From a virus (lineage: Duplodnaviria; Caudoviricetes), in IMG/VR virus record IMGVR_UViG_3300037424_002715, positions 1-50,639 of that record: 50,639 bases of DNA. One strand, 5' to 3'. The first letter of the stretch is position 1. Every line of letters starts with the position of its first letter. The position numbers were made by a program, and so were the translations under genes. A model generated the notes under the pieces. That model ran no database searches. It had not been told where the DNA came from and worked only from the letters and a program-made list of their open reading frames with translations. This document shows positions 1 through 50,639 of this stretch, in pieces.

Positions 1-317
1 ACTACCACAGTGGTATCCTTCTCAGCATGGGTGGAGGTGGTGACCACAGGGCGTGTAATACGCTCATAGTGCCAACTCTCATGCTCAGGAGCAGCGTAGC
101 CTGCACCAACCTCACAGTGCGAGCTATTCTGACCTCTGGGATAGAAGTCCCCAATAGCCTTATCAGCGATGCAGTCAGATCCTGCGAAGTAGCGCACAGG
201 TGACACTGATTCAGCACCCACAGCGGGGAAGCGAGTGATACTGAAGAAGGCAATCACGACAACAGCCAATACTACGAGTATGGCTTCGAACAAATAGGAC
301 TTGCGTTGAGTATTCAT
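1..317 (-). CDS. Hypothetical membrane-anchored/secreted protein, truncated by the window edge
   Basis: Read manually: ATG at 317 with AGAAAGGT RBS; MNTQRKSYLFEAILVVLAVVVIAFFSITRFPAVGAES... stays open to position 1; N-terminal hydrophobic helix. The track ORF 2..253 is a different frame. Confidence 0.7.
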   Translation of the reverse strand, partial: MNTQRKSYLFEAILVVLAVVVIAFFSITRFPAVGAESVSPVRYFAGSDCIADKAIGDFYPRGQNSSHCEVGAGYAAPEHESWHYERITRPVVTTSTHAEKDTTVV

Positions 318-428
318 GACGAATACCTTTCTCCCACTAAGGTAGGGAACACCATATAGGATTACCGGCTTTGCACCGGCACAGGGCTTGCCCCCAGGCC
401 CTTCTCAGGTTATTGCGCCTGATACGCA

Positions 429-539
429 TTAGAACAATTTGCCAAAGACATAATCAATGGCAACTGCCAAAGCAGGAACAAGTCCGAACTTGGCGCAAAC
501 AGTAACAATGGCGAATACAACAGCGGTGAGCTTGATCAT
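429..539 (-). CDS. 36-aa hydrophobic small protein
   Basis: AAGGAG RBS 7 nt before ATG; MIKLTAVVFAIVTVCAKFGLVPALAVAIDYVFGKLF*; below the ORF-track size cutoff. Confidence 0.6.
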   Translation of the reverse strand: MIKLTAVVFAIVTVCAKFGLVPALAVAIDYVFGKLF

Positions 540-567
540 GGGATTTCTCCTTGCGTCCGCAGACGCG

Positions 568-610
568 ACACATCCCACTACCCTCCACCCGGGGGGTACA
601 TGGGATGTGT
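568..610. repeat. Long imperfect hairpin in the divergent intergenic region
   Basis: ACACATCCCA (568-577) pairs with TGGGATGTGT (601-610); inner TACCCTCC/GGGGGGTA stem. Confidence 0.7.
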
Positions 611-697
611 ATATATGTATATAGCGAGACCCGTCAGTTCAGACAGACATCTCTCTCTATACTATCTTAGGCTACACCTCACCGCTGGTGATTTGGG

Positions 698-706
698 TGG
701 TATATT
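698..706 (+). promoter_or_regulatory. Putative extended -10 promoter for the rightward arm
   Basis: TG-G-TATATT just upstream of the CAGGAG RBS and ATG 725. Confidence 0.35.
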
Positions 707-724
707 CTCCTTCAGGAGAATGAT

Positions 725-1075
725 ATGACCGACTATTTATTGGCTGGACATAAATGCAAGAAGATTGCTTCCATGAAGATGGGAGCGGATAGGGATTGGT
801 GGTTGGGGAAATTGTTGGAACCAATCAATGGATATCCCACAGAAACGCATTGTTTGCATATTAGGACGCCTGAAAAAGAAGTGGTTCTTGGAGTAAATCA
901 GGGAGACATGGAACAACTAGCGGTTTTGTGTCAGATTGTGTGTGGTCCTATCAATCCAACCTGGTTGAACACAATGGAGGGTCATTTGAAGAGTCGCGCA
1001 AACAATGAGCATGTTCGGTTTATTCCCAAAAAGCTGGATGATGATTCCTGGGGTATCAAAATGGAGCCTAAATAA
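725..1075 (+). CDS. Hypothetical protein
   Basis: 116-aa ORF with AGGAG RBS. Confidence 0.7.
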   Translation: MTDYLLAGHKCKKIASMKMGADRDWWLGKLLEPINGYPTETHCLHIRTPEKEVVLGVNQGDMEQLAVLCQIVCGPINPTWLNTMEGHLKSRANNEHVRFIPKKLDDDSWGIKMEPK

Positions 1076-1160
1076 TATAGAGAGACAGGCTCTCCTGCTC
1101 CGAAAGGGATGTTTGGAGATTGACGGAATGGGGATCCGTGTGCCTGTCTCTCTGTCTATA
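1076..1160 (+). ncRNA. Candidate structured RNA element (three-way junction)
   Basis: P1 AGAGAGACAGGC/GCCTGTCTCTCT (12 bp); P2 TCTCC/GGAGA capped by CC-GAAA-GG; P3 ACGGA/TCCGT; intergenic. Confidence 0.4.
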
Positions 1161-1298
1161 TAATCGTTGTGGAAAGGGAAAACCGGAAATGGAATTTCGG
1201 CGGGAAAAGCGATTGTGCTGGAAATTTTTGGGGGTATACTAGGAGAAATTGGGCCGGGAGTGGTTCCTGGTCATCGTCATTATCAAAAAGGAGACAAG

Positions 1299-1559
1299 AT
1301 GGACAAGATCACGATTCATGTGGTGCCGCTCACGGTTTCACAGCCTCCAGTAGAGGAATACAAGCTGGCGGATACCACGGGTGTTCTGCACGATGATGGA
1401 ACGCCAACCGATGCACCGGTGACGTATGCTACGGTGGACGCGGCGCTGGATGCTGGTGAGGCGCTGTTTGCTGTTGGTGAGTTTTATAACCAGCAGAAGA
1501 TCACGGCCATTACCCGGATTGGCGATGAACGGCTGGAGCTGACAGTCGGAGAAGGATAA
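1299..1559 (+). CDS. Hypothetical protein
   Basis: AAGGAG RBS before ATG 1299 (MDKITIHVV...), a better start than the track's 1167. Confidence 0.7.
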   Translation: MDKITIHVVPLTVSQPPVEEYKLADTTGVLHDDGTPTDAPVTYATVDAALDAGEALFAVGEFYNQQKITAITRIGDERLELTVGEG

Positions 1560-1701
1560 GAAAGCTGTAAAAGCAACGAGAGAGTGAAGAGAGATGCCAA
1601 TCCCATCTCTCTTTTGTTTTGTGGGAAATGGGTGTATATTGTGGATATGGAACCAGCTCCTGTTTTCCTATCCATACCAATCCATAACTACGAGGTGATG
1701 T

Positions 1702-2250
1702 ATGTCGAATACTGGACTCACGGAAGAAAAAGGATCCATCAACACCGACCGGGAATTATTTCGGGAGGATCTGCACGATCCCATGGATCCAAGCAACCAT
1801 TATTCTCCGAGCATTCATGTCACCATCGATGGCAGGATCGGTATAGACGTGGGCGGGAGTGTAATCGTCATGTCCATCCAGGAATGGCATAAACTGGGCA
1901 GTGAGGATGCCATAAGCTATATTCCACGCAGAATACGATTGGACCGGATGACCAAGGAAGAACTGGCTATCTATAATATGGTGGGGGATATTGAAAACCT
2001 GGGTGCCCATCCTCTTCTCACAGACGTTGTTGTATTGCTCCAGCAGGCCCGTGACAAATTGGCAGACTGGGTAGAAGAACCAGCATCTGTAGAAACTTCC
2101 ACCTTCTCAAAGGAGTTGGAAAACCTAATTAATAAACACGGCAAGGAAAACAGGAGCAATACTCCCGACTTTCTTCTTGCTGAATTTCTGGAAAACTGTT
2201 TGCAGGTATATAACCATATTGTTACCAAACGGGACAACTGGAATAAATAG
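1702..2250 (+). CDS. Hypothetical phage protein (apparent fusion of small modules)
   Basis: GAGGTG RBS; IPRRIRLDR..AHPLLTD and ENRSNTPDFLLAEFL segments resemble small phage hypotheticals (recalled, unverified). Confidence 0.7.
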   Translation: MSNTGLTEEKGSINTDRELFREDLHDPMDPSNHYSPSIHVTIDGRIGIDVGGSVIVMSIQEWHKLGSEDAISYIPRRIRLDRMTKEELAIYNMVGDIENLGAHPLLTDVVVLLQQARDKLADWVEEPASVETSTFSKELENLINKHGKENRSNTPDFLLAEFLENCLQVYNHIVTKRDNWNK

Positions 2251-2262
2251 AACAAATGTTCA
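2249..2262. promoter_or_regulatory. Putative LexA (SOS/Cheo-type) box
   Basis: AGAAC-AAAT-GTTCA at a gene junction; matches GAAC-N4-GTTC. Confidence 0.5.
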
Positions 2263-2286
2263 TACGTGTAGATGAAAGGTAATGGA

Positions 2287-2538
2287 ATGAAACCAATCGC
2301 TTTTCCCGAACAAACCAAAGTTTTGCAAAAACCTTCCACGATGACAGATGAAGAATGCAGTCCTTTGCCAGTCTATAATGATGGACAGCAGTCCATTTCC
2401 TGCTGGTCTCCAACCTGGAAGGAAAGGTTGTCCATCCTATTCTTTGGCAGGGTCTGGTTGTGGGTAATCATGGGACCAACACAGCCACCGGTCGCCCTGG
2501 AGGGGGCAAAAACCATTTTCAAGAAGGAAAAAGAATGA
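2287..2538 (+). CDS. Phage hypothetical protein
   Basis: AAAGGT RBS; MKPIAFPEQ...ISCWSPTWKERLSILFFGRVWLWV. Confidence 0.75.
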   Translation: MKPIAFPEQTKVLQKPSTMTDEECSPLPVYNDGQQSISCWSPTWKERLSILFFGRVWLWVIMGPTQPPVALEGAKTIFKKEKE

Positions 2539-2672
2539 AAAATATCATTGGCTGGATACTTTATCCATTTTTGATGCTGGCGGCATTGATCATTTTCCTG
2601 CCTGTATATATCTGGTGGCGGAACCATGAAATGAAGATCCTGGTACGGCGGATATTTGGGAGCCTGACATGA
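2535..2672 (+). CDS. Small single-TM membrane protein
   Basis: ATGA overlaps at both ends; hydrophobic helix. Confidence 0.6.
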   Translation: MKNIIGWILYPFLMLAALIIFLPVYIWWRNHEMKILVRRIFGSLT

Positions 2673-3040
2673 ATTACGCTGAAGCGCGGCAACGCATGGG
2701 CGATAACGGTCTACCTTCCGGACTCTGGGATTGGACTTCCAAGAACGATGAGGTTATTCATGCGGCTGGTCCCTGTGCTGCAAGAACCTGCGAACACCAC
2801 TCCAAAGAAGAGGCGGAACGTCATTACTATGACTGGTCGCTGGAAAAAGTGAAGGAATTCTCTCTGGAGAGACAACAAGTGCCTTGTGAGGTCTGTGGAG
2901 AATGGACACAAAAAGGATTACATGCTCCCGGATATAATACTTATGGCTTCGAAGCCTTATTGTGTGATAGGCATCGTAACAAGGAGGAATTGATCAAATT
3001 GAGGCCATTCACACCGGGAATTCAAAGTATTCACTCCTAA
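2669..3040 (+). CDS. Hypothetical Cys/His-rich (possible Zn-binding) protein
   Basis: CEVCG...LCDRH; ATGA coupling to upstream gene. Confidence 0.7.
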   Translation: MNYAEARQRMGDNGLPSGLWDWTSKNDEVIHAAGPCAARTCEHHSKEEAERHYYDWSLEKVKEFSLERQQVPCEVCGEWTQKGLHAPGYNTYGFEALLCDRHRNKEELIKLRPFTPGIQSIHS

Positions 3041-3066
3041 ATAGAACAACTGTTCTATTTAGGAGT
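3033..3066. promoter_or_regulatory. 16-bp-arm inverted repeat centred on a perfect AGAAC-N4-GTTCT (LexA-type) box at 3043-3056
   Basis: ACTCCTAAATAGAACA-AC-TGTTCTATTTAGGAGT. Confidence 0.6.
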
Positions 3067-3094
3067 TCGGCGGCTCTTGAAAGGAAAATTATTT

Positions 3095-3391
3095 ATGGCA
3101 ATAAACCATGATCCTAATAGTGAAGATTTCAAAATGAGAGTGAAAGCCTATATTATGTTCTTTCGCAATATAGGTATCGAAAAGGCTGCTGAGTTCTGTG
3201 TCCACCAGGATGCAACCATAGAAGGCTTGCAGGCGAACAATGATTCTTTTGTGGTGGCATATCATGAAGCCGCCGAACACACGCTTGCAGTCGGACGGGC
3301 GGGTACGTGGATGCAACCCTGTGCTCATGGTTACAATGGGATTTGCCCTGTCTGCGATGCTATGCAAACACCGCCCGCCGCTAAAGCGTAA
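3095..3391 (+). CDS. Hypothetical protein
   Basis: AAGGA RBS; C-terminal CAHG..CPVCD. Confidence 0.6.
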   Translation: MAINHDPNSEDFKMRVKAYIMFFRNIGIEKAAEFCVHQDATIEGLQANNDSFVVAYHEAAEHTLAVGRAGTWMQPCAHGYNGICPVCDAMQTPPAAKA

Positions 3392-3407
3392 TCCGTACAA
3401 TGCACTC

Positions 3408-3605
3408 ATGATCCTTGATATTTATCATATTTACCCGCTCAACGATCTCAAAGAGCACCTGATAGACGGCCCGGAAGCGGCTTTGGGAAAATGTGAGTGT
3501 AAACCGGTCTTGAAAGAGGGTGGGTTGTTGATCGTTCACAATTCCTTCGATGGGCGTGAGATCCTGGAACAATGGGAAGCGGAAAAGGAAAGGCAGATCC
3601 AATGA
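3408..3605 (+). CDS. Small phage protein (H-x-x-P..DL..H, CxC, HNSFDGRE)
   Basis: Metal-binding-like motif pattern; stop overlaps next ATG. Confidence 0.65.
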   Translation: MILDIYHIYPLNDLKEHLIDGPEAALGKCECKPVLKEGGLLIVHNSFDGREILEQWEAEKERQIQ

Positions 3606-3862
3606 GCATGATGGCCGGCAGAGGTAATCTATATCTGGATGGGGAATTGGTCAAAGATCCATGGACAGTGGAACTAAGTAACGATCAGCGCAGAAAATCG
3701 GAACTGTACATCCATACCCGAATACGTCCCATCAAAGTCTGGGTAATCATGGACACCCACTATAGCCGAAAAGTCATTATCAAAGGCACTGGGAAAAAGA
3801 AAACCAGAACATATCAGCATGAGTACACAATCCTCTATAAATGCTATACCAAAAAACCATAG
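3602..3862 (+). CDS. Basic hypothetical protein
   Basis: ATGA overlap with upstream ORF. Confidence 0.5.
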   Translation: MSMMAGRGNLYLDGELVKDPWTVELSNDQRRKSELYIHTRIRPIKVWVIMDTHYSRKVIIKGTGKKKTRTYQHEYTILYKCYTKKP

Positions 3863-3870
3863 GATCGAAA

Positions 3871-4887
3871 ATGACACACATTGACTTCTTTGCCACCCAG
3901 TCTCACTATGTTGATCACATGGCTCCCATCTGGAAGGAACTTGGATCCACAGGGTTCTTTTTTGTACCTTCCAACTTGGAAAAACACATGAGTAAATTGT
4001 GGATCCAGCCCTTTCTTCTGGCAGGTGCGGATGCCTATCGGGTCTTCAAGGAAGATACGCCGATCCTGGTCGCGTCCTATGCCGATCTACAGACCGTGTA
4101 CCTGACCAATCGCCACAAACCCATCATTTATATGGAACATGGAGTCGGGATCGTTTATCCAGGATCCAATTACTATGCCGGGAATGTAGGCATGCGCCGC
4201 TTTCCTGTTTTGACCCTGGCACCCAATGAGATTGTTCATCGATTGACAGCCAAAGCCATTCCCGGCATGAAGCAGGCAATCATCGGCACACCCAAACTTG
4301 ATCAGTTTGCCAGTTCCCCCGCCAGCTCACACACCATCCCCAGAAATGCCGTGGTCTGCATGTCCTTTCACTGGGATGGAAAACAGGTTTCTCCCGAAGC
4401 CGGAACAAGCTGGCCTTATTACAAAGGCATCATTCCCGAGCTTCATAAAAGACTGAAACAGGAAAGGGATATCAATCTGATCCTGCATGGACACCCGCGT
4501 ATTCAGGATGAGATCCGGACTTTTGCCGAAACGCACAATGTCCAGTTTATTGCCGACTTCGAAGAGATCATGAAAACGGCTCAACTGTACATCTGTGACA
4601 ATTCCAGCACGATCTATGAGTTCCTGGTTACCGGCTATCCCGTGATCCTGCTCAACAATCCGGCCTACCGGCGTAATATAGACTTCGGCATCCGTTTCTG
4701 GCAATACACGGATATTGGAACACAGGTGGATGTACCCTCCCAACTCTTTATAGAAACGATCATGGCCCTGGATTATGCGGATAAATACAGGTATGCCCGA
4801 AAAAAGGCTGTTGAGTATCTATTTCCTCACCTGGGAAGCAGCACCGCGGTTGCCATCGATGCCATTCACCAGCATTTCCAGAAATGA
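3871..4887 (+). CDS. GT-B fold glycosyltransferase / CDP-glycerol glycerophosphotransferase-like protein
   Basis: MEHG, IGTPKLD, HGHPR and ICDNSSTIYEF...PVILLN motifs typical of TagF-like GT-B enzymes. Confidence 0.7.
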   Translation: MTHIDFFATQSHYVDHMAPIWKELGSTGFFFVPSNLEKHMSKLWIQPFLLAGADAYRVFKEDTPILVASYADLQTVYLTNRHKPIIYMEHGVGIVYPGSNYYAGNVGMRRFPVLTLAPNEIVHRLTAKAIPGMKQAIIGTPKLDQFASSPASSHTIPRNAVVCMSFHWDGKQVSPEAGTSWPYYKGIIPELHKRLKQERDINLILHGHPRIQDEIRTFAETHNVQFIADFEEIMKTAQLYICDNSSTIYEFLVTGYPVILLNNPAYRRNIDFGIRFWQYTDIGTQVDVPSQLFIETIMALDYADKYRYARKKAVEYLFPHLGSSTAVAIDAIHQHFQK

Positions 4888-5672
4888 GACTTGTTACTGT
4901 GGCAGATGACAGGCACGGGCGCAAGGGAGGCGCTTATGAAGCCACGCAACGCAGGATCCGGACCCTTTTAGGTGACTGGATCTCTCAACGGCACTATACC
5001 TTCGCAGATTTCAAGGATTGTGACAGCCTGATGAAAAACAAGGATGCTGCCAGGAACGGAAGAGTCTATAAACCCTGGACAATCCTTCACGAACTTGAAA
5101 GAATGCAGGATGGGGAATTTCTGATCTACAATGATTGCTCTCCAGAACTATGGCCGGATACAATCGACCTTTCCCAATACGATCTATCCGTCATTGAGGA
5201 ACTGACCTGTCAAAACGATAATGTTCTGGTGGGTTTTGTGAAATGGGACCGCAGACATTTGGGGAAAGATGATCTTGGCATCCATACACACCATTTTTTC
5301 ACGCTGGATAGCTGTCTCGAACTGATGCACGCAGAGAAACTCCGCCATTCCTTTTTATGCGCTTCCGGAATGATCTGCATCCGTAAAACAGAAATCACCA
5401 CCGGGCTGGTTCGGGACTGGCTATTTTGGAACCGCATACCCGCATGCTCCTGCATGCGCGCCAACGAACACGAGGACAGCTATTTCGATCCGGGAAAGAA
5501 CAGCAAGTTCGGGAACCGGCATGATCAGAGCGTTTTGTCAGTGTTGCTCAATCAGGCAAACTGGTCCTACTGTGATATTGTCTATAATGACATGAATCCT
5601 TATAATTTCCTCAATTACTGTCTGCCTGGGCACGAATACAACTTCATTCCATCCAACAGGAGTACAACATGA
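4884..5672 (+). CDS. Putative GT-A glycosyltransferase (nucleotide-diphospho-sugar transferase-like)
   Basis: YKPW..LIYND and NRHDQSVLSVLL motifs. Confidence 0.65.
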   Translation: MRLVTVADDRHGRKGGAYEATQRRIRTLLGDWISQRHYTFADFKDCDSLMKNKDAARNGRVYKPWTILHELERMQDGEFLIYNDCSPELWPDTIDLSQYDLSVIEELTCQNDNVLVGFVKWDRRHLGKDDLGIHTHHFFTLDSCLELMHAEKLRHSFLCASGMICIRKTEITTGLVRDWLFWNRIPACSCMRANEHEDSYFDPGKNSKFGNRHDQSVLSVLLNQANWSYCDIVYNDMNPYNFLNYCLPGHEYNFIPSNRSTT

Positions 5673-6241
5673 TCCAATCAACCGGCAAGTTGCTTGACTA
5701 CAGGGACTTTCGTGATTTCAGCGATGTCTTTATCGAAACTGGAAGCGGACACGGAGCTGGTATCCAGCGCGCACTGGATGCTGGATTTCTGGAAGTTGCC
5801 AGTATTGAGGCCCAAGTTGCAAATTACTTTATCTGTGTAGGAAGATTTGCCAAAATTCCAAATGTAAATATTTTTTCAGGAAGATCTACGGATATCCTTC
5901 ATGATGTTTTGAAGCATTATGATAAGAGAAATGTGATCTTTCTGGATGCCCATCCCTCCGGGCCAGCAAGTTTTGGACACGAGGAAGTTATCCACAATAA
6001 CATGGATTTTTCGCAGGATACCATCATTCGCGAGGAGCTGGATATTATTTTGCAAACTAGGACTCATCTGATCATTATCGATGATGTCAATGGAACGGCA
6101 GATGGACTGGCTGAACAATATGCGGAAATCGTCAGGGAACGCAGACCTCTGGCAGGTTATAAGTTCTTTTTCTATGATGAAAACCTGAACAACAAGCAGT
6201 TTTACAAGGACAAACTGCTTGTCTGCATTCCGGAAGGATAA
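5669..6241 (+). CDS. Class I SAM-dependent methyltransferase-like protein
   Basis: DVFIETGSGHG, ASIE, GRS, FLDAH, IIIDD pattern. Confidence 0.75.
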   Translation: MIQSTGKLLDYRDFRDFSDVFIETGSGHGAGIQRALDAGFLEVASIEAQVANYFICVGRFAKIPNVNIFSGRSTDILHDVLKHYDKRNVIFLDAHPSGPASFGHEEVIHNNMDFSQDTIIREELDIILQTRTHLIIIDDVNGTADGLAEQYAEIVRERRPLAGYKFFFYDENLNNKQFYKDKLLVCIPEG

Positions 6242-6243
6242 TC

Positions 6244-6861
6244 ATGGAATTTATAGTTTCTTCCGGAATGCCCAGGTCTGCCTCCACCTTGCTGTACAAT
6301 ATCCTGCGTGAAATATTGATTGCTCGCCATACACAAGCCTGTGTGAGCGCGGTATGGGACGAAGACCCAAATTTCCAGGTCAACACCAAGGTTCTTCTCG
6401 TAAAAACACATGTGTTGAGGAAAATCCACCTTCAGAAAGCCACACACATCTTTTATTCCTTCCGAGATGTGCGTGTTTCGCTGCTTTCGAACTTCCGCAT
6501 GTTCGGAGAGGAACCATCCATTGCTTTTGTAAGGAAATACATCCATGAATGGCAAAAGGCGCAGGAATATGCAGATATGTCCTTTCCTTATGACACGCTC
6601 ACCAAACAAACAGCATCGGTCATTGAACGGATTGCCTTTTATCTACAAATTCCTGTTATTGTAGAATCAATCCTCAGCCATATCGAAAGTTATTCCCATT
6701 CTGCCTCGAAAATCCCTCCACCGACAGAGACAATGCTGCATCCAAATCACAGAACGTTCACAAATGATGAGGAATGGAAAACACAACTCGATCTGTCACT
6801 GCAAAAACAGATCCACCGGGAATTCTCCTGGTGGTTCCATGAAAATGGATACCCAATATGA
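6244..6861 (+). CDS. Sulfotransferase-like protein (PAPS-binding P-loop)
   Basis: SGMPRSASTLLYN 5'-PSB loop; VKTH; YSFRDVRVSLLS 3'-PB motif. Confidence 0.75.
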   Translation: MEFIVSSGMPRSASTLLYNILREILIARHTQACVSAVWDEDPNFQVNTKVLLVKTHVLRKIHLQKATHIFYSFRDVRVSLLSNFRMFGEEPSIAFVRKYIHEWQKAQEYADMSFPYDTLTKQTASVIERIAFYLQIPVIVESILSHIESYSHSASKIPPPTETMLHPNHRTFTNDEEWKTQLDLSLQKQIHREFSWWFHENGYPI

Positions 6862-6896
6862 TCATATCCTTCTCGCAACTGGGGAAACATAAATGA
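6858..6896 (+). pseudogene. Orphaned original 5' end of the GT11 gene (MIISFSQLGKHK*)
   Basis: Peptide repeats the current N-terminus LIISFSSLGKH encoded at 7058. Confidence 0.8.
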
Positions 6897-7068
6897 AAAT
6901 ACCAATCGTAGGAATTTACAAAATAACAAAAAACGAGTTATCAATATAATCACTGGAGAAATATATCAATCCGTTACTTACGCTGCCAAAAGTTTAGGAA
7001 TACAACGAATGACTTTGAGCAAGCAACTTGCTAATGGAAGAAACAAGGAGTTACAAATTGATTATTAG
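6893..7068 (+). pseudogene. Internally deleted GIY-YIG/NUMOD1 homing endonuclease remnant
   Basis: MKIPIVGIYKIT (GIY motif), then in another frame KKRVINIITGEIYQSVTYAAKSLGIQRMTLSKQLANG (NUMOD1/IENR1-like); AT-rich. Confidence 0.75.
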
Positions 7069-8602
7069 TTTTAGTTCTTTAGGAAAACACGGTCGGTTAG
7101 GAAATCAATTATTCCAGATTGCCTCCACGTTCGGAATGGCGGAGAAATATGGGGCCAGGGCTGTTTTTCCAAGTTGGAGTTATGCTCAGTATTTCGAGAA
7201 TTATCTGCCCACTGGCCGCATGGCATCCACCCGCATCGAAGAAAAGCACTTCCATCACCACGAATGGAATTTGACAGGTGATACCGATCTGCATGGGTAT
7301 TTACAGAGCCCGGCCTACTTCGGAGTGCAAAGACTACGGCTGAAACAGGCTTTTGTGGAAGATATGAAGTCCCGTTTGAACATCTGGGATAAACACACCA
7401 TTTGTCTGCAGGTTCGAAGAGGTGATTATGTCGGAAACGAGAATTATTATCAGGTTCCCATCACCTATTACATCCAGGCACTGAACAAACACTTTCCCGG
7501 ATGGCAACAGTCTAATATCCTGGTGATCAGCGATGACATTGAATACTGCAAGGTCCACTTTGAGTGTCTACCTAATGTGACTTTCGCGCAAGGAAACACA
7601 GATATCGAAGAAATGGCTCTGGCTTCCAATTGCGACGACTTCATCATCAGCAACTCCACATTCGGCTGGTGGACTGCCTGGTTCGGATGTCATGACCCAA
7701 GCAAATACCAGTTTGAGAGAACAGTCATTTATCCAGGGAGAATGTTTACTGGAAAACTGGCTCATTTTGAAACACGCGATTACTGGCCCATACAATGGTT
7801 CCCCTTTTCCATGGATGACCTGCAGCTTGATCTGCGCGATGTGACTTTCACTATGCCAGTGTCCTTCGACCATGAACATCGCAGGCGTAATCTTGGGTTG
7901 AGTCTGTGCATGCTGCAAAAGGATCTCAAGTCCAATCACATCATCTGTGAACAGGGTGGAAACAAGTTTGCAGACATGAAACAATTCGCCAGATATATCC
8001 AGTTGGGAGCGAATATCTTCCACCGCACAAAAATGTTGAATATGATGGCACAAATGGCCGAAACGCCCTATATTGTGAACTGGGACGTAGATGTAATTAT
8101 CTCCCCTGTGCAATTATGGGCAGCTGCCAATTTGCTTCGGAAGGGCATCGATGTAGTCTATCCCTTCGATGGAAAATTTGCACGCATCCCGCGTAATGAC
8201 TGGTTCCAGAAGATCCAGAAATACCTGGATATTGGTGTCGTTGGAAAGACTCCCTTCAAAGGTAGGGAACCTGGTCATATGTCTTCAGGCGGAGCCGTCA
8301 TGTTCAATAAACGATGTTTCGTGGAAGGTGGTATGGAGAACCAGAACATGATCTCCTTTGGTCCCGAGGACTGGGAACGGCACAACCGTTTCAAAACCCT
8401 TGGATATTCCATTGGACGCGTGGGAGGAGCCCTCTTTCATCTCGATCACTTTGTTGGACCTAATTCCAGCAGCGCCAATCCCCATTTCCGTGCCAATACT
8501 GCGGAATATGAGAAGGTCAATAAAATGACCCCGGACCAATTGAGAGCCTATATTGCCACCTGGCCGTGGCCCAAGGAAAAAATCCATGAGAATATTCTAT
8601 GA
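7058..8602 (+). CDS. GT11 alpha-1,2-fucosyltransferase-like domain fused to a GT2/GT7C-like domain
   Basis: GRLGNQLFQ, QVRRGDY and ISNSTFGWW (GT11); WDVDV and GG..ENMISFGPEDWER (GT-A/GT7C); TTG start with AAGGAG RBS. Confidence 0.85.
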   Translation: MIISFSSLGKHGRLGNQLFQIASTFGMAEKYGARAVFPSWSYAQYFENYLPTGRMASTRIEEKHFHHHEWNLTGDTDLHGYLQSPAYFGVQRLRLKQAFVEDMKSRLNIWDKHTICLQVRRGDYVGNENYYQVPITYYIQALNKHFPGWQQSNILVISDDIEYCKVHFECLPNVTFAQGNTDIEEMALASNCDDFIISNSTFGWWTAWFGCHDPSKYQFERTVIYPGRMFTGKLAHFETRDYWPIQWFPFSMDDLQLDLRDVTFTMPVSFDHEHRRRNLGLSLCMLQKDLKSNHIICEQGGNKFADMKQFARYIQLGANIFHRTKMLNMMAQMAETPYIVNWDVDVIISPVQLWAAANLLRKGIDVVYPFDGKFARIPRNDWFQKIQKYLDIGVVGKTPFKGREPGHMSSGGAVMFNKRCFVEGGMENQNMISFGPEDWERHNRFKTLGYSIGRVGGALFHLDHFVGPNSSSANPHFRANTAEYEKVNKMTPDQLRAYIATWPWPKEKIHENIL

Positions 8603-9143
8603 TTTCGAAATGACCGGTTTGCACCAGAAAACCACACCTATCTCTCTGGGCATGGTCACGGAAGAGGGGCAGCAGTTCTATGCTGAGTTTATAGACTACG
8701 ATAAGGAACAAATTACACCCTGGGTTCAAGAGAATGTGATCAACCAACTGGTATTGATCCCCAATCCACCTGATATGAGCACGGCCTGGGGAAAATTCCT
8801 AGGCCCCAGTTCCAAATTCACAATGGTTGGCTATCATCAGGCAATTGCCAATATGGTCGCAGAATGGTTGAAACAATTCAACTTCGTGGAAATGTGGGGA
8901 GATGTTCAACCCTACGACTGGATGCTTTTCTGCGAACTATTCCCCATCCCCAATAATGACACGGCAGAACGCCTGCCCGGAAATGTCTATTACATCCCCT
9001 TCGACCTTGCCACCCTGATGAAGATCAAGGGAGTGGACCCTGATATTTCCCGCGAAGAATTTTCAGGGATCAAAGGCAAACACAATGCCCTTCGAGACGC
9101 CTTTATGATCATGGCCTGCTACGACAAATTGAGGCATTTGTAA
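8586..9143 (+). CDS. DEDDh 3'-5' exonuclease (Rv2179c/DUF5051-like)
   Basis: RIFYDFEMTGL, ISLGMV, YDWMLF, HNALRDA. Confidence 0.8.
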   Translation: MRIFYDFEMTGLHQKTTPISLGMVTEEGQQFYAEFIDYDKEQITPWVQENVINQLVLIPNPPDMSTAWGKFLGPSSKFTMVGYHQAIANMVAEWLKQFNFVEMWGDVQPYDWMLFCELFPIPNNDTAERLPGNVYYIPFDLATLMKIKGVDPDISREEFSGIKGKHNALRDAFMIMACYDKLRHL

Positions 9144-9154
9144 CAATCTGAATA

Positions 9155-9183
9155 TTCTCAAAACCCGGGAACGGGTGTATAGT
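9155..9183 (+). promoter_or_regulatory. Putative sigma70-type promoter
   Basis: TTCTCA-17 bp-TATAGT, intergenic, upstream of 9204. Confidence 0.4.
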
Positions 9184-9203
9184 GCTGCGAAAGGAAAACC
9201 TGC

Positions 9204-10052
9204 ATGAATCTCGGTGTGATCATCCAAGCCAATGGAACAACCGCGGAAGATCTGCGGAAAATCGCTCAATATCGTCCTGCGCATGTCATCCTGGACGTGC
9301 AAACAAATGATGATCTCAGAATAGTCGATCTATTCTCCAAGTTGGAGATTTCAACATTTCTGATGCTGACACCTGGCGTCCTCCGGCCTGAGATCATGAC
9401 CCTGACGGCTGCTACTGCTTTTCAGCTTCTTGGAAATGGACGGCTCTATCTCAAGACCCATTATGGAGCCAACGAAAAGCTGTTTGAAGAGATTCGCCTG
9501 TTCTTCAATCAATTGAGCCAGGAGAAACTGGCGGAGGAAGTCTTTTTGACAGCTCCTGCCAGTCACTTTTTCAATATGGAATCGATTACTACAAAAACCT
9601 TTCGTGTCAGCCGAGCCGTTGGACTGGCTACTCATCCAAGTTACCGGATCAGCAATTCCATTGACTCGTTGAGCATTTTCAACAATAAAGCCTTTTTGCA
9701 GGTACTGCATACGGATGAACAGGCAGAGTTCGATATCCAGATCCTGCCGCCCATTGCAGAAACGTTCGAAGTTGTTACATCCTGGAACAGACCCACTCAT
9801 ATCTGGTCACTGCGTTCCTTTATTTCCTTCAAAGAAAGTGTTCAGTTCCAGATGCCCATTCTGGCAATCTGCAAGATCGTGCGGGACCGGACTTCCGCCT
9901 GGGAGGATCAGACCTGTACTCTTCGAGCAGTACGGAAACTGAACGTGGGTGACCCGGATCTGGAAATCGTGGAATTCCTCAAGGGGAATGTCGGCAAAAC
10001 CCTGGATGGAGATTATGTATATCTCCCCAGTTTTGACATGAAAAGGTTGTAA
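9204..10052 (+). CDS. Hypothetical protein
   Basis: 282-aa ORF with AAGGA RBS; no motif recognised. Confidence 0.7.
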   Translation: MNLGVIIQANGTTAEDLRKIAQYRPAHVILDVQTNDDLRIVDLFSKLEISTFLMLTPGVLRPEIMTLTAATAFQLLGNGRLYLKTHYGANEKLFEEIRLFFNQLSQEKLAEEVFLTAPASHFFNMESITTKTFRVSRAVGLATHPSYRISNSIDSLSIFNNKAFLQVLHTDEQAEFDIQILPPIAETFEVVTSWNRPTHIWSLRSFISFKESVQFQMPILAICKIVRDRTSAWEDQTCTLRAVRKLNVGDPDLEIVEFLKGNVGKTLDGDYVYLPSFDMKRL

Positions 10053-10097
10053 CCTTTTCATGGGTCACAAGTCATGCTTTTAGTGAAAGGAGTCTAT

Positions 10098-10772
10098 ATG
10101 AACCGTTTTAGCAATTCCCGTATTAGCAATATGTTCCAGTCTGGCTTACGTCAGCGCGGCCTGATGTTCGGAGGGCTTATTTTGATAGGACTGGCCTCCT
10201 TCGAATGTTGGAATTACATTTCCACTCAACATGCCCTCCTGGACATCCTGGGAGAATTGAAATTCGCCGGAATCCGTGCAGCCAGTCTTTTGGGTTTCGC
10301 TTTCTGTGCAATCGACTTCGCAGGGATTGCCCGCATCTTTACCCCCGAAAAAGGACATGAAGAGCCCACCGAGGTCTGGTATCTATTTGGCGCATGGCTC
10401 CTGGCAGCCATATTCGATGCCACTCTTACTTATTGGACTGTAAAGATCTCCATTCTTTCCGATCCTACCAAGAGTATCATACTGGCACAAACTCCCAAGA
10501 TGGTTGAAACTGTTTCCATTGGGATTGCCGCAATCGATCTGATTATCCGCGTCCTGTTGATCAATACCTTTGCAATTGCTGGAGAACGTCTCTTCTCCAA
10601 TGCAGAGGATCCGCTTCAACCGCGTGTTCCACACCCCGCCCAACCCACCATCCGGCCTGCATATACTCCGGGATCCCCGCAGCGTCCCATGCCACGCCAG
10701 ACCCCCTTGTCTTCCGTTGCCTATCCACTGCCCAAACAGAGTGACTACAACGAACACAATCGGAGTCGATAA
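10098..10772 (+). CDS. 4-TM membrane protein with Pro-rich tail
   Basis: AAGGAG RBS; four hydrophobic helices; FCAIDFAGIARIFTPE...EVWYLFGAWLLAA resembles a protein recalled from Anaerolineales genomes (unverified). Confidence 0.75.
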   Translation: MNRFSNSRISNMFQSGLRQRGLMFGGLILIGLASFECWNYISTQHALLDILGELKFAGIRAASLLGFAFCAIDFAGIARIFTPEKGHEEPTEVWYLFGAWLLAAIFDATLTYWTVKISILSDPTKSIILAQTPKMVETVSIGIAAIDLIIRVLLINTFAIAGERLFSNAEDPLQPRVPHPAQPTIRPAYTPGSPQRPMPRQTPLSSVAYPLPKQSDYNEHNRSR

Positions 10773-11105
10773 ATGGCTAATGCAACTCCAGGCAGATTTA
10801 TCTTTGTCAATGGAGAGGTTCCCGAAGGAATAACCACCAGGGATTTCGATCGGGAAAACCTGGTCAAGAACATGGTTTCCTATGGATTGAAACCCGTTTT
10901 TGTGGAAGGGGACGACAAGGCAATCTGGGTACATTTTCTGCCCATCGATGTGGAAACGTTCGAGAAACTGTTGTATTCCAACGCAGATCCACTCATCCCC
11001 CTTTCGCGCATTGCATATGCCGACGAATGGTGGAGAAACCTGATTGTCAGCTGGAAATCCATGAAGCGGTATCTCGATAACACCGCATCCAAACATGCCG
11101 TATAA
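10773..11105 (+). CDS. Hypothetical protein directly upstream of terL
   Basis: Abuts the upstream stop and overlaps the terL start. Confidence 0.65.
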   Translation: MANATPGRFIFVNGEVPEGITTRDFDRENLVKNMVSYGLKPVFVEGDDKAIWVHFLPIDVETFEKLLYSNADPLIPLSRIAYADEWWRNLIVSWKSMKRYLDNTASKHAV

Positions 11106-13755
11106 ACTCCATACCATGACAGAGGCCGAGCTAGAGATCCTGGCTCGGTCTGCTGAGGAACCAAATATATTCTTCGATTACTGGTTCAAAAAACCAGGTC
11201 TAAGCAAAGGGTGGCAATTGGATTACAACTTCGTGGACGATCAAAAATGGCAGGAAACCATGTGCATGGCAGAACAGAGTTTCATTGTTGCCATCTGCGG
11301 AATTTGCTGTGCCGACATTGATAGCCGAGTCTATGATGCTGAGTTAGAAAAGTACATCAGCTTTAGAGAACTGTTAGAAACAAAACGTGCTCCTATTGTG
11401 TTGGCTCGAGGCTTGAGTGGGTGGGTAAAGCAAAAAGCAACTCTACCATTCAAAAAAGGCAGAGCTGCTTCTGTGAAAGTCACGTTTTCAGATGGAAATT
11501 CAGTTACTGTTTCTAAAGACCATCGTTTTCTAACCCCCAACCGAGGCTTTGTACGTACTCGCGATCTAATGCCTGGAGATTTCTTAGTCGCTCCTTGTAC
11601 TTTGCCTGGTTCTTCCTCCAATGGTAAAGAATATGTTCCCCATTGTTTGGAAAGAGGAGAAGATTGTCAGGATCATTGTTCTTCCCGTTCTCATCCTCGT
11701 GATGTACAACTTCTTCATCCCGAAGGAATCTCCCGATCTTCTTCTCCATTACAAGACGATGTTCAGCAACCCAACCATTCGCCTTCTTTCTTCCACGATA
11801 CCCTTTTGGAGCAGGAACAAATATATAAGCATCATCTTTCCGTTCATTATAAAGACCATCTACAAAAGCAGCCGTTCTCTCACCTTTTGCGCCACGATGT
11901 AAATTTCTCTGTGCATTACGGGAGATTAGCCAGCGTCGTATCTGCTCAGGATCAGCATCCAAAACAAGAGCATCTGCAATCCGTTGACAACTCCATTCTA
12001 AAAGGCCTAAATGGAGAAGTATCGGAGCATATTGATCAAGTTTCGAACCTTTTTTCTTCCGGCGAGTTGGATCAAATTCAATATGCCATCGATGCTTTTT
12101 CATTAGATAAGAAAGGGCTTGTTGAGTTACGCCAAGATACTGAGCAACTGCCGTTAGAGTTCCGAATTGGTCAACAAGTTCTTGAAGTCGTTCCTGATCC
12201 ATATTTTTCTCCTTGTGGTAATAATAGTAATTATTATACACCTTTCATAACAAGTATTGAGGATGTTGGAGAAATTGATGTGTATGATCTCCATGTTCCA
12301 AATTACGAAAACTATGTAATGGAAGGTGTTGTGAGCCACAACACAGGAAAAACTTTGGGAGTGGTTATGGGTGGTGCTTATCATTCCACAATGACCCGTT
12401 CCTTCCGCTTTCTAAATATTGCTTCGCAAAGCTGGCAGTCAGGATTGATGCACTCCGTCCTTCTGGAACAAGCCAAGGACACCCCTTTTGAGAAACTGAT
12501 CGTCTCCAGTCCAACCCGTCCCTATCACAAGATAGTCATCTCCTTCAAAATAGGTGATTACATTCACGAGTCTTCGATGCAGTTTCTGTCCACCGGAGAA
12601 AAGGGTGATGCCACCAATATTATGTCATTTCGTGGTGATTGGATCAATATCGAGGAAGCGGGACTGATCGAGAACCTGAATGAGATCGTGGGAAACCTGG
12701 CAACCCGTCTGACTGGTGTTTCCGCAGAAGGACGTGAGCTGCTGGCACGCATGTCGCTCATTTCCAACCCCTGGGACAATATTGAACTCTGGCAATTGTA
12801 TGACATGGCGCTGGCCGACAAGGAAGATGGACTGGTATTCAACATCGACACGGCTGGCAATAAAAATGCCACTCCCAGACAGGTCAAGCTGGCTCTCAAG
12901 CGTATTCCAGAGGACCAACACGACAAGTTCATGACCGGCAAACGTCCGCAGGGACGCGGGGATTACTTCTCCGGCCCCGATGTGGAAGCCTGTGAAAGTC
13001 AGGCTTTGACTGAAATCGCCATTGCCGGAGTCAAGGCACGCAAGCCAGGTTATATCATCAAGGACAATCCCATTCTGGGCGTATGGCATTATCAGGTGCC
13101 GCGCGTGGATGGAAGATTGTATATGGTGATTGGAGATCCGGGCACAGGTGCACCACCGGCCCGTAACGCTCCCACGATTGCTGTCTTCGACGTGACCGAA
13201 TCGCCCAAATACATGCCAATGGTTGCCTTCTGGTGGGGAACCGGCAATGCCAAAATCCTGCCTTTCTACACACAAGTGTTATACTGGGCAAACTTCTATA
13301 AAGCCATGGAGGTATTTATAGATAATACAGGTACACAGAAACACGCCGCAGAACTTGCCAATATCCATTATGTGCAGGAACTGAGGGAAATGGGCTTGAG
13401 CAGTGTCCAAGGATTGAGCTTTGCATCCACTCTCAAAACCACCTATTTGAAGGCGTTACAGATTACAATAGAGTCCGAAGTTCGTCCATTACAGTGGCCC
13501 AAGTTTCTTTTCAAGTCTGTTTCCGCTCAAACCAAGAACTATGATTATGAACGTGATAAATCGACTAATTCAAAGCTGGCACAGGACTGTGTTGCGGTTC
13601 TGGCTATGTTTGCGTTCGCTGTTCGTGCGTGGAGCCGTAAGCACCATAAAGCAGACAGTAAAGAAGATGAACAGCACGGCGATCCGCCTGGCCGGGATCG
13701 GAGAGACGATTCTCGCTCACGAACGTATGGAAGAGACCCACGTCGAGCGGGATAG
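11095..13755 (+). CDS. terL: Terminase large subunit containing a 345-aa intein (mature ~541 aa)
   Basis: Spliced Walker A GIC/TGKT, Walker B WINIEEAG, motif III ISNP, nuclease acidic residues VIGDPG, FIDNTG, QDCV; upstream of portal. Confidence 0.9.
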   Translation: MPYKLHTMTEAELEILARSAEEPNIFFDYWFKKPGLSKGWQLDYNFVDDQKWQETMCMAEQSFIVAICGICCADIDSRVYDAELEKYISFRELLETKRAPIVLARGLSGWVKQKATLPFKKGRAASVKVTFSDGNSVTVSKDHRFLTPNRGFVRTRDLMPGDFLVAPCTLPGSSSNGKEYVPHCLERGEDCQDHCSSRSHPRDVQLLHPEGISRSSSPLQDDVQQPNHSPSFFHDTLLEQEQIYKHHLSVHYKDHLQKQPFSHLLRHDVNFSVHYGRLASVVSAQDQHPKQEHLQSVDNSILKGLNGEVSEHIDQVSNLFSSGELDQIQYAIDAFSLDKKGLVELRQDTEQLPLEFRIGQQVLEVVPDPYFSPCGNNSNYYTPFITSIEDVGEIDVYDLHVPNYENYVMEGVVSHNTGKTLGVVMGGAYHSTMTRSFRFLNIASQSWQSGLMHSVLLEQAKDTPFEKLIVSSPTRPYHKIVISFKIGDYIHESSMQFLSTGEKGDATNIMSFRGDWINIEEAGLIENLNEIVGNLATRLTGVSAEGRELLARMSLISNPWDNIELWQLYDMALADKEDGLVFNIDTAGNKNATPRQVKLALKRIPEDQHDKFMTGKRPQGRGDYFSGPDVEACESQALTEIAIAGVKARKPGYIIKDNPILGVWHYQVPRVDGRLYMVIGDPGTGAPPARNAPTIAVFDVTESPKYMPMVAFWWGTGNAKILPFYTQVLYWANFYKAMEVFIDNTGTQKHAAELANIHYVQELREMGLSSVQGLSFASTLKTTYLKALQITIESEVRPLQWPKFLFKSVSAQTKNYDYERDKSTNSKLAQDCVAVLAMFAFAVRAWSRKHHKADSKEDEQHGDPPGRDRRDDSRSRTYGRDPRRAG
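11308..12342 (+). mobile_element. Intein inserted in the terminase Walker A motif
   Basis: Block A CADIDSRVY; block B VTVSKDHRFLT; blocks F/G VYDLHVPNYENYVMEGVVSHN/T. Confidence 0.95.
11513..12202 (-). CDS. HNH endonuclease with N-terminal HTH, encoded antisense inside the intein
   Basis: WVAEHRLVMEKKIGRFLRDEEVVHHEDENGKNNDPDNLLL..H..H; HTH-like TLTAVAQYLGVTQQALS; AAGGAG 6 nt before ATG 12202; TATAAT at 12233-12238 (minus). Confidence 0.9.
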   Translation of the reverse strand: MDQERLQELVDQFGTLTAVAQYLGVTQQALSYLMKKHRWHIEFDPTRRKKKGSKLDQYAPILLHLGLLEWSCQRIADALVLDADPEQIRRWLISRNAQRNLHRGAKGERTAAFVDGLYNERKDDAYIFVPAPKGYRGRKKANGWVAEHRLVMEKKIGRFLRDEEVVHHEDENGKNNDPDNLLLFPNNGEHILYHWRKNQAKYKERLRNLQALDREYVQSLGWGLENDGL

Positions 13756-13807
13756 GATCCGCAAAACTAACCGTGAAGAACGGGCAGATACCAGATAGGA
13801 GAGATAC

Positions 13808-14152
13808 ATGAATAGCGATCTTGCCAAACGAATGATGGAAATCATCGCTAATATCGAGCATATGAAGGAACCGGAACTCAAAGGATTGAAACCCGAAGAC
13901 AAGGGACGTGCCCTGGGTGTTCATCAGGGCACAACAACTCTGGCCGCCCAGTTCAAAGCGCTGCTGGAAGAGGAACCCAGGAAGCCCTTGATATCAGGAG
14001 CACGCGTGCGCGTGAACAATGGTCCCTATATGACCATGACTGGAACCTTTATGGGATTGGAATCAACACTCTTCGGGCCACAAGCAGAAGTGGTATTAGG
14101 CGGAATGGATCTGCCCATATTGATCGATCAGAAGTATTTGGATGTGTTATAA
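13808..14152 (+). CDS. Hypothetical protein with C-terminal KOW/SH3-like segment
   Basis: AGGAG RBS; GARVRVNNGPYMTMTGTF. Confidence 0.7.
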   Translation: MNSDLAKRMMEIIANIEHMKEPELKGLKPEDKGRALGVHQGTTTLAAQFKALLEEEPRKPLISGARVRVNNGPYMTMTGTFMGLESTLFGPQAEVVLGGMDLPILIDQKYLDVL

Positions 14153-14208
14153 CCTTACAGTTCCGTTGAGAAGTCCCATTCTCCAAGTTGGAAAGCCACC
14201 TATCAATA

Positions 14209-14237
14209 TTGCAATTCTGTAACATATACGTTATTAT
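14209..14237 (+). promoter_or_regulatory. Putative sigma70-type promoter for the head genes
   Basis: TTGCAA-17 bp-TATTAT; a palindrome copy (14181-14193) lies 15 bp upstream. Confidence 0.45.
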
Positions 14238-14320
14238 AGTATCCAGCAATCAGAGAAAGCAGAGTAGACCAGTATAAAAATGGGCCATGCTCTGTCTTTT
14301 TTTATCCCAACGGTTGCTTC

Positions 14321-15874
14321 ATGTTGCCTTCCATTCAGAACCTGTTCACAAAAATCACAAATTCAATCGCACCTTTCGCACTGGAAAATCTCCAGGCAGA
14401 AGGTTTTCCGCTTCAACTTTATAATGAGCAGGCTTCACGCTATGCTGTTTTCGAGGAATGGTACAAGGGCAAACCACTGGAAATCATTATCATAGACAAA
14501 GCTACGGGGAAACCGATCGAGAAGTATCCAATCAAAATCAATCCCATCAAAGGAACCTGTCAGAAACACGCAGCACGTGTCATTGGACAGAATGTGGACT
14601 CCATTCGTTTCGGAGGACTTCCTTTTCAACTTGTTCCGGATGTGGAGAAAGCCAAAAAGAAACAGGCCAAAGTTGTGGAAGACGCCCTGCGAACCATCTT
14701 CTCGGACAACAGCTTTGGATCATCCTTTCTTTCCACCTGCATCCGTGCCCAATATTTGGGTGGTGCTATCATAAAAATGAAGTGGATCCCGGACGAGAAG
14801 ACCATCGAAATATCCACCCCAAAACCTGCTGAGTTTGTTGGATTTCCAGATGGTGCAAATGAATACCGTCTACGGGAAGCCTGGATGGTCAAAGAGATCA
14901 CTCAGGCAGAAGCAGAAGCCCTGGGATACATCAAACAAACCTTCGAAGACAAGTTCTGGTATATCGAGCATTGGACCAAGCAGGATTACAAGATCCAGGT
15001 CAACAATCAGGTTCTGACCTTCGAGGATGGGGCAAAACAACAGGGAGAAAACCCCTTCAAACTGGTTCCCATCGTATACATTCCCCATATTCGCGTGGAC
15101 TCCTTCCTGGGAGATTCCATCATCACAGAAACCGTCAAGGGAGTCATCAAGGAACTCAATTTACGTTGGGCGGATATTGGGGATGCTGTTTCCGCCGATT
15201 CCCATGACTATGTAGCTGTGGCAAATGTATCTGGTGGGATTTCCACTATCAACGTGGGCGACAATCGACCGGTATTGGATCTTGGACAAACATCCGGTAT
15301 CGGTTCCAATGCAGAACCAAAAATGTGGGCTGTCGGAACCAAGTCCGCCTCCGAAAGCATGCTCAAATTCGTGGATGACCTGTACGGCGTATATCGGCGC
15401 GAAGTCAATCATCCTGCCGTGGCAGATGGTGAGGACGAAGGCTCCCAACGCAGTTCACTGACCCTGGCCACCCGTATGGCTCCGCTGGTCGATGAAGCGG
15501 AATTCGAGCGGTTGTTCTGGACAGTGGGAATGACCGAAGTTGCCAGAATTATTCTTACGATTTGTAATATCAAAAATTTACACAATATCACAGAGGAGTT
15601 GATCAAGACTCCCTTGTACGCTCAATGGCAGCCCATGTTGCCCAGGGATCGTGAAGCCATGTCCACCGAAGCAGCAGTACGTTCCAAGAACAAAATCACA
15701 TCCCGCAAGAAACTCAACCAGATGTATGGAGATGTCGCAGATGTCGATGAGGACATGGAGCAGATCAAGGATGAAGCTGAACTGGATCAGGTAGCTTCAC
15801 CCTTTGGTGCCAAACCGGGAGCTGCGGGTGTGCAACCAAACAATCCCAAACAACAACCTCAGAAATCACAGTGA
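14321..15874 (+). CDS. Portal protein (SPP1 gp6-like)
   Basis: Position after terL; 517 aa; WYKG near N-terminus, ENPFKLVPIVYIPH, SSLTLATRMAPL, acidic C-terminus. Confidence 0.85.
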   Translation: MLPSIQNLFTKITNSIAPFALENLQAEGFPLQLYNEQASRYAVFEEWYKGKPLEIIIIDKATGKPIEKYPIKINPIKGTCQKHAARVIGQNVDSIRFGGLPFQLVPDVEKAKKKQAKVVEDALRTIFSDNSFGSSFLSTCIRAQYLGGAIIKMKWIPDEKTIEISTPKPAEFVGFPDGANEYRLREAWMVKEITQAEAEALGYIKQTFEDKFWYIEHWTKQDYKIQVNNQVLTFEDGAKQQGENPFKLVPIVYIPHIRVDSFLGDSIITETVKGVIKELNLRWADIGDAVSADSHDYVAVANVSGGISTINVGDNRPVLDLGQTSGIGSNAEPKMWAVGTKSASESMLKFVDDLYGVYRREVNHPAVADGEDEGSQRSSLTLATRMAPLVDEAEFERLFWTVGMTEVARIILTICNIKNLHNITEELIKTPLYAQWQPMLPRDREAMSTEAAVRSKNKITSRKKLNQMYGDVADVDEDMEQIKDEAELDQVASPFGAKPGAAGVQPNNPKQQPQKSQ

Positions 15875-15922
15875 CAGGAAATCACTGATGACTAACCTTT
15901 ATAGTGATACAGGAGATAGAAG

Positions 15923-16726
15923 ATGAAAATGAACTTTTTGCGTGGGCTCTTTGCTTTACCTGAAATATGGTTCGAAGCAAACGCTGGTGGCGGCTCCGGT
16001 AGTGGCTCTGGTACGGGGACAGATCCCACGGTCCAGCAGCTCCAACAGCAGGTCACAGAGATACAAGCGAAATACGAAGCGCTCCATCAGAAAGTCGAGA
16101 AGGGCGAACTAATCGAACCGGCCACCTTCATCAAGAAGGCCACGGAATCAGGCGAGCTTTATAGCAAAGATCGCTACGTTGGTCTGCAGAAAACCATGCA
16201 GACTGAAAAGGATGCGGCGGATGCCCTCAAGGTATCTGTAGCCGCATTGACTGCCAACGAGACAGCCTTGAAAACCCAGCTTTCCAACTTGGAAAAAGAA
16301 AAGGGTGACTTGAATGCAAAGCTTGTTGAGACAGGCAAGACTGTGGAAGACCTGACTCGCAAGAATAAACGTTCCGCTCTCATTATGGAAAAGTTTCCAG
16401 TCCTGGCTCCCTTTGAAGTAAAGGGACTTCTGCCTATCGGTGATGATACACAGTTGGAAACTCTTCTCTCTAATTTTGCTGGACAGTTGGATACTATGAC
16501 CACCAAGGCCAAGGATGAATTTGGCAAAGGTGGTGGTACTAAAACTCCTGCCGGCAAGGAAACAACCACAACACCGGATGGGGAGCTGGATGCCAAAGGA
16601 TTGCTCGCCAAAGCACAGGCGGCTTTGAACGATACCACTGTGCAAGATTTTGCAGTCCGTAGAGCCAACTATGACAAGTTTTATGACCAGTACATAGCGA
16701 AGCTCCAACAGGACGCAGTAACCTAA
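15923..16726 (+). CDS. Capsid scaffolding protein
   Basis: Gly/Ser-rich N-terminus and long coiled coil; directly upstream of the MCP. Confidence 0.75.
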   Translation: MKMNFLRGLFALPEIWFEANAGGGSGSGSGTGTDPTVQQLQQQVTEIQAKYEALHQKVEKGELIEPATFIKKATESGELYSKDRYVGLQKTMQTEKDAADALKVSVAALTANETALKTQLSNLEKEKGDLNAKLVETGKTVEDLTRKNKRSALIMEKFPVLAPFEVKGLLPIGDDTQLETLLSNFAGQLDTMTTKAKDEFGKGGGTKTPAGKETTTTPDGELDAKGLLAKAQAALNDTTVQDFAVRRANYDKFYDQYIAKLQQDAVT

Positions 16727-16742
16727 CTTATATGAGGTAAAT

Positions 16743-18149
16743 ATGCCTACAACCTACGAGGATTTTGTTGCCATCAACCCCGTGGGAGTGATCGACAGAA
16801 ATGTATGGGACGACCGTATAGCGGAAGTCAACATGCAATTTGTCAAAGGTCCAACGATCTATACGCCATTGATCGACTGGACCGATCGCTCTGCCGTGAC
16901 TGGTGCTTCAAAGTCCATTTACTCGGAAATGATGGAAGGGGATGTGGATTTCGATGAGATTGAGCACAATGCCAAATACATCGAAGAACCTTTGGGCATC
17001 GACTCGCGCCAAAGGGATATCGGAACGGGGCGCTACGGCGACAAGATCCAGGTCGATGATGACTCGTCAGTCTTCCAGATGTGGAAACTCTCTGGTGGCC
17101 GGGATTGGCGTCCGCTTCTGCGCGGTGTACTTGGAAACAATGTGCGCCGCAAAATGGAGTTCGTTTCACGCAACGCCTACCTGAAAGGTCCGAAGGAATT
17201 CTGGACCTATGGTGGTGCAGCCACTTCCTGGGGAACGCTGGATGCCAATTGCAAGTTTGACATCGACATCACCACGGATTGGAACCTGCGCCTTGGCAAT
17301 ACCGGTACGCCGATCATTCCTGGAGATATGGCCGCCGCCAAGGTTGCCATCATCCCTCCAGGTGTAACCTATGACTTCCGTAAATCTCTTGCAGCAGCCA
17401 CCGGGAACGAAGCGGCTCTCTTTACACAGGCTCGCCTGTATCAGGGAGAGTCCATTCGTTATGAAATGGGAACCTACGAAGGCGTCCGTTTTGTGGAAGT
17501 CCCGAATGACACCTATGGTTTCAACGCCGCAGTATTGTATAACTGCGGTGCGATCTTTGCCCAGGCTACGGCTATGGCAGCCATAACCATGGGTGCTGGT
17601 GCTCCAAATCCTGAGACTACGAAAGTGGATAGCGTCTGGGCTGTCGGTCAAAAGGACGTAACGCATTACATTCAACTGGACACAGGTCAGGCTGCTGACT
17701 TCGCCAAGAATGACTGGGTGACGATCCATATAGCCCGTACCAATGCCTATGGTGTGACCAATGGCGTGGATCCACTTTCCGGGAAAACCATTGTACGCCG
17801 CGTTGTAGCTGTGGATACCAGCAATGACACCCTGTCCTTCGACAGGCCGATCATGAGGAACTACACCAACAACCTGGGCAGTGGTGTGTATGCCTATGTT
17901 ACGAAAGGTCAGCACGTGGGTTTCTGCCTGGTGCTTGGCTCGCGTGGCGGCATTCTCGGAAATGTCAATCGCCCCATCAAGTTCTACGAACCCAAGAGCA
18001 TCGATGACTTTGAGTCGATCTATCGCCTGGTCTGGGATATCCGCGCTGGTCTGAACATCTGGGAACCCAACCTTTGGGAATGCCATTTCGTGGCAGTTTC
18101 CGTTGCGAAACCTGGTGGTATCAACAGCCCGCAGGCCATTGGTTCGTAA
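16743..18149 (+). CDS. Major capsid protein (HK97 fold, N4-gp56-like) with an inserted domain
   Basis: GAGGT RBS; RYGDKIQV, AIIPP..YD and YEMGTYEGVRFVE motifs; synteny. Confidence 0.85.
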   Translation: MPTTYEDFVAINPVGVIDRNVWDDRIAEVNMQFVKGPTIYTPLIDWTDRSAVTGASKSIYSEMMEGDVDFDEIEHNAKYIEEPLGIDSRQRDIGTGRYGDKIQVDDDSSVFQMWKLSGGRDWRPLLRGVLGNNVRRKMEFVSRNAYLKGPKEFWTYGGAATSWGTLDANCKFDIDITTDWNLRLGNTGTPIIPGDMAAAKVAIIPPGVTYDFRKSLAAATGNEAALFTQARLYQGESIRYEMGTYEGVRFVEVPNDTYGFNAAVLYNCGAIFAQATAMAAITMGAGAPNPETTKVDSVWAVGQKDVTHYIQLDTGQAADFAKNDWVTIHIARTNAYGVTNGVDPLSGKTIVRRVVAVDTSNDTLSFDRPIMRNYTNNLGSGVYAYVTKGQHVGFCLVLGSRGGILGNVNRPIKFYEPKSIDDFESIYRLVWDIRAGLNIWEPNLWECHFVAVSVAKPGGINSPQAIGS

Positions 18150-18169
18150 TTCAACTTCGATGAGGCAGC

Positions 18170-18826
18170 ATGGGTACTATAAAATTTAAGGAACTCAAGC
18201 AAAAGATCATCCGCTCCGTGGAAGATACGGTGGATGAAAATGCTTCTCCACTCAGCGGCAGCGATTATCTTGCCGCCAATCTGGAGGATGCAGCCCATGC
18301 TGCTTTGCACGCTATTGCTTCCCGCTATTGGAAACGTGCTGTATTGTCTGTAAATGCTGATGCGGAATCAGTCTCTGTACCTGACGATTTTATTGATGTG
18401 GATGGAGTGTATGACAAAAAGGATGCCTTGTTTATCCCGAAGCTGGCTTTCCAAGTTGGAAATGCGCTGGCAACGACTGTAGGGAATGGCTTCTTTCTCT
18501 ATCCAAGTGGGACGATCACATTCATCAACAAAATTGGTTCTTTGGGTGCAACCGTGTTTTACCAGTCTCACTGGACACGTCCCGAGAAAGATAACGACCT
18601 TCTGGACTGTCCGGACTTTCTTGTTACTGCACTGGTTCAGTATAGCGGCGCTTATCTATTGGGTGCCAACGCAGTTTCCAGTGCCAGTATCCGCCAATAC
18701 AACACGAAGGTCGATAGCGGTCAACCCGGGGATATTCCCCAAATGAAAATGTCAAACTTTCTCATGGCACGTTACGAGGAAGAACTAAAACGCATTCCCA
18801 TGCTGGAAAAGGGACGTGTGCAATGA
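18170..18826 (+). CDS. Head-tail adaptor protein
   Basis: Follows MCP; SVPDDFIDV and ALVQYSGAYL patterns. Confidence 0.65.
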   Translation: MGTIKFKELKQKIIRSVEDTVDENASPLSGSDYLAANLEDAAHAALHAIASRYWKRAVLSVNADAESVSVPDDFIDVDGVYDKKDALFIPKLAFQVGNALATTVGNGFFLYPSGTITFINKIGSLGATVFYQSHWTRPEKDNDLLDCPDFLVTALVQYSGAYLLGANAVSSASIRQYNTKVDSGQPGDIPQMKMSNFLMARYEEELKRIPMLEKGRVQ

Positions 18827-19368
18827 GCCAGATCGTTCCGCTCATTCTGGATCGGATTGTTCGTGACCTGGAAACCGTCTGCCGCACTTCTATCAACGAA
18901 GATAATGATACCTATGCAGACATCCTGAAAAAGGGATTATTGCAGAATAACAAGGTCCGGGACAATGTTGCCATCGGTGTGACTGGTGGCGATCATGAAA
19001 ATCCGGAATATCTCGATGGGATCGTATCCCTCGGGGAGCACAAGAACATCGGTTTCAATGTCTCGGAAATCCCAAGAGAAGTCGGTGGTGGCGAACTATG
19101 GTGGCGGCGTGGTGTGGTCCGTGTGGAATGTTTCTTCGTCCGGGAGAAACTTCCAGAAGACGAAGCATATACCGCGGCCTACGAAGTGCTTGCCAGAGTC
19201 CAGAACACCATTCCACTGATCGCTGTCGGTGATCTAATCGATAGTTGGAATGAACGAGCGATCAAACTGTTTTCCTATGCAAACACCTTTTTTCAAAGCG
19301 GAGGAGCTGAGGATAGCAACATCTTCCGAGGCAAAGTGTTCTGGTCGTGTCTGACAGAGCGCCCATGA
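18823..19368 (+). CDS. Neck/tail terminator protein
   Basis: Synteny between adaptor and tail tube; ATGA coupling. Confidence 0.55.
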   Translation: MSQIVPLILDRIVRDLETVCRTSINEDNDTYADILKKGLLQNNKVRDNVAIGVTGGDHENPEYLDGIVSLGEHKNIGFNVSEIPREVGGGELWWRRGVVRVECFFVREKLPEDEAYTAAYEVLARVQNTIPLIAVGDLIDSWNERAIKLFSYANTFFQSGGAEDSNIFRGKVFWSCLTERP

Positions 19369-19414
19369 GAAAAATAAATGGTCGGGATAGCCTACTATCC
19401 CAGATTGAGTCAAG

Positions 19415-20476
19415 ATGGCCGTAACTGCACAAGCTGGAACTGTTGGCTTTGGGCCACAACCTGCCAAGGGATCGCTTACTACTGCATGGATGCGACATCG
19501 TGCCACGCTAGTGGATCTTGCGATCATTGATCCAACGCAAGAGGGCGCACCTGAGGTTGGCGGATTGCCTGTTCCAACATTCCCCTACAAAACCGGGCCA
19601 ATGGTCGGCGGAGGTCTTACGCTCCAGCCCCGCTTTATAGACACACTCGGTTGGTTGCTTTATGGAGTATTCGGCGCTGTGGAGAGTGAAGAAAGTCCCG
19701 GTGCCAGTGGTTTGTATAATCATGTCTTCAAGATGCTTGCTGGTCAGGAAACCTACGTTCCCTGGATGAGTTTTCGCAAGCACATTCCGCGCAAGGATAA
19801 TGTTGCTGGCACAGATCTGGGCGAACTCTACAAGGACTGCAAGATCATGGGCTTCAACCTACAACTGCCCAACCAGGAACCTTTGACAGCCCGCGTGGAT
19901 GTCATGGGACGCGAAGCAACACTGGATCATGATCCCACAGCATGGACATGGGATAACACCTTCGAGCACTGGGAATCCATTCCGGTGGCCTGTGCCGTTG
20001 GGGGCTTTTTGAAGATTGATAATGTCGAAATGCCCATTGTCCAGGCCAGTGTCGGTTTTCAGAATGTTCCCCTGGATCCTCGTCAGGAACGTGTCTATGG
20101 TGATCCCTTCCTGGAAGATATCACCGTTCTTCAGCGGCGCATGCAATATGACATGACCGTGAAGTGGAACAATCCTGATCTGTATGCAGACATTTATAGC
20201 GGCGCGACCAATGGAACCACATGGTCAAGTGCGCCCAAGACTGGCACCTTCTCTGTAAAAGCAGTTTCCTCTGTCGATATTGAAGGAGAAGATGAGCCTT
20301 ATTCCCTGCAAATCGATGCAGATGAAGTCATGATGAGTCAGGTGGGTGGTGTTACGCTGGCTGGCAACCAAGCCGTCATGCTGCGTTTTTCCGGTACTGC
20401 TCTGGAGAGCGATACGAATTTCTGTTCGATGACCCTGCGAAATCAGGTAACAGGATATACCTGGCCTGCTTCCTAA
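19415..20476 (+). CDS. Major tail tube protein
   Basis: Beta-rich 353 aa; LGWLLYGVFG, YNHVFK, YKDCKIMGFNL; upstream of the frameshifted chaperone. Confidence 0.85.
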   Translation: MAVTAQAGTVGFGPQPAKGSLTTAWMRHRATLVDLAIIDPTQEGAPEVGGLPVPTFPYKTGPMVGGGLTLQPRFIDTLGWLLYGVFGAVESEESPGASGLYNHVFKMLAGQETYVPWMSFRKHIPRKDNVAGTDLGELYKDCKIMGFNLQLPNQEPLTARVDVMGREATLDHDPTAWTWDNTFEHWESIPVACAVGGFLKIDNVEMPIVQASVGFQNVPLDPRQERVYGDPFLEDITVLQRRMQYDMTVKWNNPDLYADIYSGATNGTTWSSAPKTGTFSVKAVSSVDIEGEDEPYSLQIDADEVMMSQVGGVTLAGNQAVMLRFSGTALESDTNFCSMTLRNQVTGYTWPAS

Positions 20477-20483
20477 CTGAAAG

Positions 20484-20514
20484 AGGGGGAATAGGTGATA
20501 AGCCTATTCCCCCT
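20484..20514 (+). terminator. Strong hairpin after the tail tube gene (terminator or mRNA stabiliser; no U-tract)
   Basis: AGGGGGAATAGG-7 nt-CCTATTCCCCCT. Confidence 0.55.
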
Positions 20515-20541
20515 GAAATTCCAAGTTGGAGAAATAGCGAA

Positions 20542-20748
20542 ATGAGAATAAGAATTGTTTCAGATACAAACGTGTCATTCATAACACATATCTATAATGC
20601 AGATACTGGCGAGGAAATTGGGCATGTTATTGGTGCTGCAGTGGAGATAACGCCAAAAGGTGCCACTGCTACATTGACTTTCAAAGATGTCGAGGTCGAT
20701 ATCATTGCGAAGCTACAAGAGACAGCAGTACAAACAAAGGAAGAATAA
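20542..20748 (+). CDS. Small hypothetical protein between tail tube and chaperone
   Basis: 68 aa; GGAG RBS overlaps a palindrome copy; AT-richer codons. Confidence 0.65.
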   Translation: MRIRIVSDTNVSFITHIYNADTGEEIGHVIGAAVEITPKGATATLTFKDVEVDIIAKLQETAVQTKEE

Positions 20749-20749
20749 A

Positions 20750-21211
20750 ATGCCCATTCATTTGAAATCCCCGCTGGAAAAGGAATTCCATCTGGAAAAG
20801 AGCGATGCCGAACTTGGCATTTCAGATGGTGCCACATTGATCAGTATCCGACAAGCCACAGAAGGCGATTACATCCTGGTGCGTGACCTTTCTTCGGAAT
20901 ACCGACGCTCCTATGACGGACGAACCATCACAGCCATTCAACGTATTTCCTACGACGATATCCGAAAGAAACAGGTTTATCTGACCTTGAGTGGTTGTAA
21001 CATCCTGGATGAAAACGAAAAGGATCCCCTTTTCCGCTTCTCCAACAAGCGTGTTTCCAGCGAAACAGAATTCAATGCTGCATGGTACAAGTTGCCGCCG
21101 ACCATTGCAGACGAGATTCATGCCAAGGTTCTGGACATGAATCCCCTGTGGGACGACCGCCCAAAGCCTGAAGCGAAGGAACCTGTAACTATGGGGGAAG
21201 CATCATCCTAG
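20750..21211 (+). CDS. Tail assembly chaperone (G-like)
   Basis: Between tail tube and tape measure; ends with slippery GGGGGAA. Confidence 0.85.
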   Translation: MPIHLKSPLEKEFHLEKSDAELGISDGATLISIRQATEGDYILVRDLSSEYRRSYDGRTITAIQRISYDDIRKKQVYLTLSGCNILDENEKDPLFRFSNKRVSSETEFNAAWYKLPPTIADEIHAKVLDMNPLWDDRPKPEAKEPVTMGEASS

Positions 21212-21468
21212 AGAGATTAGCTGAAATTCGTGACGAACTGGAAGAATATCTTGGTGCTGTCAATGAGGTAAAAGCAAAAGCGCGATCCATTACAAATCTA
21301 CCTGAAAAACCTGGTTATCTAATAGCCTACGAAAACATACCGAAAAGCAAGCGGCCCTACATTGTCGCCGGTGAACTTATGGATCAACCCCATTTATGGC
21401 TGTTAGAGTACGGAGTAATAGAACAGATTGTGAACGTTTTCGATCCGCCCAAGGATAATCAGCAATAG
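21193..21468 (+). CDS. -1 frameshift extension of the tail chaperone (GT-like)
   Basis: G GGG GAA at 21193-21199; -1 frame open for 91 codons (GSIILERLAEIRDELEEY...AGELMDQPHLWLLEY...) with no ATG/RBS at its start. Confidence 0.8.
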   Translation, partial: GGSIILERLAEIRDELEEYLGAVNEVKAKARSITNLPEKPGYLIAYENIPKSKRPYIVAGELMDQPHLWLLEYGVIEQIVNVFDPPKDNQQ

Positions 21469-21494
21469 GTAGAAGATGTATAAGGAAATCGCAC

Positions 21495-21914
21495 ATGCCA
21501 TTCAGCCTCAGTGATCCAACTCTTATTCGAGAGTTTTTTTTGATTCAACCTCCGGAAGATACCCTGCCAGCCTATGTCCATATCCGGAAGATGACCGTGC
21601 TGGCAGAAACAGAAAGAACTGCCCTTTTACAGTCTGATCTATGGCAGGAGGGGGAAGCTAATCTTCGGAAATCCAGCTCTCTCACTATCGAGGAAATCCA
21701 TATCAAGGAAGTCTATTATTCCCTGGCTGACTGCAACTTCTGTGAAGAGGATGGTTCGTTCCTGTTCCGCTTCAAAAACCAATTCTTGGACATGACAGAG
21801 AATGAGTTTCAACTGGCCTGGGGGCGTTTGCCCACGGAGTATCAAAAGCAAATCATAGACCTTGTGCATGCAGTCAATCCCATCTGGCTCTTGCAGGATG
21901 TGAAGCATGCCTAA
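21495..21914 (+). CDS. Second, paralogous tail assembly chaperone
   Basis: Aligns end-to-end with 20750..21211 (EF.L, IR, VY..L..CN, LFRF.N, E.EF..AW..LP, NP.W). Confidence 0.8.
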   Translation: MPFSLSDPTLIREFFLIQPPEDTLPAYVHIRKMTVLAETERTALLQSDLWQEGEANLRKSSSLTIEEIHIKEVYYSLADCNFCEEDGSFLFRFKNQFLDMTENEFQLAWGRLPTEYQKQIIDLVHAVNPIWLLQDVKHA

Positions 21915-24900
21915 AGGAATGAACACTGGCCCGAAACGATGGAACCCACAAACCAGCCAGTGGGATGATGTTTCTTCCACTGAAAAGATGAATTACTGGG
22001 AAGCCAAGGCGAACAATGAGTCAGAGGCTATCCAGAAACCAGATATTCCTGCATCTCTAGCTCAGGAGACAACCAGACAGCGGATTGGAGTACCTCCGGC
22101 TGCTGAAACACCTGCGCCACCGAAAGCACCACGCCAACGTGGTCCCAATCCCATGCGCCAGGCAGATGAAACCTGGCTAAAAACCTTACAGGGCAATCTG
22201 GGAACGGGATATATCGCGCAATGGACAAGTCCCAAACTGGTTGGTAAGCAGGTGGAGATCGTCAATCCAAACTTTGTGGCAGAACCCCTGACTTTCAATG
22301 TCAACCTACAGCACAATGTTTCCAAAGTTGGCACCGTTCCGATCATCAATGAAAACCTGACCCCGGGCGGGGTCAATGCTCCTGCCGGTGTTCCTATTCG
22401 TGCGGGTGTGCAAGTCAGTGTTCATGATGCCATCAAAGCCAATCCTGAAAAGGGAACTCAGGCTAAACCAGAGAGCATTGATGTAGTTGGATTTACCCCA
22501 ACAACACGTCTGTCTCATCTGGTCAAAAATGCTTTTGAGAATGCGAACAAGCAGGAAGATCTTCCCATCCGAAAGGCATTTCAACAAGCCGTCGCCGGTG
22601 TTCGCCAGGAGGAATACGAGGAAAATGCCACCCGTGCAAATAAGCAATCTCCGCAGGCTGCCATCAATAAGCATCTGGCAGAGGTGACAGTCAATGTTGC
22701 CGGGGGTCCCTTCGATACGAAACGTGGACAATATGCTTTAGCTGAGGTACTGGGTGGTACACGCGCTCCTGGTGTACAGGAACCAACTGCCTTTACTCCG
22801 GTGGAACAAGGGACACAAGCTCCGGAACAAAAACAGTTCTTCCAAGCGCTGCGAGAACAGGGTGTCGTTTTCAACCAGCGTGGAAATCTCCAGACGCCAG
22901 GCAATGTGATCACCCGCACCAATGAGAACGCTACTCCGGTAGCTCGTTTGACGGATGCCATGAAATCCATCTTCAACAAGAGCTATGGCATTGGTGGTTT
23001 GAGTACTCGCATGCGTCCTGTCACTTTCGAAGAGGATACACAGGGACGCAATGTACCGCGTTTTGTGGAACCTGCTCCCAACACTCAACAGGCTTTACTG
23101 GCAGGCGATCAGCCACAAGTCACCACATCCAACATTGTTCAACCAGCAGGAGACAAATTCCCTGTTACATTGGAAACGATCGCCATGCCACGGGATATTT
23201 CTGGCATTCTGCCAGGTGGCGCTTTGAAATCAGTCAATCCACAACGCCAGGAATATGATTATGGTCATGGGACCAAACTGGGTATGCCACTTCCCGAGAT
23301 GAATGCCAGGGATATTCTTGAAGGAAAGGTCAAATTCAATCTGCAGGACTTTCAGGGAGTGGGGAACCAACTTGGAGCTGGAAGTCGGAACCTAAGTCTG
23401 GGAACCATGAGCTACAAGGGTTCGGAAATCGATTTGCAAACTTCTAAGGGTGAGGAAGCCCTCTTCCCAAGTTCCTCACCTTATCTACAGATCCCCAGTC
23501 ATTACAATCCGACGACCATGGAGTTTACGCAGGGCGGGGCGGAGGAAGATGTAAGCACATCAGGACTGATCAAAAAGCTGCAACGCCAGACCGGTCTAAA
23601 GGTACGCCGTTCCAATCTTCCAGGAACGGCCTTGGTCATGCCTGCCATTGGTGTAGGTCTTGCCCGTTCGCGTGGTGGTGGCGGGAAGTTCACTGAGAAT
23701 CCCATTACCAGCATGAACGTGTTTCAGGACACCAGCAGGGGAACACAACAGGCTGTCGATATTATTTCTTCGGAAGGTGCCAAAGCCCCGGATGTAGCCC
23801 AACATCTTATGGGAGCTTTGACCAATCCTCAACAAAGTGCCTTGTTCAACCTTTGGGCGGAGAACCTGCCGGCCAGGGAACGCAAGGCAGCTCGGGTAGC
23901 AGTATCCAATGTTGAACAACAACTGGCAAGGTCCAGTCAACAGCGAGCCGTACCACTGGATCTCAACCAGGCAGCCGCGGCTTATCAGGAAGCCAACCCT
24001 GCTTTTGTGGGTGGCGGTCGTGAACTGGCAGCACAGATCTACCAACAGCAGTTTGTGAACTATGCCCAGGATCCCAAGATGCAGGCCCGCAACCTGGCCG
24101 CCACTGGCTCACAATATACGCTTGATCCTTTGAAATTGGGGCGCTTCTCACCTGAAAGCATGGGGCTCATGCGTGAGAATTATATTCGCGCCAATACACA
24201 ACCAGGACGGGACATGACAGCAGAACAGGCTGGTCAGGCTTTCGATGTTCGTTATCGTCCTGCTGCAGAAGGTCTGCAAGCTGGTGAATATCCCGAAGTA
24301 ACCTATCATCCACAACCAGGCGAGGAGTATTTCCGTGGCCGTGTGGAACGAACCCGCATCAATGCCGCTGAAACCTACTCCAACGAAATGGGGATGGCAG
24401 TTTCATCAGCCATCAATACCGCCTATCCCGAGGTTGGAAGACAGACTGGCATCGATACAGAAAATGCCCGGCCAGCGCAAGGTGCGGAAGCAGCCGGTTC
24501 CTTCCTGAACTATCTGGTCAATCAGCGGGCTGTAGCGGCAGGTGGTGCTGCTCCTGAGAATGTTCGTCAGATTTCAACAGACGAGGCACAGCGTATAAGA
24601 GATATCCCAAAGGAAGTTTCTGGGAAAGCCTATAACGAAACCATTGCCAAGATGCTTGGCGTGGAAGAAAGAGATCAACGGACCTTGCTCCAATTCCAGG
24701 GAGAAGGACAACCGCTCATCCCTAATCCCAATGCCATGAACCAACGTGGTGTTTTCGAAAATCTGGAAGGCACTTCCATTGGCAAGGTGGGACTTCAAGC
24801 AGAAACCCTGATGCGGGAAGCGGCCATAGCCACACAAACCAAGGGACTGGCTCTCAATCCAGAGTCCAGAGTGCAAAAGGCTTCGACCCGCTTGTTTGGG

Positions 24901-27900
24901 ACACTGGATGACTTGTCCGCCAATATGATTGACCGTACTCGTCGTATCCAGTCGGACTGGGCAATTCGTGCAGAAGCTACTGTCAACCCCATGCTCAATC
25001 CAGGCGAGTTTACGATGTCCAAGCCTTATATGCGGGAAATTGCCAGTCGCATCTCCAGACAATCTGGCCGGTCAGTTGAAACAGAATACAAGAGTCTATC
25101 TCAACGAAAAGACCTAGGCGGCATCATTGCCAGAGATCCCTTGATCAGCGAAAGTGAAAGCAGTCTTATTCCTGCCAAATATGTGTCCGAGTCAGAAATG
25201 GTCAAACGTTTTGGGAGTGATACGGAAGCTGCGGCTCTCTATAAAAAGCAAAATGCCCAAAACCTCACAATGGGTATTTCTGCAGATATGCCCATGCAGG
25301 TTCTGGGAGATGTGGACGGTGATAAATACATTGCCTTCCTGAACCTGAAGTATGGTAACAAGGGCAGGGTTCAAACCTATGCCTATCCCCAGGAAATGCT
25401 GACCACCACTGAAAAAGCCAAGGCACGCGAACTGGCTAAAGCAGGTGGCAATGTTCAAACAGCCAACCAGTTCAATGCCAATGTCCAGGGCTTTGAAGGA
25501 GTAGATCCACTTGCAAAAGGTCTTGGAAAAATAAGTTCAACCGATCGGCCTTATCAGGAAGTGGTTGAGGAATCCCTGCGTATGGCAGATAAGGGAACCA
25601 CGGTAGGGCCAACTTACGGTGTAGCCACAGCCATGCAAGCTGCCAATATTGTTCAGCGCGGAACTTCCGAAACAAATACCGATATTGAACTGGCTTATGA
25701 AGAGGCCATTGATATTCGTGGTCTGGGTAAATCCAGAATGGCAAGCGCCATTTCTTCTGTGAACTTCGGCAAGGATGTCCAAGGTACTGGTTATCTGGGA
25801 TATTCCACAGAGGATCCTGTGGATGAAAGAGACATACGTGGTACTGGTCCGCGTCGTACCAATCGCATGTATCTGGGCGGCAAGTCTGTGGAAAAGGATG
25901 TCAATCTGTATGGTGTCCAATCCTTCATGCGCCAAGCAGCCCGGGATATTGCATCCCCCACCAAGAGCGGTAATTATCTCACCACTGCCGCAACTATGGC
26001 AAATATGTTCGGGCGGGACAAGGAAGATACTGCTGAACTTCAGAAAATACTGGAAACAACTCCTGAGCCACAACGCGGCAATGTTCTGGAAGCGCGTATC
26101 GATCAGTTCTATAACGAAGGGGAAGGGACACGCCGGGAAAAAGATTATGCCATGTTCCAGACCCAGTTTGGGCTTCAACAGGCCGGGACTGCTTTGGTCA
26201 AGGATCGTGCTGATGAAGGAGTAGCCAACCAATTGGCAGAGTACCTTTCAGGTGGCGATAAAGAAAAAGGTACATTTCTCAAAAAACAATGGGGAGCTGT
26301 AGGTGTTATTTCTCAGCTCCGCAAAAAGGCTGCTTATATAGAAAACAAGGGGCGTGTTCTAAACAGACCACTTCTTGAAAATGCCTTGTCCTTTGTGAAG
26401 CCCGGAGATCCTGTTCATCGTTTGATCAGCGGCATGATGGACGTGAAACCAGGTACAACCAATGCTCCCGCACCTACTCCGGTTTCCAACTTGGAAAATC
26501 TGCAAAGTGCTCAACAGGCTGTTCTCACAGAGACAGCCCGGCAACCTATTACTCCTACAGAACAGGAAGCGGCTCCCTTACAGCAAGCACAGGAAAATCT
26601 TGTGCAGACTCAACAAAATGTTTCCCCTGCTCCCATGGATGATCTTGACCGCGAGTTGATGGCAGCCGAATCAGCTGTAGGATTGAATCGGGAGGGCATG
26701 ACTGAGGAGGAAAACAAACGTCTCAATGGCTTTATTCGTATGGGTCCGAAAAGCCAGGCAGAGTCGAATGAGTATTCCAGTCTATTGCAGAAAGCCAGAA
26801 AACAACCTTCTTCCAGCACGGATGAACCGGATCTGCTTGCACAACGCAGACAACAGGAAGTTGCCTTTAGTAAGACACTCAAGGATGAATTTGGAGAACC
26901 TCCTGGTGGCAGTGGTCTTGGCAATATAATGCCGCCTCCTGGTGGAGGACAACCTCCATCAGGTGGAAGTAGATATCCTTCCCGTCCTCCTACAGGAAAC
27001 CCCAACGTAGCTGTTCAACGTGCCTATGCTCAAACCATTCGGCATGGGGATGAGGCTTCGGGATTGATGAAGGAACTTAGCCAGACTTTCGGGGTCCCGA
27101 TCGACGAGTTGGTTCCTGAAATCTCTGCCCGGATGCAGACTGATCCACGCGGTACTCTGGCAAAGATGTCTCCGCAAACAGTTGCCAAACTCCGGGAATT
27201 TCCAGGCATCATCCGCAATCGTGCCATGGGAATGGCGCAGCTTGGCCGCAGCCGCTATGCAGAAGATCCGCGTTATGTCAAAGCCCTCAGTCCCTTCAAT
27301 GTAACAGCCCTGCCGATGGAGCAAGCGGCAGAGATCGGTGCCGCTTTCCCAGGTCGGGAAGGGAACCTTTCTCCAAGAACACTGATGCAGGCAGAAGCCA
27401 TGCCGCAGGAACAGGGCTTTCAGGATCTGGTCAAAACCATGCAGGAACAGGGTGTCTACGATCAGACAGCCTTTACCAGTGGTGGAGATTTCCGTCAGAG
27501 AGCAGAAGCTGTATTACAGTCGCCGCAGAACAGAGCCGCACTCAACCGAGCCATGCGCGTGGCAAGTAATATCAAATCCAGAGAGCTGCTTCCAGAAGGC
27601 GTAGCCAACATAGTTGATTTCGGAAAGGCAGCCAAGGCGGAAAGTCCTGGTCTGGTCAAAGAGACTGGTGCAAGTACTGGACAGATTTCCATCAATATTC
27701 CTCTGGATAAAATTGAGAAGCTCAACAAGTTATACGAGGAGCAATCAACTATTACTGAAAGGTTGAGTAAAGCCAGGGAAACAAACAACAAACATGATGA
27801 GAGGACTCTCGAAGTAGAAAAAGCCAAGGTCGATCTCAACATTCGCAAACAACAAGGCGCTATCTACACAGAAGGATTACAGCAGGAAGTTTCCGGCTAC

Positions 27901-30900
27901 CGGGCCATGATCACCAGTGGGGAGGCTCCTGCAGGAACTGTCAAGAAGCTTATGGCTTCTGAAAAACAGCTTAGTTCATTACAAGCTGAACAACAAGCCG
28001 AAGTTGCCGATGAGGGTGTAGGTCCCTTTGGTCGCACTGCCAGGCGTCTGCTTGGTGGTTTTGGCATGATGTATGCCCGATCAGTATTCAACTTTGCGAC
28101 CGGTGGATTGGGTTACGGAGAGCGGGAACGGGCTGGACTGGAAGGGGCTCTTTCCCAGGGTGCCTACCAGTCAACAGGTATGGCTCGCGTTGCCTACAAT
28201 CAAAACCAAGTTCTGCAAAACCAGATGGCTTTACAGGGAACCAACTTCAATCCCATCACCGGTATGCAATCTGCAATGGCTCAAACACCAATTGCCAGAG
28301 ATGTCTGGAATATGGGTGTGGCTGGTGTCGGGGCCTGGGGCTTCTCGCAGTATGCCGCGTCCACCATGCCAAAGGGGGATGCCTGGGGTCAGCGTCTGTC
28401 AGCAGCTTCCCCGTTTATTGGTATAGCAGCAGCAGGACTTTCCACGCTTGCAGATGTTTCGTCCAGAGCGAAGGATCCTTATGGAGTAGGCGAACGCATA
28501 GGTTCTGCTACCGGTCCAGGTGGAGGAATGCCAGGCATCAATGATGCCTGGGCAATGGGCTGGTTGAAGATGACAAATAAGGAAGGGTTTGGTCAGGCTA
28601 CTCAAGGTAGTGCGGCCACCCTGCTTGGTAGACAAGCTTTCCAGCAAGGACTGAGCATCAATGAAATGCAGAATGCCAAACTGCAGGACGAATATGGATA
28701 TTATGCTCAACGCGGGCTTACGACTACAAAAGGTCCGGGAGGTCAACAATACGCACGCGCTGGTGATGTTCTTGATAAGACGCAACAATTCGATATTGTT
28801 GCCCAACAACTCATACGGCAAAACCCATCCTTATCCCAGGAGACTGCTGCACAAACAGCAGGTTTCTTGCAGAGTTACGCACCAGGAATGGCGCTCAATG
28901 ATAAACGCATAGCAGCGCTTTCTGCAGATTACCAGTCTGGTGGACGCAATGCCACGTATGCCCAACAGATGTTGGGAATGAGCGGTATGGCCCCATCCCA
29001 GATGTATGATACATCTCAGGGTGGGATCAACCGGATAGCAAGAGTCCAGATGCAGCTCAATGCTGCTCCCATGGACATGAGCCAGCGTGCATTGATGGAA
29101 GCTGGCCTGCAACGCGGTGGCCAGATTGCAGGGGTTGAACAACTGGCACCCTGGATTACACAACGCGGCGGCAAGGAGGAAGTTGCCGCGGCTGCTCAAT
29201 ACTGGCAGGGTATCGGCAGTCTGAGCAACCAGCAATTCGGTGTGTATCAAACACAGGCTCAGGCCTCTCTTCTTGCCCAACAAGCCAATCTGCCAGGTGT
29301 GGCAGCTCCTACGCTTTCTGGTGTACAGGGAATAACCGATCCTGCCAAACTTGCGATGTTGTCTTCCCAGGCACAAGCCGAGGCAGGCCGCGCTCAACAA
29401 CGTATGAACTTTGCCCAGGGTCAGATGCAGCAGAGTTACAACTTCGGCAATGTCGGTTTGGGCAACCAGATGTATAACCAAATGACCAATGTCACTCCGG
29501 GTCAGGAGTGGGCTTATAACGACCTGTTCAACATGGACAAGCGCATGTTGGGCTTTGCTGGTACACAGGGCATGAACTTCAATCAAATGCCTGGTATCAG
29601 TCAAATTGGCGGAGGACAGATCAGCGCAGGTTATTACAACCAGATGGATGTGGGCATGAATGGTCAACTCACCGGTCTGGGATATGGACGCACATCCTTT
29701 GCTCAGGCAGGTGGTTTCAATGCCCAACAGATGGCAGGTAATATCTTTGGTAAGGACTGGCAGAATAATGCCAGGCTCTCTCAAGGAGGAATTCAGGCTG
29801 GCCTGAAAGGCCAGGATCTGCTCGCTCCCATTACCATCAATGGACAAACCACCACCCAGGTGGGCGGCACGATGGGAATGCAACTCTACCAGGATCAACT
29901 CCAGTATCAACAGCAAATGGCCGACATTGCACGTCAGCAAAAGGGCAACCAGCTCCAGTTTGCCTTCACCACAGGCGTAGGGCTTTCCCAGTACAACGGA
30001 ACAGTAGATCCTCGTACTGGCAAATCTTTTGGCAATTTAGGCGCAACTGGAGGCTTCTGGGGGCTGGAGGATCAATCCCGCAGGATGAGCAACCAACAAC
30101 AGGAGTGGTCATTTGGGTTCCAGGAACGACAGATGAACCTGGGCAATCAACAATTCATGCAAAATATGGGTCTGCAACAACAGGGTCAGAATATGCAGCG
30201 AGCCTGGACTAGACAGGATTGGCGCTTCAACGAAGAGACACGTGGTATGCAGTGGGGCTGGAAACAGGAGGATTTCCAGGAACAAGCCCGCTTTATGACT
30301 GGTCGTGAACGGAGAGTGGCCGAGCGCGGCATGGAACGGGAAACCATCATGCACGATCGGGAAGGGGAACAGATCGACAAGCAGAAAAAACGACAGCAGG
30401 AGTCATGGGACTTGGAGGATGAACGCTTCGATACCCAGATTCGCCAGCATCGGGAATCGCTGGAAATGCAGGAGGAACAACTCAAGAAACAACGTGAGTT
30501 CTTCGCGGAACGCAAGAAACTGGAAGAGGAGCAGGTCAAACTCCAACGAGCATACTTCATCCAGCAGAATGCCCTGCAGAAGGAGGCTACTGCGGCTGCG
30601 GCACATTACGCCACAGAGAATTTGAAATTGAAGGAAACCTTTACCCTACTTCAAATCGCTTCCGAACTGACTGGCGGACAACTTGACCTTATTCGAAAAG
30701 ATGGCTTCGAACCACTGAAGCAGATCTTTGCTGACATGGGTCCGGATATACAAAAGATTATCGAGGCCTTTCTGGGTCTCTCTGGAGCTGACGAAGATAG
30801 CGATTTGTCCGATTTTGGTTCCACTGCCTATAATAAACCCACAAGTGACAAAACAACTGTGGGAGATTTCCCATCCAATGTCGGTACACCACCTTCCAAA

Positions 30901-31302
30901 AAGAAACATGGTGGTGAGACCTCTGAATTTGCAGCAGGTGGTTTCCCGCCATTAGGCAAGGTTTCTTCTGTTGGTGAACAGGGTTGGGAGTTCTCTGTCG
31001 GTGGAGAAATTATCAACCATGAGGACTCTTCCCGGCTGGCATCCATGGGATTACGTCCAGGTTCTGCCTCAGAAGAAACCACATCCCGAATCGATGCTTA
31101 TATGCAGCGGGCCGCAACTGAGATGATGGGTCAAATGATGCAATCCACAAAACAAAACAATCTTCTGGACAGCATCTCCATCGATTATCAAACGCCCTCC
31201 CAACAGCAAACCTCTTCACAACCCGTTACGATCGTTCTCCAGGTTGGAAATGAGGAGTTGAAACGCATGACAGTCGATATTATGAAAGAGCAATTCCGAT
31301 GA
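21907..31302 (+). CDS. Tape measure protein with N-terminal putative two-barrel (DPBB) RNA polymerase
   Basis: Synteny; C-terminal half has hydrophobic helices, a Trp-periodic coiled coil and FAAGG...VGEQGWE; N-terminal half has R1076-D-P and D1135-V-D-G-D1139. Confidence 0.85.
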   Translation: MPKGMNTGPKRWNPQTSQWDDVSSTEKMNYWEAKANNESEAIQKPDIPASLAQETTRQRIGVPPAAETPAPPKAPRQRGPNPMRQADETWLKTLQGNLGTGYIAQWTSPKLVGKQVEIVNPNFVAEPLTFNVNLQHNVSKVGTVPIINENLTPGGVNAPAGVPIRAGVQVSVHDAIKANPEKGTQAKPESIDVVGFTPTTRLSHLVKNAFENANKQEDLPIRKAFQQAVAGVRQEEYEENATRANKQSPQAAINKHLAEVTVNVAGGPFDTKRGQYALAEVLGGTRAPGVQEPTAFTPVEQGTQAPEQKQFFQALREQGVVFNQRGNLQTPGNVITRTNENATPVARLTDAMKSIFNKSYGIGGLSTRMRPVTFEEDTQGRNVPRFVEPAPNTQQALLAGDQPQVTTSNIVQPAGDKFPVTLETIAMPRDISGILPGGALKSVNPQRQEYDYGHGTKLGMPLPEMNARDILEGKVKFNLQDFQGVGNQLGAGSRNLSLGTMSYKGSEIDLQTSKGEEALFPSSSPYLQIPSHYNPTTMEFTQGGAEEDVSTSGLIKKLQRQTGLKVRRSNLPGTALVMPAIGVGLARSRGGGGKFTENPITSMNVFQDTSRGTQQAVDIISSEGAKAPDVAQHLMGALTNPQQSALFNLWAENLPARERKAARVAVSNVEQQLARSSQQRAVPLDLNQAAAAYQEANPAFVGGGRELAAQIYQQQFVNYAQDPKMQARNLAATGSQYTLDPLKLGRFSPESMGLMRENYIRANTQPGRDMTAEQAGQAFDVRYRPAAEGLQAGEYPEVTYHPQPGEEYFRGRVERTRINAAETYSNEMGMAVSSAINTAYPEVGRQTGIDTENARPAQGAEAAGSFLNYLVNQRAVAAGGAAPENVRQISTDEAQRIRDIPKEVSGKAYNETIAKMLGVEERDQRTLLQFQGEGQPLIPNPNAMNQRGVFENLEGTSIGKVGLQAETLMREAAIATQTKGLALNPESRVQKASTRLFGTLDDLSANMIDRTRRIQSDWAIRAEATVNPMLNPGEFTMSKPYMREIASRISRQSGRSVETEYKSLSQRKDLGGIIARDPLISESESSLIPAKYVSESEMVKRFGSDTEAAALYKKQNAQNLTMGISADMPMQVLGDVDGDKYIAFLNLKYGNKGRVQTYAYPQEMLTTTEKAKARELAKAGGNVQTANQFNANVQGFEGVDPLAKGLGKISSTDRPYQEVVEESLRMADKGTTVGPTYGVATAMQAANIVQRGTSETNTDIELAYEEAIDIRGLGKSRMASAISSVNFGKDVQGTGYLGYSTEDPVDERDIRGTGPRRTNRMYLGGKSVEKDVNLYGVQSFMRQAARDIASPTKSGNYLTTAATMANMFGRDKEDTAELQKILETTPEPQRGNVLEARIDQFYNEGEGTRREKDYAMFQTQFGLQQAGTALVKDRADEGVANQLAEYLSGGDKEKGTFLKKQWGAVGVISQLRKKAAYIENKGRVLNRPLLENALSFVKPGDPVHRLISGMMDVKPGTTNAPAPTPVSNLENLQSAQQAVLTETARQPITPTEQEAAPLQQAQENLVQTQQNVSPAPMDDLDRELMAAESAVGLNREGMTEEENKRLNGFIRMGPKSQAESNEYSSLLQKARKQPSSSTDEPDLLAQRRQQEVAFSKTLKDEFGEPPGGSGLGNIMPPPGGGQPPSGGSRYPSRPPTGNPNVAVQRAYAQTIRHGDEASGLMKELSQTFGVPIDELVPEISARMQTDPRGTLAKMSPQTVAKLREFPGIIRNRAMGMAQLGRSRYAEDPRYVKALSPFNVTALPMEQAAEIGAAFPGREGNLSPRTLMQAEAMPQEQGFQDLVKTMQEQGVYDQTAFTSGGDFRQRAEAVLQSPQNRAALNRAMRVASNIKSRELLPEGVANIVDFGKAAKAESPGLVKETGASTGQISINIPLDKIEKLNKLYEEQSTITERLSKARETNNKHDERTLEVEKAKVDLNIRKQQGAIYTEGLQQEVSGYRAMITSGEAPAGTVKKLMASEKQLSSLQAEQQAEVADEGVGPFGRTARRLLGGFGMMYARSVFNFATGGLGYGERERAGLEGALSQGAYQSTGMARVAYNQNQVLQNQMALQGTNFNPITGMQSAMAQTPIARDVWNMGVAGVGAWGFSQYAASTMPKGDAWGQRLSAASPFIGIAAAGLSTLADVSSRAKDPYGVGERIGSATGPGGGMPGINDAWAMGWLKMTNKEGFGQATQGSAATLLGRQAFQQGLSINEMQNAKLQDEYGYYAQRGLTTTKGPGGQQYARAGDVLDKTQQFDIVAQQLIRQNPSLSQETAAQTAGFLQSYAPGMALNDKRIAALSADYQSGGRNATYAQQMLGMSGMAPSQMYDTSQGGINRIARVQMQLNAAPMDMSQRALMEAGLQRGGQIAGVEQLAPWITQRGGKEEVAAAAQYWQGIGSLSNQQFGVYQTQAQASLLAQQANLPGVAAPTLSGVQGITDPAKLAMLSSQAQAEAGRAQQRMNFAQGQMQQSYNFGNVGLGNQMYNQMTNVTPGQEWAYNDLFNMDKRMLGFAGTQGMNFNQMPGISQIGGGQISAGYYNQMDVGMNGQLTGLGYGRTSFAQAGGFNAQQMAGNIFGKDWQNNARLSQGGIQAGLKGQDLLAPITINGQTTTQVGGTMGMQLYQDQLQYQQQMADIARQQKGNQLQFAFTTGVGLSQYNGTVDPRTGKSFGNLGATGGFWGLEDQSRRMSNQQQEWSFGFQERQMNLGNQQFMQNMGLQQQGQNMQRAWTRQDWRFNEETRGMQWGWKQEDFQEQARFMTGRERRVAERGMERETIMHDREGEQIDKQKKRQQESWDLEDERFDTQIRQHRESLEMQEEQLKKQREFFAERKKLEEEQVKLQRAYFIQQNALQKEATAAAAHYATENLKLKETFTLLQIASELTGGQLDLIRKDGFEPLKQIFADMGPDIQKIIEAFLGLSGADEDSDLSDFGSTAYNKPTSDKTTVGDFPSNVGTPPSKKKHGGETSEFAAGGFPPLGKVSSVGEQGWEFSVGGEIINHEDSSRLASMGLRPGSASEETTSRIDAYMQRAATEMMGQMMQSTKQNNLLDSISIDYQTPSQQQTSSQPVTIVLQVGNEELKRMTVDIMKEQFR

Positions 31303-31727
31303 CCAATAAATACATCACTATTTCAGATAGTCAGGCAAATCTGGTAAGGCGTTGTGCAGTCATCAAGATGCAGACACCCTGGCAAAACACCAGTGAGTTC
31401 AAGATCACAGCTGGCGGCAAACTGGACAAGGCAGCCGGAGTCATCCTGGAGTTATTCCGGTTCACCTTGAAAATCTATGCAGAACCGGAAACCAATTATG
31501 CCAGCCTGGATGATCTAAAAACCTTCTTCCTTCTCAATAATCCTACTCCCTTAGCCGGGGCATCCAGTGACTTGCTGACCCTCACTGATCATTTCGGAAC
31601 AAACCACAATGTCAAATTCCGAGGGGATGCTGCCCCGGAACCAGTTACCACCCAGTTGAGTGGTCCCAATGCACTGTATTATGTCAATGTCGAATTCATC
31701 AAAGTTGATATTGCCGAGGGTTCATGA
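31299..31727 (+). CDS. Distal tail protein (Dit-like)
   Basis: 142 aa, immediately after and coupled to the TMP. Confidence 0.6.
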   Translation: MTNKYITISDSQANLVRRCAVIKMQTPWQNTSEFKITAGGKLDKAAGVILELFRFTLKIYAEPETNYASLDDLKTFFLLNNPTPLAGASSDLLTLTDHFGTNHNVKFRGDAAPEPVTTQLSGPNALYYVNVEFIKVDIAEGS

Positions 31728-34700
31728 GCCGCGATGTTTCTTCAAGCATGCTGGAAGCCATAGCCAATGAACACGGCTATAAATTCATTTCCAAGGTGGA
31801 AGTATTTCCATCACGGGTTTACTTCGATATCATTACAGACGACAATGCCTTTCCCAGTCCGGATACCCAACCTGCCAGCAATGATCCTGTACGTCAGGAC
31901 ATCCTGCATCATTCCGGATTAGGGTTGGTTACTTTTTACTGCGATGGGGATCTAAAATATGCCCTTCAGGGAAACTCCACGCCTGTTACCACAAATCTCA
32001 ACTCATCCAAGAAACCCGGTGTTTTTGGGGATATGTTGTATCTCATCGAAGGAACAGATGTAAATCGCTATGAAATAAACTGGACGGATATTTCCAACTT
32101 GGAGACCAGTCCCTTTTCCCTTGTGCAAACTCCGGTTCCTTCCAATGCTCCGGTTGTTGTTCATGGTATCAGTGAGACGGAGTGTGTTGTTTTTGGAAAC
32201 GGCGATGGCGGGTTCTCCATACATTACTTCAACGGAATAACGGAAATACTTTCTCCCGCCCGTTTTATGTTTCCAACCAGCGTGGATTGGGCAGAGAGTT
32301 CCCGCAGCATGGAATCTCTGGGCATCTTTTCCACAGCTTTTCGTCTGGGAAATCGTGTCTTTGCCTATATCAGTAATGCCTGCAGCGGCATAGTACAGGG
32401 TATTTTCTATGACCTCGACTCGGGAGTATGGAGTGATGTCTTTACTGCACTGCCCACAGACCTGCAGGTCAGTCTGTGTGAATTTCGGATCGCCAATTCC
32501 TTTGTCAGAAACGGAGTGGGCTATCTGGTTGGGCAATTGCTTCGAACCGATATATTCCAAAGCGCCTATCCCTACACTCTGATCCTCAAGACAGTGGATG
32601 GAAAGAGCTTCTCCATTGATCGCTTTACTCTGGTATCCAATCTGGGATATCGTTTTCTGGGTATCGTCGGGTCAGACAATCACCTTTATCTGGGAAACTG
32701 CAACCGTGTTTGTGAAGATCTGTCCACTTGGGTATTCGATGGAAATGATGACAGCACCAGCCCCATGACTTCCATTGCCTTTGAAGATCTGCTTGCCACG
32801 GAAGATGTCAATGCACAACGTATCACACTCAATCTCCCGGCAGGTGATGAGCAGGTTTATGAGAATGCTCATTATGTGAAGGGAGCACGTCTCAAACTCT
32901 ATTCAGGCTATCATACCTCCCTAGGTAATGAATATGTCCTGCATGGAACTTACATCATAGAAACCATCGGGAAATCCTTTGCCAATGGACAAAGAGGTTT
33001 CAAGGTCACCTGCACACAGGAGGGACATTGGCGGCTGACCGGTGAAAGCATGCCTTTCTATGCGGAGATCTTTGGATTATCCTCCCTGTATGATCCTCTG
33101 ACTGAGGCATCTGGTAAATTGTTCGTGGCACCCTCCGGGGTTCGAACTGACACACATTTCTATGTGGACTTTTGGAACCATGAAGGCTACGCTAATACAG
33201 AAGAGGGAATTACCGCTATTGATTTGAATTACAACGGTGGTGTCTCACACACAACTATCTCCGGTGCTCATAAAGTAGCCATGATCACCAAGGATGATCT
33301 GAGCGACAAACTCAACTCTGCCACCAATCCCAAGATCACGGGAACCACCTTGACAGTCAAACTGTATGGCTGGTCACGTGCCCTGGCAATCGGTCAGGCT
33401 AACGATATTGTCAACCTTATTCTGGTGACCTGTGATGAGGATGGCAATAACGAGTTGACCGAAATCACAACAGATACCCAGAACTGGCCGATCACCTATC
33501 CCTATCAAGGCGCAGGGATCAAACCTATTACCCTGACACTCACTGGTCAAACAGTGGAACGTTTCATCAAAAAGGTGGGTGTGGTCTTCGAACAAAGTGT
33601 TGGTACAAACTTTACGATCGCCAGAGTGGAATTTGTGAATAATGTGGAACTGCCCATCTCTCTGTCGCTTGCCAACACTCCATGGTCTGTGGAAGCCGAT
33701 GGAACCTTCAAGGTTCCGGGTAGCGGCCAGCCTTTTATCATGTTCGCACAAAAACCCTACAATGCCTGGAATTTTACCCTGACCTCTCTCTTTGAGAATA
33801 CAGTCACCGGAGGAGTGACGGGTTATGCTACAGCCGTAGGTTTGGTGGGGCTGGCTCAGGATGCAGCCAATTATGTCCTAGCTCGTTTCGACAAGACTTC
33901 CGGAAAAGTACAGTTGGTCAAATCCCGTAATGGCATCGAGACAGTTCTGGATGAAGCCACTCCTGGATGGACAATTGAAGATATACAGGGCATCCAGTTT
34001 ATTCACCGCGATGGTCACTTTACCATCATGATGTATCGTGACAGCACCACCCAGTATGAAATGGTACTGGAACATGACTGGATCGCAGCAGACGGTTTTA
34101 TGTATACTTCCGCCATTTCCACAAGGAAGTGCGGCATCTATGGAGCAATTCTTTCCCCGTTTGTCAGAACCCTCTCCTACGCCAGTGGTTCACAGGATAC
34201 TGTTTCCAACTCAGACGGATTGCCAATTGATCCCCTGGCTGATATCACTGATTTTCCATCTTCTGGAAACCTGCGCATCGGAGACAATGTGTACAGCTAT
34301 TCCGGCAAACTGGCGCATGCCTCCTATGTCGATGGACCCTATCAATTCCGTACCTGCGGTATCTACCCACCTCCCTTTGGAAATGGACAGGCTGGACTGG
34401 AATGCCTGGCTTTCGATTGGTATGCAGCGGAAAACTTATATGCAGGGAAATTCATCTCCATAGATAATGGCTCCACCTATATTTGTTCAGCTTCCTTGTG
34501 GCGTGTCTTTACCACCACACACAATGTCAAAAACTATATCCTGGGACGCAGCCGCCACTATTCCAGTAACAACAGCATTGGACGTTCCACGGCTACGCTT
34601 GCCAACAAGATCATGCTTGGCATTGGTGGTTTTACGGGTGTTGGTTTGATCAGTGGGACACAGACACGTCATCCTGTGGGAGAATATGCCTTCCTAGAAC

Positions 34701-35827
34701 TGAGCGGAACCATCAAATGTTTCTGGTTCATGGGTACAGGTGGGGAAAGCGATACCACCATCCGGGATCTGATCAATACCATCCATGCCTTCTCTGGAGC
34801 CCGGGCGACCTTTCCCGGAGATTATTATTCCGCTTCTGAGAACATCAATGGGGAGACAACCATCCTTCAGGACGATTACGCCGAAGGCTTTGACCTGGAA
34901 TTTGACCTGGCAGCTCCGGCTTCCTTTGAGATACGGACCAATGTCAAAATCAAACCAGACAAGTATGAAGAAAAAGCCATCATCGAGACGGATACCGGTA
35001 CAAAACTTGTGTTTACAAATCTGGGATCCGGTTTCTATAGTGTAGCCCTGATCTCAACCCCATCCGCCCAACAAATGTACAAGTTCCGTTATTCTTCAGG
35101 AAGTGCCAAACAGCACTTCCGTGTTCTTTATCACGAAAACAACGTCAGTATTTACCATAACTACAAGTGGGTGACCTCCATTACGCTGGACGAATTGATC
35201 TATACCCAGACTAATTATACTGACATCAAAGTCTATACTTCCTCCAACTTGGAATTTCAGGACATCTGGGTCAGAGACCTATCGGATTGGCGGGAGGCTG
35301 TATATATTGATCTTGAGACAGACGGAATGGCTGCTCTTTCCTCCATTATCCAGGAACGGCCTATTGAGTCCAACAGCAACCCGGATGGATCCATACGCTG
35401 GTATTATGAGATGGCAAGACCGGAAGTGACACTCCTGACTGAACCAATCACACATGAGCAGGATGAATCCTTTCCACCTGAAGGAGCCAGTGATGCCATT
35501 GTTTACGGTTCCAAGGATGTGGTCACCATTCACAGCGATCTATTCGCCCAGGATCTGGGATTCTCCACAAAGATCATCCGGCTGCCCAATCTCAATGTTG
35601 GTAAAGTGGAGGCAGCCTACCGCATGTTGAAACGCGCCTACGAAAGCAGGGAACATCATTCCCTAAGCATTCGTCCTGACGTTCGTATTTTGCCTGGTGA
35701 TGTATTGCATGTCACCTATACCCTTTCTGTAACCAACAGATTGATCAGCTTTTCGACGATCGTGGAATCGGTGACTTGTGGACTTCAGTCTTCCATGCGT
35801 ATTACAGGAAGAGGATATTTACCCTAA
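31724..35827 (+). CDS. Baseplate hub / tail-associated protein with inserted beta-rich domains
   Basis: 1367 aa; hub-like EYVLHGTYIIE and DVRILPGDVLHV segments; synteny. Confidence 0.7.
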   Translation: MSRDVSSSMLEAIANEHGYKFISKVEVFPSRVYFDIITDDNAFPSPDTQPASNDPVRQDILHHSGLGLVTFYCDGDLKYALQGNSTPVTTNLNSSKKPGVFGDMLYLIEGTDVNRYEINWTDISNLETSPFSLVQTPVPSNAPVVVHGISETECVVFGNGDGGFSIHYFNGITEILSPARFMFPTSVDWAESSRSMESLGIFSTAFRLGNRVFAYISNACSGIVQGIFYDLDSGVWSDVFTALPTDLQVSLCEFRIANSFVRNGVGYLVGQLLRTDIFQSAYPYTLILKTVDGKSFSIDRFTLVSNLGYRFLGIVGSDNHLYLGNCNRVCEDLSTWVFDGNDDSTSPMTSIAFEDLLATEDVNAQRITLNLPAGDEQVYENAHYVKGARLKLYSGYHTSLGNEYVLHGTYIIETIGKSFANGQRGFKVTCTQEGHWRLTGESMPFYAEIFGLSSLYDPLTEASGKLFVAPSGVRTDTHFYVDFWNHEGYANTEEGITAIDLNYNGGVSHTTISGAHKVAMITKDDLSDKLNSATNPKITGTTLTVKLYGWSRALAIGQANDIVNLILVTCDEDGNNELTEITTDTQNWPITYPYQGAGIKPITLTLTGQTVERFIKKVGVVFEQSVGTNFTIARVEFVNNVELPISLSLANTPWSVEADGTFKVPGSGQPFIMFAQKPYNAWNFTLTSLFENTVTGGVTGYATAVGLVGLAQDAANYVLARFDKTSGKVQLVKSRNGIETVLDEATPGWTIEDIQGIQFIHRDGHFTIMMYRDSTTQYEMVLEHDWIAADGFMYTSAISTRKCGIYGAILSPFVRTLSYASGSQDTVSNSDGLPIDPLADITDFPSSGNLRIGDNVYSYSGKLAHASYVDGPYQFRTCGIYPPPFGNGQAGLECLAFDWYAAENLYAGKFISIDNGSTYICSASLWRVFTTTHNVKNYILGRSRHYSSNNSIGRSTATLANKIMLGIGGFTGVGLISGTQTRHPVGEYAFLELSGTIKCFWFMGTGGESDTTIRDLINTIHAFSGARATFPGDYYSASENINGETTILQDDYAEGFDLEFDLAAPASFEIRTNVKIKPDKYEEKAIIETDTGTKLVFTNLGSGFYSVALISTPSAQQMYKFRYSSGSAKQHFRVLYHENNVSIYHNYKWVTSITLDELIYTQTNYTDIKVYTSSNLEFQDIWVRDLSDWREAVYIDLETDGMAALSSIIQERPIESNSNPDGSIRWYYEMARPEVTLLTEPITHEQDESFPPEGASDAIVYGSKDVVTIHSDLFAQDLGFSTKIIRLPNLNVGKVEAAYRMLKRAYESREHHSLSIRPDVRILPGDVLHVTYTLSVTNRLISFSTIVESVTCGLQSSMRITGRGYLP

Positions 35828-38148
35828 TGCAAAAGCGTCTTGCGCAACAAGTCTCAACCAAAATCCGCAGTGGCAGACTGATGCCCGCTACAGTGATCGA
35901 TGTCTTTTTTGACAAGGCATCTGTACAACTTTCCGGAAACGGAATGGTCATGCGTGGTCTTCAGATTATCGGCGGCCCCATCCATGCTGGCGAACTGGTC
36001 AATGTCGATTTTACAACCCATGTCCCAACAGTGGTAGCGAGTGGCATAGAAGGGATAAGTGCGTCTGATCTGGACGCCGCCTTGAAATCTCTGGTGGAAC
36101 AACAAATCTCGTCCATTGCACAAATCAAGATAACTCTTTTTTCCGGTGGCAGTGTGATCGATATGTATCCACCTACACCAGATGGCCTGATCGCCGCCCT
36201 GGGAGATTCCAATATTGGCGATATTGTCTGGATGCCGGATGTGCAAATAGAGGGAGACTTCGAAGTTCCTGACGGAGTAGCATTATGCGGGATCTCCAGA
36301 CGCCAGACCATCATCGCGGGCACGGTTACCATTGGAGAGAACTCGTCCCTTGAAAGTCTCAAGGTGGTCAAATACGAACGAAGTGACAACGAACTGACCG
36401 CGGTCATTTGTACAGCTATCTCCGAGCAGGCTCACATTGTTGATTGTGAAATACATTCCTACTCCTGTCAATTGGGTCGGGCGAATGGAATCTCTTTGGA
36501 AAATAATGGTCTCCTGATCGTGGAGCGCTCCACGATTTTTGCAGATACAGGCGGTACCACTTCCTATGCTTTCAAGTGCGGCACAGGCGGGACAATCACC
36601 ATGAACCATAATCATCTCTTTGGCAAAACAGCCTGGTATGATATTGGAACAACATCCATCAAGGAGTATGGAAATCTGGAAGCAGACCTTTCCGAGATCC
36701 TCATATGGTGTGTACTTCCAAGTTTTGACAACCAGTTTCTCAGCAGACCAGTTGCCGAATCTGTACAGGACCTGCTTGTTCCCAGAAACCCTCTTGGTTT
36801 TAGCACATCTGAAACTATCTCCACTGGCGGGAATAATCTCCGAAATGTTGTTCTTCGATTTGGAAACGAGATCTACGGTCAGCAAAACGGCGGTGGGGCT
36901 GTGAAGATCAGGGAGTACAACCATCTTACGGCCACCAGCTTGTCCATTGCAGCCTATACCGGAGTCGATGAGGATATCAGATTCTGTGTTGTTGACTATC
37001 GTACAGTCCTGGCTGCTACCGGGAAAAGTCAACTTGTTGATGATGCAGAACATAAGATAAAGATCCATCTTTTGGATTATTCAGAGAACACTTCCAATGT
37101 CTTGTATGAATTTCCGGCCTGGGTGGATCAGGGTGGAGGAACCCAGTTCCTGCGTTATGGAGCTCCGGATGGTATCAATACTGTTCATACGATTGCTGGA
37201 GATCTGCTTGTCGTCTTCTCCGGAGCGGTGGCCCTGGAAACCGTCGCATCACATGAGCTTGTCAATGTATCTAACTTTGGGCACACCTTCAAAGGCGGGC
37301 GCTATTTCCTCGTAAAGAACTGGACACAGGATGGTGCATGGACTTTGATCTATGATCTCTTCGAAGAGATCGATTCGAATTACCCGTACAACGCCAATCC
37401 CACCATTGGATATGATCCAGATCTTGGACATAATCCCTCCAATGAATATTTTACTCTTGCGGTCGGTGGCGACGTAAACGGCAACCCAAATAACAATCCA
37501 GTCGTTATTGGAAACAGCCTTGTTACCGTACTTGGTAGCTATCTTGGTTATATTGACGATGCGGACTTCCCAAGATGGAATGCCGCCTTTGTACTGGATC
37601 TGGAAACTCTTGAACTGACTTCTCAATTGACACTCATGGGAGCCAATGACGGCTGGATAGTTCACAGACCGGTTGTCGATCAAACATCAGGATTGATATT
37701 TGCCTATGCCCGATCATGGGATGAAACACTGGATTATTATTATTCCATTGATCCCACTTCACCTGCTCTTTCCTTCCTGTTCTCCAGAACCCATACAATA
37801 GTCTGGTTGCTTTCATCCAGGTCGAAAGCATACTTTATAGAAGTGGGAGCCACGACCTTCAATCTGTTTGACATGAGTGAAGCAACCATCTGGTCCGGAA
37901 AAACAAATCCCGGATACCAGGGTCATGGCTTTTGCCTTGCAATTGATGACAATGACAGACTGTGGCTTCACTACCATACTGATGGATCCATCAAGGGGCA
38001 TTTGCTCACAGACTACGATGACATTATTTCCATCGCAACGACCCGGACATCCTCCACAACCAAATGGAGTGTTCGTCAAATGGGCGATGTCTTCCTTCTA
38101 ATAATAGCTACCGCTGGTGGTACCTACCTTATTCGGGAGACCCCATAA
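35827..38148 (+). CDS. Tail spike / receptor-binding protein
   Basis: N-terminal ATVIDV..ASVQL..GELVNV (OB-like); beta-helix-like middle; aromatic beta-rich C-terminus. Confidence 0.6.
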   Translation: MQKRLAQQVSTKIRSGRLMPATVIDVFFDKASVQLSGNGMVMRGLQIIGGPIHAGELVNVDFTTHVPTVVASGIEGISASDLDAALKSLVEQQISSIAQIKITLFSGGSVIDMYPPTPDGLIAALGDSNIGDIVWMPDVQIEGDFEVPDGVALCGISRRQTIIAGTVTIGENSSLESLKVVKYERSDNELTAVICTAISEQAHIVDCEIHSYSCQLGRANGISLENNGLLIVERSTIFADTGGTTSYAFKCGTGGTITMNHNHLFGKTAWYDIGTTSIKEYGNLEADLSEILIWCVLPSFDNQFLSRPVAESVQDLLVPRNPLGFSTSETISTGGNNLRNVVLRFGNEIYGQQNGGGAVKIREYNHLTATSLSIAAYTGVDEDIRFCVVDYRTVLAATGKSQLVDDAEHKIKIHLLDYSENTSNVLYEFPAWVDQGGGTQFLRYGAPDGINTVHTIAGDLLVVFSGAVALETVASHELVNVSNFGHTFKGGRYFLVKNWTQDGAWTLIYDLFEEIDSNYPYNANPTIGYDPDLGHNPSNEYFTLAVGGDVNGNPNNNPVVIGNSLVTVLGSYLGYIDDADFPRWNAAFVLDLETLELTSQLTLMGANDGWIVHRPVVDQTSGLIFAYARSWDETLDYYYSIDPTSPALSFLFSRTHTIVWLLSSRSKAYFIEVGATTFNLFDMSEATIWSGKTNPGYQGHGFCLAIDDNDRLWLHYHTDGSIKGHLLTDYDDIISIATTRTSSTTKWSVRQMGDVFLLIIATAGGTYLIRETP

Positions 38149-38687
38149 TGAGTACGAGTCCAGCAAAGGGTGATCGCTCTGCGAGAGACATGGCATTTCC
38201 TGGTCTTCATGCAACGGACCTCGAAGACAATACTCCCATCAACCATGTGCCTACTCCAGGCCCAATTGGGAATGTGCCTGTCTCAGATGGTAATAAATGG
38301 GTGTCACAAGCGTTGGCAACATCAGACCCTCCCATTATGACCCTTGGTACCATGGAAGGCGAGTTGTCAGTTCTGGCATCACCGCTCAAGATCTACAATC
38401 TTTATGGAATGGACAGAACAATCACAAAGGTGTTTCTTTCCGTGGGAACGGCCCCGACAGGCGATGATCTTATTGTGGACGTGCTGGTGGATGGAGTCAG
38501 CATTTATCCTGGAGACGAATGTGTTATTCTCAATGGAGAAGACACAGGAGTCACAACCTTGATTTCCAGTCCTATCTGGTCAATGAACAGTTATCTAACC
38601 TGGGAAATTCTCCAAGTTGGAAGCTCCACAGCCGGTGAAGATCTGGTTGTACATATTGTTCATGAAGCAGCAATTGGAGGAAGCTAA
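38148..38687 (+). CDS. Minor tail/fibre protein
   Basis: GNVPVSDGNKW and VGTAPTGDDLIVDV...QVGSSTAG modules. Confidence 0.65.
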   Translation: MSTSPAKGDRSARDMAFPGLHATDLEDNTPINHVPTPGPIGNVPVSDGNKWVSQALATSDPPIMTLGTMEGELSVLASPLKIYNLYGMDRTITKVFLSVGTAPTGDDLIVDVLVDGVSIYPGDECVILNGEDTGVTTLISSPIWSMNSYLTWEILQVGSSTAGEDLVVHIVHEAAIGGS

Positions 38688-39508
38688 TGGATTTCTTCAA
38701 CCGAGTCAAGTTTACAACTGCCACTACTGGAACTGATGCCATTACGGTGGATTCAGCAGTATCCGGCTTTCGTACCCCGGCACAAGCTGGTATTCCGGAT
38801 GGAACCATTTTCAGCTACACCCTTTTAGATGCTAATGGGGAATGGGAAACAGGCTATGGGACTTATACAGTAAGCGGAACTACTGTTAGCAGGAATGTGC
38901 GTCAAAGTTCTAATAGCGACGCCTTGATTGACCTCAGTGGTGATGCCATAATGAGGTTGACATTGCTGGCAGAGGAAGTTGGTTATCAATTGCTGATCAA
39001 TGAATCCGGCGCATCCTTTTCCAACTTCACAGCTGCATCCGGTACCTGGAGCAGCGATGGGAGCGTTATAAAACAAACAGATACCGCTGCATCCGCGAGA
39101 AGGGCAAAGTTCAATACTCCCATGCCAATGGATAGCGGAGTTATTGAGGCAGAAATGCAGTTGCGTTCGTCAGGTTCTGAGCGTCAGGCTGGTTTTATTA
39201 TGGGTTTTGATGGCAGCAGTGGTGGTGGCATGGCTGTAAAGATGAGGGAAGGAAATAACGATGTTGAGTTGGAGCGTGATGGTATTACTGTAGATCTCTC
39301 ACTCTCAACAACAATTGACGTGAATACATGGTACAAGGTCCGCATTGTCTGGTCAGGAATTAATATAGCTATTTGGAAAGACGGTGTTCTTCTAGGCTCT
39401 GGCCGCTCCAGTTCAGCCTCAGGCAATCTGACCTATTTTGGATTGATAACATATCAGGCGGAAGCATGGTTTCGAAATATAAAGTTATGGCATTTACCTC
39501 TCCCATAG
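38687..39508 (+). CDS. Tail fibre protein with C-terminal ConA-like/lectin domain
   Basis: NRVKFTTATTGT...WETGYGTY N-module; NTWYKVRIVW..FGL..AWFRNIKL. Confidence 0.7.
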   Translation: MDFFNRVKFTTATTGTDAITVDSAVSGFRTPAQAGIPDGTIFSYTLLDANGEWETGYGTYTVSGTTVSRNVRQSSNSDALIDLSGDAIMRLTLLAEEVGYQLLINESGASFSNFTAASGTWSSDGSVIKQTDTAASARRAKFNTPMPMDSGVIEAEMQLRSSGSERQAGFIMGFDGSSGGGMAVKMREGNNDVELERDGITVDLSLSTTIDVNTWYKVRIVWSGINIAIWKDGVLLGSGRSSSASGNLTYFGLITYQAEAWFRNIKLWHLPLP

Positions 39509-39515
39509 AGCAATT

Positions 39516-39935
39516 ATGATCAACGGTGCGCTAGGTGAGTTTGCTCTTGGAGAAGACGAGGCTGTTAGTGACGTAACAGTCTCACCAGCTCCTGCGACCG
39601 TGGCAGTCAGCACAGTCGATCCCTATGTGCTGTTTTACATCAGTCCTGAACCGGCAATTGTTGCCACCAATGTTGCCGATCCAACCGTCCAGGCAGTCGT
39701 ATATGTTTCACCAGATCTGGCAGGCGCGGATGTACTCACAATTGACCCTGAGATATTCACAGGTCTAATAGTAGAATCAGCACCAGCCATTGCAGTCGTT
39801 TTATGCCTGGATCCGACTGTAGTAGCAGCCTTTTACTTTACGGCAACACCCGCATTTGTTTATGTAAGTTGTGTAGACCCAACTGTTATTGTTTCGTCAG
39901 GTCGGATCTTCGGACCAGCGGTACAATCAGGATAA
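39516..39935 (+). CDS. Virion structural protein with P.PA...DP repeats
   Basis: About five ~20-aa repeats (e.g. VSPAPATVAVSTVDPYV, ISPEPAIVATNVADPTV). Confidence 0.6.
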   Translation: MINGALGEFALGEDEAVSDVTVSPAPATVAVSTVDPYVLFYISPEPAIVATNVADPTVQAVVYVSPDLAGADVLTIDPEIFTGLIVESAPAIAVVLCLDPTVVAAFYFTATPAFVYVSCVDPTVIVSSGRIFGPAVQSG

Positions 39936-39945
39936 GGAGATTACT

Positions 39946-40407
39946 ATGGCAGGATGGACGAATCGTGGAAAGAAAAGAATACTGGAGCATGAATACCGGC
40001 GTACTACTTTGCCAACCAATTACTATATTGCATTGGTAACAAGCGCGGCAGCTCCAGGTCCTGACACCAATCTCATGTCAGAGCTGACTGAGATTGCTGC
40101 CGGGAATGGCTATACATCGGGTGGATATCAACTCACTCCAAACGCTACGGACTTCGATACTCTGACAGAGGATGATACTGGAGACATAGCTGAGATACTT
40201 ATCAAGGATGTGGAATGGGTGGCTACTGGAGGACCCATTCCTGCTTCTGGAAATGGAGCCCGCTATGCAGTTCTGCTTGATGACAATGCCACGATTGGCA
40301 GCAGGGAAGTCTATCATTACTGGTCACTGGTCTCCGATCGCTCCGTCGCGGAGGATAGTCCTCTACGTTTGATCAATCTGACAATACGTGCAACGGAACC
40401 CGCATAA
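39946..40407 (+). CDS. Tail-fibre-associated structural protein
   Basis: AAGGAG RBS; YIALVT...EIAAGNGYTSGG motif. Confidence 0.7.
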   Translation: MAGWTNRGKKRILEHEYRRTTLPTNYYIALVTSAAAPGPDTNLMSELTEIAAGNGYTSGGYQLTPNATDFDTLTEDDTGDIAEILIKDVEWVATGGPIPASGNGARYAVLLDDNATIGSREVYHYWSLVSDRSVAEDSPLRLINLTIRATEPA

Positions 40408-40432
40408 TTTCAAGTTGGAAAAGGTTATTTGA

Positions 40433-41137
40433 ATGGCAATCACTATAGGCGCTACCAAATCCAATTCCGGCAATCAGACCAACAGTTCAAGTTTTAGCTT
40501 CAATCATACAACTGACGCAAATACCAAGTGCCTGGTTGTTGTGGTTACTGGCGTTGATTCGTCTGCCACCGATTCGGTGGTTTCAGGAGTAACCTGGAAC
40601 ACTATTGCCTTACAGCAAATTGCAGGGGGAAGATACAGGGTGGGAAATGATTTCATCTCAATCTGGTACAAGGTTCTCCCTACTATAGAGGCAGTGAAAT
40701 CCATAGCCGTTACAATGGGGGGTACATGTACCGATGTTCAGGCAACTGCGCTCAATCTAATTGATGCTTCGGCCTATTCAATTGACTATGATAGTTTTGA
40801 TACAGGCACCGGCACAGGTTCAGCTACCAGCGCTGTAAGTCCCGCTGCCAGTGGTTCTATTGCAGTTGGCGGCGGAGTGGCTGATGGAGGAACTCCAGCA
40901 TCTCTAAGTATTACAACAGGAACTGAAAGCACAGGTTCTGAAGTAGACATGGGCTCGCAGTGTGCAAGCGTGGGATATGCTTCGGAGTCTGGTGGAGTGG
41001 CTACCATTGTATGGACATATGCCGCTGTTGTCTGTAGTTCTCTGGCGGCTACCTTCAAAGTAGAGACAGCGCCTTCTGTATCTCCTGGTGCATTCGCTAA
41101 AGCTACCAATGGTATGGTAGGAAGTGGAGTTTTCTAA
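40433..41137 (+). CDS. Ser/Thr-rich beta-sandwich virion protein
   Basis: SFSFNHT..CLVVVVT..VSGVTWN pattern. Confidence 0.6.
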   Translation: MAITIGATKSNSGNQTNSSSFSFNHTTDANTKCLVVVVTGVDSSATDSVVSGVTWNTIALQQIAGGRYRVGNDFISIWYKVLPTIEAVKSIAVTMGGTCTDVQATALNLIDASAYSIDYDSFDTGTGTGSATSAVSPAASGSIAVGGGVADGGTPASLSITTGTESTGSEVDMGSQCASVGYASESGGVATIVWTYAAVVCSSLAATFKVETAPSVSPGAFAKATNGMVGSGVF

Positions 41138-41970
41138 TGTTCAAGAAAAACACAGCAGGTCAATTCATTCATTTCCAGGGCGTGGATGCTTCCACTGGCG
41201 GTATCAAATCCGGTGTCTCCTGGACAGTTCGCAGATGTATCGATGGCACATTCGCGGCGGCAACGGGAACTGCCTCAGAAGATGGAACAACAGGCTGGTA
41301 CAAGTTTGCCTTGTCTCAGGCAGATACCAATGGGAACAACATCGCCTTCAACTTCACTGGCACAGGCGCAGTTCCGCAAACCGTGAACATCCTTACAGAT
41401 GGCGCAGCCCCGGATGTGAATATCACAAAGATCGGCGGTACTACACAGACCGCCCGTGATCTTGGTGCTTCTGTATTGCTCTCTCCTGGTACTGGAACCG
41501 GGGAACTGGATATAACTAGTGGCGTGGTCAAGGCGAACCTGGTGCAGATTCTGGCTACGGCTTTGACCGAAACGGCTGGACAGATTGCGGCGGCCTTCAA
41601 GCAGTTCTTTGATGTGGCCTCTCCGACTGGAACCATGAAGGCTATTACGAATGTGGTCACGACTACCAACCTGACCAATGCTCCAACGGCTGGTGATCTG
41701 ACGGCAGCCATGAAAGCCAGTGTCAATGCCGAAATGGTAGATACCCTGAATGTGGATACCTATGCTGAACCAGGCCAGGAAGCACCGCCTGCTACTACAA
41801 CTCTTGTGAAGAAGATCGGCCATCTCTATAAGGCTTTCCGAAACAAGATTACTCAAACCACATCCCAATTGAGTATATACAATGATACTGGAAGTACGAT
41901 CGACCAGAAAGCCAGTGTTTCAGATTCAGGTGGGACTCTCAGCCGTGACGAGATCGTGAGTGGCCCATAA
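41137..41970 (+). CDS. Fibre/decoration protein (paralog of 43204..44259)
   Basis: KKN..., IDGTF, EDGTTGWY..L...DTNG N-domain. Confidence 0.65.
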   Translation: MFKKNTAGQFIHFQGVDASTGGIKSGVSWTVRRCIDGTFAAATGTASEDGTTGWYKFALSQADTNGNNIAFNFTGTGAVPQTVNILTDGAAPDVNITKIGGTTQTARDLGASVLLSPGTGTGELDITSGVVKANLVQILATALTETAGQIAAAFKQFFDVASPTGTMKAITNVVTTTNLTNAPTAGDLTAAMKASVNAEMVDTLNVDTYAEPGQEAPPATTTLVKKIGHLYKAFRNKITQTTSQLSIYNDTGSTIDQKASVSDSGGTLSRDEIVSGP

Positions 41971-42755
41971 TGCCATTCCCAACTGTCTCCGTGCTGGACA
42001 ATTTCAATCGCGCTGATGGAGTTATCGGCAGTAATTGGAATGGCGAGACTAACGAATGGGAGGTTTCCGGGAACAAGGCCCGCTTTATTAGTTATGCTGG
42101 ATGGGCATATTGGAATGCCACCAGTTTCGGATCGGAGCAAGAAGCATTCTTTACCCTCGATACGATCCATACCACTATAGAAATAGACATTCTGCTGAAG
42201 ATAAATACTGATCCGGCTACCTATTGTATTGAAGTCCTCTATGACGAAACCAATACCCAGATTCAAGTATTTACCAACAATAATGGTTCATGGGTGAACC
42301 GAGGCACAATCAACAGCGTCTCGTTCTCAAACGGGGATCAGTTCGGCGCAAACTGTAATGCCAGTGGGTTGGTAGAGGTATTCAAGAATGGCAGCTCCCT
42401 GGGAACTGTAGACTGTTCCAGCTACACCTACTATGATCAGGGTGGATATATCGGCATATGGGTGGCGGGACAACAAGGTACTGAATACGTCCTTTTTGAA
42501 GACTTTGGTGGTGGAGACTCAGTAACAGGAACAATCGATACTCTATCGAAAAGAGCTTCAATCATTCAGCTTCTGAAACCATTTTCGATTATTCTGGTAA
42601 TACCAGATGGCACACTGGATCAAGGAGATCAGCAACATCTTATCTGGTTGTATTCCGGGATCCTGGCTGTTGCTGTTGGAGGACAGCCCTATATTCTTCG
42701 CCTTCATGGAATACCCACAATGGGCAAACGCGATCGCCCAGGAGGATGGAACTAA
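41970..42755 (+). CDS. Lectin-like (ConA) protein with C-terminal GIPT..DRPG.WN motif
   Basis: DNFNRADG..GSNW; GYIGIW; LFEDFGGG. Confidence 0.65.
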   Translation: MPFPTVSVLDNFNRADGVIGSNWNGETNEWEVSGNKARFISYAGWAYWNATSFGSEQEAFFTLDTIHTTIEIDILLKINTDPATYCIEVLYDETNTQIQVFTNNNGSWVNRGTINSVSFSNGDQFGANCNASGLVEVFKNGSSLGTVDCSSYTYYDQGGYIGIWVAGQQGTEYVLFEDFGGGDSVTGTIDTLSKRASIIQLLKPFSIILVIPDGTLDQGDQQHLIWLYSGILAVAVGGQPYILRLHGIPTMGKRDRPGGWN

Positions 42756-43174
42756 TGGACGCAAATCTCCAAGTTGGAAAAACCTATGAGTTTACTCACA
42801 CACGCAAGGGAAAATTCAAGGCACAGTTGATTGAGATCATCCCAGGGGATGAGGCAGACACGCAACTCCTGAAGGTGAAAATCGATACGAGAAGGGGGAG
42901 AGGACAGGAACGGTTAGCCAGAGTCAAGGCTGATATCACCGTGACCAACCTGCGCCCCTCACTAATCAGCGATATCGTACAATGCGAAGATGAGGCATGG
43001 CTAATCGAAAAGCGGGTTCCTGAGGAGTTATCCCGTGAAGAAAAAGAACGTAGAGCATACGAGGCAGAACAGAAAAGACTAGCACAAACCATAGCACAAA
43101 CTGTTATTACTGAGATCAACAAGCCAAAACCGAAAGGCAATTGGCGTGACCTGTTCCGGCGCAAGCCTCAGTAA
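42755..43174 (+). CDS. Hypothetical protein
   Basis: GGAGG RBS 9 nt before ATG 42755. Confidence 0.6.
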   Translation: MDANLQVGKTYEFTHTRKGKFKAQLIEIIPGDEADTQLLKVKIDTRRGRGQERLARVKADITVTNLRPSLISDIVQCEDEAWLIEKRVPEELSREEKERRAYEAEQKRLAQTIAQTVITEINKPKPKGNWRDLFRRKPQ

Positions 43175-43203
43175 TCTAATGTCTTTCTTCACGGAGGTAT
43201 AAC

Positions 43204-44259
43204 ATGGCCGACTGGCCCCCAAAAAAGAATGGTACTTTTACAGTATCGTTCCCAATCTACGACAATGATGGGGATTTAGTAACTGGAGCCGCAGCACTAG
43301 ATTCAGAAGTCTCGATCGATGGTGCAGGTTTCACTGACTGTACGAATGAGGCTGGCGAGGATGGTACCAGTGGCACATATGATCTGGTACTTACTGCAGG
43401 CGAAATGAATGGTGACAGGATCAAGGTTATTACCAAGACTACGACCCCGAACGCCAAAACTGCTGTGAATGTGATGTACACTGCCACTCGACAATTAGTG
43501 GATCTGGCCTTTCCAGTCACTTCTGGGCGCGGCGTTGACGTGGACGCCAGTGGTGGTGTGGAAGTTGGCTCATTCCAGGCAGGAGCTATTACAGCAGCTG
43601 CAATTGCGACAGATGCAATTGACGCCGATGCCCTGGCTGATGGCGCAATTACTGCCGCTGTATTTGCTGCGGGAGCCGTCGATGCTGCAGCCATTGCCAA
43701 TGGTGCGATTGATGCTGCAACTTTTGCAGCAGGTGCGATTGATAATGCTGCTTTCAATGTCACTGAGACTCTCACCGCCAACCCTGCTGCAGGTGGAATC
43801 TCCAATACCAGCTTTGCAGCAGGGGCCATCGATGCGGCTGCGATTGCTCCTGATGCAATCGGTTCTTCTGAATTTGCACAAGCTGCTGCGGATAAGATCT
43901 GGGCAAGTGCCACCCGCAACCTGACTGCACTTGGCTTCCAACTGGCGTCTGCGGACTTTACTGCCGGATTCCTGACAGCATCTCTTATCGCCACCGGAGC
44001 CGTGGATGCGGATGCCCTGGCTACAGATGCAATCAATGAAATTGCTGATGGTCTTATGACACGCGCTTCCTCCAACTGGGAAGCATCTGCGCCCGTAAAG
44101 TCCCTGGGTACGGCTGTCATGAAAGCAGTTCACCGTCTGCGCGATAATGCCGGAGCTCTTGAGATCTATCGCAGTGATGGGACCACAGTACATGCTTCAC
44201 AGACTGTTACCACCGATGCTGCCGCGGAGCCAATTGATGAGCTGACTGGAGCCGTATAA
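43204..44259 (+). CDS. Fibre protein with Ala-rich decapeptide repeats
   Basis: GGAGGT RBS; GAITAAAIAT/DAIDADALAD-type repeats. Confidence 0.75.
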   Translation: MADWPPKKNGTFTVSFPIYDNDGDLVTGAAALDSEVSIDGAGFTDCTNEAGEDGTSGTYDLVLTAGEMNGDRIKVITKTTTPNAKTAVNVMYTATRQLVDLAFPVTSGRGVDVDASGGVEVGSFQAGAITAAAIATDAIDADALADGAITAAVFAAGAVDAAAIANGAIDAATFAAGAIDNAAFNVTETLTANPAAGGISNTSFAAGAIDAAAIAPDAIGSSEFAQAAADKIWASATRNLTALGFQLASADFTAGFLTASLIATGAVDADALATDAINEIADGLMTRASSNWEASAPVKSLGTAVMKAVHRLRDNAGALEIYRSDGTTVHASQTVTTDAAAEPIDELTGAV

Positions 44260-44486
44260 TGACAACCATTCGTGCTCGAACTATTCATTCCTCCATCCTT
44301 TTCGGTGGAACTACGGTTGATGGACATAGAACAGAAGGACAGCCCTTCATGGTTCGCATGCAGGGAATCCCGACTGCACCAGGATATCATGACCGTCCTG
44401 GAAAATGGAACTTTCAGGATATGGGAGAAAGGTTGAAGAAACTTCTCAATCCCCTTCCCAAACCTGAACCTGGATTTGGCGACTAG
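44259..44486 (+). CDS. Small protein with GIPT..DRPG.WN motif
   Basis: QPFMVRMQGIPTAPGYHDRPGKWN; coupled to the upstream stop. Confidence 0.6.
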   Translation: MTTIRARTIHSSILFGGTTVDGHRTEGQPFMVRMQGIPTAPGYHDRPGKWNFQDMGERLKKLLNPLPKPEPGFGD

Positions 44487-44491
44487 TCTTC

Positions 44492-44866
44492 ATGTCAGCT
44501 CCTCGTGGCCGCCAAGTCACCAACTTTGGTGGCTTCCTAGATCCCTTTGCAGCTGGTGCATCGAGTCTAGTTGAGGCTATTTACCCGGCTCCAGCTTCAG
44601 TAAGTACTGCGGCTGGAGATCCGGTTGTTTATGCTCCTGTAGAAATACGAGAGTTGATCGCCAGTGCCTGGACAGACACCCTGCTCGGACAGATCATCCA
44701 GCAGACAGTAGCTCCCGATATTGTCAGAGGAGTGGTTTATTCCCGAACCAGCCTGTCTGGAATTGTAATGGCGAGAAGTTCCAAATATGAAGTATTATTC
44801 ACCAGAGAGAGCCTGAGAAATACACTAAACACCCTCGTTTCCAACTTGGAGAAGGCAGAACTCTAA
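44492..44866 (+). CDS. Hypothetical virion protein
   Basis: 124 aa, coupled to the downstream gene. Confidence 0.55.
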   Translation: MSAPRGRQVTNFGGFLDPFAAGASSLVEAIYPAPASVSTAAGDPVVYAPVEIRELIASAWTDTLLGQIIQQTVAPDIVRGVVYSRTSLSGIVMARSSKYEVLFTRESLRNTLNTLVSNLEKAEL

Positions 44867-45240
44867 TGGCTAAAATAGTCATTCCCGATATTTTTGAACA
44901 TGACATCGGTACACACTTCCAGGCAGAACTCCAGAACCTGATCAATGGTCTGGATCCAATACCCTTCGATATCTCCAGTGCCACAGAGAAACTAATCATC
45001 TTCATCCGTCCGGATGATACTTTGAGCGAAGTGGAATTTCCCGGCTCGTTTGTCACCAATGGGGAGGATGGACTTCTGGAATACGTCACAGAGACCTCGG
45101 AGGATCTCGTCAAAGTCACAGATGAATTCTTTGAGAACTGGGAATACTATGCCTGGCTCCGCTACCCAGGCGGCGAACGGCGCACATCCACAGTAAAATT
45201 CAGACTATATCAAGGTAGAAAATCCCAAATAGGTTCATAG
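44866..45240 (+). CDS. BppU N-terminal-like baseplate protein
   Basis: DIGTHF..PFDISSAT..FIRPD..GEDGLLEYVT..DL..W pattern. Confidence 0.6.
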   Translation: MAKIVIPDIFEHDIGTHFQAELQNLINGLDPIPFDISSATEKLIIFIRPDDTLSEVEFPGSFVTNGEDGLLEYVTETSEDLVKVTDEFFENWEYYAWLRYPGGERRTSTVKFRLYQGRKSQIGS

Positions 45241-45288
45241 AGAGATCCGTGAAAAACGCTATTGGACGTATTCATGTAAGGATCTCAA

Positions 45289-45885
45289 ATGCAGAATATT
45301 CATTACCCAACTTTGATAGAGGCTGTAATGTTAGACTTGAAACAACAAGCATCACAAGACGCGGAACATTCCAGGGATGTAGCCCAACTTTGCATAAGAA
45401 TTGGCAGCTTTATGAAACGTTTCACAGAGCACGAAATGGAAATGTTGAAATGGGGAGCCTATCTTCATGATTGTGGAAAAAAATATCTGGATGACGCATT
45501 GCTCAATGCCCCCAGGAAACTTACTCCACGGGAAAGAATACAAATGCAAACCCATGTAGTCCTTGGACGGGATTTTGTAGCTGCCATGGAATGCGACCCT
45601 ATTATCATCGAAATTGTTCACTGGCATCATTTCAATGAGGATGGTTCGGGATATCCTCATAGTAAAGCAGAGCCTTCCATATTTCCCAGAATTGTTCGTG
45701 TGGCCGATACTTATCAAGCTTTGACATCAGAACGAGTTTATCGTTTTCCTTCCTCCTCTGAAGAAGCCATGGCCATACTGGAAGCCGAAGCAGGAAGAAT
45801 TTTCAATGCAGAAGTTGTGCTGTTTCTAAGACTGGCCCTTGCAAACGAAGCTCAGAAAGAAGAAAAAAATGACGCCAACAAGTAA
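45289..45885 (+). CDS. Stand-alone HD-GYP domain phosphohydrolase
   Basis: HSRDV, LHDCGK, THVVLG, HHFNEDGSGYP, VADTYQALTSERVYR. Confidence 0.9.
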   Translation: MQNIHYPTLIEAVMLDLKQQASQDAEHSRDVAQLCIRIGSFMKRFTEHEMEMLKWGAYLHDCGKKYLDDALLNAPRKLTPRERIQMQTHVVLGRDFVAAMECDPIIIEIVHWHHFNEDGSGYPHSKAEPSIFPRIVRVADTYQALTSERVYRFPSSSEEAMAILEAEAGRIFNAEVVLFLRLALANEAQKEEKNDANK

Positions 45886-46336
45886 AGATCCCGAAGTCGA
45901 TCCTGTTTACCTTCTAACCATGCTTGTCAGGCTGGAAGAAAAAATGATGCCCATTATAACTGCCGTCGAAAAACTGGAGGAAACCAATGAAGGAACACTT
46001 CGCACCAAGGGTATCAAGGAAAAAATCGCCACGGCACAGCAGGATATTGAAGCCAATAAACTGGCTTACAGCAAGCTCAATGATGTAATAAAGGAAATGG
46101 ACAGCAAGATTAGCAGAATAGAAGTAAACATCCAGGAACATCTACGCGTCTTTACAACAGATCTTCTCAAGAAAATGGACGAGAAGCTAGTACCTCTTAG
46201 TACAGACAACAGCGCCAACAAAACAGCCTTGCAAAAAATCCAGCCCTGGATCAATGGCTTGGCCTGGTTCGCCACTCTGGTTGGAGGTATCCTGGTCAGC
46301 ATGTGGCTAACCGGAAAACTTACCTATCTTCCCTGA
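45869..46336 (+). CDS. Coiled-coil protein with C-terminal TM helix (lysis-region membrane protein)
   Basis: Heptad pattern followed by WINGLAWFATLVGGILVSMWL. Confidence 0.65.
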   Translation: MTPTSKDPEVDPVYLLTMLVRLEEKMMPIITAVEKLEETNEGTLRTKGIKEKIATAQQDIEANKLAYSKLNDVIKEMDSKISRIEVNIQEHLRVFTTDLLKKMDEKLVPLSTDNSANKTALQKIQPWINGLAWFATLVGGILVSMWLTGKLTYLP

Positions 46337-46365
46337 TATCAGGAATGATAGCTGAAAGGAGAGTC

Positions 46366-46743
46366 ATGAACAAATACATATTCAAGGAAGGCATTTATCG
46401 TGTCGTCTCAAGGTTTCTTAGACTGCGTACTACAACTGAGGCGCAACTGACAACCAACTATGTCAGAGATGAACAGGGAAACGAAATGCGTTACAAATAC
46501 GATGATACTTTTCCAGTCTTTGCCATCGTTTCCTCCAGAGTCGGCTGGACCTGGGGATTGATCACTCCCCTTGGACAATTCCCCATGCAGTTCTGCTGCT
46601 TGTGGGATAAACAAACCCAGTTTGCGGAACTACTCAAACCATTTGATATTCCTCCAGTACACATAGCTCCCAATGAAAGAGGACTGTTGGAGATGTATCA
46701 ATTCCTGATCACCCTTGGCTATAAGGGACAACCCCCATTCTAA
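46366..46743 (+). CDS. Hypothetical protein (SH3b-like)
   Basis: AAGGAG RBS; YRVV..FLRLRT...V..WTWGLI. Confidence 0.55.
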   Translation: MNKYIFKEGIYRVVSRFLRLRTTTEAQLTTNYVRDEQGNEMRYKYDDTFPVFAIVSSRVGWTWGLITPLGQFPMQFCCLWDKQTQFAELLKPFDIPPVHIAPNERGLLEMYQFLITLGYKGQPPF

Positions 46744-46754
46744 AGGAGAACAAC

Positions 46755-47108
46755 ATGGATATTCTTCAATTGATCGTGCTTGCTTTTGGTGCCTTGATCG
46801 GTTTCCCCGCGTTCCTAACTGCCCTTGGAAACCTGCTGGTCTATCTGAAGGTCGGGCTCAACCTGGATGCCTTTTACTTCTGGGGCAATGTGATCGGCTT
46901 TGGCCTGGTTGCACTGGCTATTTTCACTGGCCGTCTGGACATCCTCAGTTCTGTGGATGCTGCCCTGGTTGGCATCGCCAAGGTAATTATGGACCTGCTT
47001 ATCCTGCTTGGTGGTGTAGCTGGTTCCCTCTTCTTCAATTACCGCATGCACAATAAGGTGCAGGAACTTCATTTACGAAATCTGTTTATGAAACGCGGCT
47101 CTGGCTAG
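46755..47108 (+). CDS. Putative holin (3 TM, basic C-terminus)
   Basis: AAGGAG RBS; three hydrophobic helices; last gene of the rightward arm. Confidence 0.55.
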   Translation: MDILQLIVLAFGALIGFPAFLTALGNLLVYLKVGLNLDAFYFWGNVIGFGLVALAIFTGRLDILSSVDAALVGIAKVIMDLLILLGGVAGSLFFNYRMHNKVQELHLRNLFMKRGSG

Positions 47109-47127
47109 AAAAGAGTAGCAGGAAAAC

Positions 47128-47155
47128 AAAGGACGAGGAAATTTCCTCGTCCTTT
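47128..47155. terminator. Bidirectional terminator between the convergent arms
   Basis: Perfect 28-bp palindrome AAAGGACGAGGAAA|TTTCCTCGTCCTTT with T-runs on both strands. Confidence 0.8.
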
Positions 47156-47529
47156 TAGATCCACCCATTCAGAATGTCAGTAAGCATGGCGTTGCCTGCC
47201 AGTTCGTGTTCGTACCATGTCCCATAGAGAAATACAATTGAGTTGGCTTGAAGCTGTCTCACACTTGTAAGCTGTTCCACATGGACATTATCCACACCGT
47301 ATTTGTCAATCAACACGCCACGGATCTTGCGATATTCATCCAGACTGCCGCATAGGATAAGCACATCATAGCCAGCAGCCAATGAACACAGGAAATTACC
47401 GGATAGAATAGCTGGCAGACCAGTGTTGTAATCCAGCATGACAGTCCGATATGCCCCACATAGACAAACTTCCACCTTCCCGAAACGAGAAGCATGGACT
47501 ACCACAAATACATGCTCATGCTTCGGCAT
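47155..47529 (-). CDS. Hypothetical protein
   Basis: 124 aa; HEH...CLCG. Confidence 0.6.
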   Translation of the reverse strand: MPKHEHVFVVVHASRFGKVEVCLCGAYRTVMLDYNTGLPAILSGNFLCSLAAGYDVLILCGSLDEYRKIRGVLIDKYGVDNVHVEQLTSVRQLQANSIVFLYGTWYEHELAGNAMLTDILNGWI

Positions 47530-47989
47530 CAGGATATTTCTCTTTTGCCCATTTTATAATATGTTCTTGAAGACCCGGCAAAAAGATTAGTCGGCTTTTG
47601 CCCACAATCTCCAGCTTGCCTTCTTTTACAAGAAATGGGATATAGCGTGACATCCCGGATTTCGCCATAGGAACCAGCGGAGCAATTTCATCATAGATGG
47701 GTGGCCTACCTTTTGTTCGATACGCATCCTTGACAATCTTTAGAATACGATCCTTTACCCATTCCCTGTGGTCTATAATGAATTTCCGATCACGATTGGC
47801 TTGGAGTGAAATGTTACGTCTAGCAATGTCACGATTGGCAGCATATTTCTCCACCGACTCTTTGATGACAAAGCCCCTACCAGCAACTTGCAAATGTCCA
47901 CGTGTCTTATAGACCCAGATGGTGCCAACAGTCACTCCAAGAAAATGAGCCGCTTCCTGGTCTGACATCTTATACGTCGTCTTGGTCAT
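47516..47989 (-). CDS. DNA-binding protein: excisionase-like HTH plus LexA-like winged HTH
   Basis: SDQEAAHFLGVTVGTIWVYKTRGHL; ILKIVKDAYRTKGRPPIYDEIA...YIPFLVKEGKL. Confidence 0.75.
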   Translation of the reverse strand: MTKTTYKMSDQEAAHFLGVTVGTIWVYKTRGHLQVAGRGFVIKESVEKYAANRDIARRNISLQANRDRKFIIDHREWVKDRILKIVKDAYRTKGRPPIYDEIAPLVPMAKSGMSRYIPFLVKEGKLEIVGKSRLIFLPGLQEHIIKWAKEKYPDAEA

Positions 47990-48305
47990 TATCGTCCTCT
48001 CTTGGATCCGGCAGTTGCCGTTGTGTAAGATGCAGGGTCCAGATCTCAATTGGCTTGGCTTTGAGTCCAGCCGCGGCACGTTCCGCTGTTTCTTGATCAA
48101 CCGGTGTCAATCCCCAGATTGAATCCGGACTTTGAAATTTGGTAAAGCCTGGCTGTCCATTCACGGTTGGAACATCAATGCGCAGAAACCCACGACCTGC
48201 CAGATTGACCGTGGTCACCTTTCCTGCCAGCATGGTCCGTCCCATTAGCTCGACGATTGCGTAGCTGTCAAAACTCTCGATTTGTGGTGTTGCTTCAGTT
48301 GACAT
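47970..48305 (-). CDS. Phage hypothetical protein
   Basis: AAGGAG RBS; YAIVELMGR..LAG.V....AG.GFLRIDVP. Confidence 0.75.
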   Translation of the reverse strand: MSTEATPQIESFDSYAIVELMGRTMLAGKVTTVNLAGRGFLRIDVPTVNGQPGFTKFQSPDSIWGLTPVDQETAERAAAGLKAKPIEIWTLHLTQRQLPDPREDDNDQDDV

Positions 48306-48354
48306 GATCTACTCCTTTGAATTTTTTCATAGTGATTTCTCTGATATCGCTAGA

Positions 48355-48386
48355 ACAGGGAGGGAGTATCGATACTCCCTCCCTGT
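48355..48386. terminator. Perfect 32-bp palindrome downstream of the ATPase gene
   Basis: ACAGGGAGGGAGTATC|GATACTCCCTCCCTGT. Confidence 0.6.
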
Positions 48387-48391
48387 GACTT

Positions 48392-49468
48392 TTATGCAGG
48401 TTTCTTTTCCTTGATAGCCCTTGTGACATACTCAACAATCAGCTTATGGTTTTCCACTGTATATGCCGGGGCATCATCTGCTGTAAGCACAGCATTGATT
48501 TCCTCGATGGTCGCTACATCTTTCAGGTCATCATATAGTTTGACCTTGAAAGCACGAATAGCAATGTCCTGTGCTTCCTGATCAAATTCAGGTTCAGGTA
48601 CGGTAATCTTGCTCAGATCTGCCTTATAAGTACGTTCACGATGCCACTTCCAAAGAGTAGGCCAACCCTGCCATTTGAATTGTTCCGGCACTCCCGGGAA
48701 AGCCATTTTGGGATTCCAGGCATCCATGGTAACAGTGGGTAATTGACTGGCCTTCCGAGTAACAGGATCTACCCGATCCAATGACCAAATGACATCTGCA
48801 TGCTTTACAAACACGTCCAACACTTTGGCGCTTTTTCCCAAGATCTTCATCCTGGGTTTACCTTCGGCATCGTATTCCTTGGAACCATAATATGCCCAGA
48901 TATTGTGTAGTGGCGCTGTAACAATCAGGGAGATATTCTGTTCGCGCAAATCAAGAATGAACTCTTCAAAGAAACGCTTGAACACCAGACTGATGACTCC
49001 AGGATCAGTAGGCCGCCATGTCTTCTGAAGCAATTGCTGAATGGACTGGTCCAATCCATAGATCCTGGCAGTTTCTATTGCTTTGACTTTATCTCCCCAA
49101 TGCTTGAACATATTCTCCTGCCAGATACCTGCATCATCAATGATAATCACCTGTGGTGCACCATCTTTCCATGTCTTGGCATGTGCCGTCTGCATAAGAA
49201 CTACAAAACGATGGGGATCAAATCGACCTTCACAAAGCGGAGTAAACCCAAACAGTTCCTGGTCAGGATAATCCCTACCGTCCAGACTTCTATGAACTTC
49301 ATTACGCATTTCCGGATCGATTACAATGCGTTTTACCAGATCTTCGATCCCTTTCCAGGTTGGAAAAACGTAACTGAGACTTGTGACAGATTTTCCACCA
49401 CCCCATTGACCTGTCAGAATAAATACTTTTGCCCTTGAAGGCGCTTGCGGGAAACTAGGTTGTGTCAT
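48392..49468 (-). CDS. P-loop ATPase, AAA_24/Sak4-like recombination protein
   Basis: Walker A GQWGGGKS, VIDPE, Walker B VIIIDD, HADVIW; AAGGAG RBS. Confidence 0.7.
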   Translation of the reverse strand: MTQPSFPQAPSRAKVFILTGQWGGGKSVTSLSYVFPTWKGIEDLVKRIVIDPEMRNEVHRSLDGRDYPDQELFGFTPLCEGRFDPHRFVVLMQTAHAKTWKDGAPQVIIIDDAGIWQENMFKHWGDKVKAIETARIYGLDQSIQQLLQKTWRPTDPGVISLVFKRFFEEFILDLREQNISLIVTAPLHNIWAYYGSKEYDAEGKPRMKILGKSAKVLDVFVKHADVIWSLDRVDPVTRKASQLPTVTMDAWNPKMAFPGVPEQFKWQGWPTLWKWHRERTYKADLSKITVPEPEFDQEAQDIAIRAFKVKLYDDLKDVATIEEINAVLTADDAPAYTVENHKLIVEYVTRAIKEKKPA

Positions 49469-49502
49469 CTTATGCTCCTTTGCTAAATAGACACTTGTTT
49501 TA

Positions 49503-49805
49503 TTACACAGGTGTAGAACCTGTGTTCTTTACTGCTTCATTATACCTATTTATGATGGTTTGGCAATACTCAAGCAGGTACTTGACTTTGCCTGTAATGG
49601 TGACCAGATAGATAATCTCCTGCCTGGTCTTCAGAATTTCCGTGGCTTCAAATTCCAGATCTCCACAAAGCACTGTTCGCAAAAGGAACATGGCTGCCAT
49701 TGTAAATCTGGTTACATGAGCATGAAAAACGATGGATGATTTCTCATCCGTCTTCATTTCAAGCAAAGCCTCTTTTGCTAAGTAAGGCCCGTTATAGAAT
49801 GGCAT
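49503..49805 (-). CDS. Hypothetical protein
   Basis: 100 aa, coupled to the upstream stop. Confidence 0.55.
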   Translation of the reverse strand: MPFYNGPYLAKEALLEMKTDEKSSIVFHAHVTRFTMAAMFLLRTVLCGDLEFEATEILKTRQEIIYLVTITGKVKYLLEYCQTIINRYNEAVKNTGSTPV

Positions 49806-50639
49806 CAGGACATTACCTTTCTCAACCGGTTCAACGCCACCCGAGTGGGACCGGCAGGCAGACCCAGAGTTTCAGCTACGAACTTGGGAGAATATAAATC
49901 CCCCTCTTTGATACCAATCGTGTGAGGAGAAATACCGTTGGCTTCCAGCCATTCTTTTATTCTGGCTTGTACCTCCCCTTCCTGTTTCTTGTCCTCCTCA
50001 GTAATTACCGATTTGGGCTTGGCTACACCTACGCCAAACTTTTCCTCCTGATAAAGACTGGGACGACCTTTCTTTCGATAATCATTGTCCAGTTCCGCAT
50101 ACCAGAGTCGCGATTCTTCGTTATACCATTCCTGTAGAGTTGTACTTTCCTCCTTGACTTCCTGCTCCCGCCTGTCTTGTTCGGCATTCCAGGCAACTTG
50201 TTTCTCTTTCTGTTCATCGATCCAGGCATCGATACGGTTTGTTAGATTAACAAACCAAGCATTATGAAGCACGCCCAGGTTATGAGTTACCACATAGATC
50301 AGATAAGCAATCCCTGGACCAGACAGAAATGTCAATGCTGCAATCAGAAATAAATAAATCCCTGCTTTCCCATTGAACTCCGGCAGAAGTTCGAAGGTTG
50401 GCAATATACCTGCCAGAGAACCAATGACACCTGCCAAGACAACCGGTGTCCAGGAAGTATCTATCTGTCCACTTTGTTTTCCGCGGATCCAGCCAAAACC
50501 AGCCAGAACACCTTCAATGACTGCAATAACACTGGCCCCAGTCAGAAACGAAAGGAAGGACTGAGTACCTGATGGAATATTATAGGTTGCCAGCAACATT
50601 CCTTCTGCAATGGAATAGATACCTGCTGTTCGAATGGCA
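49805..50639 (-). CDS. Membrane protein with coiled coil and C-terminal HTH (5' end probably outside the window)
   Basis: Three TM helices, charged coiled coil, SPKFVAETLGLPAGPTRVALNRLRK. Confidence 0.65.
   Translation of the reverse strand, partial: AIRTAGIYSIAEGMLLATYNIPSGTQSFLSFLTGASVIAVIEGVLAGFGWIRGKQSGQIDTSWTPVVLAGVIGSLAGILPTFELLPEFNGKAGIYLFLIAALTFLSGPGIAYLIYVVTHNLGVLHNAWFVNLTNRIDAWIDEQKEKQVAWNAEQDRREQEVKEESTTLQEWYNEESRLWYAELDNDYRKKGRPSLYQEEKFGVGVAKPKSVITEEDKKQEGEVQARIKEWLEANGISPHTIGIKEGDLYSPKFVAETLGLPAGPTRVALNRLRKVMS

Follow-up and report, generated by a model that had tools for sequence, protein, structure and literature searches.

Lineage-specific palindromes dispersed along the genomes of uncultured tailed phages, with an orphan ParB-family protein as candidate reader

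The DNA analysed here (the window; 50,639 nucleotides, i.e., 50.6 kb out of a roughly 85-kb uncultured sediment phage) carries a 13-letter palindrome, YTCCAASTTGGAR, which is common to the window and the relative G001 and occurs in the window in 13 exact and six one-mismatch copies. The sites are genuine, are maintained as DNA sequence and are spread evenly, and the palindrome is no host motif. Their reader is likely the phage's own dimeric protein; that it is an orphan, KorB-like CTPase clamp of the ParB family, the most likely candidate, we consider about as probable as not. Such a reading would place a plasmid-style, genome-wide operator network in Chloroflexota phages and suggest a testable role for orphan phage ParBs. 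The related palindromes, at least five in number, form a natural panel for co-change of a DNA-binding protein and ~20 sites.

Palindromic sites in the window

All 13 exact positions of the initial annotation were recovered, together with the at least six one-mismatch copies that it had counted. Its view that they far exceed chance was borne out by 100 dinucleotide shuffles, in which copies with at most one mismatch averaged 0.33 (maximum 4). Eleven of the 13 exact copies are ORF-internal and use all three frames (7/1/3), and a synonymous-codon null (200 resamplings) yielded a mean of 0.14 and a maximum of 1 in-gene copies vs the 11 observed, in agreement with the proposal that the constraint acts on DNA rather than protein. 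The palindrome fits the proposed binding of a dimeric protein, and an RNA hairpin loop is impossible because its centre is 1 nt (0 nt in G012). Exact copies are spaced more evenly than under random placement (CV 0.42, P=0.0016), and their smallest gap, 2070 nt, was equalled or exceeded by the smallest gap in 0 of 5000 random placements; inclusion of the one-mismatch copies gave CV 0.61 and P=0.0135. Evenly spaced sites were likewise found in G012, G010 and G008. The gaps near 2.1 kb noted earlier do exist (5/12 at 2070-2168 nt, the other seven at 3150-5965 nt); since gaps in G001 run from 1951 to 22726 nt, the window phage has 2.1 kb as its minimum distance, which is no family-wide period.

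In the left part of the window, exact copies lie within a glycerophosphotransferase-like gene (site 3969-3981, gene 3841-4887), a glycosyltransferase gene (7167-7179, gene 7028-8602) and an ORF (9335-9347, ORF 9204-10052). The copy at 14181-14193 is intergenic, as had been stated, and stands 15 nt upstream of the -35 box of a predicted sigma70-like promoter on the plus strand (TTGCAA-17-TATTAT, 14209-14237; consensus match only), with the portal gene next. Eight relatives' loci of four motif types have this position in common, and it is likewise occupied in G010. Downstream, the putative scaffold gene (15923-16726) carries a copy at 16282-16294 (aa 120), a site kept at aa 113-131 in seven same-motif relatives' loci, G001 included, and the head-tail adaptor gene (18170-18826) carries one at 18449-18461, where L141 has a site at the same place. 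A further intergenic copy (20519-20531), also noted before, follows a 12-bp hairpin (20484-20514) 3' of the tail-tube gene and precedes the next start codon, ATG at 20542; the GGAG within the copy occupies the expected position of a ribosome-binding site, and seven relatives' loci with different motifs share the position.

To the right, exact copies fall within the gene of a 3131-aa putative tape measure (26484-26496, gene 21907-31302), twice within ORF 31724-35827 (32092-32104 and 35242-35254), within ORF 38064-38687 (38610-38622), close to the start of ORF 42746-43174 (42767-42779) and at the end of ORF 44492-44866 (44839-44851). The one-mismatch copies lie within ORF 2272-2538 (2408-2420), at the end of the putative tape-measure gene (31237-31249), within ORF 31724-35827 (31789-31801), in the intergenic gap ahead of ORF 40433 (40408-40420, again as stated earlier), within a tail-fibre-like gene (44070-44082, gene 43204-44259) and within the minus-strand ORF 48392-49468 (49353-49365).

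Palindromes of the relatives and the host

In each of five long relatives a single palindrome recurs across the genome: that of G001 is the window's motif, and the other four differ. Across the six long records, copies of the own motif number 13, 9, 20, 19, 14 and 5, and the motifs of the other records are almost absent (one stray copy); the record with 19 sites, G011, is a complete genome. Site positions are often orthologous across motif changes, for example just upstream of the portal promoter. G001 and G012 have the half-site TTCCAA in common, and the G011 motif differs most from that of G001. Of the 38 records scanned, 20 yielded no palindrome at corrected E<0.05, several 10-26 kb relatives among them. 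At least two exact copies of the window's motif were present in three of 121 loci in a scan of viral contigs (the window phage, G001 and the AT-rich G004). Nucleotide alignment of the window with relatives covered none of the sites, the sequences being too diverged, and no portal protein relatives were found among GenBank phages; the capsid tree is a quick tree. L335 has TCTTG-N5-CAAGA, but its copies crowd into 2.8 kb and L337 has none, so it was dropped as a variant. Palindromes with two copies (G018, L330, L333 and L298) fall below significance and are leads only.

A literature search by motif spellings, judged on titles and the beginnings of abstracts, returned nothing relevant, and a search on palindromes of Anaerolineae phages or prophages listed nothing on such sites. 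A further search on dispersed KorB/ParB operators in phage-plasmids gave a match that concerned plasmid pMF1.

The initial annotation had left room for a host-wide motif that the phage mimics. Among 301 genomes of Anaerolineaceae, the likely host family (the host of the window phage being inferred from relatives), 64 had any copy and none more than three, like the control, which speaks against that option. Of the eight copies that G008 has of its own motif, five lie within the phage portion of a single contig. On G008:C23, phage genes cut by the contig start are joined to chromosome-type genes. This junction and the classification of G013 as a provirus indicate that some family members integrate.

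Candidate readers

The protein of G001 that supports a ParB reading has 260 aa, matches ParB of the PDB (E=2e-6) and a ParB-like PHROG (E=7e-11), and contains the CTPase motifs GRRR and ENAQR plus an HTH; orthologs occur in G010 and G012. G001 and G012, which have the half-site TTCCAA in common, also have recognition helices more alike than that of G010 (n=3), a correspondence counted for the ParB reading. At the second binding motif of ParB, GHA(R/K), as given in PMC3597684, the aligned helix of the G001 and G012 proteins is without a basic residue. No ParB gene was seen in the window, a partial contig. Its final gene ahead of the contig end (49805-50599, minus strand) encodes a predicted membrane protein, HTH-like at the C-terminus, whose homologs belong to the replication arm of G001, G011 and G012; along that arm, ParB is encoded ~16 kb past the homolog in G001 and G012, beyond the window's endpoint. 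The ParB gene of the window phage would sit in the ~35 kb missing from the contig. Contigs of run X1 end at the window's end, and the missing arm was not recovered from them.

If the clamp behaves as KorB does on RK2, every site would be a point of loading from which it slides for kilobases, so that the phage DNA becomes coated. The minority of promoter-adjacent sites, above all that of the portal/head operon, would be proximal operators and the in-gene majority distal loading points, so that coating may hold back structural genes and set the phage's DNA apart, as self, from that of its relatives. Across 11 records, 69 of 103 sites are in genes. Sigma70-like promoters, all of them predicted, adjoin 5/34 intergenic sites vs 1.1 expected and 1/69 coding sites vs 1.8 expected. 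Three of those five intergenic sites share a single orthologous promoter, and the score threshold was set after the data had been seen. Neither an integrase nor a resolvase above the cut-off was found in five records, three complete genomes among them, and hence there is no sign of a dormant state needing silencing.

The complete genome G011 gave no ParB match at E<=5 with the family's own profile, and none was seen on G008:C23 within its truncated phage part. With 19 sites and no detectable ParB, G011 keeps an adjacent protein or a winged-helix protein as live candidates; it tests ParB as universal reader and points to the uncharacterised c26 family. That c26, a protein of ~350 aa encoded directly after ParB (75655-76641 in G001), reads the sites by itself or with an optional ParB clamp, as a palindrome-binding protein of a new kind, strikes us as unlikely, if the best placed of the alternatives. 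It is present in G001, G010, G012 and the ParB-less G011, G008:C23 has a weak ortholog in syntenic position (E=0.003, against a profile excluding that copy), and its family comprises 193 representatives. The conserved N-domain has a confident model (pLDDT 96) with a helix-loop-helix segment, and the coiled coil that comes next could dimerise. Acidity is lowest in the G011 copy (pI 7.8 vs 4.8-5.5); against the reading, four of five copies are acidic, nothing links c26 to DNA binding and no Pfam family fits the N-domain. Its divergence tracks that of the neighbouring replication genes and so gives no motif-specific signal. Neither Foldseek (E>0.3) nor VIA (best Z 5.3, N-domain) matched c26 clearly to a fold, which decides for neither a new nor a known fold, and the profiles of c26 and ParB did not align with each other. 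A search of 300 further Anaerolineaceae genomes did not find c26, and 400 genomes of the class gave weak coiled-coil matches only. Scans for further ParB or c26 loci recovered only genomes of the existing set; a helicase scan was dropped, its matches being unrelated DnaB genes. If the reading is true, c26 would open a new class of proteins that coat the genome and mark it as self in a lineage-specific way, with ParB dispensable, and the reader and some twenty sites would have been rewritten together at lineage splits.

Next in likelihood, and in our view improbable, the sites would be dispersed, lineage-specific operators of immunity type for a classical phage repressor, the winged-helix protein c29 (78-102 aa; 3319-3555 in G001, beside helicase genes). 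Present in all five long relatives and basic (pI 9-11.5), it has a site 2 nt past its gene in G001 and one inside its gene in G012, and the repressors of cluster A mycobacteriophages are known to have dispersed operators that differ by lineage (PMC9283540). However, c29 of G001 is closest to the copy of G011 (42% identity), where the motif is most different, and less close to that of G012 (34%). The 69 of 103 sites in genes with no promoter nearby are poorly explained by a small non-spreading repressor, even spacing is unexpected for ordinary operators, and neither a sensor or cleavage domain nor an integrase was found.

We rate as less probable again a ParB-type reader that serves only the organisation, tethering or segregation of a phage genome kept outside the chromosome, with no gene regulation, and that would use host ParA/SMC or a membrane anchor. 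The even spacing in four records, the distance of most sites from promoters, the absence of an integrase from three complete genomes and the membrane protein with HTH-like tail, on the same arm in four of six records, are all in its favour; yet no phage ParA was found (PF13614, 0/5 records, three complete), portal-promoter sites are kept across four motif types, and some members integrate. A host protein, for which motif differences could reflect host differences, or the basic HTH/winged-helix-like protein at 47516-47989 (minus strand, pI 10.1) put forward by the initial annotation is a very improbable reader, given host-family chromosomes at control level, a G008 motif mostly confined to the phage contig, and the lack of a match to the HTH protein in same-motif G001, and also in G010-G012 and G008, in a single-protein query with no positive control.

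Comparison with known systems

The phage-plasmids N15 (SopB centromere sites) and P1 (C1 operators) also have genomes with scattered sites for binding proteins; both have full partition systems, with few sites in N15 and asymmetric operators in P1. Canonical parABS and orphan ParBs resemble our candidate in a ParB CTPase fold with HTH and a palindromic site, and orphan ParBs are common on mobile elements (PMC12704722); unlike canonical parABS, the phage sites are genome-wide and unclustered, with no parA found. That source, in the passages covered, describes no genome-wide cognate sites for phage orphan ParBs.

The interpretation proposed earlier, with stoperator-like silencing among its options, is partly supported. 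Cluster A operators and stoperators (L5, TipsytheTRex) are similar in their ~20-26 13-mers per genome and in a sequence that varies among relatives (PMC9283540). They are, by the same account, asymmetric, orientation-dependent and monomer-bound and lie in promoters or short intergenic gaps, whereas the phage sites are palindromic and mostly in genes. The asymmetric, oriented, intergenic type therefore does not apply, and a silencing/segregation network of the KorB/OB kind fits best.

KorB/OB of RK2/RP4 (IncP-1) belongs to plasmids, whereas the putative sites described here belong to a tailed phage in which ParA/IncC was not found (0/5 records); the phage palindrome has a sequence other than OB and changes between lineages, and the complete G011 has sites with no detectable ParB. 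According to PMC11790492 and PMC3597684, OB is a 13-bp palindrome placed either 4-10 bp or 45 to >1000 bp from promoters. The phage sites share with it the 13-bp palindrome with an S centre and the dispersal over a replicon of similar size, and relative to predicted promoters they would also comprise proximal and distal ones; G001, with the same motif as the window, encodes a ParB-family protein with CTPase motifs.

Results

A dispersed 13-nt palindrome, YTCCAASTTGGAR, occurs in the window in 13 exact and 6 one-mismatch copies, confirming the counts and positions of the initial annotation, and is by a wide margin the commonest gapped palindrome there; copies at ≤1 mismatch averaged 0.33 across 100 dinucleotide shuffles of the window, and no shuffle exceeded 4. 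ORFs hold 11 of the 13 exact copies, with all three frames represented. The codon-shuffled null called for earlier (200 synonymous-codon resamplings) yielded a mean of 0.14 and a maximum of 1 in-ORF copies versus the 11 observed, so protein coding does not explain the palindrome and selection acts on DNA, as had been proposed. An RNA hairpin is excluded by the palindrome centre of 0–1 nt. Exact copies are spaced more evenly than random placement would give (CV 0.42, P = 0.0016), and the smallest gap, 2070 nt, was reached in 0 of 5000 random placements; the ~2.1-kb gaps noted before are thus real as a minimum in the window, but relatives do not share the value. TTAA is nearly missing from the window and ATGCAT entirely so (4 seen versus 77 expected and 0 versus 11, respectively), suggesting avoidance of host restriction sites; TTAA counts among relatives spread widely, from 12 to 245 per genome.

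The window covers part of a tailed-phage genome, with completeness put at 61% by CheckV. Family matching identified an intein-bearing terminase large subunit at 11095–13755 (886–888 aa in the window and in G001, a long relative with the same motif; 537–570 aa in other relatives). Portal, adaptor and tail-tube genes were also identified, while the capsid, scaffold and tape-measure labels derive from position and size, without family matches. Near-complete relatives span 83–89 kb, hence ~35 kb is absent from the contig, and comparison with them indicates that this is the replication arm. Genes resembling glycosyltransferases, glycerophosphotransferases and sulfotransferases cluster upstream of the terminase (3841–8602), with similar clusters in relatives; an HD-domain protein of the HD-GYP-like kind (45289–45885; HD_5, E = 4e-19) closes the tail region; and a predicted membrane protein (49805–50599, minus strand) that combines a coiled coil with an HTH-like C-terminus, homologous to proteins in G001, G011 and G012, might tether phage DNA to the membrane. 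In G011, a complete relative, other ORFs split the putative capsid gene (44984–47147), possibly through an intron or mobile insertion. Over L187:4281–12148, record G002, which comes from the same phage, departs from the window: position 3065 is joined there to another 4.7-kb stretch, after which window 1–3147 follows in reverse direction. Either a 7.8-kb segment can invert or the assembly is at fault; the additional stretch carries 3 further exact motif copies.

Alignment searches with the putative capsid protein retrieved 40 viral, 5 genome and 71 metagenome loci. Leptolinea (Anaerolineaceae) assemblies account for four of the genome loci and a Magnetococcales bin for the fifth. On G008:C23, a bacterial-genome contig, phage genes continue into chromosome-type genes (NAD ligase, MgtE, Nramp). 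This junction and the Leptolinea loci make a host in Anaerolineae likely, as judged from relatives at ~55% capsid identity. Across 301 Anaerolineaceae genomes, a family chosen through these relatives, the motif occurred in 64, with at most 3 copies per genome versus up to 4 for a reversed-pattern control, and 5 of 8 copies of G008's own motif fall within the phage part of one contig. The palindrome is therefore phage-specific, and the suggested host-wide chromosomal motif finds no support.

The motif is a family trait with lineage-specific sequence. G001 carries 9 exact copies of the window's motif, whereas G010 has YTCCTANTAGGAR (20 copies), G011 GTTCGYANTRCGAAC (19), G012 YTCCAATTGGAR (14) and G008:C23 TTCCGRNNYCGGAA (5); partial records add TTCCGGYRCCGGAA, TTCCGAYRTCGGAA and TTCCTWNWAGGAA. 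Cross-counts of one record's motif in others were zero except for one stray copy. A palindrome scan found none at corrected E < 0.05 in 20 of 38 records (mostly 10–26 kb fragments, plus the 31-kb G013 and the host part of G008:C23 as control), so some members may well lack a palindrome. Three separate branches within one 25-row clade of a quick capsid tree bear the window's motif, consistent with an ancestral motif or exchange. Exact copies are evenly spaced in G012 (P = 0.002), G010 and G008 (P = 0.03), not in G001 or G011; adding one-mismatch copies makes the spacing even in the latter two, while G010 loses evenness. Separately, L335:2524–5316 contains a distinct local repeat, 5–9 copies of (T)CTTG-N5-CAAG(A) within 2.8 kb, and the AT-rich viral record G004 (L042; 6328–7376), not among the capsid relatives found, bears two exact window-motif copies 1 kb apart.

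Orthologous sites persist despite motif change before the portal gene, at its end and after the tail-tube gene; a scaffold-gene site keeps its place in same-motif phages only. In the window, L157, L123, L141, L313 and G020, a sigma70-like −35 box follows the pre-portal site at a distance of 1–16 nt, with distances judged by eye and the promoter a consensus match. In most cases a hairpin precedes the post-tail-tube site, which itself lies ahead of the next ribosome-binding site. Across 11 records, a strong consensus promoter adjoins 5 of 34 intergenic sites (1.1 expected), three of these being the portal promoter, and 1 of 69 coding sites (1.8 expected). Because site–promoter distance varies, an activator site is disfavoured; the variation would fit occlusion or a sliding clamp.

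Discussion

What might read these sites? In relatives, three candidate readers are encoded on the replication arm, which is absent from the contig. G001, G010 and G012 each have a 260-aa ParB that carries an HTH as well as GRRR and ENAQ(R/S) motifs; a half-site is common to G001 and G012, whose recognition helices resemble each other more than G010's (n = 3). Profile searches detected no ParB in the complete G011 or on G008:C23, and this ParB has no basic residue where the GHA(R/K) motif described in PMC3597684 carries one. We give about an even chance to ParB being the reader in the window's phage, in a KorB-like role: a ParB-type clamp would load at the palindromes, slide and silence promoters.

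That the ~350-aa c26 protein, encoded right after ParB in G001, is the reader instead seems unlikely. It accompanies ParB in G001, G010 and G012, occurs also in G011, which has sites and no detectable ParB, and matches weakly on G008:C23; most of the copies in these relatives are acidic. Its family has 193 representatives, and its confidently modelled N-domain found no clear fold match in structure searches. Rather unlikely, too, is c29; all five long relatives encode this small, basic protein of winged-helix type, and its identities do not track motif likeness. A purely structural or segregation role appears still less probable. Across the five records searched, we found no ParA, no resolvase and no integrase over cut-off (one weak match). 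Very improbable is a host protein or the HTH protein at 47516–47989 proposed initially, given the control-level host counts and the failure to find the latter in G010, G011, G012, G008 and even same-motif G001.

In a literature search with subscription journals mostly outside its coverage, we found no account of the motif or of such networks in phages related to the window. This phage family contributes a graded motif series at common positions and a complete member (G011) with sites and without detectable ParB. The earlier suggestion of a stoperator-like system is not borne out as regards stoperators proper: those of cluster A mycobacteriophages are asymmetric and mostly intergenic (PMC9283540), whereas the copies described here are palindromic and mostly within genes. 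On plasmid RK2, the CTPase clamp KorB, a member of the ParB family, is loaded at palindromic OB sites lying 4–10 bp or up to >1 kb from promoters, which it silences by sliding (PMC11790492). The phages resemble this system in their dispersed palindromes and in the ParB-family protein with CTPase motifs encoded by three relatives (G001, G010 and G012), though no IncC/ParA was found in the five records searched; with its predicted palindrome binding, the network would work like KorB/OB while strictly not being a member.
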